Source of the DNA: Thermomonas sp. | GTDB taxonomy: Bacteria; Pseudomonadota; Gammaproteobacteria; Xanthomonadales; Xanthomonadaceae | Assembly (NCBI RefSeq): GCF_041919455.1 | Contig: NZ_JAYRTQ010000005.1 | Location: 33,079 to 97,078 of the forward strand | DNA: 64,000 nt | Direction of reading: 5' to 3' | In this document: one piece after another, positions 1-64,000 of the stretch | Layout of the letters: each line of letters begins with the position of its first letter | Position numbering within the stretch: position 1 is the first letter of the stretch | The notes under the pieces: generated by a model | The model's input: the letters and a program-made list of their open reading frames with translations, nothing else | Told to the model about the DNA's origin: nothing | The model's database searches: none | Program-made: the position numbers and the translations under genes

Positions 1-276
1 CATGCGCTCATTTGCCTGTTGGTAGGCCAGCGCCTGGTCCACGCCGTGCTGGCGTAGCTTCTGCGCGGTGTCCTTGAGTTCCGCGATGAACTTGCGGTCG
101 GCCTCGCGATCGATCTTGAGTTGCTTGGCCTCGGCGATGGCGGCCGTGCCCTTGTTCCAGCGGTGCACGACGTAGCCCGAAAGCCCCGCGCTCAGCGCGA
201 TGGCGATCAGCACCGCGATGCCGATGGCAGGCAACAGCCCGGCTGCGGACGCGGCGGCGTAGCGGGCGCGGATCAT
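1..276 (-). CDS. Rz-like i-spanin (partial; N-terminal TM helix then charged coiled-coil), continues past window start
   Basis: Own translation of minus strand from ATG at 276: MIRARYAAASAAGLLPAIGIAVLIAIALSAGLSGYVVHRWNKGTAAIAEAKQLKIDREADRKFIAELKDTAQKLRQHG... Not in ORF table because there is no stop in the window. ATG overlaps stop of upstream gene (ATGA). Confidence 0.45.
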   Translation of the reverse strand, partial: MIRARYAAASAAGLLPAIGIAVLIAIALSAGLSGYVVHRWNKGTAAIAEAKQLKIDREADRKFIAELKDTAQKLRQHGVDQALAYQQANERM

Positions 277-491
277 GCGACCCACCGCACGAACACCACC
301 ACCAGCCAGATGACCGCAACGACGATACCGATGGCACCGGCCGGCAACAGCCAGCAAAGCAGCGTCCAGTCCAGGTGGAATTTGGTGGAGGGTGCCGGCT
401 GCATCACGCCCGCCAGCAGAACCACCCAACCGATCACGCCAGCGACGATGCTGGCCAGCAACAACATCAACGGCCAGAACCACATCAGCAC
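273..491 (-). CDS. small 2-TM membrane protein of lysis cassette (P2 LysA-like position between endolysin and spanin)
   Basis: 72-aa Trp/Leu-rich hydrophobic ORF with two predicted TM helices. GTG/ATG start overlaps endolysin stop; its stop overlaps the Rz start. Confidence 0.4.
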   Translation of the reverse strand: MLMWFWPLMLLLASIVAGVIGWVVLLAGVMQPAPSTKFHLDWTLLCWLLPAGAIGIVVAVIWLVVVFVRWVA

Positions 492-1150
492 ACCGCCTTG
501 CCGGACCAGCCGGCTTTCAGGTAGGCGGGCTCAAGCGTGAGCATGATGACCCGCGGGTAGTGGGTGTTTTCCTTGTGCGCCCAGGTGGCGCGAAGGCGCA
601 CACGGGCCACCTCGTGCCAGTCGTTGGCATCACCGCCAGCGCGCTGCGTGGCCAGGCGTTCCTTGGTGAGCCAGCCCTCGCCGCCGTTGTAGCCGCGCAG
701 CGCGAAGGCCCGGCGCGAGCACTCCGACATGGCGCGGGCGTGGCGGTAGGGCTTCACCCGCTCATGCAGCCAGGCCATGTAACAGGCCTGCGCGCGGAGC
801 GCCCATTGCGGATCCCACACATCCGGCGCACCCACCGCCGGGCACACCGAGGGCAACCACTTGGCGGTGGCGGGCGTGAACTGCGTCAGGCCCTGCGCAT
901 ACGGACTTTGCGCGGTCGCGCGCCAGGCGCTTTCCTGGTGCACCTGCGCCGCCAGCATGGCGACGTATTCGCTGCCGTGGATGCCGTAGTTGCGCGTGGC
1001 CTCCCGCTCGATCGCCAGGCGATAGGTCACTGCCACCTGCGGAATGCGCGTTTGCGCTCGTGCCGTCTGAGGGAACAGGCAGCCGACGAACAACGCCAGC
1101 AGCACCAGCCCCAGCAGAAAGCTGCTGGCATTGATCAGCCAGCGCTTCAC
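485..1150 (-). CDS. phage endolysin, soluble lytic transglycosylase (SLT-domain)
   Basis: 221 aa. Motif ESAWRATAQSPYAQGLTQFTPATA is typical of family-1 lytic transglycosylases. N-terminal hydrophobic segment (possible signal/SAR anchor). GTG start in GTGA overlap with upstream small ORF. Confidence 0.8.
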   Translation of the reverse strand: MKRWLINASSFLLGLVLLALFVGCLFPQTARAQTRIPQVAVTYRLAIEREATRNYGIHGSEYVAMLAAQVHQESAWRATAQSPYAQGLTQFTPATAKWLPSVCPAVGAPDVWDPQWALRAQACYMAWLHERVKPYRHARAMSECSRRAFALRGYNGGEGWLTKERLATQRAGGDANDWHEVARVRLRATWAHKENTHYPRVIMLTLEPAYLKAGWSGKAVC

Positions 1151-1296
1151 GAGGCCACCACCGATGCGGCCGCAGGCGCCGGCGCGCGATCGCGCGTGCA
1201 GCTGTAGAGCATCGCGCCGATGATGGCGAGCGCGATCACGGTTTCGCAGACCTGCTTCACGATCTTCGCGCGGTCGCTTGGCTTCGGCTCGCTCAC
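1147..1296 (-). CDS. small single-TM protein between holin and endolysin (candidate antiholin or second holin)
   Basis: Own translation: VSEPKPSDRAKIVKQVCETVIALAIIGAMLYSCTRDRAPAPAAASVVAS (49 aa). GTG start overlaps holin stop (GTGA); its TGA overlaps the endolysin GTG. Confidence 0.35.
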   Translation of the reverse strand: MSEPKPSDRAKIVKQVCETVIALAIIGAMLYSCTRDRAPAPAAASVVAS

Positions 1297-1628
1297 GGCA
1301 CGAACGCCAGGGCGACGATGCAGGCGCAGATGATCCAGCCGCAGACCTTCCAGTCCGTGCCGATGGTGATGCCCGAAGGCTCCGGCGGCATGGGGTGGAT
1401 CTGGCGCATGCCCCAGTGCACGACGATGCCCAGCAGGCCGCCCATCAGCACCTTGCCCATGCCGAACACGGCGGGCAGCGCCTTGATCGGCGCTTCGAAC
1501 ATCACGACCACGAAGCACACCAACCACAGCGACCACAGCGGCCAGAGCTTCACCAGCCAGCCGTCCTTGGAGATCGCCGCGGCAAACACGCCGCGGAAGT
1601 ACTGCTTGAGGAATTGGACGTCGAACAT
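1293..1628 (-). CDS. holin (3 predicted TM helices, class-I-like)
   Basis: Probable start MFDVQFLKQYF... preceded by GGAG about 8 nt upstream. Three hydrophobic helices. First gene of the leftward lysis operon. Confidence 0.6.
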   Translation of the reverse strand: MFDVQFLKQYFRGVFAAAISKDGWLVKLWPLWSLWLVCFVVVMFEAPIKALPAVFGMGKVLMGGLLGIVVHWGMRQIHPMPPEPSGITIGTDWKVCGWIICACIVALAFVP

Positions 1629-1746
1629 GGCGCGCTCCGATTGAGAGATCGGACGACGGCGACCCGAGGAGACCGCCGCCGTCCGAGGACCAACCGGGTC
1701 TAGCACCGGTTGACGGGGCGACTTTCCTCGCGTGACCGGGGCGCGT

Positions 1747-1784
1747 CTCGGAACGCGCGTTCCGAGCGTTACGCGCGCGCGCGT
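1747..1784. promoter_or_regulatory. GC-rich palindromic operator pair upstream of lysis operon (candidate late-promoter activator site)
   Basis: Perfect 18-bp palindrome TCGGAACGCGCGTTCCGA (~1747-1764) followed by perfect 14-bp palindrome ACGCGCGCGCGCGT (~1771-1784), ~120-160 bp upstream of the holin start. Confidence 0.4.
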
Positions 1785-1819
1785 GAAACCGTGCGCGCCT
1801 GTCCAGCAGGAACGCCGCT

Positions 1820-2074
1820 ATGGGAATTCGTCGGAGTGTGTTGGCCCACGCGATTGCGGTGGGCTTGGCGTTCGAGGCCGATCAGCGTCAGAACGAGGCT
1901 TTCGACTGGAAGGCGCAGGACGCGGCATTCAGCGCCGCTAACGCCCTGAATGTGGAGCAGCTGGACCGCGCGCGCGAAGCGCTTAGTTCGGCCTTGTCTG
2001 CAGGGGATGCGCCCGACGAAGCTGCTGCGCGACTATCTCAAGCGCTTGGCGGGACGGTGCCGCCGCTTCATTGA
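1820..2074 (+). CDS. hypothetical small protein with signal-peptide-like N-terminus
   Basis: 84 aa, MGIRRSVLAHAIAVGLAFEA|DQ..., AGGAA about 9 nt upstream. Weak support; overlaps a convergent minus-strand ORF. Confidence 0.3.
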   Translation: MGIRRSVLAHAIAVGLAFEADQRQNEAFDWKAQDAAFSAANALNVEQLDRAREALSSALSAGDAPDEAAARLSQALGGTVPPLH

Positions 2075-2357
2075 CCTGCCACGTTGATCGGCTGAAGGTG
2101 GAGCCAGGCATTCGCAGCTTGCCCATGAAGTCCACCAACAATGCAGAGGCGGTGTCTTGTGCCGCCTCACTCGCAGCGCCCCAGCCCGCTACTTTCCCCG
2201 CGGAAAGGTCCAACAGGAATGCGACCGCTTCTGGCTCCGCATGCGCATCCATCCTGACGGGGCGCCCGGTGCTAACCAGCCAGGGCATCGCGCGGAAAAG
2301 TTCGAAGAACAGGCCAAAGGCGGTCTCGGCATCAACTGAGCGGCGGGTGTCGGTCAT
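1983..2357 (-). CDS. hypothetical protein (124 aa)
   Basis: ORF with protein-like composition. No recognisable domain and no clear RBS. Confidence 0.25.
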   Translation of the reverse strand: MTDTRRSVDAETAFGLFFELFRAMPWLVSTGRPVRMDAHAEPEAVAFLLDLSAGKVAGWGAASEAAQDTASALLVDFMGKLRMPGSTFSRSTWQVNEAAAPSRQALEIVAQQLRRAHPLQTRPN

Positions 2358-2371
2358 CGGTTAGCCCGGTG

Positions 2372-2530
2372 TCACCGCCAGCCGCGTCGCCGATCCAAGA
2401 CCAACCCGGCAACCAGTGACGCCGAGGCGCACAGTACGAAACCACCCGCCTCTGGCATCGCGCCGAGGATTGCGTAAACCATGCCGACCACGAAAGCTGC
2501 CGTGGCAAGCGCGTATAGGAACCAAACCAT
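2372..2530 (-). CDS. small membrane peptide (~52 aa), last gene of repressor operon
   Basis: Own translation: MVWFLYALATAAFVVGMVYAILGAMPEAGGFVLCASASLVAGLVLDRRRGWR*. ATG lies 5 nt after the stop of the upstream secreted-protein gene. Below ORF-table length cutoff. Confidence 0.35.
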   Translation of the reverse strand: MVWFLYALATAAFVVGMVYAILGAMPEAGGFVLCASASLVAGLVLDRRRGWR

Positions 2531-2535
2531 TGGGG

Positions 2536-2970
2536 CTATGGGCTGGTCGGGCGCGCGTCCAATTCCGCGCCCAGGTCCGCAATAGCGGCCTCGAACGCCT
2601 CACCCGCACGCCTGTGCTCGTCCTGAGCAAAGGGGTTGCCCAGCGCCTGCAGGTAGTTGAGCCACTTCGCATACATCGCAGTTAGCTGCGGCCTTGAATC
2701 TGGCGCTTGCTCAAGAGTGGACCGATACAGGGGCTTAACCTTTTCCCGCATTTCAGCCTCGCATTTCAGGCCCACTTCGCCGGCTTGTTGAATTCGCTTC
2801 GCGCTGGCATTCGCGGGCACTTCGAGAGCCGCGAGCTGGCCATCAATTGAGCACTTGGCAGCATCCGCGCGCAGCTCTGTGATCAAGCGGGCCTCCGGCG
2901 AATCGGAGGCGGAATCCCCAGCGTGGGTGAGCCCCGGCATCAAGAGAATCACGAACAGCAGCTTATTCAT
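2536..2970 (-). CDS. secreted protein (cleavable signal peptide), moron downstream of repressor
   Basis: 144 aa, MNKLLFVILLMPGLTHA|GDS..., two Cys, helical. Start overlaps repressor stop (ATGA). Confidence 0.55.
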   Translation of the reverse strand: MNKLLFVILLMPGLTHAGDSASDSPEARLITELRADAAKCSIDGQLAALEVPANASAKRIQQAGEVGLKCEAEMREKVKPLYRSTLEQAPDSRPQLTAMYAKWLNYLQALGNPFAQDEHRRAGEAFEAAIADLGAELDARPTSP

Positions 2971-3392
2971 TTCGTCCCCTTATTCGGCGCGAGCCGCGCG
3001 GCGAGGCCACGTATCTGGCTTTGATCTTCCGGCGCGCAGCTCAGGTAGTCATCGAGCAGCTGTTGCGTCTCTTCATCCGCATCATAGGCAGACACGAGGG
3101 TCTCGAAGAAGGCTGTCTGTAGCCTGCCGAACTCCGCTTTGTCACCCGTCACCAATGCCGCCATCTCGGTCGCGGCCTTGATCGCATTTAGACGGCCACG
3201 AAGCTTCTTTGTAGTGCCTGTGACGATGTAATCGACATCTAGTCCGAGCCCCGCCCATGCCGCGAGTGCGGCGGCGTCAGGCGTTCTTTCTCCTGCTTCG
3301 TATCGGATGAGCGTTGTGCGCCCGATACCCAGCCTCTTCGCGAAGTCGACCTGACTCATATCCGCGCGCACTTGGCGGATTCGCTCACCCAT
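2967..3392 (-). CDS. prophage repressor, XRE-family HTH (Mu c / CI-like), no S24 peptidase domain
   Basis: MGERIRQVRADMSQVDFAKRLGIGRTTLIRYEAGERTP is a classic HTH_XRE. ORF table extends start to 3467 (MFPNGN...); the internal ATG at 3392 gives the usual HTH-at-N-terminus layout. Confidence 0.8.
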   Translation of the reverse strand: MGERIRQVRADMSQVDFAKRLGIGRTTLIRYEAGERTPDAAALAAWAGLGLDVDYIVTGTTKKLRGRLNAIKAATEMAALVTGDKAEFGRLQTAFFETLVSAYDADEETQQLLDDYLSCAPEDQSQIRGLAARLAPNKGTK

Positions 3393-3442
3393 CTGACGGT
3401 GGTGCTCTGGAATTGCCACTGAAAATGTCCCCGAACGGGTAT

Positions 3443-3465
3443 TGACAGCGTTCCCATTCGGGAAC
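3443..3465. promoter_or_regulatory. c/ner divergent switch region: perfect -35 TTGACA followed by palindrome GTTCCCATTCGGGAAC
   Basis: TTGACA at ~3443-3448 on the Ner-reading strand. 16-bp inverted repeat with 6-bp arms at ~3450-3465 sits in the promoter spacer. Related half-site CCGAACGGG at ~3431-3439. Confidence 0.4.
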
Positions 3466-3529
3466 ATGATTAGCCCAAGTCGTCACGCGACGGCTCAGCT
3501 AACAAATCAGACCGGAGAGGGTAACAGGC

Positions 3530-3781
3530 ATGCACCCCGAAGAAATCAAGGCTGCGATGCGGATCGCGGGGACTACCCCGGCGATGCTGGCTGACGCGCT
3601 GGATGTGTCGAAGGCGACCGTTAGCACGGTCATCCACGGCCGCGCCGAATCAGCCCGCGTCAAAGCCAGCATCTCCAAACTCATCGGCAAGCCGGTCTCG
3701 GTCATCTGGCCGGGTGCGGCGCGCAAGTCCCTTCAGCGCCCCAAGGGCAGCGTGAAGCCGCGCGCAAGGGCGCACGCGTGA
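3530..3781 (+). CDS. ner: Ner/Nlp-family DNA-binding protein (Mu Ner-like early regulator)
   Basis: 83 aa. ...TTPAMLADALDVSKATVSTVIHG...KPVSVIWP matches the Ner pattern (...TTLANALERHWPKGE...KPEVIWP). Divergent from the repressor. Confidence 0.75.
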   Translation: MHPEEIKAAMRIAGTTPAMLADALDVSKATVSTVIHGRAESARVKASISKLIGKPVSVIWPGAARKSLQRPKGSVKPRARAHA

Positions 3782-3966
3782 GCACCTTCAAGCCCACTCG
3801 CGCTGAACTGCGCCGCATCCAATACCTGGCGCACGAGTGCGAGACCGACGCGCGAGCCACGCAGCAGCAGCCTGGCCGCCGGTGGTACGGCATGCATCGT
3901 CCTGCCCAGCGTTCTGCAGAGGCCTTCGCGCTGTCGGCCCGCGTTGCCGCGAGGGCCGGCGCATGA
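3778..3966 (+). CDS. hypothetical small early protein (62 aa)
   Basis: GTG start overlapping ner stop (GTGA). No domain. Confidence 0.3.
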   Translation: MSTFKPTRAELRRIQYLAHECETDARATQQQPGRRWYGMHRPAQRSAEAFALSARVAARAGA

Positions 3967-4256
3967 GCAAGCAATCCATCACCGCCCGCCTGCTGTTCGG
4001 CCTGGCCGGCCACAGCTACCGCGGCCTGCGCCTGCAGCAGATCGCCGACGGCATCGGCGAGTCCCCCAGCACCGCGCTCCGCAACCTCGAACGCATGGCC
4101 GAAGACGGCCTGGCCGAGAAATCCCCGCATGACGACAAGGCATGGCGCCTGTCCCCGCGCCTGGTGCAGGTCGCCACGGCGCATGCCCAGGAGGTGCTGC
4201 GCGAGCAGCGCGAACTGGACGAATTCAACCAGCGGTTCACCCGCAACCCCAACTAA
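3963..4256 (+). CDS. winged-helix (IclR/MarR-like N-terminal HTH) DNA-binding protein
   Basis: MSKQSITARLLFGLAGHSYRGLRLQQIADGIGESPSTALRNLERMAEDGLAEK..., 97 aa. Confidence 0.5.
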   Translation: MSKQSITARLLFGLAGHSYRGLRLQQIADGIGESPSTALRNLERMAEDGLAEKSPHDDKAWRLSPRLVQVATAHAQEVLREQRELDEFNQRFTRNPN

Positions 4257-4270
4257 CCCGAGGAATCACG

Positions 4271-5212
4271 ATGGCGAAGAAAGAAACACGCGGTGCCAAG
4301 CCGCTGGCACCGGTCACCCTGCAGGGCGACGTGATGGACGGCGAGGCGCTGGCGGAGCGCAGCCAGCAGCTGGCGACCGCCGCAGAAGTCAAAGCGGCCT
4401 ACGGCGCCGACCGTGACCTGATCAATCAACTGCTTGGGCAGGCTCAGATGGCCCAAGCGTTCGGGAAATTTGCTGACGTGTCAGCAGTCTCGAAGATCGC
4501 AAGCGTCAAGGAATCGGGGATTTACAAGGGTTTGGCCGGCATGTTGGGTGCTGACGGTCAGCAATTGGCGGGAACCTGGGCGGAGTTTTGCGGCCTCCTC
4601 GGTCGATCCCACCAGCAAGTGGATGAGGACATCCGGAACTTGCGGGCGCTTGGCTCCGAAGCGCTGGAAGCGATGGGCCGCATGGGCATCGGCTATCGCG
4701 AGCTGCGCCAGTACCGTCAGCTCTCCGCCGACGACCAGACCGCGCTGGCCGAAGTGGCCAAAACCGGCGACAAGGAAGCCGTCCTGGACCTGGCCGAGGA
4801 ACTGATCTCCCGGCAGCGCAACGAGAACGAAAAGCTCGCCGGGCAGCTGGAGAAGAAGGTCGCCGAGTACGACTCGCTGTCCGAACGCCAGGCCAAGCTT
4901 ACCGAAGACCTGGACAAGGCCAAGGCCAAGGCCGCGCTGCTGCCGCGCATGAAGGCAGACAAGAAGGCCGACCACATGCTGGCCGAACTGGAAACCGCGT
5001 TTGCCGAGGCCCGCACCGCGCTGCGCAATGTGGCGCAGGGCGCAGCCCGGTTCCTGGAATACGCAGCTGATAACGGCCTGGACTTCGACGAGGACGTGTC
5101 CGCTCGCACTGTCGAGCTGGACAACATGCTGCTGGCCCTGGTGATGGATCTGCGCCTGCGCGGCATCAACCAGCCGCACGAGAACGCGCTGGTGGTGTTG
5201 GGGGGCGCCTGA
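4271..5212 (+). CDS. hypothetical coiled-coil early phage protein (313 aa)
   Basis: MAKKETRGAKPLAP... with GAGGA RBS. Long heptad-rich central region. Confidence 0.6.
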   Translation: MAKKETRGAKPLAPVTLQGDVMDGEALAERSQQLATAAEVKAAYGADRDLINQLLGQAQMAQAFGKFADVSAVSKIASVKESGIYKGLAGMLGADGQQLAGTWAEFCGLLGRSHQQVDEDIRNLRALGSEALEAMGRMGIGYRELRQYRQLSADDQTALAEVAKTGDKEAVLDLAEELISRQRNENEKLAGQLEKKVAEYDSLSERQAKLTEDLDKAKAKAALLPRMKADKKADHMLAELETAFAEARTALRNVAQGAARFLEYAADNGLDFDEDVSARTVELDNMLLALVMDLRLRGINQPHENALVVLGGA

Positions 5213-5213
5213 C

Positions 5214-5516
5214 ATGTCCGATGCCGCCGACCTTGAGGAGATGGAGAAGGCATTCATTGCCCTGGGTATGCGGGCGATGCATGGCGCGTTCTTCCTGACC
5301 GTTGAATCGCAACCGGAGAGTCCAGACGCGCGCTTGCTGATCAGCAACTGCGACGAGGAAGTGCTTCTGGCGCGAAAGAACACTGCGGGGCGTTTCGAAG
5401 CACTGATGCGCCAGGGTTACACCTTGGCGGAGACCTTTGGCCACATGTTTGCCGAGGGCTGGCTCAACGACATCACCGATCGCCCCGCCCGTGGTTTCCG
5501 TAAGGACGAGCACTGA
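5214..5516 (+). CDS. hypothetical early protein (100 aa)
   Basis: ATG in TGACATG junction with upstream gene. Confidence 0.5.
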   Translation: MSDAADLEEMEKAFIALGMRAMHGAFFLTVESQPESPDARLLISNCDEEVLLARKNTAGRFEALMRQGYTLAETFGHMFAEGWLNDITDRPARGFRKDEH

Positions 5517-5517
5517 C

Positions 5518-7329
5518 ATGTCGGCCGATCCGCGCATCGTTGAAGCAGCGGGCGAGTGGTACCGCGCTGAGCACAACACCAAGACGGAGATTGTGCTGCG
5601 GCTCGCCAGCGAACTTGGCGTGAGCTACAGCACCGCATACCGGCGGATCGGCGAGGTCGCGCCCAAGCGTCCGCGCAAGCGGCGCAGCGATGCCGGCAGC
5701 TGTGCGATGACGGAGCGCGAGGCCGAACTTATCTGGGCAATGGTGCGCGAGACCACTCGCCAGACCGGCACGGGTGCCATGACCGTGATGGACGCGGTGA
5801 ATACGCTGCGCGCCAACGGCCACATCGAAGCCGCGCGGATCGACAAGGCCACGGGCGAGTGGAAGCCCTACAGCGAGTCCGTGATCCGCAAGGCGCTCCG
5901 CGGATTCGGCTACAGCCTGGACGTGATGACAGCGCCGAGCCCGACCACGCGGTTGTCCAGTCCGCACCCCAACTGGTGCTGGCAGATCGACGCCTCCGTG
6001 AGCCGCCAGTTCTACCTGGCCGACAGCAGCGCGGAGGTGATGGACAAGGCCGTGTACTACCGCGGCAAGCCGGGCAATTTCACCAAGATCGCCGAGCGTC
6101 GGATCTGGCGCTACTGCGTGACCGACCACTGCAGCGGCTGCATCGAGGTGTTCTACGTGCAGGGCGCGGAAAGCGGTGCGAATGTCATTGCCAGCCTGAT
6201 CCATGCCATGACACGCCGCACCGGCGGCACCATGCACGGCGTACCGCGCTTCCTGATGACCGACCCTGGCAGCGGCATGATCGCAGCGCCGGTGAAGAAC
6301 TTCCTGGCTGCCTTGGGCGTTGAGCACCTGCCGCATGCGCAGGGCGCGGCCAACGTGACCGGTCAGGTCGAGAACGCGCACTACCTGGTGGAGCGGCACT
6401 TCGAGGCGTTGCTGAAGCTGCAGACGCCCGTGACCAGCATCGCCGAAATCAATGCACTGGCTCAGCAGTGGGCGCGCGCGTTCAACGCGACCCAACCGCA
6501 CTCGCGCCACGGCATGACCCGCCGCGACGGCTGGCTGCGCATCACGCCTGAGCAGCTCGTGCTGGCACCGGAAATCGAGGTGCTGAAGCAGCTCCCAAAC
6601 AGCACCCCGCAGAAATGCAAGGTGCGGAACTGGATGGTGCGCTACGGCGGCGCGACCTACGACCTCCGCGGATTCCCTGGCGGGTTGGGCAATGGCCAGG
6701 AAGTGCTGGTTGTGCGCAACGCGCTGGATGCCGACAAGGCGAGCGTGCGCGTGCTGCTGAAAGACGCGGACGGGAACGTCTCGCACTTCATCGCACCGCG
6801 CGAGAGCTACAAGGACGAGACGTGGGGCTTCCCCACCTATGCGGCCGAAATCGGCACCGAGTTCAAGAGCGCGCCCGAAAGCCCCGCCGACGCCCGCAAC
6901 AAGGCACTGGAACGCTTGGCGATGGACGTAGCCACCGACCAGGACGCCAAGGCGGCACGCAAAGCCAAGCGCGTGTCGTTCGGCGGTGCCATCGACCCGA
7001 TGAAGCACATCCGCGACGTGAATGCCGCCATCCCGGAAGCGCTGCCGCGCGCAGGCACGCAGTCGCAGGTGGAAGCGCCCGCGATTGCCGAGCGGCAGAT
7101 TGCACCGGAGCCCATCCGCGCCGAGCTGCCCGCGCTCAACCACGTCGAAGCCGCGATGCGCCTCAAGCCGCTGGTGGAACGCGCAGGCGCGCAGTGGGAC
7201 GGGAGCATGTACGCGCGCACCGAGCAGCGCTGGCCCGACGGCCTGCCGATCGATGAGGTCGAAGCCTGGGCCGAAGTGCTGGCCACGCCTGAGCGCGGCG
7301 GCCTGCGGATCGTGGGAGGTGCGGCATGA
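5518..7329 (+). CDS. DDE transposase, Mu A-like (rve/integrase core)
   Basis: 603 aa from MSADPRIVEAAGEWY. N-terminal HTH then catalytic core WQIDAS...MTDPGSG...ENAHYLVERHF (D, D, E). AGGA RBS. Confidence 0.85.
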   Translation: MSADPRIVEAAGEWYRAEHNTKTEIVLRLASELGVSYSTAYRRIGEVAPKRPRKRRSDAGSCAMTEREAELIWAMVRETTRQTGTGAMTVMDAVNTLRANGHIEAARIDKATGEWKPYSESVIRKALRGFGYSLDVMTAPSPTTRLSSPHPNWCWQIDASVSRQFYLADSSAEVMDKAVYYRGKPGNFTKIAERRIWRYCVTDHCSGCIEVFYVQGAESGANVIASLIHAMTRRTGGTMHGVPRFLMTDPGSGMIAAPVKNFLAALGVEHLPHAQGAANVTGQVENAHYLVERHFEALLKLQTPVTSIAEINALAQQWARAFNATQPHSRHGMTRRDGWLRITPEQLVLAPEIEVLKQLPNSTPQKCKVRNWMVRYGGATYDLRGFPGGLGNGQEVLVVRNALDADKASVRVLLKDADGNVSHFIAPRESYKDETWGFPTYAAEIGTEFKSAPESPADARNKALERLAMDVATDQDAKAARKAKRVSFGGAIDPMKHIRDVNAAIPEALPRAGTQSQVEAPAIAERQIAPEPIRAELPALNHVEAAMRLKPLVERAGAQWDGSMYARTEQRWPDGLPIDEVEAWAEVLATPERGGLRIVGGAA

Positions 7330-7505
7330 AACCGCCCGTTGACCTGCTGGAGCTGTACGGCAACGACCTGGCGGAATTGATCAGGGGCGCGGACATGCTG
7401 CTCGCTTCTGCGCCGCCCCACATGACGCCTCGGAACGCGAAAGAGCGCGAGGCCTACAAGCGCATTCGCGCGGCTCTCGCCCGCCTCAAAGGCGGTGCGG
7501 CATGA
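7326..7505 (+). CDS. hypothetical 59-aa protein between transposase A and B genes
   Basis: Own translation MKPPVDLLELYGNDLAELIRGADMLLASAPPHMTPRNAKEREAYKRIRAALARLKGGAA. ATGA overlaps on both sides. Confidence 0.5.
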   Translation: MKPPVDLLELYGNDLAELIRGADMLLASAPPHMTPRNAKEREAYKRIRAALARLKGGAA

Positions 7506-8632
7506 CCCTGCAGCTCAAACCCATCATGGCCTCGGCGCGCATCAAGCAGGAAGCGCTAGCCGACGCCGCCGGCATCAGCCGGCCCGCGCTGAGCGGCCTG
7601 ATCAACCACGGCGCGTTGCCGCGCCGCTACGACCGCGCCTCTGTCGAGGCCTGCATCACCAAGCACCTGCGCTTGCACGGCGTTGCCAACGCCGACGACT
7701 GGAAGCGCCCGATCGCCGTACCGCCCCAGGACAAACCCGAGGAGACCCTGGCCATGTTGTTGCGCAAAGTGAACCTGACGCCGCAAGCGAAGCGGCATTT
7801 CAACCTGGCCGGCAATCCGTTTGCCGATCCCACCACCGCGGAGGACGTGTTCCTCAGCCAGGACATCCGCTACGTGCGCGAGACCATGTACCAGGTGGCC
7901 CGCAACGGCGGCTTCATGGCCGTGATCGGCGAGAGCGGCGCGGGCAAGTCCACGCTGCGCGAGGAGCTGCAGGACCGCATCCGGCGCGAGGAACAGTCGG
8001 TGCTGGTGATCGAACCCTACGTGCTGGGCATGGAGGGTTCCGACACCATCGGCAAGACCCTGCGCGCGCAGCATATCGCCGAGGCGATCATGGCCACGGT
8101 CGACCCGCAGGCCAAGACCAAGAGCAGCCCGGAAGCGCGCTTCCGCCAGGTGCACGAGACGCTGCGCAACAGCAGCCGCGCCGGCCAGAGCCACGTGCTG
8201 GTGATCGAGGAAGCGCACAGCCTGCCGCTTGCCACGCTCAAGCACCTGAAGCGCTTCCGCGAACTCAAGGACGGGCTGCGCCCGCTGCTGTCGATCATCC
8301 TGATCGGCCAGCCGGAACTCGCCATCAAATTGAGCGAGCACAACCCGGAAGTGCGCGAGGTCGTGCAGCGCATCGAGATCGTCACGTTGCCGCCGCTGGG
8401 CCCGCACCTGGGCGACTACCTGGCGCACCGCTTCAAGCGCATCGGCATGCCGGTGGACAAGGTGCTGGCCAGCGGGGCGCTGGAAGCACTGCGCACGCGC
8501 CTGGCAGGCCCGCGCGGTGATGTCTCCCTGCTGTACCCGCTGGCCGTGCACAACGCGCTTGCGGCCGCCATGAACCGCGCCGCCGACCTGGGCGTGCCGC
8601 TGGTGAATGCCGACCTGGTCAAGGGAGGCTGA
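7502..8632 (+). CDS. Mu B-like AAA+ ATPase transposition protein
   Basis: 376 aa. Walker A GESGAGKST, Walker B VLVIEEAH. N-terminal HTH-like region. Confidence 0.85.
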   Translation: MTLQLKPIMASARIKQEALADAAGISRPALSGLINHGALPRRYDRASVEACITKHLRLHGVANADDWKRPIAVPPQDKPEETLAMLLRKVNLTPQAKRHFNLAGNPFADPTTAEDVFLSQDIRYVRETMYQVARNGGFMAVIGESGAGKSTLREELQDRIRREEQSVLVIEPYVLGMEGSDTIGKTLRAQHIAEAIMATVDPQAKTKSSPEARFRQVHETLRNSSRAGQSHVLVIEEAHSLPLATLKHLKRFRELKDGLRPLLSIILIGQPELAIKLSEHNPEVREVVQRIEIVTLPPLGPHLGDYLAHRFKRIGMPVDKVLASGALEALRTRLAGPRGDVSLLYPLAVHNALAAAMNRAADLGVPLVNADLVKGG

Positions 8633-8633
8633 C

Positions 8634-8837
8634 ATGCGCGCACAAACCATCCTGTGGTCGACCTTCCTGCTGCTGGTCGCGGTGGTGTCTGGCGTGCTGG
8701 TGGGCCGGCAGCTGTACGCCGGCGCGCTGCCCAGCATGCTGGTCTGGCTGTTGAACTGGTGCATCTGCGTGGCGCTGCTGATCGGCATCAACCAGCGCGT
8801 GCAGCGCGAAGGTGCCTGGTGCGAGGCCCGCCGATGA
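8634..8837 (+). CDS. small 2-TM membrane protein
   Basis: MRAQTILWSTFLLLVAVVSGVLVGRQ...; TGACATG junction with B. Confidence 0.45.
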   Translation: MRAQTILWSTFLLLVAVVSGVLVGRQLYAGALPSMLVWLLNWCICVALLIGINQRVQREGAWCEARR

Positions 8838-9091
8838 GCGCCTCCACCTTCGCGGAGCGCTGCACGCAGCCGCAGCGCGATTTCATCCGCACGCTGCTTG
8901 AACGCGCGGAGCTGTCAATCGACCGCTTCAGCTATTCGCACCGCCCGGTGTTCAAGGCCGCGCGCCTGCCGGAGCCAGCGTTCGGTGAATCCGTCGACCT
9001 GTCCCTGCGCAACATGGACAAGGCCGAAGCCTCCCGCCTGATCGATGCGCTCAAGCAGCACGTGGGCGTCGACGACGAGGACGACGACTGA
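8834..9091 (+). CDS. hypothetical early protein (85 aa, acidic C-terminus)
   Basis: MSASTFAERCTQPQRDFIRTLLERAELSID...DDEDDD; ATGA overlap. Confidence 0.5.
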   Translation: MSASTFAERCTQPQRDFIRTLLERAELSIDRFSYSHRPVFKAARLPEPAFGESVDLSLRNMDKAEASRLIDALKQHVGVDDEDDD

Positions 9092-9324
9092 TGGCCGCGC
9101 AGCCGCGCCTTGCGGTGGGGCAAACCCACTGGCCATCGGAGCGTGTATTCGTGCTGCTCACGCCCACAGGCGCGATTGCGCGCGAGGGGGGGGTGCCAAT
9201 GTTTTTCACGGATCAGAACGCCGCGCTGGACGCACTCAAGCCCGGCTACTTCATCGCCGCCATCGACGTGTTTCGCGTCGTGGTGATCGCGGCGATGGCA
9301 CCCACCACCGGGAGTCCTGACTGA
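9091..9324 (+). CDS. hypothetical early protein (77 aa)
   Basis: TGATG overlap with upstream gene. Confidence 0.45.
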   Translation: MAAQPRLAVGQTHWPSERVFVLLTPTGAIAREGGVPMFFTDQNAALDALKPGYFIAAIDVFRVVVIAAMAPTTGSPD

Positions 9325-9725
9325 TGCAACTGGCCCTGCTCCCGCGCGAGATCACACCTGAAACCGTCACCGAGGCGCTGGAAAAGCGCGTCGGTGCAGT
9401 GAACGGCGCGAGCGTGCGCGAGCTGGCCAGCGAAGTGCTGGGCCGCCCTGCAACGGCCAACGACGAGCGCCGCCTGCGCCTGGTGGTGGTGCAACTGCGC
9501 CGCGCCGGCTACCCGCTCTGCGCAACGCCGGACGAGGGCTACCACAAGGCCGCCAACGCGGCCGATCTGCAACGCACCTGCGTGCACCTGGTGCACCGGC
9601 TTGAAACCACCTCTGAGTGTGTTGCCGCGATGTTGCGCATCGCCGCGCCCGAGCTCTACGGCCAATTCGGCCTGCCGATTCCCGCCGCCAAACCCGAGGA
9701 CACCACCGATGAACACGGCGACTGA
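9324..9725 (+). CDS. hypothetical early protein (133 aa)
   Basis: TGATG overlap. No domain recognised. Confidence 0.5.
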   Translation: MQLALLPREITPETVTEALEKRVGAVNGASVRELASEVLGRPATANDERRLRLVVVQLRRAGYPLCATPDEGYHKAANAADLQRTCVHLVHRLETTSECVAAMLRIAAPELYGQFGLPIPAAKPEDTTDEHGD

Positions 9726-10092
9726 TACCCACAACGTCCTGCGCACGCGCGCGATCGCGGACGCGCTGGCCACCGCCCGCGAGACGATCCGCAACCTGGA
9801 ACAGCAGGGCATCACCGTGTTCGCGGTGAGCGCTACCGGCCGCCAGCCGACGCTGTTCGTCGACCGCATGCCGGAAGGCGTTGCGAGCGTGATCAAGCGC
9901 CACAGCCCAACCGCCGCTGGTCGCGAAGTGATCCGCGCTGCACCGTTCCAGGGCTGCCAGCTGGAAACGATGCGCGAGGAAATGGATAACCGCGTGAATC
10001 ACGCATTCGCGCTTGCGCGTGGGGCGGTGATCGCGGATCGGGTTGTCAGCGAAATCTTCGCGCCGCGCCTGCAGGCGGTGCCCCGTGACTGA
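9709..10092 (+). CDS. hypothetical early protein (127 aa)
   Basis: MNTATDTHNVLRTRAIADALA...; overlaps previous ORF end. Confidence 0.5.
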   Translation: MNTATDTHNVLRTRAIADALATARETIRNLEQQGITVFAVSATGRQPTLFVDRMPEGVASVIKRHSPTAAGREVIRAAPFQGCQLETMREEMDNRVNHAFALARGAVIADRVVSEIFAPRLQAVPRD

Positions 10093-10603
10093 GCCGCGCA
10101 ACCGCATGCTGTCGCACCCCGGCGAGGCCAAGTTACGCAAGGCCTACGGGATGCTGTCCAGCTGGACCACCAAGGGCCTGCAGAACCGATTGCTGGAAGA
10201 GGACATCGGCGTGTCGTCGGTGAACGCGGCCAACAACCTGATCGATGCCGGCATGAACGCTGGCCTGCTGGAACGCACGGGCACGCACGGCAATTACATC
10301 TTCCGCCTCAACACCGACTGGCAGCGGCCCGAGTGGTCGCGCCCGGCCAATGGCTACGAACCGCGCACCCCGTTCGCACCGCGCACGCGTGAGCCCGTGC
10401 AGGCGCAGGAACGGCCGCTTCTGCCGCCATCCGGCACCTATGCCGGCCCAGCGTTCGGCAACGGCCCGCTTGCGCCACACATCGGCCTGCGTTGCGCCGT
10501 GCGCGGCCTGGACAACGACGGCGAACTGCTGCCGTGCATTGGCGGCGCGATCGTCGATGGCCTGAATTCGCAGTTCCACCAAATGTTCGGGCGATTGGAG
10601 TAG
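10085..10603 (+). CDS. hypothetical early protein (~170 aa)
   Basis: GTG at 10085 (GTGA overlap) or ATG at 10106 (MLSHPGEAKLRKAYGMLSSW...). Confidence 0.5.
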   Translation: MTEPRNRMLSHPGEAKLRKAYGMLSSWTTKGLQNRLLEEDIGVSSVNAANNLIDAGMNAGLLERTGTHGNYIFRLNTDWQRPEWSRPANGYEPRTPFAPRTREPVQAQERPLLPPSGTYAGPAFGNGPLAPHIGLRCAVRGLDNDGELLPCIGGAIVDGLNSQFHQMFGRLE

Positions 10604-10606
10604 TCC

Positions 10607-10882
10607 ATGCGCCGGAACGGACGGCCACGTCAGGACCGCTTGCGCGCCATGCGCTTCGCGCTGTGGGCGCAGAACGTCGCGCCGCACCTGCTGACCGTCA
10701 AGCAAGTCAGCGGCCTGCTGGACCTGAGCGAATGCTCCGCGCGCCTCTGGCTGCGCGACTACCAGCTGGCCGCCTCGCCGATGTTCGTGCACGGCATTCC
10801 GCCGTTTCTCACACCGCATTCCGAGACCCCTTTCACCGCACCGGCGGCAATCGGTACGGCGCACACGACCAGCAGGAGTTAG
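10607..10882 (+). CDS. hypothetical protein with HTH-like segment (91 aa)
   Basis: ...LLTVKQVSGLLDLSECSARLWLRDYQ... resembles an excisionase/MerR-type HTH. Confidence 0.4.
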   Translation: MRRNGRPRQDRLRAMRFALWAQNVAPHLLTVKQVSGLLDLSECSARLWLRDYQLAASPMFVHGIPPFLTPHSETPFTAPAAIGTAHTTSRS

Positions 10883-10885
10883 ACC

Positions 10886-11509
10886 ATGCAGCACACCACC
10901 CATGAAATCCCCGCCGGCTACCGCCAGGACGCCCGCGGCCACCTGATCCCTGAAGAGCAGATCAAGCCCATCGACCTGGCACGCGACCAGCTGGTGCTGG
11001 ACATCGTCGGACGCGCCAGCACGCTCGCCACCCAGCTGCAGACGTTCAAGCGCAGCGCCTTCGACGACATCGAAGCCCTGGTCTCGCTCAGCGCCGAGCA
11101 GTACGGCGTGAACATGGGCGGCAAGAAGGGCAACGTGCAGCTGGTCAGTTTCGACGGCCGCTACAAGGTGCTGCGCGCCATCGCCGACCGCATCACCTTC
11201 GACGAGCGTCTGCAGGCCGCCAAGGTGCTGATCGACGAGTGCCTCAACGACTGGACCGACAAGGGGCCGGGCGAGCTGCGCGTGATCGTGCAGGACGCCT
11301 TCGACGTGGACAAGGCCGGCAACATCAACGTCGGCAAGATCCTGAGCCTGCGCCGCCACAAGATCGACGATCCGCGCTGGAAGCGCGCGATGGATGCCAT
11401 CAGCGACGCGGTCCAGGTCATCGGCACCACGCCTTACCTGCGCGTGTACGAGCGCGTGGGCAACAGCGACAAGTACCAGCTGCTCAACCTCGACGTGGCG
11501 GGTGCGTGA
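10886..11509 (+). CDS. DUF3164-like Mu-type phage protein
   Basis: 207 aa. Pattern recalled for DUF3164 proteins of Mu-like prophages (IPAGYR...GHLIPEEQIKPID...VSFDGRYKV...). Recognition from memory only. Confidence 0.55.
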   Translation: MQHTTHEIPAGYRQDARGHLIPEEQIKPIDLARDQLVLDIVGRASTLATQLQTFKRSAFDDIEALVSLSAEQYGVNMGGKKGNVQLVSFDGRYKVLRAIADRITFDERLQAAKVLIDECLNDWTDKGPGELRVIVQDAFDVDKAGNINVGKILSLRRHKIDDPRWKRAMDAISDAVQVIGTTPYLRVYERVGNSDKYQLLNLDVAGA

Positions 11510-11790
11510 TGGCCGCCGTCAAACCCCGCGCGTACCCGGCGAAGGGCGCCGCCGGCAACCGCAAGCAAGAGGCGTTGCCGGGCACGCTGGAAGTGTTGGT
11601 GACCAATGATGCCGACGGCTTCCACGCCTCTGCGCGCAAGAAGGTCGCCAGCGGGCATTCGTCGTCCTGGGCGGTGCGCCGGCTGGCCGGGCTGCTGGGC
11701 TACAGCAAGCACGCCGACGTGGTCTACATCGGCCCGCGCGATGGGCAGATGGTGTTCCGGATCGTGGAGGTGATGCCGTGCACGCAATAA
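11509..11790 (+). CDS. hypothetical early protein (93 aa)
   Basis: TGATG overlap with DUF3164 gene. Confidence 0.5.
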   Translation: MAAVKPRAYPAKGAAGNRKQEALPGTLEVLVTNDADGFHASARKKVASGHSSSWAVRRLAGLLGYSKHADVVYIGPRDGQMVFRIVEVMPCTQ

Positions 11791-12209
11791 CCCCGAGCGC
11801 GGGCCATCCGCGTGAGCCGGACTGCGATGCCGGCACCATCGCCGACTGCGAAGCGCGCTTCACCGGCCCCAACTTCGGCATGCATCCGGTCAACGCGGCC
11901 AACCGCGAGCGCAGCATGCGCACGCTCAATCTGGCGACGGTGATCGCCTGCGATGTGGTCTCCGACGTGATCGCCAACAACGCGGTGTCGATCAAGGTCG
12001 ACGGCTACTACTGGTTCGACATCAACCGGCCGGCACTGGCGGAACCGGACATGGGTGGCTTCTGGACCACAGAGGAAATCGCGGAGTGCAAGCAGCGCAT
12101 CGATCGCGCAGTGCAGTACATCGAGCTGCGCGAACCGGATGCCTTCCCGTCGCGCTTCATCCGCCACCCCGACCAACCGCACCTGGTGCGCTTCGAGGCC
12201 AAGCCATGA
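11778..12209 (+). CDS. hypothetical protein, paralog 1 (C-terminus ...HLVRFEAKP)
   Basis: Start uncertain (GTG 11778 / ATG 11880 / ATG 11916). Confidence 0.45.
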   Translation: MHAITPSAGHPREPDCDAGTIADCEARFTGPNFGMHPVNAANRERSMRTLNLATVIACDVVSDVIANNAVSIKVDGYYWFDINRPALAEPDMGGFWTTEEIAECKQRIDRAVQYIELREPDAFPSRFIRHPDQPHLVRFEAKP

Positions 12210-12463
12210 CCCTGTCCGAGCTGTACGGCAAGCCGCCCGGCGTGAGCGACGATCAAGCCCGCCGCACCATCGAGTTCTGCTGCCCGGTCGCCGTCGAGGA
12301 CGGCACCGAGTGGTACGACATGGAAGCCGTCGCCAACCTCAACCTGGACGACGTGATCGCGGCCTTCCGCTGGCTGGAAGAGCGCGGCGAAGCCACGATC
12401 GGCTTTCGCGTGGTGCGCGATCTCAACCGCCCGAATCTGATTCGGTTCGAGGTGCGGCCGTGA
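12206..12463 (+). CDS. hypothetical protein, paralog 2 (C-terminus ...NLIRFEVRP)
   Basis: 85 aa, MTLSELYGKPPGVSDD...; ATGA overlap. C-terminal third aligns with the preceding gene product. Confidence 0.5.
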   Translation: MTLSELYGKPPGVSDDQARRTIEFCCPVAVEDGTEWYDMEAVANLNLDDVIAAFRWLEERGEATIGFRVVRDLNRPNLIRFEVRP

Positions 12464-12702
12464 AAGAGAAAGACGTGCAACGACTGATCGCGCTCGCGGT
12501 CTACACCGTCATTTTCCTGATCCTTGTTGCGATCTCCGTGATCACCAGCAGCGCCGGCTGCTGGGCGCGGTGGGAAGACAGCGGCATGCGCAGCAAGTGG
12601 GGGCCAATCGCCGGGTGCCGCGTGCAGCGCGCTGACGGCAAGTGGATTCCCAGCGAGAACCTCCGCGATATGGACCTGCAATCGCGCGAGGTGCGGCCGT
12701 GA
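12463..12702 (+). CDS. small membrane protein (79 aa, 1 TM)
   Basis: GTG in GTGA overlap. ...LIALAVYTVIFLILVAISVI... Confidence 0.45.
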   Translation, partial: KEKDVQRLIALAVYTVIFLILVAISVITSSAGCWARWEDSGMRSKWGPIAGCRVQRADGKWIPSENLRDMDLQSREVRP

Positions 12703-12947
12703 ATGCCGGTGAAGTGCTCGCGTTCGTCCTGCTCAGCATCCTGCTTGGCATGGCGGGCGGGATTCTCAAGATGGCAGTCGATGGCTCGAACGCACCACGC
12801 CTGGTCGCATTCGGCGCGCTCGGTGGCCTGATTGCCTCTTCGATGATGGGGCTCCAGTTCATCGGGTTGATCGACATCGTGCTTCTCGTGCTGTGCGGCT
12901 TCCTGGCGGCCGATGTGTTCGAGGCGATGACAGTGGAGCGCCGCTGA
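12699..12947 (+). CDS. small membrane protein (82 aa, 2-3 TM)
   Basis: GTG in GTGA overlap. Hydrophobic throughout. Confidence 0.45.
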   Translation: MNAGEVLAFVLLSILLGMAGGILKMAVDGSNAPRLVAFGALGGLIASSMMGLQFIGLIDIVLLVLCGFLAADVFEAMTVERR

Positions 12948-12948
12948 C

Positions 12949-13854
12949 ATGTTCTTCCGCGCCCTGACCATGTTCCGCTTCCCGTCAACGATGGACCTCA
13001 CCGACCTGGACGCATGCCTGAGCGAATGCGCGCTCAAATCCGTCGGGCCGCTGGAGCTGCACAGCGTCGGCTTCGTGCCGCCGTTCGGCCACCACGGCGA
13101 TGCGATGTCGCACTGGTGCGGGCAAGCCATCTGGCTGACCGTGGGCATGGAGGAACGACTGTTGCCGGCAGCCGTGGTCAACAAGGCGCTGGATGACCGT
13201 CTGCAGGCCATCAAGGAGCGCGAGGGCCGCATGCCTGGCGGCCGCGCGCGCAGGCGCTTGAAGGATGACCTGATCAGTGAGTTGCTGCCGCGTTCGCACG
13301 TGCGCGCCACCCGCGTGGATGCGCTACTGGACACGCACCACAACGTGATCGCCGTGGACACCAGCAGCCGACGCACCGCGGAGATGGTGGTGAGCGAGAT
13401 CCGCCGCGCCTTGGGCAGCTTCCCCGCACTGGCGCTCAATGCCGAGGTCGCGCCGCGCGCCATCCTGACCGGCTGGGTTGCCGGCGAAGCGCGCCCGCAA
13501 GGCCTGGAACTGGCCGAGGACTGCACGCTCCAAGACCCCACCGACACCGGCGCGAAGGTGAAGGTCTACCGCGTCGACCTGGGCAGCGACGAGATCGAGA
13601 AACACCTGGAAACCGGCCGCCAGATCACCTGCCTGTCGCTGGTGCTGCACGACAGCGTGGCCTTCGACATCGACGAGCGCCTGATCGTGCGCAAGTTCAA
13701 GCTGCTGGACGGCGCGATCGACCGGCTGGAAAGCACCGAGCGCAGCGACATCGCCGCCGAGCTGGACGCCCGCTTCGCGCTGATGGCCGGCGAATTCGGC
13801 CGGCTGTTCGACGTGCTGGAAGCGGCGTTCAAGATCAGCAGGGCGGACGCGTGA
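12949..13854 (+). CDS. rdgC: recombination-associated protein RdgC homolog
   Basis: 301 aa. MFFRALTMFRF..., VGFVPPFGHHGDAMSH, ARFALMAGEFGRLFDVL align with E. coli RdgC (MLWFKNLMVYRL..., MGWVPPMGSHSDALTH, ...FILMTGELAALIQNL). Confidence 0.8.
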   Translation: MFFRALTMFRFPSTMDLTDLDACLSECALKSVGPLELHSVGFVPPFGHHGDAMSHWCGQAIWLTVGMEERLLPAAVVNKALDDRLQAIKEREGRMPGGRARRRLKDDLISELLPRSHVRATRVDALLDTHHNVIAVDTSSRRTAEMVVSEIRRALGSFPALALNAEVAPRAILTGWVAGEARPQGLELAEDCTLQDPTDTGAKVKVYRVDLGSDEIEKHLETGRQITCLSLVLHDSVAFDIDERLIVRKFKLLDGAIDRLESTERSDIAAELDARFALMAGEFGRLFDVLEAAFKISRADA

Positions 13855-14156
13855 TGGTCGATAAAGCGCACAGCGACAGCCTCGCCAGCATGCTCGAAGG
13901 CGAGTGGAAGCCGATTCGTCACCTGACCTTTGCCCAAGGCGTCGCGGCCGCTTCCATCCTGCGTGCGTACCTCGTCGACGAACCGCTGCGGGCATTGGAG
14001 GCCGCGACGCGCCTGGTGCAATCCCACCCATCGGCGGACGTCGCAGATTGCTTCTGCGATGGCATCGCAATGGCGCTGAGCCTGAGGCCCGAAGAGCGGC
14101 CAGGGGCACTCGTGCGGATGCACTCGAATTGCCAGTTTGCAGCCGGGGCATCGTGA
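13851..14156 (+). CDS. hypothetical protein (101 aa)
   Basis: GTGATG junction with rdgC. Confidence 0.45.
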   Translation: MMVDKAHSDSLASMLEGEWKPIRHLTFAQGVAAASILRAYLVDEPLRALEAATRLVQSHPSADVADCFCDGIAMALSLRPEERPGALVRMHSNCQFAAGAS

Positions 14157-14509
14157 TGGATCGGACAGCCATGAAAGCGCCTAGCGTCACCGAGCAGATG
14201 AAGGCCGAGGAAGGCACCGAGCGCGTGCAGCGCGCGATGGCCGCGCAGGACTACGATCCTGCCGCGCCGCGGTGCGCCACCTGCGTCTATTTCAAGCACG
14301 AGCCGCTGGTCCGGCTGGTCGAGCGCACGCTGGACAGCCGCCACGGCAAGAAGACCCGCAAGGTCATGGTCCGGCTGCGTCCGCACCCCACCCGCAACCC
14401 GATGGTCGACCGCTGCACCTTCGGCAACTTCCTGGTGAAGCCGGCCGGCGTCTGCAACGAATGGCACAGCCGCAGCGGCGAGCGCATCGCGCTGGAGACC
14501 GCGCCATGA
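14156..14509 (+). CDS. Cys-rich hypothetical protein (117 aa; CxxC...C...C, possible zinc binding)
   Basis: ...PRCATCVYFKHE...DRCTFGNFLVKPAGVCNEWH... Confidence 0.5.
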   Translation: MDRTAMKAPSVTEQMKAEEGTERVQRAMAAQDYDPAAPRCATCVYFKHEPLVRLVERTLDSRHGKKTRKVMVRLRPHPTRNPMVDRCTFGNFLVKPAGVCNEWHSRSGERIALETAP

Positions 14510-14919
14510 AGGCGCTCAGCATCCTGCAGCCTTGGGCGTGGCTGATCGCAAACGGCCACAAGGACATCGAGAACCGCTGCTGGCGGACGCATTTTCGCGG
14601 CCAGTTCCTGGTGCATGCCGGAAAGCGCTGGGGTACTGAACAACGCGAGGATCTGGCGCGCGTCCGAGCTGCCTTCCCGCACATCCCATTGCCGGAGTCG
14701 TTCGACCTTGGCGGCCTTGTTGGGCAAGCCCGCATCGTTGATTGCGTGGATGACCACACGAGCCCGTGGTTCGTGGGTGAGTTCGGTTTCGTCATCGCCG
14801 ATGCGTCTCCGCTGCCGTTCACCCCATGCCGCGGGATGCTGAATTTCTTCACGCCGGCACTGGCCAGGCACCAGATGCCTTGCCTGATGGGGCCATACCT
14901 TTCGAGGCACGGACCATGA
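14506..14919 (+). CDS. ASCH-domain protein (prophage type)
   Basis: MKALSILQPWAWLIANGHKDIENRCWRTHFRGQFLVHAGKRW matches the common prophage ASCH N-terminus. Confidence 0.65.
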   Translation: MKALSILQPWAWLIANGHKDIENRCWRTHFRGQFLVHAGKRWGTEQREDLARVRAAFPHIPLPESFDLGGLVGQARIVDCVDDHTSPWFVGEFGFVIADASPLPFTPCRGMLNFFTPALARHQMPCLMGPYLSRHGP

Positions 14920-15383
14920 CCCGCGCCGCCACCAACGCCGCCAAGACCCGCAAGCGCGTCCTGGGCGCCATCCACATCGCGGCCAAGCAGCTCGGCTTGG
15001 ACGAGGAGACTTATCGCAGCCTGATCGCGCGCGTGAGCGCCGAGCACGGCGCCGAGCAGACCTCGTGCGCCACCTGCACGCCGGCCCAACTGAACGCCGT
15101 TGCCAACGAGCTGCGGCGGATCAGCGGGAAGCCAGCTCACGCCGCGCAGAATGCGCAAAAGTGGGCCGGCAAGCCGAAGGGCGACCTGTCGCCGCAGCTG
15201 GCCAAGATCGAGGCGCTGCTGGCCGATGCGGGCCGGGAATGGGCCTACGCCCACGGCCTGACGAAAAAGCTTTGCAAAGGCGTCGCCCGCGTCGAGTGGT
15301 GCAACCAGGACCAGCTCGCCAAGGTGATCGCCGCGCTCCAGATCGACGCCGACCGACGCGCCCGGAGGGCCGCCACCGAGTGA
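14916..15383 (+). CDS. gemA: GemA-like (Mu gp16 / DUF1018) regulatory protein
   Basis: ...RKRVLGAIHIAAKQLGLDEETYRSLIARVSAEHG... pattern of GemA family. Position immediately before mor, as in Mu. Confidence 0.65.
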   Translation: MTRAATNAAKTRKRVLGAIHIAAKQLGLDEETYRSLIARVSAEHGAEQTSCATCTPAQLNAVANELRRISGKPAHAAQNAQKWAGKPKGDLSPQLAKIEALLADAGREWAYAHGLTKKLCKGVARVEWCNQDQLAKVIAALQIDADRRARRAATE

Positions 15384-15727
15384 GCCGCTACGCCAACCGC
15401 CACGAGTTCTTCGCCTCGGTCGACGAGGTAGTCCAGCGCCTGCTGGAAGAGAACGGCATCGACGCCGCGCTGTGCGAACAGTGCGGCGCCGCCGTGGCGG
15501 ATGGCATTGCGGCCGAGTGGGCGTCGCAGGAGATCTACGTGCCGCAGGACGCCAGCTACAAGCTGAGCAAGCGCGAGGCCGAGGCGCTCCGCCAGATCCG
15601 GGAGGGCACACCGAAGGACCAGGTGCGCCGCAACTTCAACATGTCCCGGCAGGGCTTTGCGCGCCTGCTGAAGCGCGCCCACGCCCGCGATCGCCACCTC
15701 GATCAGGGTAAGCTGTTCGAGGCCTGA
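15380..15727 (+). CDS. mor: Mor/C-family transcriptional activator (middle/late gene activator)
   Basis: 116 aa. C-terminal ...EIYVPQ...EALRQIREGTPKDQVRRNFNMSRQGFARLLKR matches Mu Mor (...QVYIPRG...IRDLRIWNDFNGRNVSELTTRYGVTFNTVYKAIRR). GTGA overlap. Confidence 0.7.
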   Translation: MSRYANRHEFFASVDEVVQRLLEENGIDAALCEQCGAAVADGIAAEWASQEIYVPQDASYKLSKREAEALRQIREGTPKDQVRRNFNMSRQGFARLLKRAHARDRHLDQGKLFEA

Positions 15728-15737
15728 GGAGGGCGCT

Positions 15738-15962
15738 ATGGAACTGGTCAGCTCGAACGAGGCATGGCAGGCCGCCATCAACCAGATGAAGGCCCAGCAC
15801 GGATATCCGCCGCGTAAGGCGAGGGTCGGGATCGACTACGCAAAAGAGTTGTTCCGGCTGGTCTCCCCACAGACCAAGGCCACCGAGGCCGAGTTCCTGG
15901 CCGCGATCGAAAAGGGTGGCGTGAGGTTCAACGAGGTCGAGCTGCAGGCAGGCTGGGTTTGA
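15738..15962 (+). CDS. hypothetical protein (74 aa), last gene of the prophage block
   Basis: Strong RBS GGAGGG before ATG. Confidence 0.55.
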   Translation: MELVSSNEAWQAAINQMKAQHGYPPRKARVGIDYAKELFRLVSPQTKATEAEFLAAIEKGGVRFNEVELQAGWV

Positions 15963-16133
15963 TTGCACCAGCCGCAACTTCATTGCACTGAGAGCCGCCG
16001 ACTTCCGACTTCTTCCGGGTTCTTCCGGCAAGATATCTCAGTGAAAGCCCCTGAATATCTCAATCACAGACAACCACCCACGTGGCGCGGGTCTTCCCTC
16101 CTTCATCCCCTCTCTCACATCCCCCCAAGGCCC

Positions 16134-18755
16134 ATGTCCATTCCTCCCGCGTCCAACGATCACTGGCTGGTGCTGAAGTTCGGTGGCACGTCGGTGTCGA
16201 AACGCGAGCGCTGGGACACCATCGGGCGGTTGGCGGCGGAGCGCGCGGCTAACGAACACGCCCGCGTGCTGGTGGTGGTGTCGGCGCTGTCTGGCGTCAC
16301 CAACGAGCTGACCGCGATCGCCAACGGCGACGATGTGTCGGGCCGTGTCGCGGCGCTGATCGAACGCCATCGCGCGTTCTGCGCGGACGAACTCGGGATC
16401 GATGCCGATGCCGCGCTCGGCGAACGCCTGCGTGCGCTGGAAGCCCTTCGCGATGATCCGCGTTCGGCCACCCGCACGCTGGACTGGCAGGCCGAGGTGC
16501 TGGGGCAGGGCGAGTTGCTCTCGTCCACGCTCGGTGCGGCCTACCTGCGCGAACAGGGCCTGGACTTCGGCTGGTGCGATGCGCGCGACTGGCTGGACGC
16601 GCTGCCGCCGCAGCCCAACCAGACCGACTGGTCGCAGCGGCTGTCGGTGAACTGCCAATGGCAGGCCGACGCCGCATGGCGCGAACGCTTCACCGCCCAG
16701 CCCGCGCGGCTGTTGCTGACCCAGGGTTTCATCTCGCGCCACCAGGACGGCGGCACCGCGATCCTCGGGCGTGGTGGCTCGGATACGTCGGCGTCGTATT
16801 TCGGTGCCTTGCTCGGCGCGCGGCGCGTCGAGATCTGGACCGACGTGCCCGGCATGTTCAGCGCCAATCCGCGCGAGGTGCCCGACGCGCGGCTGCTGAC
16901 CCGCCTCGATTATTACGAGGCGCAGGAAATCGCCACCACCGGCGCCAAGGTGCTGCATCCGCGTTCGATCAAGCCCTGCCGCGACGGCGGCGTGCCGCTG
17001 TGCATCCTCGATACCGGCCGCCCGCACCTGCCGGGCACGCGCATCGACGGCAGCGCGGCGGCGGTGGCCGGGGTCAAGGCGATCAGCCGGCGCAACGGCA
17101 TCGTGCTGGTATCGATGGAAGGCATCGGCATGTGGCAGCAGGTCGGCTTCCTGGCCGACGTGTTCGGCCTGTTCAAGAAGCACGGCCTGTCGGTCGACCT
17201 GATCGGTTCCGCGGAGACCAACGTCACGGTGTCGCTGGATCCGTCCGAGAACCTGGTCAGCACCGACGTGCTCTCGGCGTTGTCGGCCGACCTGTCGAAG
17301 GTGTGCAAGGTCAAGGTCATCGTGCCCTGCGCGGCGATCACCCTGGTCGGCCGCGGCATGCGCTCGCTGCTGCACAAGCTGTCCGAGGTCTGGGCGATGT
17401 TCGGACGAGAACGCGTGCACCTGATCTCGCAATCGTCGAACGACTTGAACCTGACCTTCGTGGTCGATGAAGCCGCTGCCGACGGCATGCTGCCCAAGCT
17501 GCATGCTGCGCTGATCGACAGTGGCGCGATGCCGGTCTACGAGGCCGACGTCTTCGGCCCGCGCTGGCGCGAAATCAACGGTGCCGTTCGCCCGCGCCCC
17601 ACGCCTTGGTGGCATTCGCCGCGCGAGCGCCAGCGCTTGCTCGAACTGGCCGAAGCCGGCACCCCGCGCTACGTCTACCACCTGCCGACGGTGCGCGAAC
17701 GGGCGCGCCAGTTGAAGGCGATCGCCGCGGTCGACCAGCGCTACTACGCGATCAAGGCGAACTCGCATCCCGGGATCCTGCGCACGCTGGCGGAGGAAGG
17801 TTTCGGCCTGGAGTGCGTGTCGCTGGGCGAGTTGCAACGGGTGTTCGCGGCGGTGCCCGGGTTCGATCCTGCACGCGTGTTGTTCACTCCGAATTTTGCG
17901 CCGATCAGCGAGTACGAGGCGGCGTTTTCGCTGGGCGTCAATGTCACCGTCGACAACGTGGAACTGCTGCGCCAGTGGCCGGAGATCTTCCGCGGCCGCA
18001 CGCTGTGGTTGCGCATCGACCTGGGCCACGGCGATGGCCACCATGCCAAGGTCAACACCGGCGGCAAGGAGGCGAAGTTCGGCGTGTCGACCCAGCGCGT
18101 CGAGGAATTCATCGATGTCGCGCGCTCGCTTGGCGTGCGCATCACCGGCCTGCATGCGCACCTGGGCAGCGGCATCGAAACCACCGCGCACTGGAAACTG
18201 GTGGTCGATGAGTTGGCCGGCTTCGCCCGGCGCATCGGCAGCATCGAGGTGCTGGACATCGGCGGTGGCCTGCCGATCGCCTACAGCGCCGACGACGAAC
18301 CGTTCGACCTCGATGCCTGGGCCGAGGGACTCGCGCAGATCAAGGCGGTGCATCCGGCGTTCCGGTTGGCGATCGAGCCGGGTCGTTTCCTGGTCGCGGA
18401 ATCCGGCGTGGTGCTGACGCGCGCCACCCAGGTGGTCGAGAAGGACGGCGTGCGTCGCGTTGGCCTGGATGCCGGCATGAACGTACTGATTCGCCCGGCG
18501 CTTTACGACGCCTGGCACGACATCGTGAACCTGGCGCGGCTGGACCAGGACTTCGATACCGACTTCGACGTGGTCGGCCCGATCTGCGAATCCAGCGATA
18601 TCTTCGGCAACCGGGTGAAGCTGCCGGCCGCAACCGCGCCGGGCGATGCGATGGTGATCGCCGATGCCGGCGCCTACGGTTTCAGCATGGCCAATACCTA
18701 CAACCTGCGCGCGCTGCCCGCAGAGGACCTGCTCGATGAAGGTGTGTCTGAATGA
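16134..18755 (+). CDS. bifunctional aspartate kinase / diaminopimelate decarboxylase (LysC-LysA fusion)
   Basis: 873 aa from MSIPPASNDHWLVLKFGGTSV (aspartokinase N-terminus, ACT region) to PLP-dependent Orn/DAP decarboxylase half (...HAHLGSGIET...). Confidence 0.85.
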   Translation: MSIPPASNDHWLVLKFGGTSVSKRERWDTIGRLAAERAANEHARVLVVVSALSGVTNELTAIANGDDVSGRVAALIERHRAFCADELGIDADAALGERLRALEALRDDPRSATRTLDWQAEVLGQGELLSSTLGAAYLREQGLDFGWCDARDWLDALPPQPNQTDWSQRLSVNCQWQADAAWRERFTAQPARLLLTQGFISRHQDGGTAILGRGGSDTSASYFGALLGARRVEIWTDVPGMFSANPREVPDARLLTRLDYYEAQEIATTGAKVLHPRSIKPCRDGGVPLCILDTGRPHLPGTRIDGSAAAVAGVKAISRRNGIVLVSMEGIGMWQQVGFLADVFGLFKKHGLSVDLIGSAETNVTVSLDPSENLVSTDVLSALSADLSKVCKVKVIVPCAAITLVGRGMRSLLHKLSEVWAMFGRERVHLISQSSNDLNLTFVVDEAAADGMLPKLHAALIDSGAMPVYEADVFGPRWREINGAVRPRPTPWWHSPRERQRLLELAEAGTPRYVYHLPTVRERARQLKAIAAVDQRYYAIKANSHPGILRTLAEEGFGLECVSLGELQRVFAAVPGFDPARVLFTPNFAPISEYEAAFSLGVNVTVDNVELLRQWPEIFRGRTLWLRIDLGHGDGHHAKVNTGGKEAKFGVSTQRVEEFIDVARSLGVRITGLHAHLGSGIETTAHWKLVVDELAGFARRIGSIEVLDIGGGLPIAYSADDEPFDLDAWAEGLAQIKAVHPAFRLAIEPGRFLVAESGVVLTRATQVVEKDGVRRVGLDAGMNVLIRPALYDAWHDIVNLARLDQDFDTDFDVVGPICESSDIFGNRVKLPAATAPGDAMVIADAGAYGFSMANTYNLRALPAEDLLDEGVSE

Positions 18756-20194
18756 CTGACTGGGTGTTCGATCGCGACGCGATCCGCGCGTTCCGCTTCG
18801 TGCGATGCGGCTTCGATGCCGCCACCGGCGTGGCGCGGCTGGTCTACGCCTTCGACGACGGCCCGGAGCTGGTCGAGACGGTGACGTTGCCGGGTGCGCC
18901 GTTCGCACTGGACGATGCACAGGCGGCCGCGGCGACACGCGCATTGCAATTGCTGCACTTGATCGCGGGCGTGAGCTACTACAAAGCGGCGATCCCGCAA
19001 GAAATCCGCATCGACGGTTACGACATCGATGCCGCGACCGCGGCGTTGCTGGAAACGGTGTACCTCAACGGGCTGGGCGAGTTTGCGTATCGCAATGGGT
19101 TGAGCCTGCAGGGGCGGATCAAGTTCCCTGTAGCCCGGGTAAGCGAAGCGCACCCGGGGAATCAGGTTGCCGGAACCCCGGATGCGGCCGTTGGCCTTAT
19201 CCGGGCTACAGAAGCGGCGGCAAAGCCGCTTGGCCTGCGCGTACACGCGCTGGTCGCGATCGGTGGCGGCAAGGATTCGCTGGTCAGCATCGAGGCGCTG
19301 CGTGCCGAAGGGGTGGCGCAGACCGTCACCTGGATCGGCGGTTCGCAGTTGATCGCGGCCTGCGCGGCGCACACCGGGTTGCCGACGCTCAACATCGGCC
19401 GCCAGTTGGCCACGCAGTTGTTCGACTTCAATCGCCAGGGCGCGTGGAACGGGCATATCCCGGTGACCGCGGTGAACTCCGCGATCATGGCCTTCGCCGC
19501 CATCGTGATCGGCGTGGACCAGGTGGTGTTCTCCAACGAACGCTCGGCCAGCTACGGCTCGCTGATCGTGTCCGAGGACGGCACCGCCACCAGTGAAGTC
19601 AACCACCAGTGGTCGAAGGGCTGGGCGTTCGAATCCGCATTCGGCGACCACCTGCAATCGCATGTGGCAGCAGACCTGCAGTACTACTCGCTGCTGCGCC
19701 CGCTCAGCGAGCTCGCGGTGGCCCGTCAGTTCGCGAAGACCGACCGTTACGACGCGCATTTCTCCAGCTGCAATCGCAACTTCCACATCCTCGGCGAACG
19801 GCCCACCAGCCGCTGGTGCGGGGTCTGCCCGAAGTGCCATTTCGTGTTCCTCGCGCTGGCGCCGTTCGTGCCGAAGTTGCGCCTGGTCGGCATCGTCGGC
19901 CGCAACCTGCTGGATGATCCGGCGCAGACCGGCGGCTTCGATGCGCTGCTGGAATACCAGGACCACAAGCCATTCGAATGCGTCGGCGAAGGCCGCGAGT
20001 CGCGCGCGGCGATGGCTGCGCTCGCGCAGCGCCCCGAGTGGCGGGAAGACGCATTGGTTGCCCGTTTCGCCAACGAAATCGCGCCGCAGCTGCAGGCCGA
20101 AGACCTGCGCATCGAGCCGCTGCTGGTGCTGGACGAGGAACAGCGGATTCCCGCGGCGTTGTGGGAGCGGTTGCGTGCGCGCTTCGCCGCCTGA
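18752..20194 (+). CDS. murL: UDP-MurNAc-L-Ala-L-Glu epimerase MurL-like protein
   Basis: 480-aa protein immediately upstream of and coupled to a MurD paralog, as for murL/murD2 reported in Xanthomonas oryzae. Call is by context and family recollection. ATGA overlap with lysAC. Confidence 0.6.
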   Translation: MTDWVFDRDAIRAFRFVRCGFDAATGVARLVYAFDDGPELVETVTLPGAPFALDDAQAAAATRALQLLHLIAGVSYYKAAIPQEIRIDGYDIDAATAALLETVYLNGLGEFAYRNGLSLQGRIKFPVARVSEAHPGNQVAGTPDAAVGLIRATEAAAKPLGLRVHALVAIGGGKDSLVSIEALRAEGVAQTVTWIGGSQLIAACAAHTGLPTLNIGRQLATQLFDFNRQGAWNGHIPVTAVNSAIMAFAAIVIGVDQVVFSNERSASYGSLIVSEDGTATSEVNHQWSKGWAFESAFGDHLQSHVAADLQYYSLLRPLSELAVARQFAKTDRYDAHFSSCNRNFHILGERPTSRWCGVCPKCHFVFLALAPFVPKLRLVGIVGRNLLDDPAQTGGFDALLEYQDHKPFECVGEGRESRAAMAALAQRPEWREDALVARFANEIAPQLQAEDLRIEPLLVLDEEQRIPAALWERLRARFAA

Positions 20195-20200
20195 GCGCGC

Positions 20201-21598
20201 ATGAAGATCGCCGACCTCGCCGGCAAGCGGGTCGCCCTGTGGGGCTGGGGGCGCGAGGGTCGCGCGGCTTACACCGCGTTGCGCGCCCGGCTGCCTGGTC
20301 AATCGCTGGCCCTGTTCTGCAGCGAAGCCGAAGCCGCCGATGCAGTGGCATCGAACGATCCATTGCTCGTCATCGAACACGCAGCGACCGGCGAACGCCT
20401 CGGTACGTTCCACATGGTGGTGAAGTCGCCCGGCATCAGCCCGAACACGCCGGACGCGCTGGAGGCCGCGTCGCACGGCACGCGCTTCATCGGCGGCACC
20501 GCGTTGTGGTTCGGCGAGCGCGCCGATGCCCACGGCGATATCGCCAACGCCATTTGCGTCACAGGCACCAAGGGCAAGAGCACCACGTCATCGCTGCTGG
20601 CGCACCTGCTGCGCGCCGGCGGCCTGCGCACGGCGCTGGCCGGCAACATCGGCCTGCCGTTGCTGGAACTGCTGGATGACCGGGCCGACGCTTGGGCCAT
20701 CGAGTTGTCCAGCTACCAGACCCGGGACGTGGCTGCGTCCGGTGCGCGCCCGCGCATCGCCATCGTCACCAACCTGCATCCCGAGCACCTGGACTGGCAC
20801 GGCAGCGAGGCGCGCTACATCGCCGACAAGCTGGCGCTGGTGACCGAAGCGCGCCCGCACATCGCCGTGCTCAATGCCGCCGATCGTCGCCTGGCCGCAC
20901 TGTCGTTGCCTGATTCGGAAATCCACTGGTACGGCGATGCGCGCGGCTGGCATTTGCGCGATGACGCGCTGTATCGCGCCGATGCCTTGGTGATGGACAC
21001 CACATCGCTGCCGCTGCCGGGCTGGCACAACCGCAGCAACCTGTGCGCGGTGCTCACCGCGCTGGAAGCATTCGGCCTGGATGCGGCTGCGCTGGCAGCG
21101 CATGCGGCGACGTTCCAGCCTTTGCCCAATCGCCTGCAGCCGATCGGCACGCGCGACGGCATCCTCTACGTCAACGATTCGATCAGCACCACGCCGATGG
21201 CCACGCTGGCCGCGCTGGCGTTGTACCGCGATCGCCCGGTCGCGTTGCTGGTGGGTGGGCACGACCGTGGGCTGCCATGGGACGACTTCGCGGAGGCGAT
21301 GCGCACGCAGGCACCGCGCACGATCGTGACGATGGGGCAGAACGGCCCGCGCATTCGCGCGTTGCTGGAGCCGGTTGCGAAGCAGGCGGATTTTGCGCTG
21401 TCGTCGGCCAGCGATCTTTCCGATGCGATGGTGCAGGCGCGTGGTGCGCTGGCCGACGACGGGGTGCTGCTGTTGTCGCCGGGCGCGCCGAGTTTCGGCA
21501 TGTACCGCGACTACGTGGCGCGCGGTCGCCACTTCGCCGAACTCGCCGGCTTCGATCCGGAGATGATTTCCGGGATCTCGGGGATGGGGATCGCCTGA
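20201..21598 (+). CDS. murD2: MurD-paralog ligase (MurD2, UDP-MurNAc-L-Ala:L-Glu ligase)
   Basis: 465 aa. Mur ligase fold with P-loop GTKGKSTT. Paired with murL. Confidence 0.7.
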
Positions 21599-21698
21599 GC
21601 GCGACCGGGTTCGAAGATTCGCGGATCGGCCCCAGGAAGTTCACGCATGTTGAATCCGGTCGGGTTAGCGTATGCGGACTTCCCCCGGAGTTGCCGCC

Positions 21699-22499
21699 AT
21701 GCGCCGTTCCCTGCTGGTCCTCGGATTGTTGCTCGCCACTGCCCCCGCGCTAGCCGCCATGCAGGCGAAACCGATCGAATGGAAGGTCGGCAAGGAGCGT
21801 TTCAGCGGTTACGTGGTCTACGACGATGCCTCGAAGGACAAGCGCCCCGGCCTGGTGATGGTGCCGAACTGGATGGGCGTGACCAAGGACTCGGTCGAAC
21901 GCGCGAAGGCCATTGCCGGAGACGATTACGTGATCCTGATCGCCGACGTATACGGCAAGGGCAACCGGCCGAAGAATGCGAAGCAGGCCGGCGCACTCGC
22001 GGGAAGCTTGCGCGGCGACGACCGTACGCGCCTGCGCGCACGCATGCAGGGCGCGCTGGCCACGCTCAAGGCCCAGGCGGCGAAGGTGCCGCTGGATGCG
22101 GACAGGATCGGGGCATTCGGTTTCTGCTTCGGCGGTTCCGCGGTGCTGGAGCTCGCGCGCGCCGGAGGCGAGCTGGCCGGCGTGGTCAGCCTGCATGGTG
22201 GGCTGGCACCGGGCGTCAAGTCCGCGACCGCCGCAGAAGTGAAAGCACCGGTACTCGTGCTCAATGGTGCCGACGACAAGGCGGTGAGCGACGCCGACAT
22301 CCTCGCGTTCGAACAGGAAATGGACGGGGCCGGCGCGGACTGGCAGTTCGTCGACTTCAGCGGCGCGGTGCATTGCTTCGCCGAGCCGAGTGCCGGCAAC
22401 GATCCGTCCACCAATTGCGCTTACGACGAACGCGCGGCCAAGCGCGCCTATCGGATGATGGACGACTTCTTCGAAGAGCGTTTCGACACTGCGGATTGA
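21699..22499 (+). CDS. dienelactone hydrolase family protein (secreted)
   Basis: Signal peptide MRRSLLVLGLLLATAPALA. DLH fold motifs (...GFCFGG...). GGAG RBS. Confidence 0.7.
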   Translation: MRRSLLVLGLLLATAPALAAMQAKPIEWKVGKERFSGYVVYDDASKDKRPGLVMVPNWMGVTKDSVERAKAIAGDDYVILIADVYGKGNRPKNAKQAGALAGSLRGDDRTRLRARMQGALATLKAQAAKVPLDADRIGAFGFCFGGSAVLELARAGGELAGVVSLHGGLAPGVKSATAAEVKAPVLVLNGADDKAVSDADILAFEQEMDGAGADWQFVDFSGAVHCFAEPSAGNDPSTNCAYDERAAKRAYRMMDDFFEERFDTAD

Positions 22500-22560
22500 T
22501 CGCCGGCCAGTAGCGTGTCGTCGGAAATAGTGCGTTGATGGTTCCCGGGTGCGCTGAGCT

Positions 22561-22706
22561 TACCCGGGCTACGAAATGCTTGCTGTTGTAGCCCGGATAA
22601 GGCCGAAGGCCGCATCCGGGGAATTGCTTACCCGGGCTACGAAAGGCGGCATGACCCGCGGCTTTTGTAGCCCGGATAAGGCCGAAGGCCGCATCCGGGG
22701 AATTGC
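22561..22706. repeat. tandem pair of REP-like palindromic units between convergent genes
   Basis: Two ~70-bp direct copies. Each holds hairpin CCGGGCTAC...GTAGCCCGG and hairpin CCCGGATAAGGCCGAAGGCCGCATCCGGG. The latter resembles the E. coli REP core (GCCGGATAAGGCG...GCATCCGGC). Confidence 0.6.
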
Positions 22707-22711
22707 GCGAC

Positions 22712-23713
22712 TCAGTGGTCGCGGCTGACCGAGTAGTGCGCCAGCCCGCGCAGGGCGGCGACATGGTCGTTGTCACTCAAACCGGACAGTGCGGCTTCCG
22801 CGTCGCGTGCATACCGCAGCGCGCAGTCGCGGCTGTAGTCCAGGCTGCCGCAGGCGTGGATCGCGGCCATGACCTGCGGCAGCGCGCCGGTATCGCCCTG
22901 CTGGATCGCCGCGCGCAACACGGCTTGCGTTGCGGCGTCGCTGTGCTGCATCGCGTGGATGAGCGGCACGGTGGCCTTGCCTTCAGCCAGGTCGTCGCCC
23001 AGGTTCTTGCCCAGCGTTTCCGCGTCGGAGGCGTAGTCGAGCACGTCGTCGGCGATCTGGAAGGCGTAGCCCAGCGCCATGCCGTAGCGATGCATGGCAT
23101 CGCACGTCGCGGCATCGGCACCGGCCAACAACGCGCCCAGTCGCGTCGCAGCGGCGAACAGCACCGCGGTCTTGCGTTCGATCACCCGCAGGTAGGCGGC
23201 CTCATTGGTGTCGGGGTTGCGCACGTGCAGCAGTTGCAGCACCTCGCCCTCGGCGATGGTGTTGGTGGTGTTGGCCAGGAGTTGCTGCACGTCCATGCGT
23301 TCCAGTTCCACCATCAGCTGGAAGCTGCGCGAATACAGGAAGTCGCCGACCAGCACGCTGGCCGCATTGCCCCACACCGCATTCGCGGTCTTGCGGCCGC
23401 GGCGCAGGTCGGACTCGTCGACCACGTCGTCGTGCAGCAGGGTGGAGGTGTGGATGAACTCCACCACCGCCGCCAGCTGGTGGACGTCGGTACTGCGATG
23501 ACCGAGCGCGCCGGCCGTGAGCAGCAGCAGCATCGGCCGCAGCCGCTTGCCGCCGGCGCCGATGATGTACTCGGCCACCTGGTTGATCAGCACCACGTCC
23601 GAAGCCAGCCGCTGGCGGATCAACGCATCCATCGCCGCCATCTCCGGGGCGGCCAGGGCCTGGATCGCGGGCAGGGCGAGTCGACGTGGGGTTTGCGCGG
23701 CGGTGTCGTGCAT
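22712..23713 (-). CDS. ispB: octaprenyl-diphosphate synthase
   Basis: 333 aa from MHDTAAQ. FARM LLHDDVVD and SARM FQIADDVLD motifs. Confidence 0.85.
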   Translation of the reverse strand: MHDTAAQTPRRLALPAIQALAAPEMAAMDALIRQRLASDVVLINQVAEYIIGAGGKRLRPMLLLLTAGALGHRSTDVHQLAAVVEFIHTSTLLHDDVVDESDLRRGRKTANAVWGNAASVLVGDFLYSRSFQLMVELERMDVQQLLANTTNTIAEGEVLQLLHVRNPDTNEAAYLRVIERKTAVLFAAATRLGALLAGADAATCDAMHRYGMALGYAFQIADDVLDYASDAETLGKNLGDDLAEGKATVPLIHAMQHSDAATQAVLRAAIQQGDTGALPQVMAAIHACGSLDYSRDCALRYARDAEAALSGLSDNDHVAALRGLAHYSVSRDH

Positions 23714-23787
23714 GGGCGGTCGCTTCAGCGGATGCCGAATTATAAGCCGCAGCCGCCGTGGCCGGCCCCGGTCGCCGCGTGGCGGGC

Positions 23788-24900
23788 TTATCCCGGCAGC
23801 AGGGCGGCTTCCGAGGCGGTCTGCGACATGCGCTTCTGCACCTCGTCGCGCATCTGCGCCAGTTCGCCGCCGATCTGCTGGCGCTTGGCCATGCCCTCGC
23901 GATGGATCTCGCGCACTTCCTCGACGGTCTGGATCAGCTTGTCGTGGACGTGGCGCAGGGTCTCGATGTCGATCACCGAGCGCTGGTTGGCCTTGGCCGT
24001 GCCCACCGACGTGGCATGCACCAGGTCGGCGTTCTTGCGCATCAGTTCGTTGCTGGCATCGTCGATCGCGTTGGCCAGGTCGACCGCGTTGCGCTGGTCG
24101 GCCAGCGACAGCTGGATCGCGAACTGGTTTCGCCACATCGGGATGGTGATGTCGCGAACCGCGCTGAATTTCTCGATGAGCTGGATCGCGTTGGCCTGGA
24201 TCAGCCGGATCATCGGCAGGGTCTGGTCGGCGGCGTGCTGCAGCACCTGCAGGTCTGAGACGCGCTTGTCGAGCAGGCGCAGCGCGGTGTCCAGTTCGGC
24301 GCGCTGGATCCGGCTCTGCGGATCGTCCTGTCCGGCGAGTGCGGACAGGTCCTGCTGCAGTTCGGCGATGCGCACCCGGCCGGCGGCCACGTGGATACCC
24401 AGTGCGTGGCGTTCCTCAAGCACGATGCCGTGCATCTGGTCGTATTCGCGCACGCGCTGCTGCTGGGTGGCCTGGGTCTGGCCGACGTCGCGCATCAGCT
24501 GGTCGATCTGGCTGTTGGTCGAGCTGTACTTCTGCACCAGGTCGTCGCGCGTGGCCTTCAGCTTGTCGATCAGCGGGCCCAGGATCGGCAGCTTGGAGCG
24601 CTCGCCGAATGAGTCCAGGTTGAGGCTGCGCGCGATGCGCACCACTTCGCCGAGCTTCTCCCCGGAGTTGTCGAGGTCCGCATTGCGCACCTTGTCGAGC
24701 AACTGGGTGGAGAAGCTGCTGGTCTTGCCTGCCGCTTCGCGGCCGTAGCCATGCAGGTTGCCGGGCGTGATGTCCTGCAACGCCCGCGAGGTTTCCTGGA
24801 TCTTGCCGATGTCGGCGCTGGTCAGGCCCAGGTCGAGCAACGCTTTCTCGTCCAGCGCGGCCGGCAGCAGGGACGTGGATTCGGGGTTGTGCGTGGTCAT
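23788..24900 (-). CDS. telA: TelA (toxic anion resistance / YaaN) family protein
   Basis: 370 aa. ...MIRLIQANAIQLIEKF...IPMWRNQFAIQLSLA...VIDIETLRHVHDKLIQTVEEVREIHREGMAKRQQ aligns with B. subtilis YaaN/TelA (...QIRLIQNNDTLMSEKIQ...IPLWKSQMVLALGLE...IVDIETLVHTNNSLISTLDEVAKIQEEGRIKRRE). Confidence 0.8.
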   Translation of the reverse strand: MTTHNPESTSLLPAALDEKALLDLGLTSADIGKIQETSRALQDITPGNLHGYGREAAGKTSSFSTQLLDKVRNADLDNSGEKLGEVVRIARSLNLDSFGERSKLPILGPLIDKLKATRDDLVQKYSSTNSQIDQLMRDVGQTQATQQQRVREYDQMHGIVLEERHALGIHVAAGRVRIAELQQDLSALAGQDDPQSRIQRAELDTALRLLDKRVSDLQVLQHAADQTLPMIRLIQANAIQLIEKFSAVRDITIPMWRNQFAIQLSLADQRNAVDLANAIDDASNELMRKNADLVHATSVGTAKANQRSVIDIETLRHVHDKLIQTVEEVREIHREGMAKRQQIGGELAQMRDEVQKRMSQTASEAALLPG

Positions 24901-25586
24901 GGCGACTCCTGGGCGGCTGCGTGCGTTGGGGTTGCGGTTGGCGATTGCGTGAGGCCGGTGATGCCGGATTCGATCGATGCCACCAGCGTGGCGGCATCGC
25001 GCATCCGTGCTGCATCGTCCCGTCCTGCCAATGCAGCGCGATGCTGGACCAGCAGGCCTTCGACCTGCGGCAGCATGTGCTGATAACGGGCCGACAGTGC
25101 CTGCCCATTCTGCACCAGCACGCCGAGCTGGGTGGCAGTGAGCGTGCAGCCGAGGCGGCTGGATTCGAGCAGGCGCAGGCGCGTGTGATGGGTGGATGGA
25201 TCCGATGTGGTGGAAGCAAGGCCGGCGATGGCCGCATCGAATCCAGCGGCCAGCCCGGACAGGCGATCGCGCAACGAAGCAAGCGTGTGGTTGTGGCGTT
25301 CGAGTGCCTCGCCACGCTGGCGCGCCTGCAACACCAGCAGCGCGAGTTGCTCGCGCAGGGCGGTGGACTGCGCCTGCAGTTCGATGTCCCGGCCGAGCAG
25401 GCGGCCGAAGAAACCCACGCTTTTCCGCAAGGCACCCGCATCGGTCGACAACAGCACGGTGCGCAGGTCGCGCAGGGTCGCCTGGATGTCGTGCGCGGGC
25501 GACTGCAACGAAGCCGCCTCAGCCTGTGCGCGGCGCGCGGCATCGAGCAGGCTGGCGTCGTCGCGTGGAGTCTCCAGCGCGCTCAT
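24897..25586 (-). CDS. coiled-coil protein (229 aa) translationally coupled between giant ATPase and TelA (KlaA-like position?)
   Basis: ATGA overlaps at both ends. Heptad-rich. No recognisable domain. Confidence 0.55.
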   Translation of the reverse strand: MSALETPRDDASLLDAARRAQAEAASLQSPAHDIQATLRDLRTVLLSTDAGALRKSVGFFGRLLGRDIELQAQSTALREQLALLVLQARQRGEALERHNHTLASLRDRLSGLAAGFDAAIAGLASTTSDPSTHHTRLRLLESSRLGCTLTATQLGVLVQNGQALSARYQHMLPQVEGLLVQHRAALAGRDDAARMRDAATLVASIESGITGLTQSPTATPTHAAAQESP

Positions 25587-28500
25587 GACCCGTCGGTTTC
25601 GCCAGGCGGCTTCGCCCCGTCCGCTTTCCTCGCGTCCTCGGCCGCCTTGAACTTCAGCGCGCTGATGGTCCTCTCGAACGCACGTTCCTCTGGCGTGCGG
25701 ATGCGCGGCATGACCCGCTCAGCCGCATCGCGCGGCGCCGCGTTCGGCATGCCGCCGGCCTTCAGCGCCTCGACCAGTTCCAGCAGCGCCGAATGCAGGT
25801 GGTCCTGCCGCGCCAGGGTGCGCTCCAGGCCGTCGAGCAGCGGCTGGTGGGCGCTGCGCAGCAGGTCGCCGACGGGTGGCGCGGACGCTGCAACTGCGGC
25901 AGTGCTGGCCGTCGGCGTGGCGATGCGCGCCAGTGCGTCCAGCAACTCGCTCCAGGGCGGCGGTTGTGGTGAGACGGGCGCGGGTTCATCGCGCAGGCCC
26001 TGCAGGCCACCGGCGATGTCGGCCAGCTGCGCGACCATGCGCCCGCCGACATCGGCATCGTCCGCGCCCATCGCCTTGTTGCGCAGGAAGTCGGCCTTGA
26101 TCTGCGCCCAGCGCGCCTGCTGGTCCGGCGTCATCCGGTCAAGCAGTTCGCCGAGCTTGAGCAGGTTTTCCTCGGCACCTTGGGTGAGCAGTTGCGACTC
26201 GCCGAGGTAATGGTCGGCGATGACCTGGCGGAGCTCGGCATCGTTCATCACCGGCGAGATCTTTTCCGCCAGCTTGTTCATGTTGCGGTAGCTGCCCTGC
26301 AGCTTGAACGGTGGTTCCACGCGGTACTTGTCCGCCTGCGCGGCGCTGGCGATGTATTGCATGTTGACCTTGAACACCACTTCGCGGACCTGCAGCATCT
26401 TCTGCAGCACACCGACGATCTCGTTGATCTCGGCGCCGCTGTAGGCATGCGTCAGTGCATTGGTGGAGACCTCGCGGCCGCGCGCCTTGTCGACCAGCAG
26501 GTAGAGGTCGGCGAGATCGCGCGTGGCCAGCGGCGCGAGCACCGCATTGGAGGTAAGGCTGTTCTCGATGTAGCTGAGCAGGAACGTGTCTTCCATGCCG
26601 CCGAGCACGTCGCCCAAGTTGTAGATGTCGGCGCGGTTGGCCAGCATGTCCGGGATCTTGAAGGCCTCGCCGGACTCGGTGTACGGGTTGCCGGCCATCA
26701 CCACCGCGAACTTGCGTCCGCGCAGGTCGTAGGTGCGGGTGTTGCCGCGCCACACGCCTTCGATGCGACGGGTGCCGTCGCACAGCGAGATGAACTTCTG
26801 CAGGAATTCCGGATGGGTGTGCTGGATGTCGTCGACATACAGCATCACGTTGTTGCCCATCTCCAGCGCGAGATTCAACTTCTCCAATTCCTGGCGCGAG
26901 GTCGCGTCCGGCGCCTGCGCCGGGTCCAGTGAGCGCACCTGGTGGCCCAGCGACGGCCCGTTGATCTTCATGAAGACCAGGCCCAGCCGGTGCGCCACGT
27001 ATTCCATCAGCGTGGTCTTGCCGTAGCCGGGCGGGGAGATCAGCATCAGCAGGCCCATCAGGTCGCTGCGCTTGTCTTCCCCGACCGTGCCCATCTGCTT
27101 GGCGAGGTTGTCGCCGATCACGCGCAGGTAGACGTCGTTGATCAGCTTGTTGCGCACGAAGCTGGTCAGTGGCCGCGCCTTGAATTCCGACAGGCGCATC
27201 GTCTCGCGCTCGCGCTGCACGATGCGCGCGCGCACCTCCTGGTAGCGGCGGAATGCCGGGAGGAAGGTCGCCTGGTGCTGGCGCAGGCGCGATTGCAGGT
27301 CGTCGATGGCCAGGTGCAAGGTGCCGTCGACGATGCGCGCATGCTGCCCGAGCAGGCCGCTCGCATCCGCCATCAGGCGAACGTCAACGATGCGGTGCGG
27401 CAGCTTCGGGCCGTGCAGGTGCAGCGCCGCCGCTTCATGCGCGTAGGCGGCGAGGGCCGCATGTTCCGGACGTGCGACCAGTGCCTGCAGCCACTGCAGC
27501 AGCAACGACCATTGCGCGCCCGGACGATCCTGCAGGCGTTCCAGCGCCTGCTTGAACAAATCTTCGCTGCCGCTGGCGGCCAGTTGCACGCGCAGCGCAT
27601 CGAGCAGGTTCGCCGCGTAGCGCGTAAACGGCAGTTGGTCGGATTCCACGGTGATCGCGGCGATCAGGAACGTGGCGGCTTCGGCCTGGAGTCCATCTGC
27701 CAGTGGCAAGGCCTGTTCGGCGCGGAACTGTGCGACGGCGTCGGCGAGTTCATTCGCCAACGCGGTCGTCGCGGTCGCGTCCTGCAGGTGGCTGCGCACC
27801 GCCTTCGCATTGCGGATGCGTTCCAGCCAGCCGGTTTCAGGCGTGGCTTGGGCGTGCTGCCAGAACGCGGCGGCCAATGCGCGTGCATCGGCGGCATGCA
27901 CCAGCGGACCCGCCGGGCGATAGAGTGGCACCACCGCGCGCAGGATCAACGCGGCATCGTGGTCGTGGATGCCTTTCTCGTAGCCGTCACGATAGCGCGC
28001 GGAGGCGAATTCGCGCACGCGCGTCGCCAACGCGTCGGGATCGCCAACAAGGCGTTCCAGGGTGTCGATATCGAGGCCGTCACGGCCGGCCAGCGCGGCA
28101 TCGAGCAGTTGCCCGGCCAGGTATTCGCCGCGATACAGGTCCGGTGATTCGGATTCAAGCGTGACCTGCCAGAACGCACGCAACGCGGCGAGTTCCGGGT
28201 CGTGCAGCGGCGCCATGTAGTCGGTGCCGGTGAGGTGCACGGCCATGTCCTCGCCGCGCGGCAGCAGGGTCAGGTCGAGTGGCTGGGTGTTGACGCTGAA
28301 GCGGTGGCGCGGGCCCAGCTTGATGACGTTGCCGCCTTCCTCGAACAGGTCGCTGCGGTCGCGCAGCCCGCGCACGGCCTGGTCGCGCGCGGCCTTGATC
28401 CGCGATTCGATGTCGTCGGCCTTGACCGAGTCCTTCAGCGTGCGCAGGCGCTCGGCCAGCTCGCGCAGCTTCATCACCAGCGCATCGCCGGCAAAGAACG

Positions 28501-30922
28501 CATTGAGCTCGTCGGGATTGGTGAAGCGCTCGGTGCGTCGGCCAAGACCGTCGAAGATGCGATTGGCGGCATCGAGCACCGACCGCGCCTTGCGCTGGCG
28601 CTCGTCCATCAGCGCCTGGCGATGGGTCTCGAAGGTTTCCAGCAGTTCCTCGCGCTTGCCGAGGATGTCGCCGAGGAATTGTTCGTGCTCGCCGAACTGG
28701 CCCTCCAGTTCCTCCAGCTGCACCATCAGCCGCGAGAGCTGTTCGTCAGCGCGTTCCGGCGTGGTCGCCATGTCCAGCGCGCTGGCGACCGCCTGTGCGA
28801 ACAGCGAGAACTGCGCACCGAACTGCGCCACCGCCTCGGCGGAGCCCAGGGTCTTGCGCTTCTGCTCGGCGCGCGCGCGCGCCTGGTTCAACCTAGCGTA
28901 CAGGGCGGAGATCGCATCGACCACGCGGGTGCGCTGGGTGGCGTCGTCGACCTTCAGGCTGGCCATCAGCTCGGACAGGCGGTCGAGGTCGGCCGACATC
29001 GCCTGCATGCCGGCGAGTTGCTCGCCGAGCTGGGTGGCGGTCTGCGCTTTCTGCGCCTGTTCGTCCAGCGCCTGCAACGCCTGCTGCAGCGGCAGCAGGG
29101 CCTTGTCGCCGGCCAGGAAGTTGCCGGTCGCCACGCCCACGCGCTCGCTGGCCTGCTGCAGCTCGACACCCATCGCGTCGATCGCGGCGGTATCGATGTA
29201 GCGGTAATCGCGAATCGTCAGCAGGTGGCCGCGCTGCGCGGTGATCTCCGCCAGCGCATCGACGAAGGTCTGGATGCCGGTCCAGCCGTCGGGCTGCAGG
29301 CGACCGAGCAGGGCGCGCTGGGTCGCGCGCGCGCGGGTCATCGCAGCTTCCGACTGGCGCCGGACGTCCTGCACCTTGGCGAATTCGTCGAGCACCGATT
29401 CGCCGGTCGCGGCGATCTCATGGAGCAGGGTGGACAGGCCGCCGCATTGCGCGTCGTCGATCCAGTGGTGGATGTCGAACAGGCGCCGTGTGTTGTGCGC
29501 CAGCAGTTCGTAGCGCGCGGCGGAGACATCCTCGCGCTCGATGTCGCGGCCGAGGTCGAGCAGGTTGGACACTGCGCGCACCAGTTCGGCATTGCCGATC
29601 CGGCCCATGAAGCTGGTGCCCGGCGGACGGGCCGCCACGTATTCGTCGGAGGCGAACGGGGTCTGCCAGACCTGCATCTGGTGGACGCGGGTCGGGTCGT
29701 CGCTCTCGGCGTGGAAGAGCACCATGCGGCCGTCGTGCAGGCGTGCGTAACCGTGCGCGAGCACCGGCGGCTGCAGCCGGCGCTGGATCATGTTGTAGAC
29801 CAGCAGCGCGGACAGGCCGGAGTCGCGCTCGTAGAACACATAGAGCACGTCCTCGCCGTTCGGCGAGCGGATCATCCGCTTGTACTGCATGCCCTGCACG
29901 GCGGCGTCGAAGGCCTTGTGCTCGCCGTTCTGCAGGTAATAGCCGCCGGGAAAAATGATGCCGTGGTCTTCCGGCAACTGGATGCAGGCCTGGACGATCG
30001 CGTCCTGGCGCACCGCCTTGCCGGTCAATGTGTTGTAGACCAGCCCGCGCCAGGTGGTCTCGCGGTAGGGCAGCACCTTCAGCAGGATCAGCGCACCGAC
30101 CCTGGCGAAATGGATCTGCGCATCGTCGAGCGATTGCGTTTCGTCCTCGACCGATTCGCTGTAGATGCCGGCGCCGGTCTCGGTGTTGTTCTCGACCTTG
30201 AGGGTGAGGTCGCCGCCGGTGGTCTCGACGAACAGGGTGTCGAGGATGTTGAGGTGCGGGAAGCGCCCGCTGACTTCCAGCGACTTGGTGGCGCGGATCC
30301 ATTCGAAGTCGAACGGTGGCGGCAGCGCGATGTCGCGTTCGCCGCGCGCGTCGATGTAGCCGACCTCCCCGCTGCTGGCGATCGACCAGCGGAACACGCG
30401 CACGTCGTTCGCGTTGAGGCCGATCTGGAACGCGGCCAGCAGCTTGCCGTCGCGCACGATCAGCTGCAGCAGCCGCGCGTCCTTGTAGTACGCATAGAGT
30501 TCGGTGAAGTCGCGGATGAAGCCGGCATCGCCGAGGAAGCTGCCCGCGTGGTCGACCGGGGTGACGTCGTAGCCATCGCCGACCTCGACCAGGCGGTACA
30601 GGCCGAACACGTCGGACACGCTGGTAGTCGACTTCAGGCCCATGAAGACGTTGAAGCCGAACAGCAGCATGTCGCCGACCTGGACGATGTCGCGGCCCAC
30701 GCAGTTGTGCTCGCTGCGGATGCGCAAGCGGCCGACCAGCTCCATCTTGCTGTCGCCGAATTCCTGCAGGCGCTGCGCATTGATGCCTTGCGCGATCGCC
30801 TGCAGTTTCTGGCCCTGCTCGCCCAGCCGGCGCCGCAGCACTTCGTACGCGCCGCCCTGCGCGACCGCCTGGTCGACCAGCGAGTCGCCGCCCGTCGCCT
30901 GCTTGTCCGTGCCGTCCGTCAT
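25583..30922 (-). CDS. giant (1,779 aa) multidomain protein with embedded MoxR/dynein-class AAA+ ATPase module
   Basis: Walker A LISPPGYGKTTLMEY encoded at ~27.02-27.04 kb. Walker B VMLYVDDIQH. Sensor-1/Arg-finger region AVVMAGNPYTESGEAFKIPDMLANRADIYNL parallels MoxR 'ATQNP...PLPEAQLDRF'. Long coiled-coil middle region. P/A-rich C-terminus. Confidence 0.75.
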   Translation of the reverse strand: MTDGTDKQATGGDSLVDQAVAQGGAYEVLRRRLGEQGQKLQAIAQGINAQRLQEFGDSKMELVGRLRIRSEHNCVGRDIVQVGDMLLFGFNVFMGLKSTTSVSDVFGLYRLVEVGDGYDVTPVDHAGSFLGDAGFIRDFTELYAYYKDARLLQLIVRDGKLLAAFQIGLNANDVRVFRWSIASSGEVGYIDARGERDIALPPPFDFEWIRATKSLEVSGRFPHLNILDTLFVETTGGDLTLKVENNTETGAGIYSESVEDETQSLDDAQIHFARVGALILLKVLPYRETTWRGLVYNTLTGKAVRQDAIVQACIQLPEDHGIIFPGGYYLQNGEHKAFDAAVQGMQYKRMIRSPNGEDVLYVFYERDSGLSALLVYNMIQRRLQPPVLAHGYARLHDGRMVLFHAESDDPTRVHQMQVWQTPFASDEYVAARPPGTSFMGRIGNAELVRAVSNLLDLGRDIEREDVSAARYELLAHNTRRLFDIHHWIDDAQCGGLSTLLHEIAATGESVLDEFAKVQDVRRQSEAAMTRARATQRALLGRLQPDGWTGIQTFVDALAEITAQRGHLLTIRDYRYIDTAAIDAMGVELQQASERVGVATGNFLAGDKALLPLQQALQALDEQAQKAQTATQLGEQLAGMQAMSADLDRLSELMASLKVDDATQRTRVVDAISALYARLNQARARAEQKRKTLGSAEAVAQFGAQFSLFAQAVASALDMATTPERADEQLSRLMVQLEELEGQFGEHEQFLGDILGKREELLETFETHRQALMDERQRKARSVLDAANRIFDGLGRRTERFTNPDELNAFFAGDALVMKLRELAERLRTLKDSVKADDIESRIKAARDQAVRGLRDRSDLFEEGGNVIKLGPRHRFSVNTQPLDLTLLPRGEDMAVHLTGTDYMAPLHDPELAALRAFWQVTLESESPDLYRGEYLAGQLLDAALAGRDGLDIDTLERLVGDPDALATRVREFASARYRDGYEKGIHDHDAALILRAVVPLYRPAGPLVHAADARALAAAFWQHAQATPETGWLERIRNAKAVRSHLQDATATTALANELADAVAQFRAEQALPLADGLQAEAATFLIAAITVESDQLPFTRYAANLLDALRVQLAASGSEDLFKQALERLQDRPGAQWSLLLQWLQALVARPEHAALAAYAHEAAALHLHGPKLPHRIVDVRLMADASGLLGQHARIVDGTLHLAIDDLQSRLRQHQATFLPAFRRYQEVRARIVQRERETMRLSEFKARPLTSFVRNKLINDVYLRVIGDNLAKQMGTVGEDKRSDLMGLLMLISPPGYGKTTLMEYVAHRLGLVFMKINGPSLGHQVRSLDPAQAPDATSRQELEKLNLALEMGNNVMLYVDDIQHTHPEFLQKFISLCDGTRRIEGVWRGNTRTYDLRGRKFAVVMAGNPYTESGEAFKIPDMLANRADIYNLGDVLGGMEDTFLLSYIENSLTSNAVLAPLATRDLADLYLLVDKARGREVSTNALTHAYSGAEINEIVGVLQKMLQVREVVFKVNMQYIASAAQADKYRVEPPFKLQGSYRNMNKLAEKISPVMNDAELRQVIADHYLGESQLLTQGAEENLLKLGELLDRMTPDQQARWAQIKADFLRNKAMGADDADVGGRMVAQLADIAGGLQGLRDEPAPVSPQPPPWSELLDALARIATPTASTAAVAASAPPVGDLLRSAHQPLLDGLERTLARQDHLHSALLELVEALKAGGMPNAAPRDAAERVMPRIRTPEERAFERTISALKFKAAEDARKADGAKPPGETDGS

Positions 30923-30998
30923 CCCTGCATCCTTTCCATGGCGTCGTGTGCCAGCGCTTCAATGCGGGCAATCGCGCCAATGCATGCCCGCAACCGCG

Positions 30999-33002
30999 TC
31001 ACGCGTTGTCTGCGTCGTTGGCCAGCGCCGGACGCAGTTCCACCCCGGCGACCTTGGACAGCAACTGCTGCAGGATGGGGCTGTGCTGCGCCAGGCCCTC
31101 CATCGCCTTGCCCAGCGACACGCCCTTGGTCAGCGCATCGAACACGCCGCCGTCGCCGCCGATCAGTTCGATGTTGGCACCGCGCAGCGCTTCGCCCAGT
31201 ACCTCGGCATTCTCCTTCGACACCTGGCGGCCGGCCTCGATCGATGCCAGTGCCTGCTTCAGCCCGGTCTCCAGCGCCATCCGGAATTCCTCGTGGCTGC
31301 GCGACTCGAGGCTCATCTTGTCCATCGCGTCGAACTTGGACGTCAGGCCCTCGGCTTCCGCGGCCATGCGCTTGCCGATCGAGGTCGCCTCTGCATCGCC
31401 CATCGCCTGCGTGGCATCGGCCTGGGCGCGGCCCATCTGCGCCTTGTTCTCCGCCTCGGCACGGCCCATCTGCGCCTTGCCGTCCGCTTCCGCGGCCAGC
31501 CGTTCGGCCAGCACCTTGGCGTCCGCGCTGCCCTGCTTGTAGTTGGCCTGCGCCTTGGCCTCGATCACCCGCGCCTCGGCCACGCCGACCTTCTCCACCG
31601 CCGCCGCATTCGCTTCGCGCACCTGCGCGTCCGCCAGGCCAGGCGCGGCGCGTTCGGCGCGCACGCCATCGGCCAGCATCTTCTTGGCTTCGGCCTGCTT
31701 GTTGGCGGCCAGCAATTCGGCATCGGCCAGCGTGGTCATCTCGACCGCGCGGTGCTTCGCCGCGGTTTCCGCCGCCTCGGCGGCCTTCACTTCCTTGACC
31801 AGGACTTCCTGCGCGTCGGCTTCCGCCTGCAGGATGGTGACCTGCTTGGCGCGGTCGGCCTCCGCCACCTCGCGGGTTTCCTTGATCTTCTCCTGGGCGA
31901 TGGCGACGGTCTGGTCGATGACCGTGCGCTCGCGGACGATGTTGGCGACCTCCATGCGGCCGTTCTCGACCGCCTTGTCGCGCTCGACGCCCTGCAACTG
32001 CACTTCGCGATCGGTGGTGACCTTCTCCAGTTGCTTGGCGCGCTCGACGCGCTCCTGCTCGATGGTCACCGCGCGCTGGCGGTTCTGCTCGGCCACTTCG
32101 ACCTGGCGCAGCTGTTCCTGCTCGCGGATCTTGATCAGTTCGTCGGACTGCAGGCGTGCGTTCTCGGAGATCAATCGCTGCTCTTCGCGCACGCGCGCGG
32201 TCTCGGCTTCCTCGCGGGCCTGCACGGATTCGATCTCACGCTTCTGGCGGGCTTCCGCCTCGGCCTGCTGACGCTCGAGCGCGAGCAGCGCTTCACGGGC
32301 GCTGACGTTCTTCTGGGTGATCTGCAGCTTCTCGTCCTGCTCCAGTTCGTTGGTCTTGACGTTCTGCAGCGCGGTCAGTTCGGTGATCTTGCGGATGCCT
32401 TCGGCATCCAGGATGTTGTTGTGATCGAGCAGGTTCTTGGGCGTCTGCTCGAGGTAGTCGATGGCCACGTCCTCCAGCACGTAGCCATTGAGGTCGTTGC
32501 CGATGACCTTGACGATCTCGTCGCGGAATTCCTGGCGCTTCTCGAACAGGTCGGTGAACTCGAACTTCTTGCCGACCGTCTTCAGCGCCTCGGAGAACTT
32601 GGCGTTGAACAGTTCATCCACCGCGTTCTTGTCGGAGGCGCGGTCCGCGCCGATCGCCTTGGCCACGCGCAGCACGTCGGCCTGGGTTTCGTTGACGCGC
32701 AGGTAGAACGCCACGGTGATGTCGGCGCGCATGTTGTCCTTGCAGATCAGGCCTTCCTTGCCGCGGCGATCCACCTGCAGGGTGATCAGGCTGATCTTCA
32801 TCAATTCGGCGCGGTAGAGGACCGGCACGATCAGCGCACCGGTGAAGTGCACCTTCGGCTGCGAGCTCATGTCGTTGACGATCAGGGCGGTGCCCTGGTC
32901 GACCTTCTTGTAGAAAGCCTTGAACAGGCCCATCAGGCCGAAAATGAACACCAGCAGGACGCCGAGGCCGACGAGGAAGGGTGCGATTTGAGCGAAGGTC
33001 AT
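30999..33002 (-). CDS. yqiK: flotillin-family SPFH protein (YqiK-like)
   Basis: 667 aa. N-terminal TM, SPFH/band-7 domain, then very long Ala/Glu-rich coiled coil. Confidence 0.85.
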   Translation of the reverse strand: MTFAQIAPFLVGLGVLLVFIFGLMGLFKAFYKKVDQGTALIVNDMSSQPKVHFTGALIVPVLYRAELMKISLITLQVDRRGKEGLICKDNMRADITVAFYLRVNETQADVLRVAKAIGADRASDKNAVDELFNAKFSEALKTVGKKFEFTDLFEKRQEFRDEIVKVIGNDLNGYVLEDVAIDYLEQTPKNLLDHNNILDAEGIRKITELTALQNVKTNELEQDEKLQITQKNVSAREALLALERQQAEAEARQKREIESVQAREEAETARVREEQRLISENARLQSDELIKIREQEQLRQVEVAEQNRQRAVTIEQERVERAKQLEKVTTDREVQLQGVERDKAVENGRMEVANIVRERTVIDQTVAIAQEKIKETREVAEADRAKQVTILQAEADAQEVLVKEVKAAEAAETAAKHRAVEMTTLADAELLAANKQAEAKKMLADGVRAERAAPGLADAQVREANAAAVEKVGVAEARVIEAKAQANYKQGSADAKVLAERLAAEADGKAQMGRAEAENKAQMGRAQADATQAMGDAEATSIGKRMAAEAEGLTSKFDAMDKMSLESRSHEEFRMALETGLKQALASIEAGRQVSKENAEVLGEALRGANIELIGGDGGVFDALTKGVSLGKAMEGLAQHSPILQQLLSKVAGVELRPALANDADNA

Positions 33003-33032
33003 GGAAAGCTCCAGTGGCGTGCTTGATGGTGC

Positions 33033-33674
33033 CTAGTGCGCGTTGAACTGCGATTCGGAAATGACGAGATAGGTATTGGCGTTGGCGTCGTGCTCCAGCA
33101 GGACCACGCGGTCGCCGCGGACGAAGCGTTCCGGCGGCACAACCCGCACTTGCAGGATCAGGCCGGCACCGCCATCGGCGAATTCGGCGCGGCCTTGGTT
33201 GGCGTCGACCTCGGGCGATATCACCGTGCCGGCGCGGCCGAGGAGGCTGGGCGCGACCGGCGGACGCAGCTTGACCAGCAGCTTGCGCACCGGCCGCAGC
33301 AACAGCGAGGTGACGAACACGCCGGGCACCAGGGCGCCGACCAGGGTGGCGATGCCGCCGAGCAGGCGCAGCGGCGCCGGCAGGTGTTGCAGCACCAGCA
33401 GGTGCACGAAGTACGTGGCCATCCAGCCGAAGAACGACAGCACGGTGAGCACGATCATGATCGGCACGCCGCCCAGCCCGAGGCGGGCCAGCAGGCCGGC
33501 GCTGTCGGTGGCATGGTGGCTGTCGCCGCCGCCATCGCCACTCAACAGGCCGTCGATCGCGTCGATGTCGACCAGTCCCGTTGCGGCCAGCAACCAGTAG
33601 ACGACGCAGAACGCCAGCAGGATGCTGTAGGGCAGCGTGGGGAAGGTCAGCGCGGTGTGCAGGAATTCGGTCAT
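33033..33674 (-). CDS. yqiJ: NfeD-like membrane protein (YqiJ-like partner of flotillin)
   Basis: 213 aa. Multi-TM N-terminal half plus C-terminal OB-fold-like beta region. Immediately upstream of the flotillin gene, as in E. coli yqiJK. Confidence 0.7.
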   Translation of the reverse strand: MTEFLHTALTFPTLPYSILLAFCVVYWLLAATGLVDIDAIDGLLSGDGGGDSHHATDSAGLLARLGLGGVPIMIVLTVLSFFGWMATYFVHLLVLQHLPAPLRLLGGIATLVGALVPGVFVTSLLLRPVRKLLVKLRPPVAPSLLGRAGTVISPEVDANQGRAEFADGGAGLILQVRVVPPERFVRGDRVVLLEHDANANTYLVISESQFNAH

Positions 33675-33686
33675 GCGGCGTCCGGG

Positions 33687-34364
33687 TCAGCGCTTGGCGG
33701 TCGAGGGCGAAGGGGCTTTCGGCTTGATGCGTCTGGCGATGCGTTCCAGGACCTGGTCGGCCGCATCGCCCGCCGCCTCCTTCGGGGAAACGGGCGTGGC
33801 ACGGGAATCCGGCCCGCCCGTGGCCTTGCGCTGGCGTGCGCGTTGCGCCGGTGCCAGCGCCGGTTCCGGATGCGCGGTCTCCGTGGATCGGCGCCGCGCC
33901 ACGCTGGCCTGCGCCTGTTGCAGGCTGGCGCTTGCGCGCAGCGTATCGACCTGGTGTTTCAAACGGCGCAGCTGGTGTTCGCCCTGTTCGAGCACGTGCG
34001 CCAGTTCGGTTTCCCTGGCCTGCAGGGATTCCGCACGCTCGCGCTCCTCGTCCCGGTGGGACTGCAACGCCACGATCCGCTCCGCGGCCTCGCGCGCCTG
34101 GGTGCGCTTGCGCGTGTGCAGCGCCTGCTCGGCCTCTGCGGTGAGCGCGGCGATGCGCGTGCGCAGGTCCTGCTCGTGTTGCTCGCCGACGATGCGGGCG
34201 GCCTTGGTACTGGCGATGTCGGCGCGCACCCGATGCAGGGTGTCATCGAGGTCGCGGATGTCCTGGTCCAGCTGGCGCTCGACCTTGTCGCCGAACAGCG
34301 CATCGGAGACGCCGGCGACGTCCTCGCCCAGCCTCGCCAGCCATTGTCCGAGCAGGCCCGACAT
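33687..34364 (-). CDS. PspA/IM30 (phage-shock protein A / YjfJ-like) family protein
   Basis: ~226 aa from MSGLLGQWLARLGEDVAGVSDALFGDKVERQLDQDIRDLDDTLHRV... Pattern of PspA N-terminal helix then coiled coil. Start overlaps stop of upstream gene (TGATG). Confidence 0.8.
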   Translation of the reverse strand: MSGLLGQWLARLGEDVAGVSDALFGDKVERQLDQDIRDLDDTLHRVRADIASTKAARIVGEQHEQDLRTRIAALTAEAEQALHTRKRTQAREAAERIVALQSHRDEERERAESLQARETELAHVLEQGEHQLRRLKHQVDTLRASASLQQAQASVARRRSTETAHPEPALAPAQRARQRKATGGPDSRATPVSPKEAAGDAADQVLERIARRIKPKAPSPSTAKR

Positions 34365-34990
34365 CACGCCGCCGATTCCGCGGGCAGCAGGTAGCCGGCG
34401 AAGGCGTCGGTGGCGCCCAGCACGTTTTCCGCCAGGGTCTCGATTTCGAACATCAGGCTGGCCAGCCGCGAATGCGCGTCGAGCGCGCCGAACATGATGT
34501 AGCCGGGGACGCCGGCGACGGCCTGCACGGCAATGGTGGAGAGCGGCAGCAGCTTCTGCGTGCGCAGCACGTGCAGGTTGAACAGGGCGGGGTCGGCGAC
34601 CATCGCCACCGGCCACAGGTAGGCCTCGACGATGATCTGCCCGCCGACTGCGGCGACGAACAGCGACAGGTCGCCATGTTCGCGGAGGACCAGGTGCAGG
34701 CTCGGCTCCGCGCCCTCGATGGTCTCGATGCCGATCAGCCCGTCGCGGACCGCGCTGGTCTCGCCCAGTGCATGGCGGATCGTGGCGATGGTCCAGCCGG
34801 CCTCGGCGTGCATGGGTGCTGCCGAGTCGCGCTCGGGGTCGCGCATGGACTTTTCGATGGCGGCCAGCTCCGCTGCGTACTCGGGGCGGATCCACACGTC
34901 CTTCTTGACCAGGCCTTGCTCGCGCAGCCGCTCCCGATACCTGCGCTGGTGCTCGGTGGAGGTCTTCGGGGTGGCTTGACCATCTTTCAT
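34364..34990 (-). CDS. fusion protein: RHH-like N-terminal segment + YjfI/DUF2170-like domain, first gene of operon
   Basis: Probable start MKDGQATPKTSTEHQRRYRERLREQGLVKKDVWIRPEYAAELAAIEK (RHH-like). C-terminal ~130 aa resembles E. coli YjfI, which precedes the PspA paralog yjfJ. ORF table starts at a TTG (35026) inside the palindrome. Confidence 0.5.
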   Translation of the reverse strand: MKDGQATPKTSTEHQRRYRERLREQGLVKKDVWIRPEYAAELAAIEKSMRDPERDSAAPMHAEAGWTIATIRHALGETSAVRDGLIGIETIEGAEPSLHLVLREHGDLSLFVAAVGGQIIVEAYLWPVAMVADPALFNLHVLRTQKLLPLSTIAVQAVAGVPGYIMFGALDAHSRLASLMFEIETLAENVLGATDAFAGYLLPAESAA

Positions 34991-35020
34991 GTAATTGAAT
35001 CTATTTCTTACATGAAAGAT
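34982..35020. promoter_or_regulatory. AT-rich perfect inverted repeat operator/promoter at head of the PspA-flotillin-TelA operon
   Basis: ATCTTTCATGTAA-N13-TTACATGAAAGAT: 13-bp perfect arms with 13-bp AT-rich spacer. Left arm contains the ATG of the first gene. Lowest-GC stretch in the locus. Lies between this operon and divergent ssb. Confidence 0.5.
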
Positions 35021-35186
35021 CGTCAAGCGGTTTCTGGCGAGGATCCCGCCAGCTCCGTCGTGGAGGCCTGCCGGGTGTGCGTGGATTTCCTACCTAGTCC
35101 CACGGCGCCGCCCGACTGCGCCGGGGCCGGCCGCTATACTCCACTGTCAGTCGTCCGATCCGGACGAAACCGAGTCGAGGAAGAAC

Positions 35187-35714
35187 ATGGCACGCGGCGT
35201 GAACAAGGTGATCCTGGTCGGCAACCTGGGCAACGACCCCGAGGTGAAGTACACGCAGGGCGGCATGGCGATCACCAAGGTCAGCCTGGCCACCAGTTCG
35301 GTCCGCAAGGACAAGGACGGCAACCAGCAGGAAAAGACAGAGTGGCATCGGGTGACCTTCTTCGGCAAGCTCGGCGAGATCGCCGGCGAGTACCTGAAGA
35401 AGGGCTCGCAGGTCTACGTCGAAGGACGGATCACCTACAGCGAGACGACCGGCGACGACGGCCAGAAGCGCTACTTCACCGACATCGTGGCAGACGAGAT
35501 GCAGATGCTCGGCGGCCGTGAAGGCGGTGCCGCGGGTGGTGGCGGTGGCGCGCCGCGCGAAGGCGGCTTCCAGCGCAGTGGCGGGGGAGGCGGCGGCAGC
35601 TACGGCAGCGGCGGCGATCGCCAGCAGCGCGCACCGGCCCAGCGTCGCGATCCCGCGCCGGCCAAGCCGGCCAACTTCGACGACGTGCCGTTCGACGACG
35701 ACATCCCGTTCTGA
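35187..35714 (+). CDS. ssb: single-stranded DNA-binding protein
   Basis: OB-fold N-terminus [19 protein letters not shown]..., Gly-rich linker, acidic tip DDDIPF. Confidence 0.9.
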
Positions 35715-35772
35715 TGTGCCGCGGCCTGCCTGGCGGGCCTCCTCATCGCCCAACGCAGGGAAGCTGACAAGC

Positions 35773-36831
35773 ATGACGACGTGGCTCGTGACCGGCGGCG
35801 CCGGTTTCATCGGCGGCAATTTCGTATTGGCTGCCGTGCGCGATGGCATCAAGGTGGTGAACCTGGATGCGCTGACGTATGCGGGCAACCGCGACACCCT
35901 GGCCTCGCTGGACGGCGACGACAATCACGTCTTCGTGCATGGCGACATCGGTGACCGTGCCCTGGTCGCACGGCTGCTGGCCGAATATCGCCCCGACGCG
36001 GTGGTGAATTTCGCCGCGGAAAGCCATGTCGATCGTTCCATCGATGGCCCGGCGGCATTCATCCAGACCAACGTGGTCGGCACCCTGGCCTTGCTGGAAG
36101 CCGTGCGCGACCACTGGAAATCGCTGGAAGGCGAGGCGAAGGGGGCATTCCGCTTCCTGCATGTGTCCACCGACGAGGTCTATGGCTCGCTAGGCGAAAC
36201 CGGCGCCTTCAGCGAGACCACGCCGTACGCGCCCAATTCGCCGTACTCCGCGTCGAAGGCCGCGTCCGATCATCTGGTCCGCGCCTTCCATCACACCTAC
36301 GGCCTACCCACGCTCACCACCAACTGCAGCAACAATTACGGGCCGTACCACTTCCCGGAGAAGCTCATCCCGCTGGTGATCGCCAAGGCGCTGGCCGGCG
36401 AACCGTTGCCCGTCTATGGCGACGGCAAGCAGGTGCGCGACTGGCTGTTCGTCGCCGACCACTGCCGGGCGATCCGCACAGTGCTGGCGAACGGTCGGGT
36501 GGGTGAGACCTACAACGTCGGCGGCAATGCCGAGAAGCAGAACATCGAGGTCGTGCACGCGATCTGCGCGCTGCTCGACCAGCGCCGCCCGCGCGAGGAC
36601 GGACAGCCGCGCGCATCGCAGGTGACGTACGTCGCCGATCGCCCGGGCCACGACCGCCGCTACGCGATCGATGCCTCGAAACTGCGCGGCGAGCTGGGTT
36701 GGGCGCCGGAATACACCTTCGAGCGCGGCATCGCCGAAACCGTGGACTGGTATCTCGCCCACCAGGACTGGGTCCGGCGCGTGCTCGACGGCTCGTATCG
36801 GCTGGAACGCATCGGGCGAGGCGGCGCGTGA
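35773..36831 (+). CDS. rmlB: dTDP-glucose 4,6-dehydratase
   Basis: [17 protein letters not shown]..., YxxxK SDR-extended motifs. Confidence 0.9.
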
Positions 36832-36955
36832 CAGCGGACGCCACCAAGGCGTCTGCCGTACCGCCGAGCGCCCTGCCGTGGATGGCCGGGCAGGGTTGTC
36901 GCGAGGCGAATTTGCCACGCCATGGATGGCAACGAATCAATGCGGAGTCGCACTG

Positions 36956-37840
36956 ATGCAACGCAAGGGCATCATCCTGGCCGGTGGTTCCGGCACGCGG
37001 CTGTATCCGATCACCAAGGCGGTCAGCAAGCAGCTGCTGCCGGTGTTCGACAAGCCGATGATCTATTACCCGCTCAGCGTGTTGATGCTGGCCGGCATCC
37101 GCGAGGTGCTGGTCATCAACACCCCGCATGAGCAGGCCCTGTTCCAACACCTGTTGGGCGACGGCTCGCAGTGGGGGATGACGATCGAGTACGCCGCGCA
37201 ACCCAGCCCGGACGGCTTGGCGCAGGCGTTCCTGATCGGCCGCGAGTTCCTCGCCGGCGGCCCCAGTTGCCTGGTGCTGGGCGACAACATCTTCCACGGC
37301 CACGGCCTGACCGAGCTGTTGAAGCGGGCCGATGCACGCGCCGATGGCGCGACCGTGTTCGGCTACTGGGTGCGCGATCCGGAGCGTTACGGTGTGGCCG
37401 AATTCGATGCGGCCGGCAAGGTCGTCGGGCTCGAAGAAAAGCCCGCGCAGCCCAAGTCGAGCTATGCGGTCACCGGCCTGTATTTCTACGACGGCCGTGC
37501 CAGCGATTTCGCGGCGGGCCTGACGCCTTCGCCGCGCGGCGAATTGGAGATCACCGACCTCAATCGCTGCTATCTCGACGATGGCTCGCTGCAACTGGAA
37601 AAGATGGGCCGCGGCTACGCCTGGCTCGACACCGGCACGCACGAGTCGCTGGTCGAGGCCTCGACCTTCATCGAGACCATCGAGAAGCGCCAGGGCCTGC
37701 GGGTGAGCTGCCCGGAGGAAATCGCCTACTTCAACGGCTGGATCGATGCCGACCAGTTGCGCGAACTCGCACGGCCGCTGGCCAAGAACGGCTATGGCCA
37801 GTACCTGCTCGGCCTGCTCGAACACGGGCGCGTCGAATGA
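36956..37840 (+). CDS. rmlA: glucose-1-phosphate thymidylyltransferase
   Basis: [20 protein letters not shown]... 125-bp spacer after rmlB. Confidence 0.9.
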
Positions 37841-38400
37841 AGGTGATCAAGACCAGGCTGCCGGGCTGCGTGGTGATCGAACCGGCGGTGTTCGGCGACG
37901 AACGCGGCTTCTTCTACGAAGGCTGGAATGCCGCACGCTTCGCCGAGCATGGCTTGCCCACGCAGTTCGTCCAGCACAACGTCTCGCGCTCGCAGCGTGG
38001 CGTGCTGCGCGGCCTGCATTACCAGTGGCCCGACAGCGTGCAGGGCAAGCTGGTCAGCGTGCTCGAAGGCGAGGTCTACGACGTCGCCGTCGACATCCGC
38101 CAGGGCTCGCCCACGTTCGGGCAGCACGCGGCGGCACTCCTGAGCGCGGACAACAAGCGTCATTTCTGGATCCCGGAAGGATTCGCGCACGGCTTCCTCA
38201 CGCTCAGCGAGAGCGCCGTGTTCACCTATCTCTGCACTGCGCCCTACGACCGCGCCAGCGACAACTCGCTGCGCTGGGACGACCCGCAACTCGCCATCGA
38301 CTGGCCACTGGCGGAGGCATCGCTGTCGCCCAAGGATGCGGTTGCGCCCCTGCTTGCGGACCTCGCGGCGGAGCGCCTGCCGGTCTACATCGCACCGTGA
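37837..38400 (+). CDS. rmlC: dTDP-4-dehydrorhamnose 3,5-epimerase
   Basis: [26 protein letters not shown]... cupin. ATGA overlap. Confidence 0.9.
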
Positions 38401-39287
38401 AACTGCTGTTGCTCGGCGGCAATGGCCAGGTCGGTCGCGAACTGCGGCGCAGCCTGGCGCCGCTCGGCGAACTCGTCGTCGCCACCCGCGACGGCAAGGA
38501 TGCGGATGTCGCTGCTGATTTCGATGCACCGGCATCACTCGCCGCCGTGATCGCGCAGGTCGCGCCGGACGTGGTGGTGAATGCCGCCGCCTACACCGCC
38601 GTCGACAAGGCCGAGGGCGACATCGAAGCCGCGTTCCGCGCCAATGCCGAAGCGCCTGCGGCCATCGCCGACGCATGCGCCGCGAGCGGTGCGCTGCTGG
38701 TGCATTACTCGACCGACTACGTGTTCGATGGCGGGGCATCGCAGCCGTATCGCGAGGACGACGCCACCGCTCCGCTCGGCGTGTACGGCGCCAGCAAGCT
38801 GGCAGGCGAGGACGCGATCCGCGCCAGCGGCGCGCGCCACGTGATCCTGCGCACGGCCTGGGTGTATGCCTCGCATGGCAGGAATTTCCTGTTGACGATG
38901 CTGCGGCTGGCGAATGAGCGCGACGAACTGCGCGTGGTCGCCGACCAGGTCGGTGCGCCGACGTCCGCCGCGTGGATCGCCGATGCGACCGCGGACCTCA
39001 TTCTTCATGGCGTGACCGAGGCCGGCACCTGGCACCTGGTCGCCGCGGGGCAAACCAGTTGGCATGGGTTCGCCAGCGCGATCATGGAGGACGCGCATGC
39101 GCTCGGGTTGCTCGCGCGCATGCCGAGGGTGGTGCCGATCGCGACCGCGGAATTCCCGACGCCGGCCAAGCGGCCCGCTTACTCGGTGCTGGACACGACG
39201 CAGCTGCGTGAGGATTTCGGCATCGTGCCGCCGGCGTGGCGTGAGGGTTTGCGCGCGACCTTGCGGGGACTCGTCAGGTCCGCGTAG
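38397..39287 (+). CDS. rmlD: dTDP-4-dehydrorhamnose reductase
   Basis: [16 protein letters not shown]... GTGA overlap. Confidence 0.85.
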   Translation: MKLLLLGGNGQVGRELRRSLAPLGELVVATRDGKDADVAADFDAPASLAAVIAQVAPDVVVNAAAYTAVDKAEGDIEAAFRANAEAPAAIADACAASGALLVHYSTDYVFDGGASQPYREDDATAPLGVYGASKLAGEDAIRASGARHVILRTAWVYASHGRNFLLTMLRLANERDELRVVADQVGAPTSAAWIADATADLILHGVTEAGTWHLVAAGQTSWHGFASAIMEDAHALGLLARMPRVVPIATAEFPTPAKRPAYSVLDTTQLREDFGIVPPAWREGLRATLRGLVRSA

Positions 39288-39289
39288 CG

Positions 39290-39425
39290 GAAATGGGGTC
39301 AGAGTGAAGTTTTGCGACCGGCATTCGCGAACGATGCTGACGACATCGACGCAAAATTCACTCTGACCCCATTTCCGGGATGCCCATGTGCTGCGCCCGC
39401 AAAACTCTACTCTGACCCCATTTTT
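39290..39425. repeat. large imperfect palindrome (27-bp arms) plus third direct copy at rml cluster boundary (REP/MITE-like)
   Basis: GGAAATGGGGTCAGAGTGAAGTTTTGCG (39290-39317) and CGCAAAATTCACTCTGACCCCATTTCC (39351-39377) form a 27/28 stem with a 33-nt loop. Third copy GCAAAACTCTACTCTGACCCCATTTTT (39399-39425) overlaps the stop of the convergent acyltransferase gene. Confidence 0.6.
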
Positions 39426-40447
39426 CGCTTCCAACGAAGCGCCGGCTGCTCGATCGCGAACCACGACGCCGCCGCCAACGTACCGGCCAGCAACGTCGCC
39501 CACAGCACGTTGTGCATCGGCCCACCCGGCGAAAACTGCTGCACCAGTTGCGCCGCCGGCCAGCCGTACAGATACAGGCCGTAGGACAGGTCGTTGCGAC
39601 GGATCAGCGGCAGCGTCGGCACGAAGGCCAGCCACAGCGTGCCGTAGCAGGCGATGGCGAAGTAGGGCAGGTGGAACCACGGCGTGCCGCGCGCAAGCAA
39701 GGCGATGCCCAGCAACGCGACCAACGGCCAGGCGCCCAGGCGGATGCGTTCGCGATGCAGCCAGCACAGGGTGCCGGTGATGAAGAAGGCCGTGCACCAG
39801 ACATAATTCGCCAGCCATTCGGGCAGCGGGTTGCGCCACGCGGCGAAGGCATACGCCGCGGCCATCGCGATTGCCCACAACGGCGTGTAGCGACGCGCGG
39901 TGAGGACGCCGAGCAGGCTGGCCACCAGCAAGGCCAGGTAGAGCCGCGCCTCGATCGGCAGTGTCCACAGCGAGCCGTTCACCGCCTGCTGCGGCAGCGC
40001 CTGAAACACGCCGGGCAGCGTGTACCGGCTCGCCCACAGCGAACTGTTCGCCCACAGGTAGTCCCACGTCATCGGATCGCGCCAGTAGTCGTCCGCGGTG
40101 GTCAGCAGCGGCCCGAGCACGAACACGCTGAGCGCCACGCACACCACCAGCGCCGGCAGGATCCGCAGCGCGCGTGAGGCCAGGTAGCTGCGCACATCGT
40201 TGCGGGCGAGGCTCGCCGCGATCAGGAACCCGCTGATGAAGAAGAACACGTCCACCGCCACGCCGCCGGCGAACTTGAACCGGGTGAGGTGCGTGACGAG
40301 GTCGCCTCCCGCGCTGCCGGTGATCGCCCACGCATGGCCGTAGATCACCAGCCACGCCGCGAACAGGCGGATCAGGTTGAAGTTGTTGCGGCCGCTGCTC
40401 CAGGCATCGGCGAGGGCGATCGACCTCATGCCGAGGCGAATCGCCAA
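39407..40447 (-). CDS. acyltransferase family 3 (OafA/YrhL-type O-acyltransferase) membrane protein
   Basis: ~10 TM helices. Motifs ...RLFAAWLVIYGH... Alternative ATG at 40429. Confidence 0.75.
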   Translation of the reverse strand: MAIRLGMRSIALADAWSSGRNNFNLIRLFAAWLVIYGHAWAITGSAGGDLVTHLTRFKFAGGVAVDVFFFISGFLIAASLARNDVRSYLASRALRILPALVVCVALSVFVLGPLLTTADDYWRDPMTWDYLWANSSLWASRYTLPGVFQALPQQAVNGSLWTLPIEARLYLALLVASLLGVLTARRYTPLWAIAMAAAYAFAAWRNPLPEWLANYVWCTAFFITGTLCWLHRERIRLGAWPLVALLGIALLARGTPWFHLPYFAIACYGTLWLAFVPTLPLIRRNDLSYGLYLYGWPAAQLVQQFSPGGPMHNVLWATLLAGTLAAASWFAIEQPALRWKRKMGSE

Positions 40448-41244
40448 TGCCAGGGCTCATGCACGATCCCGTGCGGGTTGCCGCGCGGATAGCTCATGGC
40501 GAACCCGTGGCCGCCGGCATGCGCCTGCAGCCATTCGAATGCGGGTGTTGCCTCGAACGATTCTTCGGCAGGCGGTTCGCCGGGCGTGCCGATGTCGAGC
40601 GCACAACCGCCGTGGTGCTCGGAATAGCCGGGGGCGGCATTCACGGCCAGGATGTCGTCGATCGACAGGCCACGCGCAAGCTTGCGGTCGAAGATGCCCA
40701 GTTGGTAATCGTGGCTGCGGTAGCCGGAGATCGCGTCCAGCAGGACGTCGTCGCGCGCCGCCGCATCGTGCATGCGCAACCACGCGCGGGCGGCATCGAT
40801 GCGCAGCCACAGCGCGCGCCGGTAGCGATCGAACCCGGCGAACGCGAGCCAGTCGGGTTCGGCGACGAGCGCCAGGCCGGTGCGTGCCTCGTAGGCGTCG
40901 GCATCGATGCCGAGCGCGTCCAGTCGTTCCTGCAGGCGGTGCAACGGAAGTTCGCCGACGTGGTCGATGCCGTTGCGCGTACCCAGCGGCGATGCCTCGA
41001 GCGCGTCAAGTGCGGCGTCCAGCCCCGGCTCGCGTTGCAATCCCGGCAGCAGCGGCAGCAGACCTTCGGAAAGATCGGCTGCCAGGTAGGCGCCATCGCG
41101 CTTGCGCCGCAACACATGCCGCGCACGCGACAGCGCCCGTGCATCGTGGTTGCTGCGCGCGCGCAGAAGACCGCCGGGCCAGAGTTCGATGTCCGGCGTG
41201 TTGAGCAGGACGGCCTTCAGCGGAACGGGGGGCGTGCGTGGCAT
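40426..41244 (-). CDS. M15-family D-Ala-D-Ala carboxypeptidase (VanY-like)
   Basis: SEHHGGCALDIG (SxHxxGxAxD zinc-site motif) and C-terminal ...EPWHWRF. Confidence 0.7.
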   Translation of the reverse strand: MPRTPPVPLKAVLLNTPDIELWPGGLLRARSNHDARALSRARHVLRRKRDGAYLAADLSEGLLPLLPGLQREPGLDAALDALEASPLGTRNGIDHVGELPLHRLQERLDALGIDADAYEARTGLALVAEPDWLAFAGFDRYRRALWLRIDAARAWLRMHDAAARDDVLLDAISGYRSHDYQLGIFDRKLARGLSIDDILAVNAAPGYSEHHGGCALDIGTPGEPPAEESFEATPAFEWLQAHAGGHGFAMSYPRGNPHGIVHEPWHWRFASA

Positions 41245-41275
41245 CCGCGAAGCATAGGCCGTGACTGCCCCGGCG

Positions 41276-41824
41276 TCAGCCGCGCGAGGCCTTGAGCGCG
41301 TCCAGGAGTGCCTGCGGCTGCTCCAGGCTGAGCAGCATCTGATCCTTGCCGTCGCGCAGCGGCAGCCACAGCACGCGGTGGCGATCGGTGAGCAGGCAGA
41401 AGGCCCTGCCGAATTTCTCGCGCAGGCGGAAGCGGCCGGCGTGGAAGCCCGGCATCGACATGCCGCCCGTCTTGACGACCGGGCGCAGTTCGGTGCGTTC
41501 GGCGAGGTCGACGACGCGGGCGCGCTCCAGGTCCAGTTGCGCGACGGCGACGCGTTGGCGGAACAGGGCGGCGCGTACCTCCAGCACGCCGTCGTGCAGT
41601 TCGACCACGCGGCGTTTCATCGCGGCCAGGAGCATCGCGAAGACCAACGGCACGATCACCAGCACCGGGACGATCCCGGCCGTCCGCAGCTGCTCGCCGG
41701 AGAGATGCATGCCGACGACGATTCCCAGCGGCAGCAGCACGCCCATTCCGGCCAGCCACAGCCATGCATATGCAGGCGGCGGGGTGACCGCGAACGAACG
41801 TGATGCCGGTGGCGCAGGCTTCAT
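41276..41824 (-). CDS. membrane protein with bacterial PH-like domain (YdbS/YdbT-like)
   Basis: Two N-terminal TM helices, then soluble domain. 182 aa. Confidence 0.45.
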   Translation of the reverse strand: MKPAPPASRSFAVTPPPAYAWLWLAGMGVLLPLGIVVGMHLSGEQLRTAGIVPVLVIVPLVFAMLLAAMKRRVVELHDGVLEVRAALFRQRVAVAQLDLERARVVDLAERTELRPVVKTGGMSMPGFHAGRFRLREKFGRAFCLLTDRHRVLWLPLRDGKDQMLLSLEQPQALLDALKASRG

Positions 41825-41827
41825 GGC

Positions 41828-43222
41828 TCAGCGCGCCTTGATCCACGCGGCCACGTCGTCGATGAGCGTTGCATCGACGTGGTTGGGCTGCTGGTATTCG
41901 GCCAGGGTGCCATCGCCTTCGCCGGGCATGGCGAGGTGGTTGAGCGTCTCGTAGAGCTTGAAGCTGACCTTCGGGTCGGCATGGAACGCACCGCGCCAGC
42001 CCTGCCAGTCGGCATCGACCACCTGGATGTCGCGCGCACCCTGCAGCACCAGCATCGGCAAGCCGACCGACTTCGCTTCGGCGACCGGATCCACGCTGTC
42101 GATGCTGCGCCAGTAACCCGCCGGCAGGCCCATCACGGTCTTCGTCGCGGGGTCGGTCGCGGCATCGCGGGTGATGCGCACCTGCTGGATGATCGCGGTG
42201 ATTGCGTCGCGTTCGGCGTCGCTGGTCTTGCCATCGTCGAGCACGGCGAGGCGGCGGTTCTGTTCGATGACGATGTCGAGCAGCGACCGCGCCGGTGCGG
42301 CCAGCAGCACCAGCCCGGCGACGTGGCCGGAGACCGCGGCGATCCGCGGCGCCATCATCCCGCCCTGGCTGTGGCCGAGCACGAACACGCGCTTCGGGTC
42401 GATGCCGTCGATGCCGCGCAGGGTGGCCACCGCCTGCACCGCGTCGTTGGTGGTTTCCTCGTCCACGCCGAACATGCCGCTGGCAAAGTCCTGGGGACGC
42501 GCCTTGGAGCGCTTCTCGTAGCGCAGCACGGCGATGCCCTGCGCGGCCAGGCCGCGGGCGATGTCGAGGAAGGGCTTGTTCGGGCCGATGGTTTCGTCGC
42601 GGTCGTGCGGACCGGAGCCGTGCACCAGCACCACGGCGGGGAACGAACCATCGCCTTTCGGCAGCGCCAGCGTGGCGGGCAGGGCGCGGTCGTCGCCGCC
42701 GACCATGACCTCGCGCTCGCTGAAGCTCGCATCCTCGGCCACCGGGGGCGCGGAAGCCGGCGCCGCCGCGGCCTGCGCGGGCTGGATCATGAAGCCAACG
42801 ATCTTGCCGCCGCCTTCAATGGCGAATTTCGCCATCAGTTCGGCCTTCTCGAAATGCAACGGCACCTGGACCAGCGTGCTGCCTGCCTGTTCCATCGTTT
42901 GCGCGTCGCCGCGGCCGGTCGCCTTGCCGACCTGCGCCGGCAGCGATTCCCATACCGCCTTCAGCTTGTCTGCAGGCACGGCCTTGGCCATGTCGGCATC
43001 GAACATCGCCTCGACCTGGGCGTATTCGCCGGCATCCATGTGGTCGAGCGCGCGGATGGCGATGGCCTTGCCATCGACCGCCTGTGCACGCGCCGGCAGC
43101 GACATCGCGAGGCCTGCGCCCAGGGCGAGCAGCAACAGCGAGGCGATGGCGATGCGGCCGACCAACTGGCGACCGCGTGCCGGGCCGTAACGGCGTTCGA
43201 TCATGTGGACGATGTGCAGCAT
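41828..43222 (-). CDS. secreted alpha/beta-hydrolase (S9/DLH-like)
   Basis: Signal peptide. GHSQGG nucleophile elbow. ~464 aa from MLHIVHMIERRYG. Confidence 0.7.
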   Translation of the reverse strand: MLHIVHMIERRYGPARGRQLVGRIAIASLLLLALGAGLAMSLPARAQAVDGKAIAIRALDHMDAGEYAQVEAMFDADMAKAVPADKLKAVWESLPAQVGKATGRGDAQTMEQAGSTLVQVPLHFEKAELMAKFAIEGGGKIVGFMIQPAQAAAAPASAPPVAEDASFSEREVMVGGDDRALPATLALPKGDGSFPAVVLVHGSGPHDRDETIGPNKPFLDIARGLAAQGIAVLRYEKRSKARPQDFASGMFGVDEETTNDAVQAVATLRGIDGIDPKRVFVLGHSQGGMMAPRIAAVSGHVAGLVLLAAPARSLLDIVIEQNRRLAVLDDGKTSDAERDAITAIIQQVRITRDAATDPATKTVMGLPAGYWRSIDSVDPVAEAKSVGLPMLVLQGARDIQVVDADWQGWRGAFHADPKVSFKLYETLNHLAMPGEGDGTLAEYQQPNHVDATLIDDVAAWIKAR

Positions 43223-43257
43223 GTGGTTCTCCCCGGATGTGCGTGGATCGTCGGCGC

Positions 43258-43428
43258 TCAGGCCGGCTTCTTGAGGTAGAGGACGGTCGAGGCGGCGACC
43301 TGGGTCACCGAGACCAGTTCCCAGCCCAGTTGCCCGAGCGGTGCGATCAGTTCCTCGATCTTCTTGGGCTTCAGCCCCATCCACTGGGTGATCTCGACCA
43401 CCTTGTAGTGCCAGCGCGTGCTCGTCAT
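43258..43428 (-). CDS. DUF4177-like small protein
   Basis: Own translation [60 protein letters not shown] overlap with upstream Arc-like gene. Confidence 0.45.
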   Translation of the reverse strand: MTSTRWHYKVVEITQWMGLKPKKIEELIAPLGQLGWELVSVTQVAASTVLYLKKPA

Positions 43429-43604
43429 GAGGCGTCTTCCTTCTTCGATGGCGTAGTGGGCAGCCGCCCGGCCTTGCGCAGCGCATCGCGCAGCACGTAT
43501 TCGATCTGCGCGTTGAGGCTGCGGAGTTCGTCGTCGGCCCAGCGCTGCGCCGCCGCCAGGACGTCGGCGTTGATGCGCAGCGGATAGGCCTTCTTCTCGC
43601 TCAC
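43425..43604 (-). CDS. Arc-family ribbon-helix-helix DNA-binding protein
   Basis: [48 protein letters not shown]: beta-strand then two helices, typical Arc/MetJ. Confidence 0.55.
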
Positions 43605-43617
43605 GGTCGTGCCGGGC

Positions 43618-44493
43618 TCAGTACAGCGAGCCGGTGTTGACGATCGGCTGGGTGCTGCGCTCGCCGCAGAGCACGACCAGCAGGTTGCTGACCATCTGCG
43701 CCTTGCGCTCCTCGTCCAGTTGCACGACGCCGTTCTTCTGCAACTCGGCCAGGGCCATCTCGACCATGCCCACCGCGCCGGCGACGATCCGCGTGCGCGC
43801 GGCGATGATCGCGTTGGCCTGCTGGCGCTGCAGCATCGCTTGGGCGATTTCCGGTGCGTAGGCGAGGTGGCTGATGCGTGCGTCCAGCACTTCGATGCCG
43901 GCATCGGCCAGGCGTTCCTGCAGTTCCTGCTTCAGGTGCGCGCCGACTTCATTGGCGTGGCTGCGCAGGGCGAGTTGGCCGTCCTCGTGCTGGTCGTAGG
44001 GATAGCTGGTGGCCATCGCGCGCAGGGCGGACTCGGCCTGGATGTGCACGAAGCTCTCGTAGTCGTCGACGTTGTAGACCGCCTCCGATGCGTCCACCAC
44101 CTGCCACACGATCACCGATGCGATCTCGATCGGGCTGCCGTCCAGCTCGTTGACCTTGAGCTTGCCGCTCTCGAAGTTGCGGATGCGTTGGCTGATCTTC
44201 TTCTTGCCGAAGAACGGGTTGTTCCAGCGCAGGCCGTTTTCCTTGACCGTGCCGACGTACTTGCCGAACAGGCTGATCACCGCGGCCTGGTTGGGCTGCA
44301 CCGTGTACAGGCCGATCAGGCTGAGGAAGGCGATCGTGCCCAGCAGGACCCCGGAGAGGATCTTGACCGGGGACGGCTCGCCGCCGCCCGCGCCCACGCC
44401 GGTCAGGAACAGCCACGCGGCGACGGCGGATGCGGCCAGGACGCCCAGCAGGAACGGAATGCCGGGAAGGGAGTGGATGGGGTTTTCTTTCAT
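43618..44493 (-). CDS. SPFH/band-7 (stomatin/HflC-like) membrane protein
   Basis: N-terminal TM then SPFH domain. 291 aa. Confidence 0.8.
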
Positions 44494-44537
44494 GGCGGCG
44501 TCTCGTCATGGCAGCCCGGAATGGGCGCTTGAGTGAA

Positions 44538-44558
44538 TTGATATCAAATTGATATCAA
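44538..44558. promoter_or_regulatory. two tandem perfect 10-bp palindromes TTGATATCAA upstream of SPFH-Arc-DUF4177 operon
   Basis: TTGATATCAA A TTGATATCAA in an AT-rich patch 45-65 nt upstream of the SPFH start codon. Confidence 0.4.
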
Positions 44559-44650
44559 TCATTCTACTGTGGGCCGACGAACGGCTTGGCATGCTGACCG
44601 AGGCAGTCAGGCGCGCTTGACTGCCTCCGTCCCCATTTCGCCTGCGTCGA

Positions 44651-45559
44651 TCAGCCCTGCGGGCTGAGATAAAACAGCGGTGCCGGCTTGAACTCGCCGC
44701 TGGCGTACAGGCCGGCGCCACCGGTGCTCCAGGCCAGCGCTTCGGCCTGCGGGATCAGCGGTACGTCATGCGCTTCCGGCGCGCGCGCGACCGCCGCGCC
44801 CCAGTCTTCGCCGGGCGTGCGCCGGTAGAACAGCACGCTGCCGTAGGTCAGCACGGCCAGGGTGAGGCCGTCCGGCGAGAGGTCTGCGGCGGTCACCTGC
44901 GGGAACAGCCTGGCCAGTTTCGGGTCGTTGCGATGCAGTTCCGCGCTGGCCTGCGGTACCCCGGCCAGGCGACCGATGCGGCGCGCCTCGCGCACGCCAC
45001 GCGACTTCGCCAACGGCAGCGCGAACAGGTCCGGCGGGCTGCGCTTCTTCGAGACCAGCAGCACCTGCCCGGCGGCGGCATCGACCGCGACCGCCTCGCA
45101 GTCGCGTGGGCCGTCCGCCCAGCGCGCACGGATCGACCATGCCGGCTTGAGTTCGCCACCGGCCAGGGTCACCGGTTCCTCGATAACGTGCAGCACGATG
45201 TCCTTGCGCTTGCCGCCGTTGTCGCCGGTATCGGCGACCAGCAGGTAGTGCTTGCCATCCAGGCTGAAGCTGGCCAGGTCTTCCCAGTCGATGTTGCGCG
45301 CGCCGCGCACGTCGTAGCGGGCAAGCAACCGGCCGCGGCGGTTGATCGCGAAGATCTCCGCGGGATTGCCGCCGTCGTTGATCACCCACAGCACGTCTTC
45401 ATGCACGTGCGATGCCGCCAGGCCGCTGATCTCGCCCAACATCCCGCTGGTGATCACGCCCGCGAGGCGTGCGAACGGCAGCGACGGCGGTGCGCACGCG
45501 ACCACGCACGCCAGCAGCGCGGCGAGCAGCGACAGCCGCGGGAGTGGGCGGATCGACAT
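44651..45559 (-). CDS. lipoprotein, hypothetical (beta-rich)
   Basis: Lipobox LLAC in MSIRPLPRLSLLAALLACVVAC. Confidence 0.55.
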   Translation of the reverse strand: MSIRPLPRLSLLAALLACVVACAPPSLPFARLAGVITSGMLGEISGLAASHVHEDVLWVINDGGNPAEIFAINRRGRLLARYDVRGARNIDWEDLASFSLDGKHYLLVADTGDNGGKRKDIVLHVIEEPVTLAGGELKPAWSIRARWADGPRDCEAVAVDAAAGQVLLVSKKRSPPDLFALPLAKSRGVREARRIGRLAGVPQASAELHRNDPKLARLFPQVTAADLSPDGLTLAVLTYGSVLFYRRTPGEDWGAAVARAPEAHDVPLIPQAEALAWSTGGAGLYASGEFKPAPLFYLSPQG

Positions 45560-45649
45560 GCGTCGAGGATCGCATGTCGGTGCGCGCGGGCGACAGTGTC
45601 CGATGGTCGGCTTCGCTAGAATTGGCGCTTCCCACGATCGGACTTCCGC

Positions 45650-46855
45650 ATGACACGCATCGGCACGCCGCTGTCCCCGCACGCCACCCGCGTGCTCCTG
45701 CTGGGCTCGGGTGAACTGGGCAAGGAAGTGGCGATCGAGCTGCAACGCTTCGGCGTGGAGGTCATCGCCGCGGATCGCTACGCCAACGCACCGGCGATGC
45801 AGGTCGCGCATCGCAGCCATGTGCTGGACATGCTGGATGGCGCCGCGATCCGCGCGCTGGTCGCACTCGAACAACCGCATCTGGTGGTGCCGGAAATCGA
45901 GGCGATCAGCACGCAGACCCTGGTCGAACTGGAAGCCGAAGGCGCCGCGCGCGTCATCCCGACGGCACGCGCCGCGCGGCTGACGATGGACCGCGAGGGC
46001 ATCCGCCGGCTGGCCTCGGAAACGCTGGGGCTGGCGACCTCGCCGTACCGGTTCGTCGACACGGCCGAGGACTATCGGGACGCTGTGACCGCGCTGGGCA
46101 TTCCCTGCGTGGTCAAGCCGGTGATGTCGTCGTCGGGCAAGGGCCAGTCGCTGGTGCGATCCGAGGCCGACATCGACGCCGCCTGGGACTACGCGCAGAC
46201 CGGTGGCCGCGCGGGTGCCGGTCGCTGCATCGTCGAGGGCTTCATCGATTTCGACTACGAGATCACCCTGCTCACCGTGCGCCATGCCGGCGGCACCGAT
46301 TTCTGTGCGCCGATCGGGCACCTGCAGCGCGACGGCGACTACCGCGAGAGCTGGCAGCCGCAGCCGATGTCAGCGCTGGCGTTGCAACGCTCGCGGGACA
46401 TCGCCCGCGCGATCACCGATGACCTGGGTGGCTGGGGCCTGTTCGGCGTCGAATTGTTCATCAAGGGCAACGAGGTCTGGTTCAGCGAGGTCAGCCCGCG
46501 TCCGCACGACACCGGCCTGGTCACCCTGGTATCGCAGGAACTCAGCGAATTCGCCCTGCATGCGCGCGCGATCCTGGGCCTGCCGATCCATGCCGACGCC
46601 GATGGCACGATCCGCCAGTCGGGGCCGTCCGCGTCCTGCGCGGTGCTCGCGCACGGGCATGGCGTACCGGTGTTCGAAGGCGTGGATGCCGCGCTGGCGC
46701 ATCCCGACGTGCAATTGCGGCTGTTCGGAAAGCCGAAGGTGGAAGGGCATCGCCGCGTGGCAGTGACCCTGGCGCGCGCCGACGACATCGATGCCGCCCG
46801 CGCGCTGGCCCGCGATGCCGCGGCGGCGTTGACGGTCGATTTGCGGGCTGGGTGA
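45650..46855 (+). CDS. purT: formate-dependent phosphoribosylglycinamide formyltransferase
   Basis: ATP-grasp. [27 protein letters not shown]... Confidence 0.9.
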
Positions 46856-46867
46856 GAGACTGCAGGC

Positions 46868-47239
46868 ATGAACGAATCCGCCGGATATGCCGTGTTTTTC
46901 TTCCCGCCCGCGCTCGAAGCGTTGGGCGATGCAATCAAGCCCTACCTGCAGGACGGCCCCGCCGGCCCGCATGTGCCCTGCCGCGAAGTCGACACCGGTG
47001 GCGCCTTCATCGAGATGACCCTGGAAGGTCGCACCGTCGACGGCCGGGCGATCGCGCTGGAACTGATGGTGCCGGGGAACATGGTGCGGATGATCGTGTC
47101 CGCGCACAGCGACGAGGAATTCGGCTTCCACAACCGCAATCGCGCGCCGGTCCTGCTGGAGCCCGGCCTGGGGATCATGCCGCAGGCAGACGCGAAACCC
47201 GGCGCCGATGCCGCGCCCACGCCGTCACCGGCGGGCTGA
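46868..47239 (+). CDS. hypothetical protein (123 aa)
   Basis: No domain recognised. Confidence 0.45.
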   Translation: MNESAGYAVFFFPPALEALGDAIKPYLQDGPAGPHVPCREVDTGGAFIEMTLEGRTVDGRAIALELMVPGNMVRMIVSAHSDEEFGFHNRNRAPVLLEPGLGIMPQADAKPGADAAPTPSPAG

Positions 47240-47263
47240 CCGCAGCCGCGCGGTCCAGCGCAC

Positions 47264-48490
47264 TCAGCGCAGGTCGACCCAGACCAGTTGATGGTCGCTG
47301 CCGTCGGCGATCGCCGCATCCGCATCGCCCGGCGCCGGCCAGAACACGCCGCTGCCGGCAAGCGCGAAGCCGCTCGACGGCAACACGTAGTCCAGCCGCA
47401 ATGCACCGACACGCGGGCCGAAGTCGCCGGTGACGTGGGCCGGTGATCCGCGCCGCAGGATGCCGGCAGCCGCGTAGTCGCGCGCCTTGGCTTCGCCACC
47501 GGCGCTGCGCGGCGTGGCCATGCGCAGCACCCGCGGATGTTCGAGCAGTTCCAGGATGGCGTCGTGGTGGCCATCGCCATCGACCGGATCGTTGTTGAGG
47601 TCGCCGGCGATCACGAAGCGCACATCGGCGGCGAGCCCACCGCAACGGCCGGCGTCATCGCACAACCACGGTTTCGCCCCGGGCGAGATGTACTCGCGCC
47701 ACAGCCGGATCTCGTCGGCGTTGCGCTTGCCGTTGCGATCCTCGGGGCCGTCGAAGGTCGGCGGCGTGGGGTGCGATGCGAGCAGGTGCAGGGTGCCCAC
47801 TGGCGTTTCGATCGGCACGTCCCAGTGCGATTTCGACGACAGCCTGAGTTGTTCCCACACCGCATCGGCATGGAACGGTTTGCCGGTGGCGGGATCCATC
47901 GGCCGCCGAGCGCCCGGCATGTCGCGCCATTTCAGCAACTGGAAGGTGCGCACGGCGGCCGCGTCGATCGGGAAGCGCGACAGCACCAGCATGCCGTACT
48001 GGCCGGGATGCAGGCCGTAGCCCCAGGCATCGTTGCCGCGCTCGCGACCGATCCCGCCGGTCTCGCCATTGCCGTCCAGATCGAGGCCGCTGGGCACGCC
48101 GGTGTTGACCGGCGCGAGATAGCGATGCGGGTAATGCAGCGGCGCGCCGCCGCCGGCCTGCGCGACCTCGAGGTAGTCGCGCTGGAACAGGTCGGCGGCG
48201 CGCTGCGCGGCGTCGTAGTCGAACTCGTTGAGCAGGACGATGTCGGGGCGGACCTTCTGCAGCACCGCGGCGATCTTGCGCGCCTGCGCATTGCCCAGTT
48301 GCAGGCGGGCGACCAGGCCACCCGCGTCTTCGTCGTACAGCGAGGCGTTGTAGGTGGCCACGCGCAGCGTGGCGATCGGCGTCGATGCCATCGCGTCCCC
48401 GTCCGTGGAGTGATGCGTGGTGGCTGCGCAGGCGACCAGCAGTGTTGCGGTGCAGGCCGCCAGCCACGATGAGGCGATACGCGCGCTCAC
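47264..48490 (-). CDS. endonuclease/exonuclease/phosphatase (EEP) family protein, secreted/lipoprotein
   Basis: ...[11 protein letters not shown]...LLNEFDY...[14 protein letters not shown] start overlaps bpt stop. Start may instead be the downstream MASTPIA. Confidence 0.65.
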
Positions 48491-49206
48491 GCCTGCAGGC
48501 GCCGCCAGCCGCGGCCGTTGAAGCCTTCCAGCGGCTGGAAGCGGCGCTTGTAATCCATCTTCGGATGCCCGGCGATCCAGTAGCCCAGGTACAGGTGGCT
48601 GCGCCCGTCGCGGCGCGCCCATTCGACCTGTCGCAACACGCCCAGCGTGCCGAGCCCGCGCGTGGCGTGGTCGGGATCGTAGAAGGTATAGACCGCGGAC
48701 AGCGCATCGGCAGCGAGGTCGGTGACTGCCACCGCGAGCAGGGCGTGCGTCCGGTGTTCGCGCAACTCGAGGAAGCGGCCCTCGTTCCACGAACCGATCA
48801 GGAACTGGTCGAATTCGTGCGCGCCGTGGTCGTCCATGCCGCCGCCGGCATGCCGGCTGGCCAGGTATTTGCGGTACAGCGCCAGGTGCTCGTCGCTGCG
48901 GACCGGCGCCACGATGCGTGCGTCGACATCGGCATTGCGCGCCAGGCAACGGCGCTGGCTGCGATCCGGGGTGAAGGCGTCGACCGGGATGCGCACCGCC
49001 ACGCAGGCTTGGCAGCCGCTGCAACTGGGCCGGTAGACGATGTCGCCGGAGCGGCGGAAGCCCCAGTCCAGCGCCATCGGGTAGGCCTGCGCCAGGCGCG
49101 GATCGCGCGGATCCAGGACCAGGTCGCGGGCCTCGCGGTCGTCCCAGTAGCCGCAGGGGTGGGCACCGGTGTGGAACATGCGCAGGTTGTCGGCGTCGGT
49201 GCCCAT
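48487..49206 (-). CDS. bpt: arginyl-/leucyl-tRNA-protein transferase (Bpt/ATE-like)
   Basis: N-terminal Cys cluster CGYWDD...CSGCQAC and GYW...GNAT-like core. Confidence 0.7.
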
Positions 49207-49315
49207 GCCGGCAGGATAGCGCCCTCGTTCAGCTGCGCGCTGCCCTCGCTGTCAACCGCCACGCACCCGCCGCGTTTTCCCTGCAAGCCCGGCGCGTGCC
49301 GGTTGGAGATGAACG

Positions 49316-50044
49316 ATGAAGAAGTTGCACATCCTGGCCCTGGCGGTCGCCGCTGCGCTGGCGTCCACCTTCGCGGTCGCGCAGACCGCCGCACCCGCCA
49401 GCGGCGTGAAGGCCGCACAGCGGATCGACGCCAATGGCGATGGCGTGATCGACCGCGCCGAGGCCGCCAAGGCGCCGAGACTGGCGGCGAAGTTCGACCA
49501 GCTGGACGCCAACAAGGACGGCAAGCTCAGCGCCGGCGAACGCCCGCAGCGCATGCACGGCAAGCGCGGCGGGGGCCGCGGCGGCGACCGCCTGCAGGCG
49601 CTGGACACCGACAAGGACGGCCGCATCAGCCGCACCGAGGCGAATGCCGGCAACGCCGGGTTCGCCGCGCGCTTCACCGAGATGGACGCGAACAAGGACG
49701 GCTACCTGGACCGCAGCGACCGGGAACTGCGCATGACTCGTGAACGTGCGGCGTTCTTCGCCGGCGCGGATGCGAACAGGGACGGCAGGCTCAGCCGCGA
49801 CGAGTTCGCGGTGGAGCAGGGTGCGCGTGGTGCCGAGCGTCGCGCGCAGTTCGCGCAGCGCGCCGAGGCCGCCGGGAAGACGCCCAGGGTGCGTCCGGTC
49901 TCGACCGAGGCCGAGCAGTTGCAGCGCGCCGGCAAGGCCTTCGACCGCATGGACGCGAACAAGGACGGCACGCTGACCAGGGCCGAGTTCGATGCGGCCA
50001 GGTCGTTGCGCGGTGGCGATCGGAGCCATTCGCGCAAGCACTGA
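49316..50044 (+). CDS. periplasmic calcium-binding protein with six EF-hand loops
   Basis: Signal peptide. Six DxNxDGxIxxxE loops (DANGDGVIDRAE, DANKDGKLSAGE, DTDKDGRISRTE, DANKDGYLDRSD, DANRDGRLSRDE, DANKDGTLTRAE). Confidence 0.8.
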   Translation: MKKLHILALAVAAALASTFAVAQTAAPASGVKAAQRIDANGDGVIDRAEAAKAPRLAAKFDQLDANKDGKLSAGERPQRMHGKRGGGRGGDRLQALDTDKDGRISRTEANAGNAGFAARFTEMDANKDGYLDRSDRELRMTRERAAFFAGADANRDGRLSRDEFAVEQGARGAERRAQFAQRAEAAGKTPRVRPVSTEAEQLQRAGKAFDRMDANKDGTLTRAEFDAARSLRGGDRSHSRKH

Positions 50045-50100
50045 CACCGATCCGGTGGTTGCAACGACGCCCGGCATGCCGGGCGTCGTCGTGCCTGCGC

Positions 50101-50907
50101 TCAGCGTGCGTCGAGGATCCGCCAGGCGGTGCCGTCGCGTTCGACGTCGAGGACGCGCGCGGCCTCATCGTCCAGTTGCACCGTGACCTTGCCGGTGCCG
50201 CTGCCGTCGGTCATGTACTCGCCTACCGCGATGCGCAGCGCGGAACCAGCGGGGCACGCGGAACCGGCGAACAGCGCGGTCTTGCCGGCATCCCGCGATT
50301 GCAGCAAGGCGGCTGCCGGATCGGCACCGTCGACCGTGATGCAGGCCTGCGCCGGTTTGCGCGTGGCCAGGGCGTCATCGACCAGCCGCCTGGCCAGCGC
50401 GGTGGGCATGTCGACGCGATAGGCCTCGAGCTCTTCGGCCGACTGCGGAACGATGTCTGCGGGCGGCGGAGCCGGCTTGGCCGCCACTGCCGTGGACGCG
50501 GTGGGCGGTGCCTTGGGTTGGCCGTAGAGCATCACCCCGATCACCGCCAGGATCGCCACCAGCAAGCCCAGCTTGATGTACATCTTGCGCTTGGCCTTCG
50601 CGTGCGGATCCGGCACTGCATCCTTCAGCGCGGACAGCGGCAGGTAGCTGGACGTACCGTCGCGCGAGCTGTCCAGCAGGCCGGCGTCGCGCAGCAACTG
50701 GCGCGCGCGCGGTTGTTCGTCGGCATTGACGATCCACACGGCCGGCTGCGGCGCGGCTTCTTCCTGGTCGCGGTAGCTGAAGCTGCTGCGGCGGTTGCCG
50801 CGGTAGGAGCGATCGTTGGTGATCCGCACCTCGATGCCCTGCTCGCGCAACAGACCGGCGACCGATTCCACGTTTTCCAGTCGTGGGCTGGTGAAGACCT
50901 GGCGCAT
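50101..50907 (-). CDS. hypothetical protein with DUF2007-like N-terminus and one TM
   Basis: 268 aa. Confidence 0.45.
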   Translation of the reverse strand: MRQVFTSPRLENVESVAGLLREQGIEVRITNDRSYRGNRRSSFSYRDQEEAAPQPAVWIVNADEQPRARQLLRDAGLLDSSRDGTSSYLPLSALKDAVPDPHAKAKRKMYIKLGLLVAILAVIGVMLYGQPKAPPTASTAVAAKPAPPPADIVPQSAEELEAYRVDMPTALARRLVDDALATRKPAQACITVDGADPAAALLQSRDAGKTALFAGSACPAGSALRIAVGEYMTDGSGTGKVTVQLDDEAARVLDVERDGTAWRILDAR

Positions 50908-50908
50908 C

Positions 50909-51793
50909 TCAGCCCGCCGCCTGTGGTGGCACGACGCGGATCAGGCCTTCCTGCGCGGTGCTGGCCACCAGCCGGCCGGCGCGGTCGAAGATCTGCCCGC
51001 GTGCAAGCCCGCGCGAACCCTGTGCGCTCGGGCTGTCGATGCTGTAGAGCAGCCAGTCGTCGGCACGGAAATCGCGGTGGAACCACAGGCCGTGGTCGAG
51101 CGAGGCCATCTGCACGTCCGGCTGGTAGTAGCTGATGCCGTGCGGGAAGGTCGCGGTGCCGAGCAGGTGGAAATCGCTGGCATAGGCCAGCAAGGCGCGA
51201 TGCAGTTCCGGTGCATCGCCGACCGGCTCGGACAGGCGGAACCAGACCTGCTGGTAGGGCGGGCGCTTGGGCGGATTCAGTTCGTCGCGCGGGTAGACGT
51301 GACGGAACTCGAATGGTCCCATCCGCGACAGCCAGCGCTGGACCTTGGTCGGCAGCGCTTCCAGCACATCGGTGGCGAGCGCCGGTGCGGGCTGGATATC
51401 CTCGGGCTTGGGCACTTCCGGCATCGTCAGCTGGTGTTCCGCCCCGTCTTCCGCGACCTGGAACGAGGCCGCGCAGAAGAAGATCACCTTGCCGTGCTGG
51501 ATGGCGGTGACCCGGCGCACGGAGAACGTGCCGCCGTCGCGCGTGCGGTCGACGTCGTAGACGATCGGGTGCTCGATGTCGCCTGCACGCAGGAAGTAAG
51601 CATGCAGCGAATGCGCGGCGCGCGCGCCGGTGGCGGGATCGATGGTCGCCTGCGCGGCCGACAGCGCCTGTCCAAGCACCTGCCCGCCGAACACGTAGCG
51701 GGTGCCGATGTCGCGGCTCTGGCCGCGGAACAGGTTGTCTTCCAGCCGCTCCAGCGAGAGCAGTTCGATCAGTTCGGAGACGGGGGAGGTCAT
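50909..51793 (-). CDS. tesB: acyl-CoA thioesterase II
   Basis: Double hot-dog. MTSPVSELIELLSLERLEDNLFRGQSRDIG... Confidence 0.8.
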   Translation of the reverse strand: MTSPVSELIELLSLERLEDNLFRGQSRDIGTRYVFGGQVLGQALSAAQATIDPATGARAAHSLHAYFLRAGDIEHPIVYDVDRTRDGGTFSVRRVTAIQHGKVIFFCAASFQVAEDGAEHQLTMPEVPKPEDIQPAPALATDVLEALPTKVQRWLSRMGPFEFRHVYPRDELNPPKRPPYQQVWFRLSEPVGDAPELHRALLAYASDFHLLGTATFPHGISYYQPDVQMASLDHGLWFHRDFRADDWLLYSIDSPSAQGSRGLARGQIFDRAGRLVASTAQEGLIRVVPPQAAG

Positions 51794-51950
51794 GCGTGAA
51801 TTATAGAGTGGTGGCCAAAGGCCAGGCGGTTCCATCGCTCGACGGCGCCTACCGCGGTGGTGAGCGAGGAATTCGAGCGGCACAGCCGCGAGCTCGCGAA
51901 CGCCTGCCGGCATGCAAGCCGGCAGGCAGGGCTGCGCGGCTCGAATGCCG

Positions 51951-52562
51951 CTACGCGAATCGCCCGACGGTCTCGCCGTCGATGCCGGAATGATCGCTGG
52001 TCATGGCGAAGCGTTGAAGCGGTACGGCCTGCAACACCTCATTCCACGGAAACAGCGGCCCCGGATCGCGCTTGCGTCGCACTTTCACCGCCGGATCGTC
52101 GCTGGCCTCGACCTCGTCCAGGTCCAGGTCCTCGTGGCCGGCGATCTGCACCAGCGACGGGATGCGCGCCTGCAGGTCGGCAAGCAGGGCGACCAGCGAT
52201 TCGACTTGAGCCTCGGTGTAGGGCTCGTCCATCGCCTGCCGGCGTGAATCCAGCCAGTCCGGGAAGCGGCCGATGTTGACCAGTTCGATGCCGATGCTGC
52301 GCGGGTTCCAGCCACGGGTGTGGTGGGCGACGCGTTGCGGCGTCACGTATTCGACGATGCCGCCGTCGCGGTCGATGTAGTAGTGGCCGCTGTTGCCGGT
52401 GCCGCTGGCGGGATACAGGATCCGCTCGCCGTACTCGCGCGCGGTGGCCAGGTCCGGCAGCTCGGTGCAGTGGATCACCACGGTGTCGATGGCCGCCGAT
52501 TCGCGTGCTGCCAGTGCGTCGGCATAGGGCAGCAGGTGACGGCGAATCGGCGGGGCAGGCAT
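51951..52562 (-). CDS. ampD: N-acetylmuramoyl-L-alanine amidase (AmpD-like, amidase_2)
   Basis: ...HYYIDRDGGIVEYV...HTRGWNPRSIGIELVN... Confidence 0.75.
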   Translation of the reverse strand: MPAPPIRRHLLPYADALAARESAAIDTVVIHCTELPDLATAREYGERILYPASGTGNSGHYYIDRDGGIVEYVTPQRVAHHTRGWNPRSIGIELVNIGRFPDWLDSRRQAMDEPYTEAQVESLVALLADLQARIPSLVQIAGHEDLDLDEVEASDDPAVKVRRKRDPGPLFPWNEVLQAVPLQRFAMTSDHSGIDGETVGRFA

Positions 52563-52584
52563 CGGCCGATGCTAGCATTCGCGC

Positions 52585-53079
52585 ATGAAGCAGCCGCCCC
52601 CCGATTCCGAACTCGGCCGCCTGTTCGCGCAGTTCCCGCGCGCGGGGCGGGTGGACTGGATCGGCCTGCGCCCGGCGCGTGACGTGGCGATGCTTCCCGT
52701 TGAGGTGGCAGAAGCGACGGCAGGCAAGGGATTGTCCGGCGACCGCTACGCGAGCGGCAGCGGCAAGCGCGGGATCACCCTGATCCAGGCCGAGCACCTG
52801 CCGGTCATCGCCGCGTTGTCCGGGCATGCGGAGATCGCACCGGCCAGCTTGCGCCGCAACGTGCTGGTGTCGGGGATTCCGCTGGTCGCCCTGAAGGGTC
52901 GGCGCTTCCGCATCGGCCAGCTGCTGCTGGAAGGCACCGACGATTGCGATCCGTGTTCACGCATGGAAGACGCGCTCGGTCCGGGCGGTTACAACGCGAT
53001 GCGCGGGATGGGCGGGCTGTGCGCGCGCATCCTCGAAGGCGGCAGCCTGCGCGTGGGCGATGCGGTGGTTGCCGAATGA
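52585..53079 (+). CDS. MOSC-domain protein
   Basis: 164 aa, conserved C-terminal Cys. Confidence 0.65.
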   Translation: MKQPPPDSELGRLFAQFPRAGRVDWIGLRPARDVAMLPVEVAEATAGKGLSGDRYASGSGKRGITLIQAEHLPVIAALSGHAEIAPASLRRNVLVSGIPLVALKGRRFRIGQLLLEGTDDCDPCSRMEDALGPGGYNAMRGMGGLCARILEGGSLRVGDAVVAE

Positions 53080-53600
53080 TCGGGCATTGCATCCTCTCCC
53101 ACGGCTTCGAGAGCGGCCCGGACGCGACCAAGGTGACCGCGCTGGCGGATGCGGCCGAGCGCCTGGGTTGGACCCATGAACGCCCCGATTTCACCGACCT
53201 GGATGCCCGGCGCGAGGTCAGCGAGCTCGGCGATGTGCCCGCGCGCCTGCAGCGCCTGCTCGCGCTTGCGCAGGCCGCGGCCGCGCGTGGCCCGCTGGTG
53301 CTGGCCGGCTCCAGCCTGGGTGCGTGGATCTCCGGGCAGGTGTCCCTGCAGGTGCCTGCAGCGGGCCTGTTCCTGATGGCGCCACCGATCGCGATGGGGC
53401 GTGCGCCCGCGCTGCAGGCCGCCACGGTGCCGACATCGATCATCCATGGGTGGCACGACGAACTGATTCCCGCGGCGCAGGTGGTCGACTGGGCCGCCAC
53501 GCGCAATGCGCGCCTGCTGCTGGTCGACGACTCGCATCGCCTGTCCGACCATGTGCAAGCAAGTGCGGACGCGTTCGCCCAATTGCTCGCAACGCTTTGA
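53076..53600 (+). CDS. alpha/beta-hydrolase esterase (YqiA-like)
   Basis: ATGA overlap. GSSLG nucleophile elbow. Confidence 0.6.
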
Positions 53601-53614
53601 TCTCGTTCCGGCGC

Positions 53615-55780
53615 ATGCCGGGACGGCCGCAACACACCGATGAGGTCGCTTTGAAATTCTTCGCATCCTGCGGCAAGGGCCTGGAATACCTGCTGGCCGA
53701 CGAACTGGTCGCGCTGGGTTGCGTCCGCGCCACTGCCGCGATCGCAGGCGCGAATGTCGAAGGCAGCCTGCTGGACGCGCAGCGCGCGGTGCTGTGGTCG
53801 CGCCTGGCCAGTCGCGTGGCCTGGCCGATCGCCGAGTTCGACTGCCCCGACGAGCATGCGCTGTACGCGGGTGCTGCAGCGGTGGACTGGACCGAACATC
53901 TCGGTCCGGGGCACAGCATCGCCATCGATGCGCATGTGTCCGGTGATGCGATCACCCACGCACGTTATGCGGCACAGCGGGTGAAGGACGCGATCGTCGA
54001 CACCCTGCGCGCGAAGACGGGCGCGCGTCCCGATGTCGATGTCGAATCGCCCGATGTGCGCATCAGCCTGGTCGTCCGCAAGGGCCGTGCGATCTTGTCG
54101 ATCGACCTCGGCGGCGGGCCGATGCACCGGCGCGGCTGGCGCAAGTTGCAGGGCGAGGCGCCGTTGAAGGAAAACGTGGCGGCCGCGGTCCTGATGCGCG
54201 GTGGCTGGCCGCAGGCGTATGCCGAAAGCGGCGACCTGCTCGATCCGATGTGCGGCAGCGGCACCCTGTTGATCGAAGGCGCACTGATGGCGGCCGACGT
54301 GGCACCCGGCCTGCAGCGGCATGGCGATGCGTTGCCGACGCGCTGGCTGGGTTTCGATGTCGACGGGTGGCGTGGCCTGTGCGTGGAGGCGCTGGAACGC
54401 GAAGCGCGCGGGCGGGCGTCGCTGCGTCCGTGCATCCACGGCAGCGACCTTGATCCGCATGCGATCCGCGCCGCCCGCGAGAACGCGCGCACCGCCGGCG
54501 TGGAAACCGCGATTGCGTTCCGCGAATGCGACATCGCCAACCTGCCTGCGATGGAAAACCCGCGCGGCGTGGTGGTCTGCAATCCGCCGTACGACGCCCG
54601 CCTGGCTGCGGATCCGGCGCTTTACCGCACGCTCGGCGAAGCCCTGAAGCGCAGCGCGCCGGCGTGGCGGGCCAGCCTGCTGTGCGGCGATTTCGAACTG
54701 GCGCGCGCCACCGGCCTGCGTGCGCAGAAGCGCTACCAGGTCTTCAACGGCCCGATCGAGTGCAGCCTGATCACCTGCGAGCCGATCGCGCCGCCGGTGC
54801 GCGAGGGCGCGGAGAAGCGCGAACTCGCCGAAGGCGCGCAGATGGTCGCCAACCGGCTGCGCAAGAATCTGGACAAGCTGAAGCGCTGGCGGCAGCAGGA
54901 ACAGGTCAGCTGCTTCCGCGCCTACGATGCCGACATCCCCGAGTACGCCTGCGCGGTCGACGTGTACACCTCGACTGCGGGCGACACCTGGCTGCACGTG
55001 CAGGAATACGCGGCACCCGACGACATCCCCGAAGCGACCACGCGCAAGCGCCTGAACGACCTGCTGTCCGGCGTGCGTGACGTCTTTGGCGTGCCGAAGG
55101 AGCGGGTCGCGGTGAAGACCCGCAGCACCGGCAAGGGTGGTTCCAAATACGGGCGCTTCGATCACCGTGGCGAATTCCTGCAGGTCGAGGAAGGCGCCGC
55201 GACCTTGCAGGTGAACCTGTTCGACTACCTCGATACCGGCCTGTTCCTCGACCACCGCCCGCTGCGCGCGCGGATGGCGCTGGAGGCGCGCGGCAAGCAT
55301 TTCCTCAACCTGTTCTGCTACACCGGTGCGGCCACCGTGCAGGCCGCGGTCCAGGGTGCGCACGAGACCACCAGCGTCGACCTGTCGGCGACCTACCTGG
55401 AATGGCTGGCCGACAACCTGCGCGGCAATGGCATCGGCGGCACCCGCCACCGCATCGCCCAGGCAGACGCACTGAGGTGGCTGGAGGCGGACCGCGGCAG
55501 CTACGACGTGGTGTTCTGCGACCCGCCGACGTTCTCCAACTCCAAGCGCGCCGACGACTTCGACGTGCAGCGCGACCACGTGCGCCTGCTGCGTGCGGGC
55601 GTGGCGCGGCTGGCGCCGGGCGGCGTGCTGTATTTCTCCAACAATTTCCGCCGCTTCAAGCTCGATGAAGCCGCGATCGGCGAGTTCGCCCGCGTCGAGG
55701 ACATCAGCGCCTCGACCATCCCGCCGGACTTCGCCCGCAATGCGCGCATCCATCGCGCATGGCGGATCACCGCGGCCTGA
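53615..55780 (+). CDS. rlmL: bifunctional 23S rRNA m2G2445/m7G2069 methyltransferase
   Basis: THUMP plus two SAM-MTase domains (...VVVCNPPYD... and ...[12 protein letters not shown]...). Confidence 0.85.
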
Positions 55781-55837
55781 GCGCAACGAAGAAGGGCCGC
55801 ATCGCTGCGGCCCTTCGCACATCAGGACGGGCGCGGA

Positions 55838-56521
55838 TCAGTCCTTGCCCAGCCACTTGTAGACCACGCCGCCCAGCACGCCGCCGATGATCGGCGCAGC
55901 CCAGAACAGCCACAGCTGCGAGAGCGGAGTACCGCCCACCAGCAGCGCCACGCCGGTCGAACGCGCCGGGTTCACCGAGGTATTGGTGACCGGGATGCTG
56001 ATCAGGTGGATCAGGGTCAGGCCCAGGCCGATCGCGATGGGTGCGAAGCCCGGTGCCGCGTTCTTGTGGGTCGCGCCGAGGATGATCACCAGGAACATCG
56101 CGGTCATCACGACTTCGCACAGGAACGCCGCGGTCATGCTGTAGCCGCCGGGGGAGAACGCGTTGAAGCCGTTGGTGGCGAACGCGCCCGCGGCGTTGTT
56201 GTCGATGGCGAAGCCGGCCGCGCCGCTGGCGATCTGGAACAGATCCATGCCGCCAGGATCGCGCCGAGGGTCTGGGCGACGATGTAGGGCAGCAGGTCCT
56301 TCGCGGAGAACCGCCCGCCCACAGGCCGAAGCTCACCGCCGGATTGAAGTGCGCGCCGGAGTGTGGCCCAGCGCATAGGCGCCGGTCAGCACGGTCGGGC
56401 CGAACGCCAGCGACACGCCGAGCAAGCCGATTCCCAGGGGATTGCCGTCGCCGCCGAAGTACGCCGCCAGCACGGCGCTGCCGCAGCCGCCCCCAGCACC
56501 AGCCAGAACGTGCCGATGCAC
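55838..56521 (-). pseudogene. aqpZ: aquaporin Z split over three reading frames (two -1 frameshifts)
   Basis: Frame 1 (56333-56521) encodes [22 protein letters not shown]...AYALGH. It shifts at the expected HISGGHFNPA (reads [10 protein letters not shown]). Frame 2 (56134-56376) gives ...[30 protein letters not shown]. Frame 3 (55838-56248) gives [12 protein letters not shown]...[14 protein letters not shown]... to the C-terminus. Confidence 0.6.
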
Positions 56522-56643
56522 TCGGCACCGAGTCGCTTGATCATCGCGATCTCCCCAGCGAGACGCGCGCGCCAGTCGCGCGCGCCTTCACGTCAGCCGA
56601 AGCGCGGTCGGCAGGCGTGGGAAATGCGTTAAAGCCGGCGCGG

Positions 56644-57732
56644 TCAGCGGCCGCGCATGCGCCCGAACAGGCCTCCAGACGGCTTGTTGGCGGGAGTGTC
56701 CGGTTCCGGCGGTGCGTCGCGGGTCGACTCGGCATAGCCGGTCGCGAGGTTGGCATTGACGAAATCGGCGACGTCTTCCTTCGCCACGCCGCTGGCCTCG
56801 GCGACCTCGGCCACGGTCGCCGGGCCTTTCATCATCGCGGTGGCGATGCGGAAGTGCTTGGGGTATTCGCGTTCGGTCTGCGGCCACTTCAGCAGGCGGT
56901 ACTTGCCGTCCGGATCGAGCCCCGGGAGCAGCGCGCCATGGCCGGCCAGCAGCCCGCCCAGCCATTGCAGGCGGGACAGCGGTTGCGCGGCACCGATCGC
57001 CGCGGCTTCGGATTCCCATGCCGTGGCATCCGGGGTGGCGAAATCCTCGAGCAGCAAGGTGCCGTCGAAATAGCCGACAAGGGGCTTGAGCGTGGCCGGG
57101 CCATGCCATGCCTTCGCCCGTGGATCGATCAGGATCGCGGGGGCATCGCCGCGCTGCAGGCGGACGCGACGTTCCAGTCCACCGGCCATCAACCATTGCG
57201 CCAGGCCACGATCCGGCGGCAACTGGAACACCGGTTCGGGTTCGCGGATCGGTTCCGGGACGGGTTCGGGTTCCGGCGCGGGGATCGCTGCCGGCTCGGG
57301 TTCCGGCGCCGCGATCGATTGCGGCGGCGCGGCCTCGACCTTCGGTGCTTCCGCTTCGGTCTTCGGGGCAGGCGCGGCGACCGGTGCCGCTGCAGCAGCG
57401 GCCTTCGCGGCGGCGGCCTCGACCGGTGCGTCCACCGCGATTTCGCTGAGCAACACAGTGAAATCGTCGGCACTGATCGGGCGCGGCAGGCGGTGATCGG
57501 TCTGGTTGCGATCCACGGACGTCAGGCCGATGACCTTGCGGCCCGCGGCATGCAGGCGCAGCCAGCTCATCGGTCCGTAGAGGCTGTCCATGTCGATGAC
57601 GACGTAATCGGCTTCGTCGCCTTCGACGAGTGTCCACAGGTTGCCGGTTTCCGCATTGGCGGCCTTGAAGGCGGCCTGCACCTCGGCTTTGGTCTTGCTG
57701 TCCATGCCGGTGGTGCCCAGGGTCAGTGCCAT
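56644..57732 (-). CDS. hypothetical protein: receiver-like N-domain, Pro/Ala/Glu-rich linker, conserved C-domain
   Basis: MALTLGTTGMDSKTKAEV...VVIDMDS...; ~60-aa PAPE-rich low-complexity linker. Confidence 0.5.
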   Translation of the reverse strand: MALTLGTTGMDSKTKAEVQAAFKAANAETGNLWTLVEGDEADYVVIDMDSLYGPMSWLRLHAAGRKVIGLTSVDRNQTDHRLPRPISADDFTVLLSEIAVDAPVEAAAAKAAAAAAPVAAPAPKTEAEAPKVEAAPPQSIAAPEPEPAAIPAPEPEPVPEPIREPEPVFQLPPDRGLAQWLMAGGLERRVRLQRGDAPAILIDPRAKAWHGPATLKPLVGYFDGTLLLEDFATPDATAWESEAAAIGAAQPLSRLQWLGGLLAGHGALLPGLDPDGKYRLLKWPQTEREYPKHFRIATAMMKGPATVAEVAEASGVAKEDVADFVNANLATGYAESTRDAPPEPDTPANKPSGGLFGRMRGR

Positions 57733-57861
57733 GGCGGTGATCCGCTGCCGAAAGCATGGAGTGTTTGCCATGTGTGCAGGCGGCGTCAACGGATGCATGG
57801 TCCGGTCGCCGTATTGCGGCGGCATCGCCGCCGGCGCATCCCGATTCAGGTGGGCAGCGCC

Positions 57862-58542
57862 TCAGCCGAAGCGCGTCGACTTCTTCGGCAGCTGCGATTT
57901 CAGGAACGCCATCTGGTCGGCCAAGATGTTGCGGTTGGACAGGATCAGGTGCTCGATCCAGCTTGGCCGGTATGGCACCGCCAGCAGCGGCATCCCCGCC
58001 TGCTGTGGCGTCCGGTTGCCCTTGCGCGAATTGCAGTGGTAGCAGGCGGTGACCACGTTTTCCCAGATGTCGCGCCCGCCCTTGGAGACCGGCTGAACAT
58101 GGTCGCGGGTGAGGGTCGAGCGCGGGTAGGCGTTGCCGCAGTAGAGGCAGAGTTGCTGGTCGCGGGCGAACAGCGCCGGGTTGGTCAGCGCCGGGGTGGG
58201 ATCCAGCGCATGCGGGCGCGCGTGCCCGCGCGCGGCAATGATCGGGTGCAGGTGCATGACGCTGCGCTCCCCGCTGGCGCGATTGATGCCGCCATGCACT
58301 TCCAGGCAGGGCTCACCCAGGGTCCAGGCCACCGCGCCGCGTGCGTAAAGGCAGGTCGCGTCCTGCCAGCTCATCCAGTCCAGCGCACGGCCATGCGCAT
58401 CCAGCGCCAGCAGGCGCAGGCCGGCGAAGGGCGATGCGCCTGCACTGTTGAGGAATTCGGGGGAAAGCGGCCCATCCGCATGACCTGTCGCGGATCGGGT
58501 TCCGGCATGGACCGGGCGTAGCGTTGCGCTAGCGGTTCCCAT
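57862..58542 (-). CDS. HNH endonuclease family protein
   Basis: C-terminal CLYCGN...DHVQPVSKGGRDIWENVVTACYHCNSRKGN (HNH with Cys4). Confidence 0.7.
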   Translation of the reverse strand: MGTASATLRPVHAGTRSATGHADGPLSPEFLNSAGASPFAGLRLLALDAHGRALDWMSWQDATCLYARGAVAWTLGEPCLEVHGGINRASGERSVMHLHPIIAARGHARPHALDPTPALTNPALFARDQQLCLYCGNAYPRSTLTRDHVQPVSKGGRDIWENVVTACYHCNSRKGNRTPQQAGMPLLAVPYRPSWIEHLILSNRNILADQMAFLKSQLPKKSTRFG

Positions 58543-58649
58543 GGGGAAACCAGCTTATACGCCTCCGGTGACGATTTGGGTACAGTCCTGGCCGGTACCG
58601 ACGACGCTTGCCATCGCGCCCGACATCGGCCGGGCGCGATGGGGATCCT

Positions 58650-60443
58650 TCACTCCGCGCCGAAGGCGTCGGCCGGCATCGCCATCAGGGGTGCCGCGCC
58701 GCTTTCGATCGCCGCCTTGTGCGCCAGCGTGCGCGGTAGCAGCCGCGCGAAGTAGAAGCGGGCGGTGTCGCGCTTGGCGTCCTTGAACGCCTGCGGACGA
58801 TCGGAGGCATCGGCAGCGGCCACGCTGCGCGCCCACCAGTAGGCCAGCACGATGTAACCGGAATAGAAGAGGTAGTCGGTGCTGGCGGCGCCGAGTTCTT
58901 CCGGATTGCTTGCCGCACGCTGCAGCACGTCGATGGTCAGTTTGCCCCACTCGGCGGATTTCGCGCGCAGGGGAGCGATGAATTCCGCCAGTGCCTCGTC
59001 GCCTTCTTGCTGCTTCGCGAAGGCTTCCACTTCGGCCAGGAACAACTTCAGGCCCGCACCCTGGGTGGCGGCAGTCTTGCGGCCGATCAGGTCCAGCGAC
59101 TGGATGCCGGTGGTGCCTTCGTACAAGGTCGTAATGCGCGCATCGCGTGCCAGCTGTTCGATGCCGTGTTCGGCGATGTAGCCGTGGCCGCCGAAGCACT
59201 GCACCGCGTTGTAGGTGTTCTCGATGCTCCATTCGGTCAGGCAGGCCTTGGAGATCGGGGTCAGGAAGCCGGCCAGGATGTCCGCACGTTCGCGCTCGGC
59301 GGGATCGTCCGACTTCTCGGCGATGTCGAGCTGCGAATAGGCATGCAGGCTGAGCAGGCGGCCGCCTTCGACCAGCGCCTTCTGCGACAGCAGCATGCGG
59401 CGCACGTCGGGGTGGACGATGATCGGATCGGCCGGCTTGTCGGGCAGCTTCGCGCCGGACAGCGAACGCGACTGCAGGCGCTCGCGGGCGTAACGCAACG
59501 CATTCTGGTAGGCGCGCTCCGACAGGCCCAGGCCCTGCACGCCAACGCCGAGCCGCGCGGAATTCATCATCACGAACATCGCCTGCAGGCCCTTGTGCGG
59601 CTGGCCGACCAGGTAGCCTTCCGCACCATCGAAATTCATCACGCAGGTGGCGGAGCCGTGGATGCCCATCTTGTGTTCGATCGCGCCGCAGCGGAGTGAA
59701 TTGCGTTCGCCGACGCTGCCGTCGCGGCCGACCTTGAACTTCGGTACCACGAACAGCGAGATGCCCTTGGCGCCGGCGGGCGCGTCGGGCAGCTTGGCCA
59801 GCACCAGGTGGACGATGTTCGGTACCAGGTCATGCTCGCCGGCGGTGATGAAGATCTTGGTGCCGGTGACCGAGTACTTGCCGTCGTCGATCGGTTCCGC
59901 GCGGGTCTTGAGCAGGCCCAGGTCGGTGCCGCAATGCGGCTCGGTCAGGCACATCGTGCCGGTCCAGGTGCCGGCCACCAAGGGTTCCAGGAACACCTTC
60001 TTCTGCCAGTCCTCGCCGTAGGTCTCCAGCGCCTTGACCGCGCCGTGCGACAGCATCGGGAAATTGCCCCATGCGAGGTTGGCGGCATCGACCATCTCGG
60101 TCAGGACCGCGCCGACCACCGCCGGCATGCCCTGGCCGCCGTGCTCGGGCGCATTGGTCAGGCCGGTCCAGCCGCCTTCCACGAACTGGTCGAAGGCCTG
60201 CTTGAAGCCGGGCGGTGCGGTGACGTCACCGGTCGCCTTGTCGTAGCTGCAGCCGATCTCGTCGCCGACCTTGTTGAGCGGTGCCAGCACGGCTTCGGAG
60301 AAGCGCGCGGCTTCGTCGAGGACGGCGTCGACCAGTTCGCGGTTGGCGTCGACGTGGCCGAGGCGGGCGAACAGCGCTTCCGCGCCGAGGACGTCGTAAA
60401 GGGCGAAGCGCAAATCGTCCAGCGGGGCCTTGTAGGTGCTCAT
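58650..60443 (-). CDS. long-chain acyl-CoA dehydrogenase (FadE-like, ~600 aa)
   Basis: ACAD N/M/C domains plus C-terminal extension. Confidence 0.85.
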   Translation of the reverse strand: MSTYKAPLDDLRFALYDVLGAEALFARLGHVDANRELVDAVLDEAARFSEAVLAPLNKVGDEIGCSYDKATGDVTAPPGFKQAFDQFVEGGWTGLTNAPEHGGQGMPAVVGAVLTEMVDAANLAWGNFPMLSHGAVKALETYGEDWQKKVFLEPLVAGTWTGTMCLTEPHCGTDLGLLKTRAEPIDDGKYSVTGTKIFITAGEHDLVPNIVHLVLAKLPDAPAGAKGISLFVVPKFKVGRDGSVGERNSLRCGAIEHKMGIHGSATCVMNFDGAEGYLVGQPHKGLQAMFVMMNSARLGVGVQGLGLSERAYQNALRYARERLQSRSLSGAKLPDKPADPIIVHPDVRRMLLSQKALVEGGRLLSLHAYSQLDIAEKSDDPAERERADILAGFLTPISKACLTEWSIENTYNAVQCFGGHGYIAEHGIEQLARDARITTLYEGTTGIQSLDLIGRKTAATQGAGLKLFLAEVEAFAKQQEGDEALAEFIAPLRAKSAEWGKLTIDVLQRAASNPEELGAASTDYLFYSGYIVLAYWWARSVAAADASDRPQAFKDAKRDTARFYFARLLPRTLAHKAAIESGAAPLMAMPADAFGAE

Positions 60444-60547
60444 GCGGCGTTACCAGTCGTGACGGACCGCCGGTCGGCCCGTGGAAACGCAAGCATACTA
60501 CGGCGTATGGTTTGCCGGAATCCTCCCGGAAAACGCGCTCCGCATCC

Positions 60548-61018
60548 TCAGCGCAGTACGCCTGGCAGGCCGGGCACTGGCGCCAGCGCGCTCTTGCGCT
60601 CGATCTTGTAACTGCGCGGCTTGCCGTCTTCCGGGCCGGCTTCCACCGTGCCCCCCAGCGTGTAATTCAAGCCCTGGCCATCGGCGAGGGCATTGGCCAG
60701 CCGCGCGCGGCCCGCTGGCAGCGGGGTCAGCGTGGCGGTGAACACATCGGCCGATTCCGGGCCGATGCTGATGCCCGGCTGCGCCTGCAGTTTCGCCGCC
60801 GCGCCGTTGTCGAAGGCGATATCCAGGTTGGCGTCGCTGAAACGCATCGGCACGCTGCTGAAATTGTCCAGCCGCACCACCACGTCCCAGCGGCCATCGG
60901 CGCGCACGCTCAGCTGCTGGATGCCGGCTGCAGGCTCGGAAACCCGCTTCACCGGCCCGCCGCCGCAGGAGGCAAGCGCAAGGACGGCGGTGGCGATCAG
61001 TGCGTGGCGGAGCTTCAT
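60548..61018 (-). CDS. lipoprotein (LEA14/NDR1-like beta-sandwich)
   Basis: MKLRHALIATAVLALASCGGG lipobox. Confidence 0.5.
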   Translation of the reverse strand: MKLRHALIATAVLALASCGGGPVKRVSEPAAGIQQLSVRADGRWDVVVRLDNFSSVPMRFSDANLDIAFDNGAAAKLQAQPGISIGPESADVFTATLTPLPAGRARLANALADGQGLNYTLGGTVEAGPEDGKPRSYKIERKSALAPVPGLPGVLR

Positions 61019-61074
61019 GGCGGTTCCTTCGGCGGTTTGCCCGAGGATAGCCGCAATCCCGACCGCCTTACGCG

Positions 61075-61263
61075 TCAGTAACCGGCCTCGACATTGGCGA
61101 CCGGCAATTCGCGGATATAGATGTCCTTGGCCGCGATGAAGGCTTCCGCGTAGCGGTAGGCCTCGCGCCCCAGCTCGATCCGCGCGGCCTCGCTGACCAA
61201 ATCGACGCGGTTGGCGGACACCAGTTCGGCGAACAACCTCAGGGCGATGTCGTGGATGTCCAT
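61075..61263 (-). CDS. hypothetical small protein (62 aa)
   Basis: ORF only. Confidence 0.35.
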   Translation of the reverse strand: MDIHDIALRLFAELVSANRVDLVSEAARIELGREAYRYAEAFIAAKDIYIRELPVANVEAGY

Positions 61264-61348
61264 GCGGGTTTCCTCGGGCGATGGCGGCGACCATACACCG
61301 CGCCTGCGCGCGGCGCGATATCGGGGATCATCGAAGCTCCTGAAAGCG

Positions 61349-61374
61349 AAAACCCCGCGCGAGGCGGGGTTTGC
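61349..61374 (-). terminator. rho-independent terminator hairpin immediately 3' of the tRNA/tmRNA-like fragment
   Basis: AAACCCCGCCTCGCGCGGGGTTTTCGCTTT on the minus strand: 8-bp GC stem, 4-nt loop, T-tract. Confidence 0.5.
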
Positions 61375-61392
61375 GGCATCGTCTTCCGGAGT

Positions 61393-61440
61393 GGTGGCCG
61401 GGGAGGGAATCGAACCCCCGACACGGGGGGATATGTGGGG
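61393..61440 (-). other. tRNA/tmRNA-like 3'-terminal fragment (T-arm + acceptor 3' strand + CCA): attachment-site remnant
   Basis: Minus strand reads ...GTGTC GGGGG TTCGATT CCCTC CCCGGCC A CCA-3'. Upstream sequence does not fold into D/anticodon arms and no tmRNA tag frame was found, so the gene is not complete. Confidence 0.45.
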
Positions 61441-61564
61441 TTCGCTGGTGTTCGGCTACGTCCGGATACCTCGGAAAATCAAGCATTCGTAGTCCGCTAC
61501 GGTTCGCTTGCGTTCGCTGTAGTCTTTCCGTACTGTGTCCGTACGGAAATCGCAGACTGAATCG

Positions 61565-62734
61565 ATGCCACGTTTCCAGATCGACAAAACCACCGTGCGT
61601 AACAAGCTTCCTCAACGCAGGGAGCCTTACTGGGGTGCGCCTGTTGAACGGGGGCTCTTTGTCGGGTTTCGGAGGCTTGCGATTGGCGGCAACTGGATCG
61701 CCCGTTTCAGAACCGCGGACGGCAAGCAGGCGTACCAGTCCCTGGGGGCGGTCACGGCCGAGAACGACTACGAGAGGGCCAAACAGGAAGCCCGGCGTTG
61801 GCGTAAGGGCTTGGAGGCTGGAATCCGACAGTCAGATGTCGTCACCGTGGCTGACGCTTGCCGGTTCTATGTCACCGAGCTTCAGCGAGAGAAGCGAGAC
61901 AACACGGCCAAGGCTGCCCAGCAGACCCTCGCCAGGACCGTACTGGGCGACTCCCTCGGCGATATCAAGCTCGACCAGCTACGGGAACGCCATTTGGTCG
62001 AATGGCGCGAGCGCCTGGAGTCGGGAGAGTTCACGCCCAGCCCAGTAAAGGGGGGCAAGGCGGTCAAGGCTTTGTCTCCGCCGGTCTTCAAGCGAACCCT
62101 CTCCACCCTCAAGGCAGCCCTCAATCTGGCCGTGCGCAAGCGCTACGTGAGCCCGGATCGGGCCATCGAGTGGAAGGAGATCAAGCCCGAAAAGGACGCT
62201 GATGGGCGTCGGGATCTGTATCTGGATCGAAACCAGCGTAGGGCGCTTCTGGAAGCCGCCGACGAGCCTACTAGGGCCCTTATGGAATGCATCGCCCTGA
62301 CCGGCTGCCGGCCCGGCGACCCCGCAGCAGCGCTCAGGAAGCATTACGACGCCAAGACTGGGTCTGTCACGTTCATCACCAAGGGTCGGAACCGCACCAT
62401 CCCTGTGTCTCCGACGGCCAAAGCGCTGTTGGACAAGATGGCAAAAGGCAAGCTGCCAATGGCATACCTGTTCACTCAGGCGGACGGGTCACCGTGGGAT
62501 TCGAGGACTTGGTACGACCACGTGCGCGCCGCAGTTGAAAAAGCGGGGCTACCGCGTGAGACCGTTCTCTACAACCTGCGCCACTCATGGATAACTGACG
62601 CGATCATTGGCGGCATGGACTTGTTGACCGTAGCAAAGCTAACGGGCACGTCCTTGGCGATGATCGAAAAGCATTACGGACACCTCGTACAAGGAGCCGC
62701 AAGAGACAAGCTGGCGAAGTTAGATTTCGTCTAG
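61565..62734 (+). CDS. int: tyrosine-type phage integrase
   Basis: 389 aa. C-terminal catalytic region ...LYNLRHSWITDAIIGGMDLLTVAKLTGTSLAMIEKHYGHL (R...H-x-x-R...Y). Two hairpins downstream (ATCCCCgaaGGGGAT; CCGGGGAttgcagTCCCCGG). Confidence 0.85.
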   Translation: MPRFQIDKTTVRNKLPQRREPYWGAPVERGLFVGFRRLAIGGNWIARFRTADGKQAYQSLGAVTAENDYERAKQEARRWRKGLEAGIRQSDVVTVADACRFYVTELQREKRDNTAKAAQQTLARTVLGDSLGDIKLDQLRERHLVEWRERLESGEFTPSPVKGGKAVKALSPPVFKRTLSTLKAALNLAVRKRYVSPDRAIEWKEIKPEKDADGRRDLYLDRNQRRALLEAADEPTRALMECIALTGCRPGDPAAALRKHYDAKTGSVTFITKGRNRTIPVSPTAKALLDKMAKGKLPMAYLFTQADGSPWDSRTWYDHVRAAVEKAGLPRETVLYNLRHSWITDAIIGGMDLLTVAKLTGTSLAMIEKHYGHLVQGAARDKLAKLDFV

Positions 62735-62821
62735 CGTCAAATCCCCGAAGGGGATAAGCGGCGCGACCGGGGATTGCAGTCCCCGGCCACGCCTTCCACA
62801 ACCGTTGTAGGAGCAACAGTC

Positions 62822-63223
62822 ATGGCATCGCAGATTGTAGATGAGGGCGGCTCACGCCCGGAAATCAGCACCAACTCCCCCCGAGACACTCGACCGTCAA
62901 CCCTCGCAGAAGCGTTGGGTGCGCTGAGTTACGTCCAGCGAAGCTGGGCGGCAACCCGTCTGCCTTTCCCCTCCGAATGGATCGGCTTGCGCCACAAGCT
63001 TGAAAGCGCAGAAGAAGCTGTCAGCGCGTTATGGGGCTTGCATCTCCTACTCCGGAGGCATCATTTCGCCCGCCAAGTCGCGGAAGACAGCGCGGTTGAG
63101 TACGTTGGCCTCAATGACTCCGATGCGGAATCCCTCGGGTCGGCTATCGGCTTCCTCGCGAAGTCTGCGTCGAATGCGCTAGAGACTGTCCGTGTAGTGG
63201 TCTCCACGAAGGAGGGCGCGTAA
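62822..63223 (+). CDS. hypothetical phage-island protein (134 aa)
   Basis: ORF following int. Confidence 0.45.
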   Translation: MASQIVDEGGSRPEISTNSPRDTRPSTLAEALGALSYVQRSWAATRLPFPSEWIGLRHKLESAEEAVSALWGLHLLLRRHHFARQVAEDSAVEYVGLNDSDAESLGSAIGFLAKSASNALETVRVVVSTKEGA

Positions 63224-63663
63224 TGGCCGCCCTCCGAATGCAATTCCCGATGTACCCCCGTCAATGCGACCGGTGCGACGCCGAGGGCCAAGTGTTCCGC
63301 TGCGAGTTCGACAATGCCGCCGGCTCATTCGTGCGCTGCCTGTGTGGCGCTTGTTCGGACAAGCTTCGGAAGATGAGCAAGGCTCGCCGCTGGCAGGCCA
63401 ACATCCGCGCCATGGTTCGGCATGCGTCCCGCTACTCGCCTGCTTTCGGCGAGTTCGTTGCGCAGTGGTACGGCGTGAAGACAAAGCCCCGCAAGCGCTC
63501 CATCGGTGAAGTCATCGCGGACGCCTACGAGCTGGCAGGCAAGGACATGGCCGTGGTCGAAGGCTTCCTGCGCGCCCATCGTGTCAGCGGCCTGGACATG
63601 GACTTGGACAGCCTGAGAGCGGCTGAGGACGCGACTCTGCGCGCAATGTGGGGTGGCAAATGA
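63223..63663 (+). CDS. hypothetical protein with Cys4 zinc-ribbon-like N-terminus
   Basis: CDRCDAEGQVFRCEFDNAAGSFVRCLCGACSDKL. TAATG overlap. Confidence 0.5.
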   Translation: MAALRMQFPMYPRQCDRCDAEGQVFRCEFDNAAGSFVRCLCGACSDKLRKMSKARRWQANIRAMVRHASRYSPAFGEFVAQWYGVKTKPRKRSIGEVIADAYELAGKDMAVVEGFLRAHRVSGLDMDLDSLRAAEDATLRAMWGGK

Positions 63664-63977
63664 CTGCGCCCGCCGGCTCTGTCGCGGAGAGCTATGTGCA
63701 GAGCATCCTCCAAGTCGTGGAGCTGCTGGATAACGGCGAGACGGTCGAAAGCCTGACCCGACGCGCAGAGTCGCTTCCGATCGAACAAAGGGGGCCGTTC
63801 CTCGGAGTACTCGACATTGCGGCCATCCTTGCCCAATGCGTGTCAAACGCCGCGCCGTTGGATTCCCCGGTCTTGCCCTTGGTGAGCCGGCCTGCCTACC
63901 GGAAAGGAACCGCGCGCAAGCCGATACCGTGGAACAAATGCCTCTGGCAGCCGACGCCAGAAGGAACGCAGCCATGA
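63660..63977 (+). CDS. hypothetical protein (105 aa)
   Basis: ATGA overlap. Confidence 0.45.
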   Translation: MTAPAGSVAESYVQSILQVVELLDNGETVESLTRRAESLPIEQRGPFLGVLDIAAILAQCVSNAAPLDSPVLPLVSRPAYRKGTARKPIPWNKCLWQPTPEGTQP

Positions 63978-64000
63978 CCGCCATCATCATCCCGTTCCCC
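63974..64000 (+). CDS. hypothetical protein, 5' end only (runs off window)
   Basis: ATGACCGCCATCATCATCCCG... starting in ATGA overlap. Confidence 0.3.

What the first reader, a model, noticed from the sequence alone, without database searches (positions are those of the whole stretch)
1..16133. Mu-like prophage with atypical layout: lysis genes transcribed leftward, Mor activator at the extreme right, and no visible late genes after it
The c-repressor/Ner-like pair, MuA-like DDE transposase, MuB-like ATPase, GemA-like and Mor/C proteins identify a transposable-phage lineage. In Mu/B3/D3112-type phages the lysis and morphogenesis genes follow mor on the same strand. Here the block stops after one 74-aa gene and abuts host lysAC. 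The lysis cassette lies to the left of the repressor on the opposite strand and continues off the window. Three explanations fit: a rearranged but intact genome, a remnant truncated at the right, or two adjacent phage-derived segments.
Basis: partly seen in the sequence, partly recalled or inferred. Interest (0 to 1): 0.6.

Follow-up and report, generated by a model that had tools for sequence, protein, structure and literature searches.

The report
Ordinary B3/BcepMu-type transposable prophage
This is a Mu-like transposable prophage of a Thermomonas bacterium whose "odd" gene order is the normal order of the well-known B3/BcepMu group, so it is a new member of a known kind.

Summary

The layout is not atypical. 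Phages phiSHP3 (Stenotrophomonas), BcepMu (Burkholderia) and PM105 (B3-like, Pseudomonas) all have Mor as the terminal gene, transcribed towards the genome end. In all three the lysis, packaging and structural genes lie on the opposite strand beyond the repressor. [quoted passage not shown]

The right phage end is intact at 16072. About 110 nt of terminal sequence, ending ATATCTCA-N8-CA, aligns with the phiSHP3 terminus and with related viral contig ends. Homology to phage-free Thermomonas genomes begins at 16073.

A contig 100% identical to window 1-13709 extends past the left edge. It carries Rz, Mu-gp27-type small terminase, large terminase and a Mu-type portal, all leftward, with 16.5 kb more unseen.

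Truncation at the right and two juxtaposed phages are both rejected. The left end and target duplication could not be seen. Low interest.

The parts
1..276 (-). N-terminal part of an Rz-like i-spanin (TM segment plus coiled coil). The gene starts at 276 and runs off the left edge; it is 257 aa in the identical contig L152.
   Evidence: Translation. Full gene at L152 3986-4759.
273..485 (-). 70-aa membrane protein between endolysin and Rz. Same position as PM105 gp26; possible holin or antiholin partner.
   Evidence: No family match.
485..1150 (-). Endolysin, a lytic transglycosylase (SLT) with an N-terminal hydrophobic signal-anchor, as in the BcepMu gp22 type.
   Evidence: phrog_669 E 1e-35. 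PF01464. 39% identity to BcepMu gp22 and 44% to PM105 gp25.
1293..1628 (-). 111-aa multi-TM protein, the putative holin and first gene of the lysis cassette. The 355-bp gap upstream (1629-1982) is the likely late promoter region.
   Evidence: Sequence. Gene called on Logan contigs. No family match, so the holin assignment rests on position and hydrophobicity.
1983..2357 (-). 124-aa conserved phage protein of unknown function.
   Evidence: phrog_22093 E 2e-19.
2536..2970 (-). 144-aa protein with a signal peptide, immediately downstream of the repressor and overlapping its stop. Probably a lysogeny-expressed accessory gene, like BcepMu gp18.
   Evidence: No PADLOC match.
2967..3392 (-). Lysogeny repressor (HTH_3 / XRE type), transcribed leftward.
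   Evidence: PF01381 E 1.5e-9. phrog_8 and phrog_4. Weak match to BcepMu gp17.
3393..3529 (.). Divergent control region. It holds a promoter-like TTGACA-17-CATGAT at 3442-3470(+) facing ner, bracketed by 15-nt inverted repeats 3425-3439 / 3453-3467 (operator-like).
   Evidence: Function is inferred.
3530..3781 (+). Ner-like regulator, first gene of the early operon.
   Evidence: PF13693 HTH_35 E 1e-8. phrog_769 E 1e-12.
3963..5516 (+). Three early genes: an IclR-like HTH regulator (3963-4256), a phrog_4623 protein (4271-5212) and a 100-aa protein (5214-5516).
   Evidence: phrog_1368 E 2e-23. phrog_4623 E 1e-65. 54% identity to phiSHP3 orf18.
5518..7329 (+). DDE transposase of the BcepMu gp09 / B3 A family (603 aa).
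   Evidence: phrog_310 E 8e-84. 59% identity to phiSHP3, 41% to BcepMu gp09, 39% to PM105 gp12. No match to MuA in the PDB.
7502..8632 (+). MuB-like AAA+ transposition ATPase.
   Evidence: phrog_296 E 2e-70. AAA_22 and TniB. 65% identity to phiSHP3 and 50% to BcepMu gp08.
8634..14919 (+). About 18 small early or accessory genes. They include DUF3164 (10886-11509), RdgC (12949-13854) and an ASCH-domain protein (14506-14919).
   Evidence: phrog_846 E 1e-88. PF04381 E 2e-84 and PF04266. Collinear with phiSHP3 orf3-14. Gene calls.
14916..15383 (+). GemA.
   Evidence: PF06252 E 2e-17. 62% identity to phiSHP3 orf2.
15380..15727 (+). Mor-family late/middle transcription activator. It is the last conserved gene of the early operon.
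   Evidence: PF08765 E 1e-16. phrog_532. Matches phiSHP3 orf1 and BcepMu gp01, the terminal genes of those phages.
15738..15962 (+). 74-aa orphan ORF between mor and the phage end. GC3 is 0.82 and it is called as a gene in the Logan assembly. It is absent from phiSHP3, PM105 and BcepMu.
   Evidence: No match in Pfam, PHROGs, PADLOC or the phage collection.
15963..16072 (+). Right phage end (att-type terminal region). It contains TTGCA...TGCAA elements, three TCTTCCGG-like repeats and two ATATCTCA repeats (16033, 16055). It ends ...ACAGACA at 16072.
   Evidence: Alignment with the phiSHP3 terminus and IMG/VR contig ends. ATATCTCA occurs only here in 64 kb, against 0.18 expected. Repeats.
16073..18755 (+). 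Host DNA: the lysAC leader (16073-16133) and lysAC (ATG at 16134). Homology to phage-free Thermomonas genomes starts at 16073.

Best explanation
Window 1-16072 is the right-hand ~16 kb of one transposable (Mu-like sensu lato) prophage of the B3/BcepMu/phiSHP3 architectural type, inserted in a Thermomonas chromosome 61 bp upstream of lysAC. In this type the early operon is inverted relative to Mu. From a divergent control region (3393-3529) the repressor is transcribed leftward. The early operon runs rightward: ner, regulators, transposase A, ATPase B, about 18 accessory genes, gemA, mor. It runs all the way to the genome terminus, so mor is the last conserved gene before the transposase-binding end. 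Mor acts in trans. Once made at the distal end of the 12.5-kb early transcript, it switches on late promoters on the other arm. That arm (lysis cassette, Mu-gp27-type TerS, TerL, Mu-type portal, then head and tail genes) is transcribed leftward, beyond the repressor and off the window. Shown here: gene identities, synteny, the intact right terminus, and the terminase and portal genes immediately left of the window. Inferred from the family (RNA-seq of B3-like Fc02, PMC9936078; Mu genetics): the temporal programme, trans-activation by Mor, and replicative transposition. Completeness of the unseen ~20 kb is probable but not shown.
For: (1) Collinear protein synteny of window 3963-15727(+) with phiSHP3 9930-125(-): A 59%, B 65%, DUF3164 58%, RdgC 49%, GemA 62%, Mor 37%. 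Anchor genes also match BcepMu and PM105. (2) The annotated maps of phiSHP3, BcepMu and PM105 all have Mor as gene 1 at the extreme end on the bottom strand. Repressor, holin/endolysin/Rz, TerS, TerL and portal lie on the top strand. [quoted passage not shown] BcepMu has genes 1-13 on the bottom strand, the control region at genes 16/17, then lysis and morphogenesis on the top strand, and terminal CA (PMC2771037). In Fc02 the pE operon runs ner...A, B, gemA, mor, and Mu's mor is cited there as the last gene of the left operon (PMC9936078). (4) Right terminus: about 110 nt aligns with the phiSHP3 virion end and two IMG/VR ends. All four stop at the same CA, 10 nt after ATATCTCA. That 8-mer is unique to this spot in the window. 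Homology to Thermomonas empty sites starts at 16073. (5) L152 (Logan SRR26835472_5597) is 100% identical to window 1-13709. It continues 4,483 nt to the left with Rz, gp25-like and gp26-like genes, Phage_Mu_Gp27 TerS (61% to phiSHP3), Terminase_6 TerL and a Portal_Mu portal (60% to phiSHP3), all leftward. The contig has 16,542 nt more. (6) The same divergent arrangement occurs in IMG/VR contigs L010, L013, L112, L113, L115, L116, L118, L121 and L132-L134.
Against: The left end, the target-site duplication and the head/tail genes beyond the portal were not seen. A prophage that is defective or truncated on the left therefore cannot be excluded. Late promoters and Mor binding sites were not identified. 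The extra 74-aa ORF after mor has no counterpart in the reference phages.
Confidence: 0.9

Rival explanations
1. A B3/BcepMu-type prophage that is defective: truncated or decayed somewhere in the unseen left ~20 kb, so that only the early arm, lysis and packaging genes survive.
For: Only 4.5 kb beyond the window could be read. The left terminus and target duplication are unseen.
Against: Every gene seen is full length compared with its homologues. The right terminus is intact. The identical contig continues 16.5 kb further, giving at least 37.1 kb from its start to 16072. phiSHP3 is 37.6 kb and BcepMu 36.7 kb.
Confidence: 0.12
2. A Mu-type prophage truncated at its right end, with the late genes after mor deleted.
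For: Nothing phage-like follows the 74-aa ORF; host lysAC follows.
Against: The terminal ~110 nt match a bona fide virion end (phiSHP3) and end at the same CA. mor is terminal in all three reference phages. Late genes are present on the other arm.
Confidence: 0.02
3. Two independent phage-derived segments lying side by side: a lysis/late block from one phage and a transposition/early block from another.
For: The two blocks are on opposite strands. The endolysin matches BcepMu and PM105 but not phiSHP3, which shows module mosaicism.
Against: The same juxtaposition (endolysin(-), repressor(-), then regulators, A, B, GemA, Mor (+)) recurs in isolated phages and many IMG/VR contigs. The block left of the lysis genes is Mu-specific (Phage_Mu_Gp27, Portal_Mu), with no integrase.
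Confidence: 0.02

Closest known systems
Stenotrophomonas phage phiSHP3 (MT872956) and vB_SmaS_Bhz63
   Same: Closest isolated relatives. Transposase 59%, B 65%, GemA 62%, TerS 61% and portal 60% identity. The order of the early arm is the same, ending in Mor at the terminus. The ~110-nt terminal sequence is alignable. The host family (Xanthomonadaceae/Lysobacteraceae) is the same.
   Different: Nucleotide similarity is almost nil. The endolysin type differs. The window phage has a longer early arm (12.6 kb versus 10.2 kb), with extra small genes, an ASCH gene and a 74-aa ORF after mor. The host genus is Thermomonas.
Burkholderia phage BcepMu / phiE255 (Bcepmuvirus)
   Same: Two-cluster divergent layout with Mor as gp01. 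Shared families: gp09-type transposase (41%), gp08 ATPase (50%), DUF3164, SLT endolysin with signal-anchor (39%), gp25/gp26-like genes and gp27 TerS. Terminal CA.
   Different: More distant overall. BcepMu has a P2-like contractile tail module, whereas the portal here is closer to phiSHP3. The tail type here is unknown.
Pseudomonas B3-like phages (Beetrevirus: B3, PM105, Fc02)
   Same: The same inversion of the early operon (Mor gp01, GemA gp02 ... A, B ... ner | repressor, holin, endolysin, small TM protein, Rz, TerS). Transposase 39%, endolysin 44%.
   Different: A different genus-level lineage and host. The accessory genes differ.
Escherichia phage Mu and Pseudomonas D3112-like phages
   Same: Same lifestyle and functional parts: repressor/Ner switch, DDE transposase plus AAA+ B protein, GemA, Mor, Mu-type TerS and portal.
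   Different: In Mu and D3112 all genes except the repressor run in one direction, and the late genes follow mor. The transposase here shows no detectable sequence similarity to MuA.

Membership tests
B3/BcepMu/phiSHP3-type transposable phages (early operon inverted) | DDE transposase of the BcepMu gp09 / B3 A family, followed by a MuB-like AAA+ ATPase | tested here: met
   phrog_310 E 8e-84 and phrog_296 E 2e-70. 39-59% identity to the three reference phages.
B3/BcepMu/phiSHP3-type transposable phages (early operon inverted) | Early operon transcribed towards the near genome end, with gemA and mor as its last conserved genes next to the terminus | tested here: met
   Mor at 15380-15727(+), 345 nt from the end at 16072. 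The same holds for phiSHP3 orf1, BcepMu gp01 and PM105 gp01.
B3/BcepMu/phiSHP3-type transposable phages (early operon inverted) | Divergent repressor/ner control region, followed on the repressor side by lysis cassette, Mu-gp27 TerS, TerL and Mu-type portal | tested here: met
   for the window part. L152 extension for TerS (PF11985), TerL and Portal_Mu.
B3/BcepMu/phiSHP3-type transposable phages (early operon inverted) | Termini 5'-TG...CA-3' with repeated transposase-binding motifs in inverted orientation at the two ends | tested here: inconclusive
   The right end ends in CA with two ATATCTCA repeats and aligns with the phiSHP3 terminus. The left end is outside all retrievable sequence.
B3/BcepMu/phiSHP3-type transposable phages (early operon inverted) | Short target-site duplication flanking the prophage, and random insertion sites | not testable with these tools
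   The left junction is not available. Only one insertion (upstream of lysAC) was seen, in the window and in L151 from the same sample.
B3/BcepMu/phiSHP3-type transposable phages (early operon inverted) | Replicative transposition, and virion DNA carrying variable host DNA at both ends | not testable with these tools
   Needs induction and virion DNA sequencing.
Mu sensu stricto / D3112-type layout | All genes except the repressor transcribed in one direction, with late genes downstream of mor | tested here: not met
   Mor is followed only by a 74-aa ORF and the phage terminus. Late genes are on the opposite strand.
Mu sensu stricto / D3112-type layout | MuA-family transposase | tested here: not met
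   No MuA hit by phmmer against PDB sequences at E<=1. Pfam gives only a sub-threshold rve match. The literature places the BcepMu/B3 transposases apart from MuA.

The most novel reading that the evidence does not exclude
The prophage sits between a conserved TAGAAT (-10-like) element and the lysAC start codon. It therefore separates this amino-acid biosynthesis gene from its presumed native promoter by about 37 kb. The outward-facing terminal 74-aa orphan gene, or the phage end itself, may now supply lysAC transcription. That would couple lysine/aspartate-family biosynthesis to prophage state.
Probability: 0.12. Interest if true: 0.35.

Novelty: new member of a known kind. Interest (0 to 1): 0.1.

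Why it matters
It matters mainly as a correction. A Mor gene at the extreme end with no late genes after it does not signal truncation or rearrangement. It is the hallmark of the B3/BcepMu/phiSHP3 architecture. Annotators and prophage-boundary tools that expect the Mu order would mis-call such elements as remnants. The element adds a Thermomonas host to this group. It also gives a precisely mapped right end (16072) with a conserved terminal motif (ATATCTCA-N8-CA) that could be used to delimit related prophages.

Tried and rejected
(1) Extending the window leftward with the look-up of encoding contigs failed for the endolysin (with V or M start), the 70-aa protein, the 84-aa ORF, Ner, the IclR-like protein and the 166-aa repressor ORF, all 'not on record'. 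Two other look-ups found only short related contigs. I briefly suspected that the tool withheld off-window sequence; (transposase) disproved that and gave the extension. (2) search for homologous proteins with the 92-aa Rz fragment gave no hits. (3) The metagenome and IMG/VR scans with the endolysin found only relatives of at most 62% identity, none close enough to stand in for this prophage. (4) Megablast of the 16 kb against phages gave only two short 75% matches. (5) My first synteny table mixed phiSHP3 and BcepMu coordinates, because both records were in one file; it is corrected. (6) The ORF 3702-4184(-) was rejected as a repressor candidate: arginine/alanine-rich translation, no family hit, and not called on the Logan contig. 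(7) The Rfam scan of 1-17000 gave nothing. (8) PADLOC gave nothing for the accessory genes or the 74-aa ORF. (9) No tRNA is present in the window, so there is no tRNA-att type integration. (10) The terminator scan found nothing convincing after the repressor operon.


Full report
**Observation**

The window is 62-70% G+C throughout, with no compositional break at the phage.

- Minus strand at the left edge:
  - an Rz-like spanin that starts at 276 and runs off the window
  - a 70-aa membrane protein (273-485)
  - an SLT endolysin with an N-terminal signal-anchor (485-1150; phrog_669 E 1e-35, PF01464)
  - a 111-aa multi-TM putative holin (1293-1628)
  - two accessory genes
  - an HTH_3 repressor (2967-3392)
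- Plus strand:
  - a Ner-like HTH_35 protein (3530-3781) and an IclR-like regulator
  - a phrog_4623 protein
  - a 603-aa transposase (5518-7329; phrog_310 E 8e-84) and a MuB-like ATPase (7502-8632; phrog_296 E 2e-70)
  - about 18 small genes, including DUF3164, RdgC and an ASCH protein
  - GemA (14916-15383; PF06252)
  - Mor (15380-15727; PF08765 E 1e-16)
  - a 74-aa orphan ORF (15738-15962)
- The next gene is host lysAC (aspartokinase + ACT + diaminopimelate decarboxylase). Its real start is the ATG at 16134.
- The long ORF 3702-4184(-) is a high-GC artefact.

**The layout is the normal layout of a known group**

- The transposase's best matches among isolated phages are Stenotrophomonas phiSHP3 and Bhz63 (59%), then BcepMu/phiE255 (41%) and B3-like Pseudomonas phages (about 39%). 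Phage Mu itself is not matched.
- The deposited annotations of phiSHP3, BcepMu and the B3-like PM105 all show the same map:
  - Mor is gene 1 at the extreme end on the bottom strand, followed by GemA, accessory genes, B, A and regulators.
  - A divergent control region comes next.
  - Repressor, holin/endolysin/Rz, TerS, TerL, portal, head and tail lie on the top strand.
- Protein-level synteny of window 3963-15727(+) with phiSHP3 9930-125(-) is collinear. The anchor genes also match BcepMu and PM105 (which corrects).
- The literature states this explicitly:
  - BcepMu has genes 1-13 on the bottom strand, the control region at genes 16/17, then lysis and morphogenesis genes. It has a Tn552/IS1604-like rather than MuA-like transposase, and terminal CA (PMC2771037).
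  - RNA-seq of B3-like Fc02 shows the pE operon running from ner through A, B, gemA and mor, with the other arm expressed later (PMC9936078).
- Consistent with this, the transposase here shows no similarity to MuA among PDB sequences.
- Among IMG/VR relatives both layouts occur. Divergent: L010, L013, L112, L113, L115, L116, L118, L121, L132-134. Collinear Mu-type: L015, L017, L117, L119, L120, L123. All relatives with at least 55% transposase identity whose locus reaches the far end of the early operon have mor last, as here.

**The right end is intact**

- The 110 nt after the 74-aa ORF align with the reverse complement of the phiSHP3 left terminus and with the ends of IMG/VR contigs L115 and L112.
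- The invariant blocks are TTGCA...GCAA, TCTTCCGG repeats and ATATCTCA. All four sequences reach a terminal CA at the same column, 10 nt after the last ATATCTCA. In the window and in L112, unrelated host DNA follows.
- ATATCTCA occurs only twice in the 64-kb window, at 16033 and 16055, against 0.18 expected.
- LysAC homologues identify the host as a Thermomonas species, at most 94% identical to any representative genome.
- Nucleotide homology to the phage-free locus of Thermomonas MAG L027 starts exactly at window 16073 (alignment).
- The phage therefore ends at 16072, and 16073-16133 is the host lysAC leader.

**The late genes are where the family predicts**

- Logan contig SRR26835472_5597 (34,734 nt) is 100% identical to window 1-13709 over 13,709 nt.
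- The retrievable part (L152) extends 4,483 nt past the left edge of the window.
- All on the leftward strand, it encodes:
  - the rest of Rz (257 aa)
  - gp25-like and gp26-like proteins
  - a Phage_Mu_Gp27 small terminase (61% to phiSHP3 orf27)
  - a Terminase_6 large terminase
  - a Portal_Mu portal (60% to phiSHP3 orf29), cut at the locus end
- The contig has 16,542 nt more to the left. From its start to 16072 there are at least 37.1 kb. phiSHP3 is 37.6 kb and BcepMu 36.7 kb.
- A second contig from the same run (L151) is identical to window 13687-16290 and carries the same phage-lysAC junction.
- Contigs about 95% identical to window 1-1801 from other samples also continue into the small terminase.

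**Mechanism (inferred from the family; only the anatomy is shown here)**

- In the lysogen the repressor is made leftward from the control region. That region has a promoter-like TTGACA-17-CATGAT facing ner at 3442-3470, bracketed by 15-nt inverted repeats.
- On induction the rightward 12.5-kb early operon is transcribed. It supplies Ner, transposase A and ATPase B for replicative transposition using the terminal repeats, and finally GemA and Mor.
- Mor then acts in trans on late promoters of the opposite arm. The 355-bp gap upstream of the holin (1629-1982) is the obvious candidate.
- Mor needs no late genes in cis, so "no late genes after mor" is expected.

**Verdict on the three hypotheses**

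- "Truncated at the right" is refuted by the intact terminus.
- "Two adjacent phages" is refuted because the arrangement recurs widely, and because Mu-specific packaging genes, not an integrase, follow the lysis genes.
- "Rearranged but intact" is closest, but the rearrangement is lineage-wide and long known.
- Still open: the left terminus, the target duplication and the head/tail genes beyond the portal. A prophage defective on the left keeps roughly 10% probability.
- Classification: a new member, in a Thermomonas host, of a known kind. Interest is low.

Noticed in passing
window 16060-16140; L025-L028 upstream of lysAC: The insertion point is 61 bp upstream of the lysAC ATG and 2 bp downstream of TAGAATGC. 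That block is conserved in four phage-free Thermomonas loci within an otherwise variable intergenic region. The prophage therefore probably separates lysAC from its -10 element. The outward-facing 74-aa ORF and the phage end are the only sequences now upstream of lysAC.
   Followed up: partly
window 15738-15962: The 74-aa ORF after mor has good coding statistics and is called as a gene in the Logan assembly. It has no homologue in Pfam, PHROGs, PADLOC or 50,697 phage records, and no counterpart in phiSHP3, BcepMu or PM105. It may be a terminal moron.
   Followed up: partly
L105-L108 (locus coordinates, e.g. L105 2247-2543) versus window 3782-3962: Close relatives that share the identical 144-aa gene carry an extra 98-aa Mor-family (PF08765) gene right after ner, at the start of the early operon. 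The window phage has only a 181-bp gap there. This is a second Mor paralogue at the proximal end of the operon.
   Followed up: no
window 61523-62734 (and 61000-64000): A tyrosine recombinase (Phage_integrase PF00589, E 1e-12) lies in a stretch of lower G+C (0.61-0.63) at the right edge of the window. It may be the start of an unrelated integrative element.
   Followed up: no
window 25583-33686 (- strand): An operon of a 1,791-aa protein (DUF3686 'ATPase involved in DNA repair' + DUF7902 + AAA_5), a 677-aa protein with no Pfam match and a 217-aa protein. None has a PADLOC match. Function unknown.
   Followed up: partly
window 18752-20194 and 22655-24748: Two large host ORFs (480 and 697 aa) with strong coding signal but no Pfam family. 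The first is conserved next to lysAC in related genomes.
   Followed up: no
IMG/VR loci L015, L017, L117, L119, L120, L123 versus L010, L013, L112-L118: Phages whose transposases are about 50% identical to this one occur in both orientations of the early operon relative to the late genes. The inversion has therefore happened, or been exchanged, within this transposase family.
   Followed up: partly

Follow-up and report, generated by a model that had tools for sequence, protein, structure and literature searches.

In a 64,000-nucleotide window of Thermomonas sp. DNA, a giant AAA+ ATPase is encoded among closely packed genes for membrane proteins, raising the questions of what system these genes form, what the ATPase acts on, and how the genes are controlled. 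The earlier note on this DNA had listed seven same-strand genes with short gaps or overlaps, and we confirmed all seven on the minus strand at 23788-34990:

g1, 34364..34990, minus, 208 aa: BacA/YjfI-like protein, predicted autorepressor
g2, 33687..34364, minus, 225 aa: PspA/IM30-family protein (YjfJ/BacB-like), start overlapping the g1 stop
g3, 33033..33674, minus, 213 aa: YqiJ-type short NfeD membrane protein (BacC-like)
g4, 30999..33002, minus, 667 aa: YqiK-type flotillin/SPFH membrane protein (BacD/PaFlo3-like)
g5, 25583..30922, minus, 1,779 aa: giant AAA+ protein (BacE/PA3728-like)
g6, 24897..25586, minus, 229 aa: short divergent TelA-like protein, translationally coupled to g5 (ATGA)
g7, 23788..24900, minus, 370 aa: canonical TelA-family protein, translationally coupled to g6 (ATGA)

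The cluster belongs to a known envelope-stress operon class

The junctions measured -1 nt (g1/g2), 12 nt (g2-g3), 30 nt (g3-g4), 76 nt (g4-g5), and -4 nt (g5/g6 and g6/g7), with ATGA stop/start overlaps at g1/g2, g5/g6, and g6/g7; GC3 ranged from 0.77 to 0.91 over all seven genes. Between 23400 and 35400, we found a single promoter-like site, at 34998..35026, and there was no excess of terminators in the cluster region. Because the P. aeruginosa counterparts are also co-transcribed, as judged by RT-PCR across all junctions (PMC10948618), we read the genes as a probable operon. The same gene order and strand were repeated in dozens of genomes, and the arrangement is far beyond chance.

The DUF2170 domain of g1 (Pfam E 2e-40) placed it with E. 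coli YjfI (34% identity, E 4e-24) and with P. aeruginosa BacA (PDB: 8q8o), which it matched in sequence (E 6e-33) and fold (TM 0.92-0.95), with 48% identity to the BacA crystal structure in the C-domain; on the NCBIfam BacA model, however, g1 fell short of the equivalog cutoff (246 against 300 bits). g2 matched Pfam PspA_IM30 (49.7 bits, cutoff 33.9) and YjfJ (25% identity, E 0.001). The Pfam search with g3 returned no match, and its family profile aligned with YqiJ (hhalign 94.5%, E 8e-8, 145 columns). g4 had neither a Pfam match nor a PDB sequence match, and BLASTP paired it with YqiK (28% identity across 453 aa, E 5e-39). As the earlier note had said, the E. coli K-12 homologs lie apart, with 1.2 Mb of the map between the yjfIJ and yqiJK loci, and without a giant ATPase; the context of yjfIJ is the spermidine-related yjfKLMC.

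These matches identify the class of the cluster, as does the description by Ravi et al. (2024; PMC11237479) of CesT/Tir-PspA, band-7/flotillin, YqiJ/YuaF, and novel AAA+ genes, which g1-g5 fit gene for gene. In that description, an abbreviated flotillin-YqiJ-AAA+ form is widespread and a PLD gene is optional. However, TelA occurs nowhere in its main text, and the accessible part of the description contains no g6-g7 tail, YjfI-like N-domain, or operator boxes.

The experimental counterpart is bacABCDEF of P. aeruginosa (PA3732-PA3727, or PA14_16140-16200; Mace, 2008, PMC2587700; Wallart, 2024, PMC10948618; PaFlo3 paper, PMC13086221). BacA (DUF2170), BacB (PspA), BacC (short NfeD), and BacD (flotillin PaFlo3) share the order and orientation of g1-g4, and the ATPase BacE (PA3728) probably corresponds to g5. 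PA3731 accumulates upon osmotic shock (PMC2587700), phage infection induces the operon genes (PMC12041424), loss of BacA function by mutation raises BacB-F 6- to 13-fold, indicating derepression, and deletion of paFlo3 (bacD) has only a mild biofilm phenotype. Co-transcription, derepression, and stress induction would be expected at the Thermomonas locus by analogy with this P. aeruginosa literature only.

The combined architecture, which the earlier note had thought uncharacterized, is thus an already known operon class, to which this locus adds two TelA-type genes; the note's idea of a conserved membrane or envelope-stress cluster held up. We put at about 60% the probability that the cluster is a Lysobacteraceae variant of the bac/CesT-PspA-flotillin-YqiJ-AAA+ envelope-stress operon that works and is regulated as proposed below.

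The giant ATPase tracks flotillin and NfeD

We compared 81 related loci within ±10 kb of the giant. A YqiJ-type g3 lay upstream of the giant in 74 loci and the flotillin g4 was present in 79, so that colinear g3-g4-g5 forms an invariant core (74-79/81) spanning Proteobacteria, Myxococcota, Actinobacteria, Acidobacteriota, and Planctomycetota; the neighborhood conservation that the earlier note proposed to check is thus borne out across several phyla for this core. About 40 loci had g1-g2, each in a record with a proteobacterial name, and there was no PspA gene within ±10 kb in loci from non-proteobacterial phyla. We found no other conserved upstream partner in the loci lacking g1-g2. Since flotillin and YqiJ accompany the giant in 74-79 loci and PspA in about 41, the ATPase tracks flotillin/NfeD, not PspA.

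The giant itself has the following parts:

29465-30805, minus, residues 40-486: DUF3686 (Pfam E 4e-191)
28853-29104, minus, residues 607-690: DUF7902 (Pfam), followed by a helical middle
26603-27076, minus, residues ~1283-1440: AAA+ core (Pfam AAA_5/AAA), followed by a C-terminal helical tail

The AAA+ motifs (Walker A SPPGYGKTT 1296-1304, Walker B DD 1364-1365, sensor-1 N1412, and R1430) were invariant over 29 diverse homologs. In every family member compared, Walker B reads DD rather than DE, and hydrolysis may therefore be slow or regulatory. The family comprises 442 clusters at 50% identity (E ≤ 1e-30). Against the PDB, both fold and sequence gave only generic AAA+ matches, and modeling the AAA+ part gave a low-quality structure (pLDDT 54.6); the label "MoxR-type" given previously was not confirmed by these or by the Pfam matches.

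We propose that g2 would polymerize on damaged inner membrane, like PspA/ESCRT-III proteins, while g3 and g4 would form an SPFH microdomain or cage. g5 would dock through DUF3686 and the coiled-coil region, and its single AAA+ module would assemble, disassemble, or extract components of the SPFH/NfeD scaffold, possibly acting secondarily on the PspA polymer. It is gene linkage alone that points to this scaffold as the probable substrate.

A TelA-like pair follows the giant in Lysobacteraceae

g7 matched Pfam TelA (239.6 bits, cutoff 30). The earlier note had the g6 reading frame right, but not its description as a mere coiled-coil protein: 4 of 20 g6 family members matched Pfam TelA (best E 4e-6), and hhalign weakly paired the LLPxWRQ region of g6 with the TelA motif (11%), making g6 a divergent TelA paralog. 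In other lineages, including related Pseudomonas species and unlike the present locus, the slot after the giant is taken by rhomboid-like and PLD/HKD genes; one locus (L006) has both TelA and PLD. g6-g7 would be a lineage-specific, membrane-associated accessory in the slot of rhomboid protease and PLD-type phospholipase genes.

Alternative readings of the cluster

The pairing suggested previously was that of ESCRT-III and Vps4, with the giant a dedicated motor disassembling the PspA polymer and flotillin/NfeD a mere platform. PspA/Vipp1 belong to the ESCRT-III superfamily, the AAA+ motifs of g5 are intact, and, as in CdvB/CdvC, a polymer-forming protein of this superfamily is encoded beside an AAA+ ATPase, in this cluster and at about 40 of the related loci; the same analogy was raised by Ravi et al. 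(PMC11237479). However, a PspA gene is missing from the ±10 kb around the giant in about half of the giant loci, among them every locus from Actinobacteria, Myxococcota, Acidobacteriota, Planctomycetota, and Stenotrophomonas and several from Enterobacterales, and nearly all of these retain flotillin and YqiJ. In three loci g1-g2 are divergently oriented. With linkage to PspA facultative and to flotillin near-obligate, and with a 1,779-aa protein that has a DUF3686 N terminus but neither an MIT domain nor a Vps4-like architecture, we regard this pairing as possible but doubtful. TelA had likewise been treated as an integral part, yet the g6-g7 pair occurs in only 14 of the 81 loci, all Lysobacteraceae. 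The system could then be one of five genes plus two, in which a separate toxic-anion or membrane-stress module rides on the operon transcript; the fluid use of the tail position in evolution (rhomboid, PLD, TelA, or nothing) and the retention of g6-g7 without g1-g2 in Stenotrophomonas and Luteimonas agree with this. On the other hand, the pair directly follows the giant in 14/14 loci, with ATGA overlaps in this window, and the g6 family is narrow (47 matches), all homologs with examined context (14 loci) lying between giant and TelA. This fixed position suggests that g6 co-evolved with the giant, and we consider a separate module unlikely.

TelA/Ter genes are linked to phage and colicin resistance, as would suit an anti-phage defense or abortive-infection system around a large ATPase. 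The P. aeruginosa orthologs were indeed induced in all phage-infected samples (PMC12041424), but phage induction is typical of ordinary Psp responses too. PADLOC gave no meaningful matches, GC is uniform at the locus, the surrounding genes are housekeeping, and the locus is conserved vertically across families rather than island-like, which makes defense highly improbable. Scarcely credible is a DNA-repair ATPase with unrelated neighbors, which the earlier note had raised as an outcome that would overturn its proposal. Support for it consists of NCBI/UniRef names reading "ATPase involved in DNA repair," inherited from the Pfam description of DUF3686, a divergent upstream ssb in this window, and weak RuvB P-loop matches. 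DUF3686, however, is the N-terminal non-ATPase region of g5; Pfam detected no nuclease, helicase, or DNA-binding domain in g5; and the RuvB similarity covers only ~40 residues around Walker A, common to p97/NVL. The literature search gave no link of PA3728 or DUF3686 to repair, ssb adjoined 0 of the 81 related loci searched, and the conserved neighbors all encode membrane proteins.

Palindromic boxes at the promoter are tied to the N-domain of g1

Within the envelope-stress operon that we favor, control would center on g1 and the sequence around its start:

34835-34966, minus, g1 residues ~9-52: basic N-domain, followed by a variable linker
34388-34795, minus, g1 residues 66-201: DUF2170 CesT-like domain
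34998..35026, minus: sigma70-like promoter (-35 TTGACG, 35026-35021; 17-nt spacer; -10 TAGATT, 35003-34998)
34974..35028: inverted repeat predicted to be an operator, with 21-nt arms at 34974-34994 and 35008-35028
35008-35017: operator box TTTCATGTAA, 10 bp, between -35 and -10
34985-34994: operator box TTACATGAAA, 10 bp, covering the start codon

g1 does have an N-terminal extension, and this is conserved. By itself it aligned with positions 1-48 of the NCBIfam BacA model, which thus also includes it, unlike the crystallized BacA and E. coli YjfI (133 aa), and R19, R23, G26, K29, K30, W33, E46, and R50 were invariant. The "RHH-YjfI fusion" named earlier survives in its YjfI/DUF2170 part; RHH, whose canonical order is strand-helix-helix, was not confirmed, since the N-domain runs helix-strand-helix. 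The domain resembled MazE-like antitoxin and UrfF repressor models weakly, repeatedly, and below threshold, and no DNA-binding family matched above threshold. Residues 25-35 had low confidence in the AF2 monomer model.

The g1 ATG stands 7 nt past the end of the -10 box. A matching promoter geometry was present in 28 loci (spacer 16-18 nt; mostly 6-7 nt from -10 box to ATG, range 6-9), 27 of which lacked a Shine-Dalgarno sequence before g1. Because the -10 box ends this close to the ATG, we predict a leaderless mRNA for g1. Its start is most likely ATG 34990; a TTG at 35026 was discarded, as it belongs to the -35 box.

The operator arms are complementary at 95%, and the two boxes, 23 bp apart center to center, each differ from TTACATGTAA by 1 mismatch. 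The family-wide palindrome T[TC]ACATGT[AG]A occurred near the g1 start in 24 of 29 loci with an N-domain g1, in 0/11 with a DUF2170-only g1, and in 0/41 without g1 (0/52 together), and only twice elsewhere in 1.81 Mb; the loci sharing boxes and N-domain are related by descent, so these co-occurrences are not independent events. The box core fell at -25/-26 in 27 of 28 loci, and a second box either covered the ATG or lay at -47 to -50.

We predict direct autorepression by g1, because the boxes occur only where g1 has the N-domain and at fixed promoter positions, the N-domain is conserved with invariant Arg, Lys, and Trp and repeatedly, if weakly, resembles the repressor models, the DUF2170 domain of BacA was solved as a dimer, and BacB-F rise in the bacA mutant. 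In this model, one sigma70-type promoter would give a leaderless transcript starting at or adjacent to the g1 ATG. The CesT-like dimer would set the basic N-domains of this two-domain autorepressor on two TTACATGTAA-type palindromes overlapping -35/-10 and the start site, blocking RNA polymerase. Envelope stress would bring a partner to the CesT-like domain and so lift repression, a partner switch of the PspA-PspF or ExsC-ExsD kind; the most plausible candidates for this partner are the PspA-like g2 and an unassembled client.

A PspA-family effector, envelope-stress induction, and a protein partner that mediates negative feedback recall the PspF-PspABC phage-shock system; however, the cluster lacks PspF, PspB, PspC, and a conserved sigma54 promoter, and here we expect a different protein to repress by binding DNA directly. 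The published bac model also differs, combining a sigma54 promoter (PMC10948618; PMC2587700), which the loci compared here do not support, with a chaperone-type regulator that does not bind DNA. What is new here is the palindromes on a sigma70-like promoter, the co-occurrence of these palindromes with the g1 N-domain, and the predicted leaderless mRNA. Loci of related Pseudomonas species share both the boxes and the promoter geometry.

A seven-gene cluster on one strand

We called seven ORFs (g1 to g7, transcribed in that order) on the minus strand, and thereby confirmed the earlier note's claim of a single-strand, seven-gene cluster with short or overlapping junctions. The junctions measure, in order, -1, 12, 30, 76, -4 and -4 nt, and the three overlaps are of the ATGA type.

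Features of the cluster and its surroundings (positions in the window)
23788-34990, minus strand: g1 to g7, as follows
g1, 208 aa: DUF2170/YjfI protein with a conserved N-terminal extension (Pfam DUF2170, E 2e-40)
g2: PspA_IM30 protein (Pfam 49.7 bits, cutoff 33.9), weakly similar to YjfJ
g3: YqiJ-type short NfeD (family profile versus E. coli YqiJ, hhalign probability 94.5%)
g4: YqiK-type flotillin (BLASTP versus E. coli YqiK: 453 residues aligned at E 5e-39, the SPFH part among them)
g5, 1,779 aa: giant with DUF3686 (residues 40-486), DUF7902 (607-690) and AAA_5/AAA (~1292-1415), by Pfam
g6, 229 aa: short divergent TelA paralog (Pfam TelA matches in 4/20 family members, best E 4e-6)
g7: canonical TelA (PF05816; Pfam 239.6 bits versus 30, profile positions 13-331 of 332)
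34974-34994 and 35008-35028: 21-nt inverted repeat upstream of g1, wrapping the promoter TTGACG-17-TAGATT and the ATG at 34990
35187-35714, plus strand: ssb (175 aa), upstream neighbour, divergent from g1
35518-36831, plus strand: dTDP-glucose 4,6-dehydratase-like ORF, upstream neighbour

GC3 lies between 0.77 and 0.91 across all seven genes, and the composition of the window (GC ~0.66-0.69) is unbroken at the cluster. A consensus scan of 23400-35400 found a single sigma70-like promoter, directly 5' of g1. Over the same interval, terminator-like sites were no commoner than in shuffled sequence and none lay at a gene junction; Rfam gave no match on 23000-36000. The upstream ssb and dehydratase-like genes are housekeeping neighbours without a conserved tie to the operon. 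Downstream of g7, ispB follows across a 75-nt gap (23713-23787) in which we found no terminator. Because this gap contains a perfect TATAAT ~27 nt before the ispB start codon, ispB is probably transcribed from a promoter of its own; read-through from the operon could also reach it. Between g4 and g5 lies the longest intergenic gap (30923-30998, 76 nt). In it we noted a GC-rich hairpin with a 7-bp stem (GCGGGCA...TGCCCGC, 14-nt loop, no T-run), which may serve in processing or attenuation, or as a regulatory site within the operon.

We observed 34% identity between g1 and E. coli YjfI (E 4e-24), and a sequence match (E 6e-33) to PDB 8q8o, the P. aeruginosa BacA (PA14_16140). The same structure led the fold search, with a TM score of 0.92-0.95 at 48% identity; YbjN/AmyR and T3SS chaperones ranked next. 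Against the NCBIfam BacA model NF050185, g1 scored 246.3 bits over positions 4-202 of 206 and did not reach the whole-protein equivalog threshold of at least 300 bits; we take it to be a full-length BacA homolog outside the Pseudomonas equivalog threshold. The PspA_IM30 gene follows g1 at once, with a 1-nt overlap. Pfam models matched neither g3 nor g4, and direct BLASTP of g3 against YqiJ was marginal (E 0.043), so that the family-profile comparison was needed. Pfam TelA (PF05816) did not match the g6 sequence itself, and the LLPxWRQ segment of g6 aligned weakly with the TelA motif (hhalign 11%, shallow alignments); the link to TelA therefore rests on the per-member Pfam scans. One UniRef cluster in the g6 family is named 'toxic anion resistance protein'.

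The nearest named relatives are Thermomonas and Pseudoxanthomonas, and a metagenome contig (L002) is 99% identical to the window and shares its layout. On that contig the flotillin gene is broken into two overlapping frames (L002:2013-4198) and was mis-called at source, including an ORF on the opposite strand; the split is likely an assembly frameshift.

The cluster is a variant of the bac operon class

The earlier note took the combined architecture around the giant to be uncharacterised. Instead, g1-g5 match a class described by Ravi 2024 (PMC11237479) and the P. aeruginosa bac operon (bacABCDEF, PA3732-PA3727): we found the DUF2170-PspA pair, the YqiJ and YqiK proteins and the DUF3686-AAA+ giant. 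The giant was recognized as the large AAA+ protein of this class, in which DUF3686 is a putative beta-propeller/coiled-coil region, by its DUF3686 and AAA matches and Walker motifs. Thus g1-g5 are the published bac, or CesT-PspA-flotillin-YqiJ-AAA+, operon class; the seven-gene form, with one short and one long TelA protein, is a variant of it particular to one lineage, and the cluster adds no new category of system. The theme of membrane stress in the initial interpretation was partly right, its novelty was wrong, and the main partner that it gave the ATPase is probably wrong (see below).

The published class comprises an operon of CesT/Tir(YjfI)-PspA with a band-7/flotillin, a novel AAA+ and a YqiJ/YuaF protein and sometimes a PLD hydrolase, and abbreviated flotillin-YqiJ-AAA+ forms across bacteria and archaea, for which ESCRT-like analogies have been proposed (Ravi 2024, PMC11237479). 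In P. aeruginosa, all six bac genes were joined by RT-PCR (PMC10948618); in the window, co-transcription is predicted from the junction lengths and the promoter and terminator scan. A mutant in PA3731 (PspA-like) is impaired in biofilm, swarming, rhamnolipid and virulence, and the protein builds up upon osmotic shock (PMC2587700). BacD is PaFlo3, partnered by a 'short NfeD', and its deletion lowers biofilm by ~20% (PMC13086221). The class ties PspA/ESCRT-III, flotillin/NfeD and TelA, three little-understood families that organise membranes, to a very large, unstudied ATPase; in the literature searched, the giant appeared only in gene lists and 'DUF3686' nowhere.

Flotillin and NfeD are the constant neighbours of the giant

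A genome scan for the giant gave 80 loci; we then searched the six-frame ORFs of these loci and of L002, 81 in total, with profiles. The 80 came from Lysobacteraceae, Pseudomonas, Enterobacterales, Burkholderiales, Myxococcota, Actinobacteria, Acidobacteriota, Planctomycetota and others.

Gene content of the 81 loci
g4: 79/81, directly 5' of g5, same strand
g3: 74/81, directly 5' of g4, same strand
g1 and g2: 40 and 41 of 81, only in proteobacterial-named records; divergent in three
g6 with g7: 14/81, Lysobacteraceae only
All seven genes: 6/81 (Pseudoxanthomonas, Solilutibacter, Thermomonas, one Lysobacter MAG, the near-identical contig)

In Stenotrophomonas and Luteimonas, g3-g7 are retained without g1-g2, and no substitute upstream partner was conserved in the loci without g1-g2. 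These counts suggest that the evolutionary partner of the ATPase is flotillin/NfeD rather than PspA, which redirects interaction and structural experiments.

The 3' side of the giant varies. Loci from Pseudomonas, Enterobacterales and others carry there a rhomboid-like protein (GASGW and HxxxN motifs) and/or a PLD/HKD protein (HMHHKF...NGSFNWT), as in L010, L011, L017, L020, L021, L024, L025, L029, L058, L063 and L065; P. aeruginosa bacF is presumably one or the other. The Lysobacter MAG locus carries g6, TelA and a PLD/HKD gene in series (L006:15915-17837), and the tail modules are therefore combinable.

Palindromic boxes accompany the N-terminal domain of g1

We next consider the region 5' of g1. 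The two arms of the window repeat contain TTTCATGTAA and TTACATGAAA, each with a CATG core. What is conserved among relatives is a 10-bp palindrome, T[TC]ACATGT[AG]A (a box), mostly present in two copies spaced ~22-24 bp centre to centre. One box core lies at -25/-26 from the ATG, between the -35 and -10 elements, in 27/28 loci; the second lies at -47 to -50 or, in Thermomonas-type loci including the window, over the ATG. In most loci, 6-7 nt separate the end of the -10 hexamer from the g1 ATG (range 6-9), and a Shine-Dalgarno-like sequence is missing in 27/28, so we predict that the g1 mRNA is leaderless.

Exact boxes within 150 nt of the g1 start
g1 with the N-terminal domain: 24/29 loci; the other five, of the window's type, have one-mismatch boxes
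g1 with DUF2170 only: 0/11 loci
No g1: 0/41 loci

Away from g1 starts, we found only two boxes in 1.81 Mb. The accompanying basic N-terminal domain (N-domain) spans ~45 residues with the consensus SSAHYQRxxRQRLREQGLVKKEVWILPE...LxxxExxLR; Arg, Lys and Trp residues in it are invariant, and a variable linker comes next. AF2 with database homologs predicted a helix (11-24), a low-confidence extended segment (25-35) and a second helix (36-50). Given this helix-extended-helix order and the lack of any RHH Pfam match to the g1 N-terminus, the RHH label first attached to it was not upheld. We did observe repeated sub-threshold matches to the MazE-like antitoxin PF11455 (E 0.004-0.04) and to NCBIfam UrfF, a 'plasmid repression protein'.

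From these patterns we infer that g1 binds the boxes and directly represses its own operon. The proteome of the P. aeruginosa bacA mutant, in which BacB-F over-accumulate 6- to 13-fold, agrees with such autorepression, and a link between N-domain and operator would explain this reported derepression. Within the literature searched, the predicted combination of operator, N-domain and leaderless promoter is new, and it is directly testable.

The crystallized P. aeruginosa BacA is a dimer of the DUF2170 domain only (139-146 aa; PDB 8q8o), the annotated protein is 16 kDa, and the crystal-structure paper nowhere mentions DNA binding. Related Pseudomonas and the NCBIfam BacA model (206 positions) carry a further N-terminal domain of ~55 aa, in frame, and boxes precede it at the g1 starts of L010, L011, L014, L017, L019, L025 and L058. 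Since the N-domain matches positions 1-48 of that model (E 1e-19 to 1e-25), Pseudomonas BacA has it too. The short form was probably annotated from an internal Met. The co-occurrence of N-domain and boxes also suggests that the crystallized and annotated form is devoid of the putative DNA-binding part.

In loci whose g1 is without the N-domain, g2 and g3 look further apart (~250-380 nt by ORF coordinates; L039, L046, L051, L052, L054, L061, L064 and L081) or the g1-g2 pair is divergent (L050, L053 and L077), suggesting that g1-g2 is transcribed separately from g3-g5 in these loci.

Whereas the classical Psp regulon has PspF and a sigma54 (-24/-12) promoter, the window cluster has neither a PspF gene nor a conserved sigma54 site. 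No conserved GG-N10-GC was found upstream of g1 across 27 regions (best match 9/12, variable in position, absent in 6), and we rejected a sigma54 promoter at the window's weak match, TGGCGGGATCCTCGCC at -61. Between the divergent ssb and g1, a small palindrome (CTGGCG-GGATCCT-CGCCAG, 35034-35052) just 5' of the -35 box overlaps TGGCGGGATCCTCGCC and is not conserved in relatives. We likewise rejected the 21-nt repeat as an RNA hairpin because its left arm, upstream of the -10, would be left untranscribed by the conserved promoter; relatives keep two separate 10-bp palindromes and not the stem.

A flotillin/NfeD remodeller is favoured over other roles for the giant

The g5 family is large (5,191 matches; 442 clusters at 50% identity and E<=1e-30), and the DUF3686 match of g5 is strong (E 4e-191). 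Walker A (SPPGYGKTT), Walker B (DD(IQH)), N1412 and R1430 are invariant in 29 homologs, down to 30% identity. The matches did not separate the MoxR type named in the earlier note from generic AAA+: AAA_5 (26.5 bits, cutoff 22, residues 1292-1415) and PF00004 (26.4 bits) scored nearly equally. Searched against PDB sequences, g5 alone gave no match, and a profile of 29 giants matched NVL, Rix7, p97 and RuvB at the P-loop only. An AF2 model of the AAA+/C-terminal 630 aa with 16 close homologs was poor (pLDDT 54.6), and Foldseek of that model against the PDB returned generic AAA+ proteins (Lon/Clp/RuvB, with NorQ at rank 15), all at E > 1e-3.

An ESCRT-III/Vps4-like analogy, proposed at the outset, would have the ATPase act on PspA. 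This reading is the weaker one because PspA is missing from half of the loci; moreover, g5 is not of the Vps4/CdvC type, as Pfam found no MIT domain, its 1,779 aa compare with a single cassette of ~400-450 aa, and its N-terminus is DUF3686. The database name 'DNA repair ATPase', a function of the kind that the earlier note said would refute its reading, gained no support. DUF3686 lies outside the ATPase part, Pfam and NCBIfam scans found no domain for DNA binding and no nuclease or helicase, and the similarity to RuvB is confined to the P-loop and common to p97/NVL. The neighbours that are conserved are membrane proteins, and an adjacent ssb was found in 0/81 related loci. For a defence system, PADLOC gave coiled-coil noise only, and the locus is not island-like.

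We favour instead an autorepressed, stress-inducible operon that would be built in three layers. A core SPFH/NfeD scaffold would come with a dedicated AAA+ protein, its substrate suggested by linkage; a proteobacterial PspA/CesT add-on would also supply the regulator; and a TelA-like tail would be lineage-specific. In a more far-reaching form, to which we give a tentative probability of about 0.3, YjfI/BacA would be a new kind of repressor that switches partners within one polypeptide. Its MazE-like N-domain would read the TTACATGTAA palindromes on a leaderless sigma70 promoter, and its T3SS-chaperone-like domain would sense how far PspA or flotillin clients are assembled. The cages that bacterial flotillin and NfeD form would be remodelled by the DUF3686 giant as their dedicated AAA+ protein, and the short and long TelA proteins would be adaptors specific to one lineage. 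If true, this form would displace the sigma54 model of the bac operon, and the giant would be the first motor known to be dedicated to bacterial flotillins. That TelA proteins can join this machine as a pair with coupled translation gives a hint of their site of action.

We also observed that the Walker B motif of g5 is of the form hhhhDD (LYVDDIQH; D1364-D1365, window 26826-26831) and not DE, in 29/29 diverse homologs; ATP hydrolysis may therefore be slow or regulated.

Follow-up and report, generated by a model that had tools for sequence, protein, structure and literature searches.

A giant BacE-family AAA+ ATPase as a candidate remodeler of flotillin, PspA and TelA membrane scaffolds

A giant AAA+ ATPase of the BacE family

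In a 64,000-nucleotide stretch of Thermomonas sp. contig NZ_JAYRTQ010000005.1, here called the window, we identify a giant AAA+ ATPase, cytoplasmic and belonging to the DUF3686/BacE family, that, as the fifth gene of a seven-gene operon with an apparent role in envelope stress, may well remodel flotillin, PspA and TelA scaffolds by analogy with known AAA+ machines. Both domain architecture and gene context place the protein in this family, which is already known from Pfam and two 2024 papers and occurs in pathogens including P. aeruginosa, Stenotrophomonas, Providencia and Xanthomonas. The open reading frame at 25583–30922 agrees with the original prediction of a 1,779-residue protein and comprises 1,779 minus-strand codons running from an ATG start to a TGA stop (Table 1); the original prediction had named no strand. 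A GC3 of 0.89 (window GC 67%) and a Pfam DUF3686 match with E = 4e-191 mark it as a real gene rather than a chance reading frame. No transmembrane segment is predicted in the 1,779-residue chain. Pfam assigns DUF3686 to aa 40–486, DUF7902 to aa 607–690 (1e-24) and AAA_5 to aa 1292–1415, and the regions around the ATPase, first described as uncharacterised, thus already belong to classified families. Homologues form more than 5,000 clusters at 90% identity, and all 240 of those listed share the order DUF3686 head, DUF7902 and C-terminal AAA in a single chain of 1,600–1,900 residues. By sequence the AAA+ module is strongly divergent: searched against the full library it returned 941 clusters at 50% identity, and those listed all belong to the DUF3686/BacE family.

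Table 1. Features of the ATPase gene and its operon in the window
Feature	Residues	Position	Strand	Evidence
TelA, toxic anion resistance family, 370 aa		23788..24900	-	Pfam TelA E 6e-71
229-aa helical protein, probable short divergent TelA paralogue		24897..25586	-	Family alignment and weak TelA matches
Giant AAA+ ATPase gene, BacE/DUF3686 family	1,779 aa	25583..30922	-	ORF and Pfam
Conserved helix ahead of propeller-like head	25-55
Beta-propeller-like head, DUF3686 core	61-420	29663..30742	-
Helical rod, contains DUF7902	438-857	28352..29611	-
Small beta domain and globular helical domain	866-906; 931-1173	27404..28327	-	AlphaFold model
AAA+ module with lid and conserved C-terminal helical extension	1245-1620	26063..27190	-
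Walker A PPGYGKTT	1297-1304	27011..27034	-	K1302 and T1303 invariant
Walker B variant LYVDDIQH, DD for usual DE	1361-1368	26819..26842	-	D1364 and D1365 invariant
Pre-sensor-1 beta-hairpin	1386-1399	26726..26767	-	Model, two strands
Sensor-1/arginine-finger stretch	1410-1436	26615..26695	-	N1412 and R1430 invariant
Ala/Pro-rich unconserved tail	1650-1779	25586..25975	-	Alignment and composition
YqiK-type flotillin (SPFH), 667 aa, one N-terminal hydrophobic segment		30999..33002	-	hhalign
YqiJ/short-NfeD-like membrane protein, 213 aa		33033..33674	-	Hydrophobic segments and neighbourhood
PspA/IM30-family protein (BacB/YjfJ-like), 225 aa		33687..34364	-	Pfam PspA_IM30
YjfI/BacA-like protein (DUF2170, CesT/Tir-like), N-terminal ribbon-helix-helix-like extension		34364..35026	-	Pfam DUF2170
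Candidate sigma-70 promoter TTGACG-17 nt-TAGATT and two TTACATGTAA-like boxes		34985..35026	-	Sequence reading

Domain architecture and AAA+ module

Two confident AlphaFold models of the monomeric chain, fold searches and Pfam together predict that the protein is built from a beta-propeller head, a helical rod, a small beta and a helical domain, and a single MoxR/dynein-like AAA+ module. The beta-rich head foreseen in the original prediction is recovered as a propeller-like fold, whereas the models turn the "very long coiled coil" behind it into bundled helices of up to ~57 residues that together form a rod, with the small beta domain and the globular helical domain coming next. The latter two (aa 866–1173) returned no family match, and their region harbors the invariant residues H896, W918, E925, R931, Y981, G984, H986, D987, D989 and R1014. 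The proline- and alanine-rich tail is as first described (aa 1650–1779; Ala 19%, Pro 11%) and is unconserved, with many gaps and a conservation of ~0.2.

We scored invariance over 92 homologues from Pseudomonadota, Bacteroidota, Verrucomicrobiota and Planctomycetota and found conservation to be highest in the AAA+ module, with K1302, D1364, D1365, N1412 and R1430 invariant. The anticipated Walker A, Walker B and sensor-1/arginine-finger motifs lie at aa 1297, 1361 and 1410, the last as AGNPYTESGEAFKIPDMLANRADIYNL. PPGYGKTT conforms to the GxxGxGK[ST] signature of the AAA+ superfamily, and the module further has a polar residue at sensor-1 and an arginine finger, while its alpha-beta-alpha core bears a helical lid. 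Within the Walker B context VMLYVDD the first aspartate is retained and the catalytic glutamate is replaced by an invariant aspartate (D1365) in 92/92 sequences, and hydrolysis may therefore be slow or regulatory. Such a degenerate motif could act as a slow switch in a nucleotide-regulated structural tether or scaffold whose long arms and propeller organise flotillin platforms with no processive remodelling. We consider this improbable, as the Walker A lysine, sensor-1 asparagine, arginine finger and pre-sensor-1 hairpin are all invariant and, together with the top conservation of the module, form the pattern expected of an active motor.

The structure-based search proposed at the outset returned CbbQ and NorQ as best matches of the AAA+ core and lid, with modules of the MoxR family (CbbQ, NorQ and RavA) and of dynein and midasin making up the best structural matches overall. 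The ATPase shares with these proteins a pre-sensor-1 hairpin, the NP..G...P....R sensor-1/arginine-finger pattern and the Pfam AAA_5 match, and its nearest structural and profile neighbours fall in the helix-2-insert clade (MoxR, midasin, dynein, McrB and related proteins). The pre-sensor-1 hairpin typical of this clade is supported by the model and by conserved sequence (R.IEGV..G...TYD), its two strands at aa 1386–1391 and 1394–1399 (E207–212 and E215–220 in segment numbering) lying directly ahead of the sensor-1 strand with pLDDT >90. The ATPase model carries no beta-hairpin at the helix-2 position, where DSSP assigned no strands and a short helix (aa 1322–1325) is followed by a conserved, high-confidence 14-residue loop (aa 1326–1339). 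The structural and profile neighbours and the pre-sensor-1 hairpin support placement in the helix-2-insert clade. MoxR-type ATPases usually work alongside a VWA partner on enzyme complexes that are soluble. Membership of the MoxR family in the strict sense was rejected, since stand-alone MoxR proteins have ~300–350 residues and a VWA partner is absent here: Pfam scans found no VWA or MIDAS domain in the ATPase or the operon genes scanned. The single AAA+ module in 1,779 residues, the ~1,240 residues ahead of it and the DD Walker B also differ from MoxR proteins.

A seven-gene operon with flotillin, PspA and TelA genes

The ATPase gene stands fifth in a tightly packed series that runs BacA-like regulator/chaperone, PspA-like, YqiJ/NfeD-like, YqiK-type flotillin, ATPase, short TelA-like and TelA. 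As in the CesT/Tir–PspA–band-7–AAA+ or bac operon type, the series opens with a DUF2170 (YjfI/BacA) gene, and a PspA-family (YjfJ/BacB) gene comes second. The BacA-like protein matches Pfam DUF2170 (2.7e-40), NCBIfam BacA (2.3e-73; 246 bits, under the equivalog cut-off of 300) and UrfF (1.6e-4, aa 24–71), and its true start is probably the ATG at 34990. The PspA-like protein scores 49.7 bits against Pfam PspA_IM30 (cut-off 33.9) and starts at an internal ATG at 34364 in a TGATG overlap with the upstream stop. For the 667-aa flotillin-like protein Pfam gave no match and hhalign to E. coli YqiK gave a probability of 99.8 (E 1e-29). The 213-aa protein has several hydrophobic segments and a weak hhalign match to E. 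coli YqiJ (E 1.6e-4, probability 50); its homologues lie 5′ of flotillin in four distant genomes, one bearing Pfam YqiJ_N, and the Pseudomonas counterpart has been described as a short NfeD (PMC13086221). A probable sigma-70 promoter can be read at the operon head, where TTACATGTAA-like boxes occupy 35017–35008 and 34994–34985. The conserved ATG falls inside the second of these boxes, an arrangement pointing to a leaderless mRNA, and this layout is conserved in Lysobacteraceae, with a variant in Pseudomonas and others.

Downstream, the ATPase stop and the 229-aa start share a 4-nt ATGA at 25583–25586 (GGGTCATGAGCG), and the 229-aa stop and TelA start share another at 24897–24900 (GCCATGACC). 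Both overlaps had been predicted and are conserved, the first in 12 of 18 related loci and the second, as NTGA, in at least 10 of the 18. They indicate that the ATPase in this lineage is translationally coupled to TelA and to the 229-aa protein, a probable TelA paralogue; stop–start overlaps of this kind are a sign of coupling and not of the stoichiometric co-production that had been suggested. The assignment of the 370-aa gene as TelA was confirmed by Pfam (E = 6e-71). The window's 229-aa protein does not match Pfam TelA (PF05816), 6 of 17 members of its family match weakly (best E 0.003), and member P0433 exceeds the cut-off (34.4 bits vs 30; hhalign probability 99.85). Alignment of the 229-aa and TelA family profiles by hhalign gave a probability of 22% over a shared RD..LP.WRxQ, and GRLxGxD is invariant at aa 61–67 in the family alignment (consensus GRLLGRD). 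The 229-aa gene is fast-evolving. TelA phenotypes towards nisin and cationic peptides, described for Listeria and Bacillus (PMC12791056), fit a theme of membrane stress.

Comparison across genomes revealed a stable partnership upstream of the ATPase. Among the 80 closest loci, a flotillin-like gene lies directly 5′ of the ATPase in 78/78 with enough upstream sequence, a YqiJ-like gene lies upstream in 76/77, and the BacA-like and PspA-like pair is found 5′ in about half. We also sampled six distant genomes, where flotillin is directly 5′ in five and a YqiJ-like gene is upstream in four, and flotillins 37–45% identical adjoin the ATPase in Planctomycetota, Verrucomicrobiota, Bacteroidota and Sumerlaeia; no flotillin adjoins the distant homologue in Aureibacter. 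Over at least five phyla the ATPase gene is thus nearly always a neighbour of one particular flotillin subfamily and of the YqiJ-like gene that partners it. One locus from Verrucomicrobiota has, next to the flotillin–YqiJ–ATPase triad, a PspA gene accompanied by a separate AAA gene. The upstream partners (flotillin, YqiJ/NfeD-, PspA- and BacA-like) are far more conserved than TelA, and the genes of the cluster keep one order in different Pseudomonas species and in different genera of Lysobacteraceae.

Relationship to known systems

The closest known system is the P. aeruginosa biofilm-associated cluster bacABCDEF, whose BacE (PA14_16190/PA3728) has the same Pfam architecture as the window ATPase. 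The P. paraeruginosa protein in the BacE position is 64% identical in its best tblastn segment, with a match spanning residues 2–1699 of 1,779, and we infer from gene order rather than from a locus tag that L034 is the PA3728 orthologue. BacA (DUF2170), BacB (PspA-like), BacC (short NfeD/YqiJ-like) and BacD (flotillin PaFlo3) stand upstream in the same order as in the window. Pseudomonas has a PLD/HKD gene, BacF (PLDc_2 1e-29), downstream, whereas the window lacks such a gene 3′ of the ATPase and has the short TelA-like gene and TelA in its position. A PLD gene occurs at 30 related loci, four of which also have TelA; a few Lysobacter loci combine the two. The bacABCDEF genes of P. aeruginosa PA14 are transcribed together and a bacA mutant raises BacB to BacF 6- to 13-fold (PMC10948618), PA3728–PA3732 are co-regulated in a further proteome (PMC13637947), and a paFlo3 flotillin mutant shows marginal phenotypes only (PMC13086221).

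Ravi et al. 2024 described an operon of the same type (CesT/Tir–PspA–band-7–AAA+) with the same domain description, grouped such ATPases with PspA-associated chaperones, suggested a role in assembly and remodelling of membrane protein complexes, and reported a widely distributed abbreviated flotillin–YqiJ–ATPase form (PMC11237479) that we find again here. Their paper contains no occurrence of TelA and no AAA+ clade placement, and gives the non-ATPase part as coiled coil and propeller (PMC11237479); our models add two predicted domains, a small beta domain and a helical one that is conserved and carries an invariant H-D-x-D motif.

Proposed function

Gene neighbourhood and analogy suggest that the ATPase most likely remodels membrane-scaffold proteins. 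Single-module AAA+ proteins form rings, and the ATPase would likewise assemble into a ring, probably a hexamer, whose long N-terminal arms and propeller heads may dock on the flotillin assembly in the cytoplasm and also on PspA or TelA polymers where these occur. ATP hydrolysis would drive assembly, disassembly or recycling of these scaffolds under envelope stress, with TelA and its short paralogue in this lineage and PLD-like BacF in Pseudomonas as interchangeable accessory modules. The ATPase could in this way do in bacteria what Vps4 does to ESCRT-III, or resemble FtsH, an AAA+ protease that works with the SPFH cage HflK/C. The analogy is one of function only: an AAA+ ring is paired with a membrane scaffold of ESCRT-III type (PspA) or SPFH type (flotillin, HflK/C) (PMC11237479). 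The DD Walker B, the Aureibacter homologue with no adjoining flotillin, the marginal paFlo3 phenotypes and the absent VWA partner count against remodelling of flotillin, PspA and TelA scaffolds.

The large family and the fixing of its gene beside one flotillin subfamily across phyla make BacE an obvious candidate flotillin motor. We know of no dedicated ATPase for bacterial flotillins. A more specific and tentative version of scaffold remodelling, which we regard as possible but doubtful, is that BacE proteins are dedicated ATP-driven motors for assembling or disassembling flotillin cages at the cytoplasmic membrane face, each ring having several long propeller-tipped arms that grip the SPFH scaffold, with PspA- and TelA-family proteins as co-substrates or adaptors; TelA would then form polymers, act in membrane repair and be processed by this motor too. 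The BacE family bears on how flotillin and PspA/ESCRT-III-like scaffolds are assembled and recycled, and in Lysobacteraceae and allies TelA-family proteins are tied genetically to flotillin/PspA envelope-stress machinery.

The substrate may instead be the PspA-like polymer, an ESCRT-III superfamily member, with the ATPase disassembling PspA rods as a Vps4 analogue and flotillin serving only to recruit it to the membrane. The PspA-family genes of this operon and of roughly half the close loci, the PspA gene beside the verrucomicrobial triad and the grouping of these ATPases with PspA-associated chaperones (PMC11237479) are consistent with this reading, which we judge unlikely. The top structural matches to CbbQ and NorQ and the AAA_5 match would suit a MoxR-type maturation chaperone that inserts cofactors or activates enzymes, with the membrane proteins as bystanders. 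This is very unlikely: the ATPase and scanned operon genes contain no VWA/MIDAS domain, the genes surrounding the ATPase in close and distant loci include no conserved candidate for a client enzyme, and the architecture is far from that of MoxR proteins of 300–350 residues. The swapped downstream modules (PLD/HKD or TelA pair) recall effector swapping in defence systems, and they and the rapid evolution of the 229-aa gene could point to an anti-phage or conflict system pairing a large ATPase sensor with membrane-acting or HKD-nuclease-like effectors. This too is highly improbable, as PADLOC returned no significant match for any operon protein, gene order is stable across Pseudomonas species and Lysobacteraceae genera, and the P. 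aeruginosa cluster responds to stress and bacA mutation. A DNA repair ATPase, the widely propagated name given by NCBI and UniRef, is extremely unlikely: its sole support is homologue names and the Pfam DUF3686 description line, Pfam, NCBIfam, PDB sequence and fold searches found no DNA-binding or DNA-processing domain in the ATPase, and the conserved neighbours are membrane-associated proteins and not DNA-repair genes, suggesting that the name has no visible basis and is probably wrong. Weak SMC/Rad50 matches were observed for the neighbouring PspA-like helical protein rather than for the ATPase.

The giant ATPase belongs to a widespread family

The giant ATPase gene is a genuine open reading frame on the minus strand (Table), with a GC3 of 0.89 similar to that of neighboring genes (window GC 67%); plus-strand translation of the same interval was rejected on account of many stop codons. 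The motifs quoted in that prediction are located at residues 1297 (PPGYGKTT), 1361 (LYVDDIQH), and 1410 (AGNPYTESGEAFKIPDMLANRADIYNL). Pfam analysis assigns residues 40–486 to DUF3686 ('ATPase involved in DNA repair', E 4e-191) and residues 607–690 to DUF7902 (E 1e-24), with AAA models matching weakly and AAA_5 as the sole Pfam AAA model that aligns over the entire nucleotide-binding domain. A search of 5.8 billion proteins recovered more than 5,000 homologous clusters under the database names 'DNA repair ATPase', 'AAA family ATPase', and 'MoxR-like ATPase', and identity to the best-matching genome locus reaches 93%. The Pfam architecture recurs in full-length homologs from Pseudomonas, Stenotrophomonas, Xanthomonas, Providencia, Xenorhabdus, and Comamonadaceae, and a second query with the Bacteroidota giant ATPase P0248 revealed further such homologs 32–37% identical to it in Bacteroidota, Verrucomicrobiota, Planctomycetota, and Sumerlaeia; sampled homologs from distant phyla share 24–38% identity with the first 1,200 residues of the window protein. 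Given the ATPase module alone as query, a filter-only HMMER scan across 1.84 billion representatives matched 941 clusters at E ≤ 1e-3, and all matches among those listed were family members or fragments, indicating that the module is very distinct in sequence. It is close to certain that the giant ATPase joins a known, uncharacterized family; we found no mention of DUF3686 in the literature.

Three MAGs labeled Longimicrobium (Gemmatimonadota; loci L020, L028, and L033) carry a flotillin and giant ATPase 64–69% identical to the gammaproteobacterial window genes in the best tblastn segments, about as near as the Stenotrophomonas genes. Either a recent horizontal acquisition or contigs assigned to the wrong bin would be suggested by this closeness.

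Coordinates of operon features in the window (nt) and of regions of the giant ATPase (aa)
Feature	Position	Strand	Evidence or detail
Sigma-54-like TGGCGGGATCCTCGCC	35047–35062	minus	8 of 12 consensus positions
Predicted promoter/operator	34985–35026	minus	TTGACG, 17 nt, TAGATT
DUF2170/YjfI (listed ORF)	34364–35026	minus	Pfam 2.7e-40; NCBIfam 'biofilm formation regulator BacA' 2.3e-73
PspA/IM30 family	33687–34364	minus	49.7 bits
Multi-pass membrane protein, weakly YqiJ-like	33033–33674	minus	Weak hhalign match to E. coli YqiJ
Flotillin	30999–33002	minus	hhalign to E. coli YqiK, 99.8% probability, E 1e-29
Gene 5, giant ATPase	25583–30922	minus	ATG start, 1,779 codons, TGA stop
Gene 6, 229-aa helical protein		minus	
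Gene 7, TelA		minus	Pfam E 6e-71
ATGA overlap, genes 5 and 6	25583–25586	minus	
ATGA overlap, genes 6 and 7	24897–24900	minus	
Conserved helix	aa 25–55		AlphaFold model
Domain of ~28 beta strands	aa 61–420		AlphaFold model
Rod of long helices	aa 438–857		AlphaFold model
Small beta domain	aa 866–906		AlphaFold model
Globular helical domain	aa 931–1173		AlphaFold model; invariant Y-x2-G-x-H-D-x-D motif
AAA+ core with lid and conserved helical extension, then tail			AlphaFold models; C-terminal to globular helical domain
Region of invariant residues	aa 866–1173; 27404–28327	minus	H896, W918, E925, R931, Y981, G984, H986, D987, D989, R1014

A flotillin and its YqiJ partner are the constant neighbors

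The giant ATPase gene is the fifth of seven in a tightly packed run and belongs to a PspA-type envelope-stress operon. The flotillin was assigned by hhalign against YqiK, taken from E. coli yqiJ–yqiK; it and the YqiJ-like protein gave no sequence match in Pfam, NCBIfam, or the PDB, profiles included. A hairpin considered in the flotillin–ATPase intergenic region was rejected, its folding being no stronger than that of shuffled controls (z = 0.53). Of the 80 closest genome loci, 78 extend far enough upstream to show the flotillin-like gene, and all 78 carry it; a YqiJ-like gene is found in 76 of 77. Flotillin (37–45% identical) also lies directly upstream of the giant ATPase in five of six distant genomes, with a YqiJ-like gene ahead of it in four of the six, one carrying Pfam YqiJ_N. 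The giant ATPase gene thus adjoins a flotillin subfamily almost invariably, and this near-universal arrangement in close and distant loci identifies flotillin with its YqiJ partner, rather than TelA, as the constant genetic partner. The original prediction named the last gene of the run correctly as TelA and overlooked this defining operon context, which is close to certain.

The homologous cluster of P. aeruginosa PA14 is bacABCDEF, in which PA14_16190 received the name bacE once RT-PCR had shown co-transcription, with no function put forward for BacE (PMC10948618). PA3728–PA3732 are co-regulated in a P. aeruginosa proteome (PMC13637947), PA14_16180 encodes the flotillin PaFlo3 and PA14_16160 a short NfeD, and paFlo3 mutant phenotypes are marginal (PMC13086221). 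Ravi et al. describe an abbreviated flotillin–YqiJ–ATPase form as widely distributed, and TelA is absent from their account (PMC11237479). We found nothing in the literature on PspA, TelA, flotillin, and AAA+ together.

Distant loci carry additional genes. At L084 (Verrucomicrobiota), a PspA_IM30 gene and its own 559-aa classical AAA gene (1151–3750) are divergent from and adjoin the YqiJ–flotillin–giant ATPase triad, and an RtcR–Ro60–RtcB–RtcA RNA-repair cluster (14444–21151) lies just downstream. PA3728–PA3732 increase along with rtc genes in P. aeruginosa, where another flotillin, PaFlo8, sits inside the rtc locus (PMC13637947, PMC13086221); the association of rtc with the giant ATPase may be a coincidence or a recurring link. 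At L085 (Dysgonomonas, Bacteroidota), Peptidase_M54 (archaemetzincin-like) and 184-aa genes between flotillin and giant ATPase (5673–6902) and a 173-aa gene overlapping the giant-ATPase stop (11853–12374) are further lineage-specific accessory genes.

Domain architecture and AAA+ clade

Conservation across 92 sequences peaks at 0.8–0.9 in residues 1245–1620, is substantial in the head, and is absent from the tail, which is P/A-rich as originally described (19% Ala and 11% Pro in residues 1650–1779). Two confident AlphaFold models built from this alignment (mean pLDDT 85.7 and 84.4) place the AAA+ module at the end of a long arm that has a propeller at its tip. No transmembrane segment is predicted. 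Foldseek matches to clathrin, IFT-A, and nucleoporins reached TM-scores of ~0.1; we rejected membrane-coat homology and treat the likeness as propeller-level only. Family and fold searches with residues 866–1173 returned no match, and the invariant residues of this region (Table) might bind a metal or ligand or make up a second active site.

Residues K1302, D1364, D1365, N1412, and R1430 are invariant in the 92-sequence alignment, and the conserved, MoxR/dynein-like AAA+ module is apparently catalytically competent. The originally proposed placement in the MoxR/midasin/dynein clade survived attempted refutation, but the models contain no helix-2 hairpin strands: a pre-sensor-1 beta-hairpin is modeled at residues 1386–1399, and the helix-2 insert position holds a conserved 14-residue loop alone. 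PDB sequence searches with the protein and with the 92-sequence profile gave alignments to RuvB and p97 that span only ~40 residues at the P-loop and do not place the module in a clade.

A candidate motor for flotillin and PspA scaffolds

The substrate and mode of action of the giant ATPase are much less certain than its family identity and context. We propose that the protein forms a ring whose arms would contact the cytoplasmic flotillin assembly, and also PspA or TelA polymers where those occur, with ATP used to assemble, disassemble, or recycle these scaffolds, a proposal whose chances we judge to be evenly balanced. By analogy, Vps4 with ESCRT-III and FtsH with HflK/C would be counterparts. 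As a possible motor associated with flotillin and PspA, the giant ATPase is a good candidate that can be tested directly and will not surprise specialists; the observation behind the original prediction is confirmed and its interpretation partly supported.

One alternative casts the giant ATPase as a disassembly factor specific for PspA, whose gene occurs paired with the BacA-like gene in about half of the 80 closest loci. Another, raised by a Walker B motif that reads DD instead of DE across the whole DUF3686/BacE family, is a slow-switch scaffold. A third is a MoxR-like enzyme maturase; because it is 1,779 residues long and no VWA partner occurs in the protein or the operon genes scanned, the giant ATPase is not a MoxR family member in the strict sense. 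A defense system is disfavored by PADLOC, which gave no significant match for any operon protein, and a DNA repair ATPase finds no support from domains, fold, or context.

The 229-aa protein is probably a TelA paralog

In the Pseudomonas bac operon a PLD/HKD gene follows the ATPase, whereas the window carries the 229-aa gene and TelA at this position. Thirty loci, Pseudomonas among them, have a PLD/HKD gene downstream of the ATPase (PLDc_2 at 1e-29), and 31 have TelA there (Lysobacteraceae, Stenotrophomonas, Xanthomonas); four Lysobacter loci (L009, L011, L014, L026) have both, so the two are not mutually exclusive. Replacement of the PLD gene by the TelA pair is a lineage-specific operon variant that we did not find described in the literature. 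TelA/YaaN is tied to nisin and cationic-peptide tolerance by a mechanism that is not known (PMC12791056).

The 229-aa protein evolves fast, with 24–30% identity where TelA retains 60–79%, but a GRLxGxD motif (consensus GRLLGRD) is invariant in its family, which shares an RD..LP.WRxQ motif with TelA. The window protein itself has no Pfam match, BLASTP against TelA was negative, and profile–profile comparison was weak. Six of 17 family members match Pfam TelA weakly, and the link was obtained only through P0433, a full-length member (hhalign probability 99.85) that exceeds the Pfam TelA cut-off. These similarities point to a short, divergent TelA paralog. Both ATGA overlaps that had been read as stoichiometric co-production are present (Table); 12 of 18 loci show the overlap of the ATPase stop and the 229-aa start, and at least 10 of the 18 an NTGA overlap between the 229-aa stop and the start of TelA, making translational coupling a conserved feature, but stoichiometry cannot be inferred from overlaps.

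A probable conserved promoter with palindromic boxes

The predicted promoter/operator contains two near-palindromic TTACATGTAA-like boxes, one in the −35/−10 spacer and one containing a conserved ATG 7 nt past the −10 element, a position that suggests a leaderless mRNA. This layout is kept upstream of the yjfI/bacA-like gene in loci L002, L005, L009, L011, L023, L025, L026, L034, L035, L046, L052, L062, L066, L068, and L075, and in Pseudomonas and others two or three T(T/C)ACATGT(G/A)A boxes surround a promoter of similar form. The listed TTG start at 35026 coincides with the −35 hexamer, which makes the ATG at 34990 the probable true start of the BacA-like gene. When 43 upstream regions were scanned for the sigma-54 consensus, control of the kind suggested for bac in Pseudomonas was not evident in the window: the candidate upstream of the operon (Table) is a low partial match, and the 42 related regions scored similarly low (4–10 of 12), with no fixed distance to the start codon and with five regions lacking any candidate. 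Residues 24–71 of the BacA/YjfI-like protein (listed ORF) match ribbon-helix-helix repressors (NCBIfam UrfF 1.6e-4, Pfam MazE-like 0.039). This N-terminal extension, the palindromic boxes, and the 6- to 13-fold rise of BacB to BacF in a bacA transposon mutant of PA14 (PMC10948618) suggest that BacA-like proteins repress their own operon.
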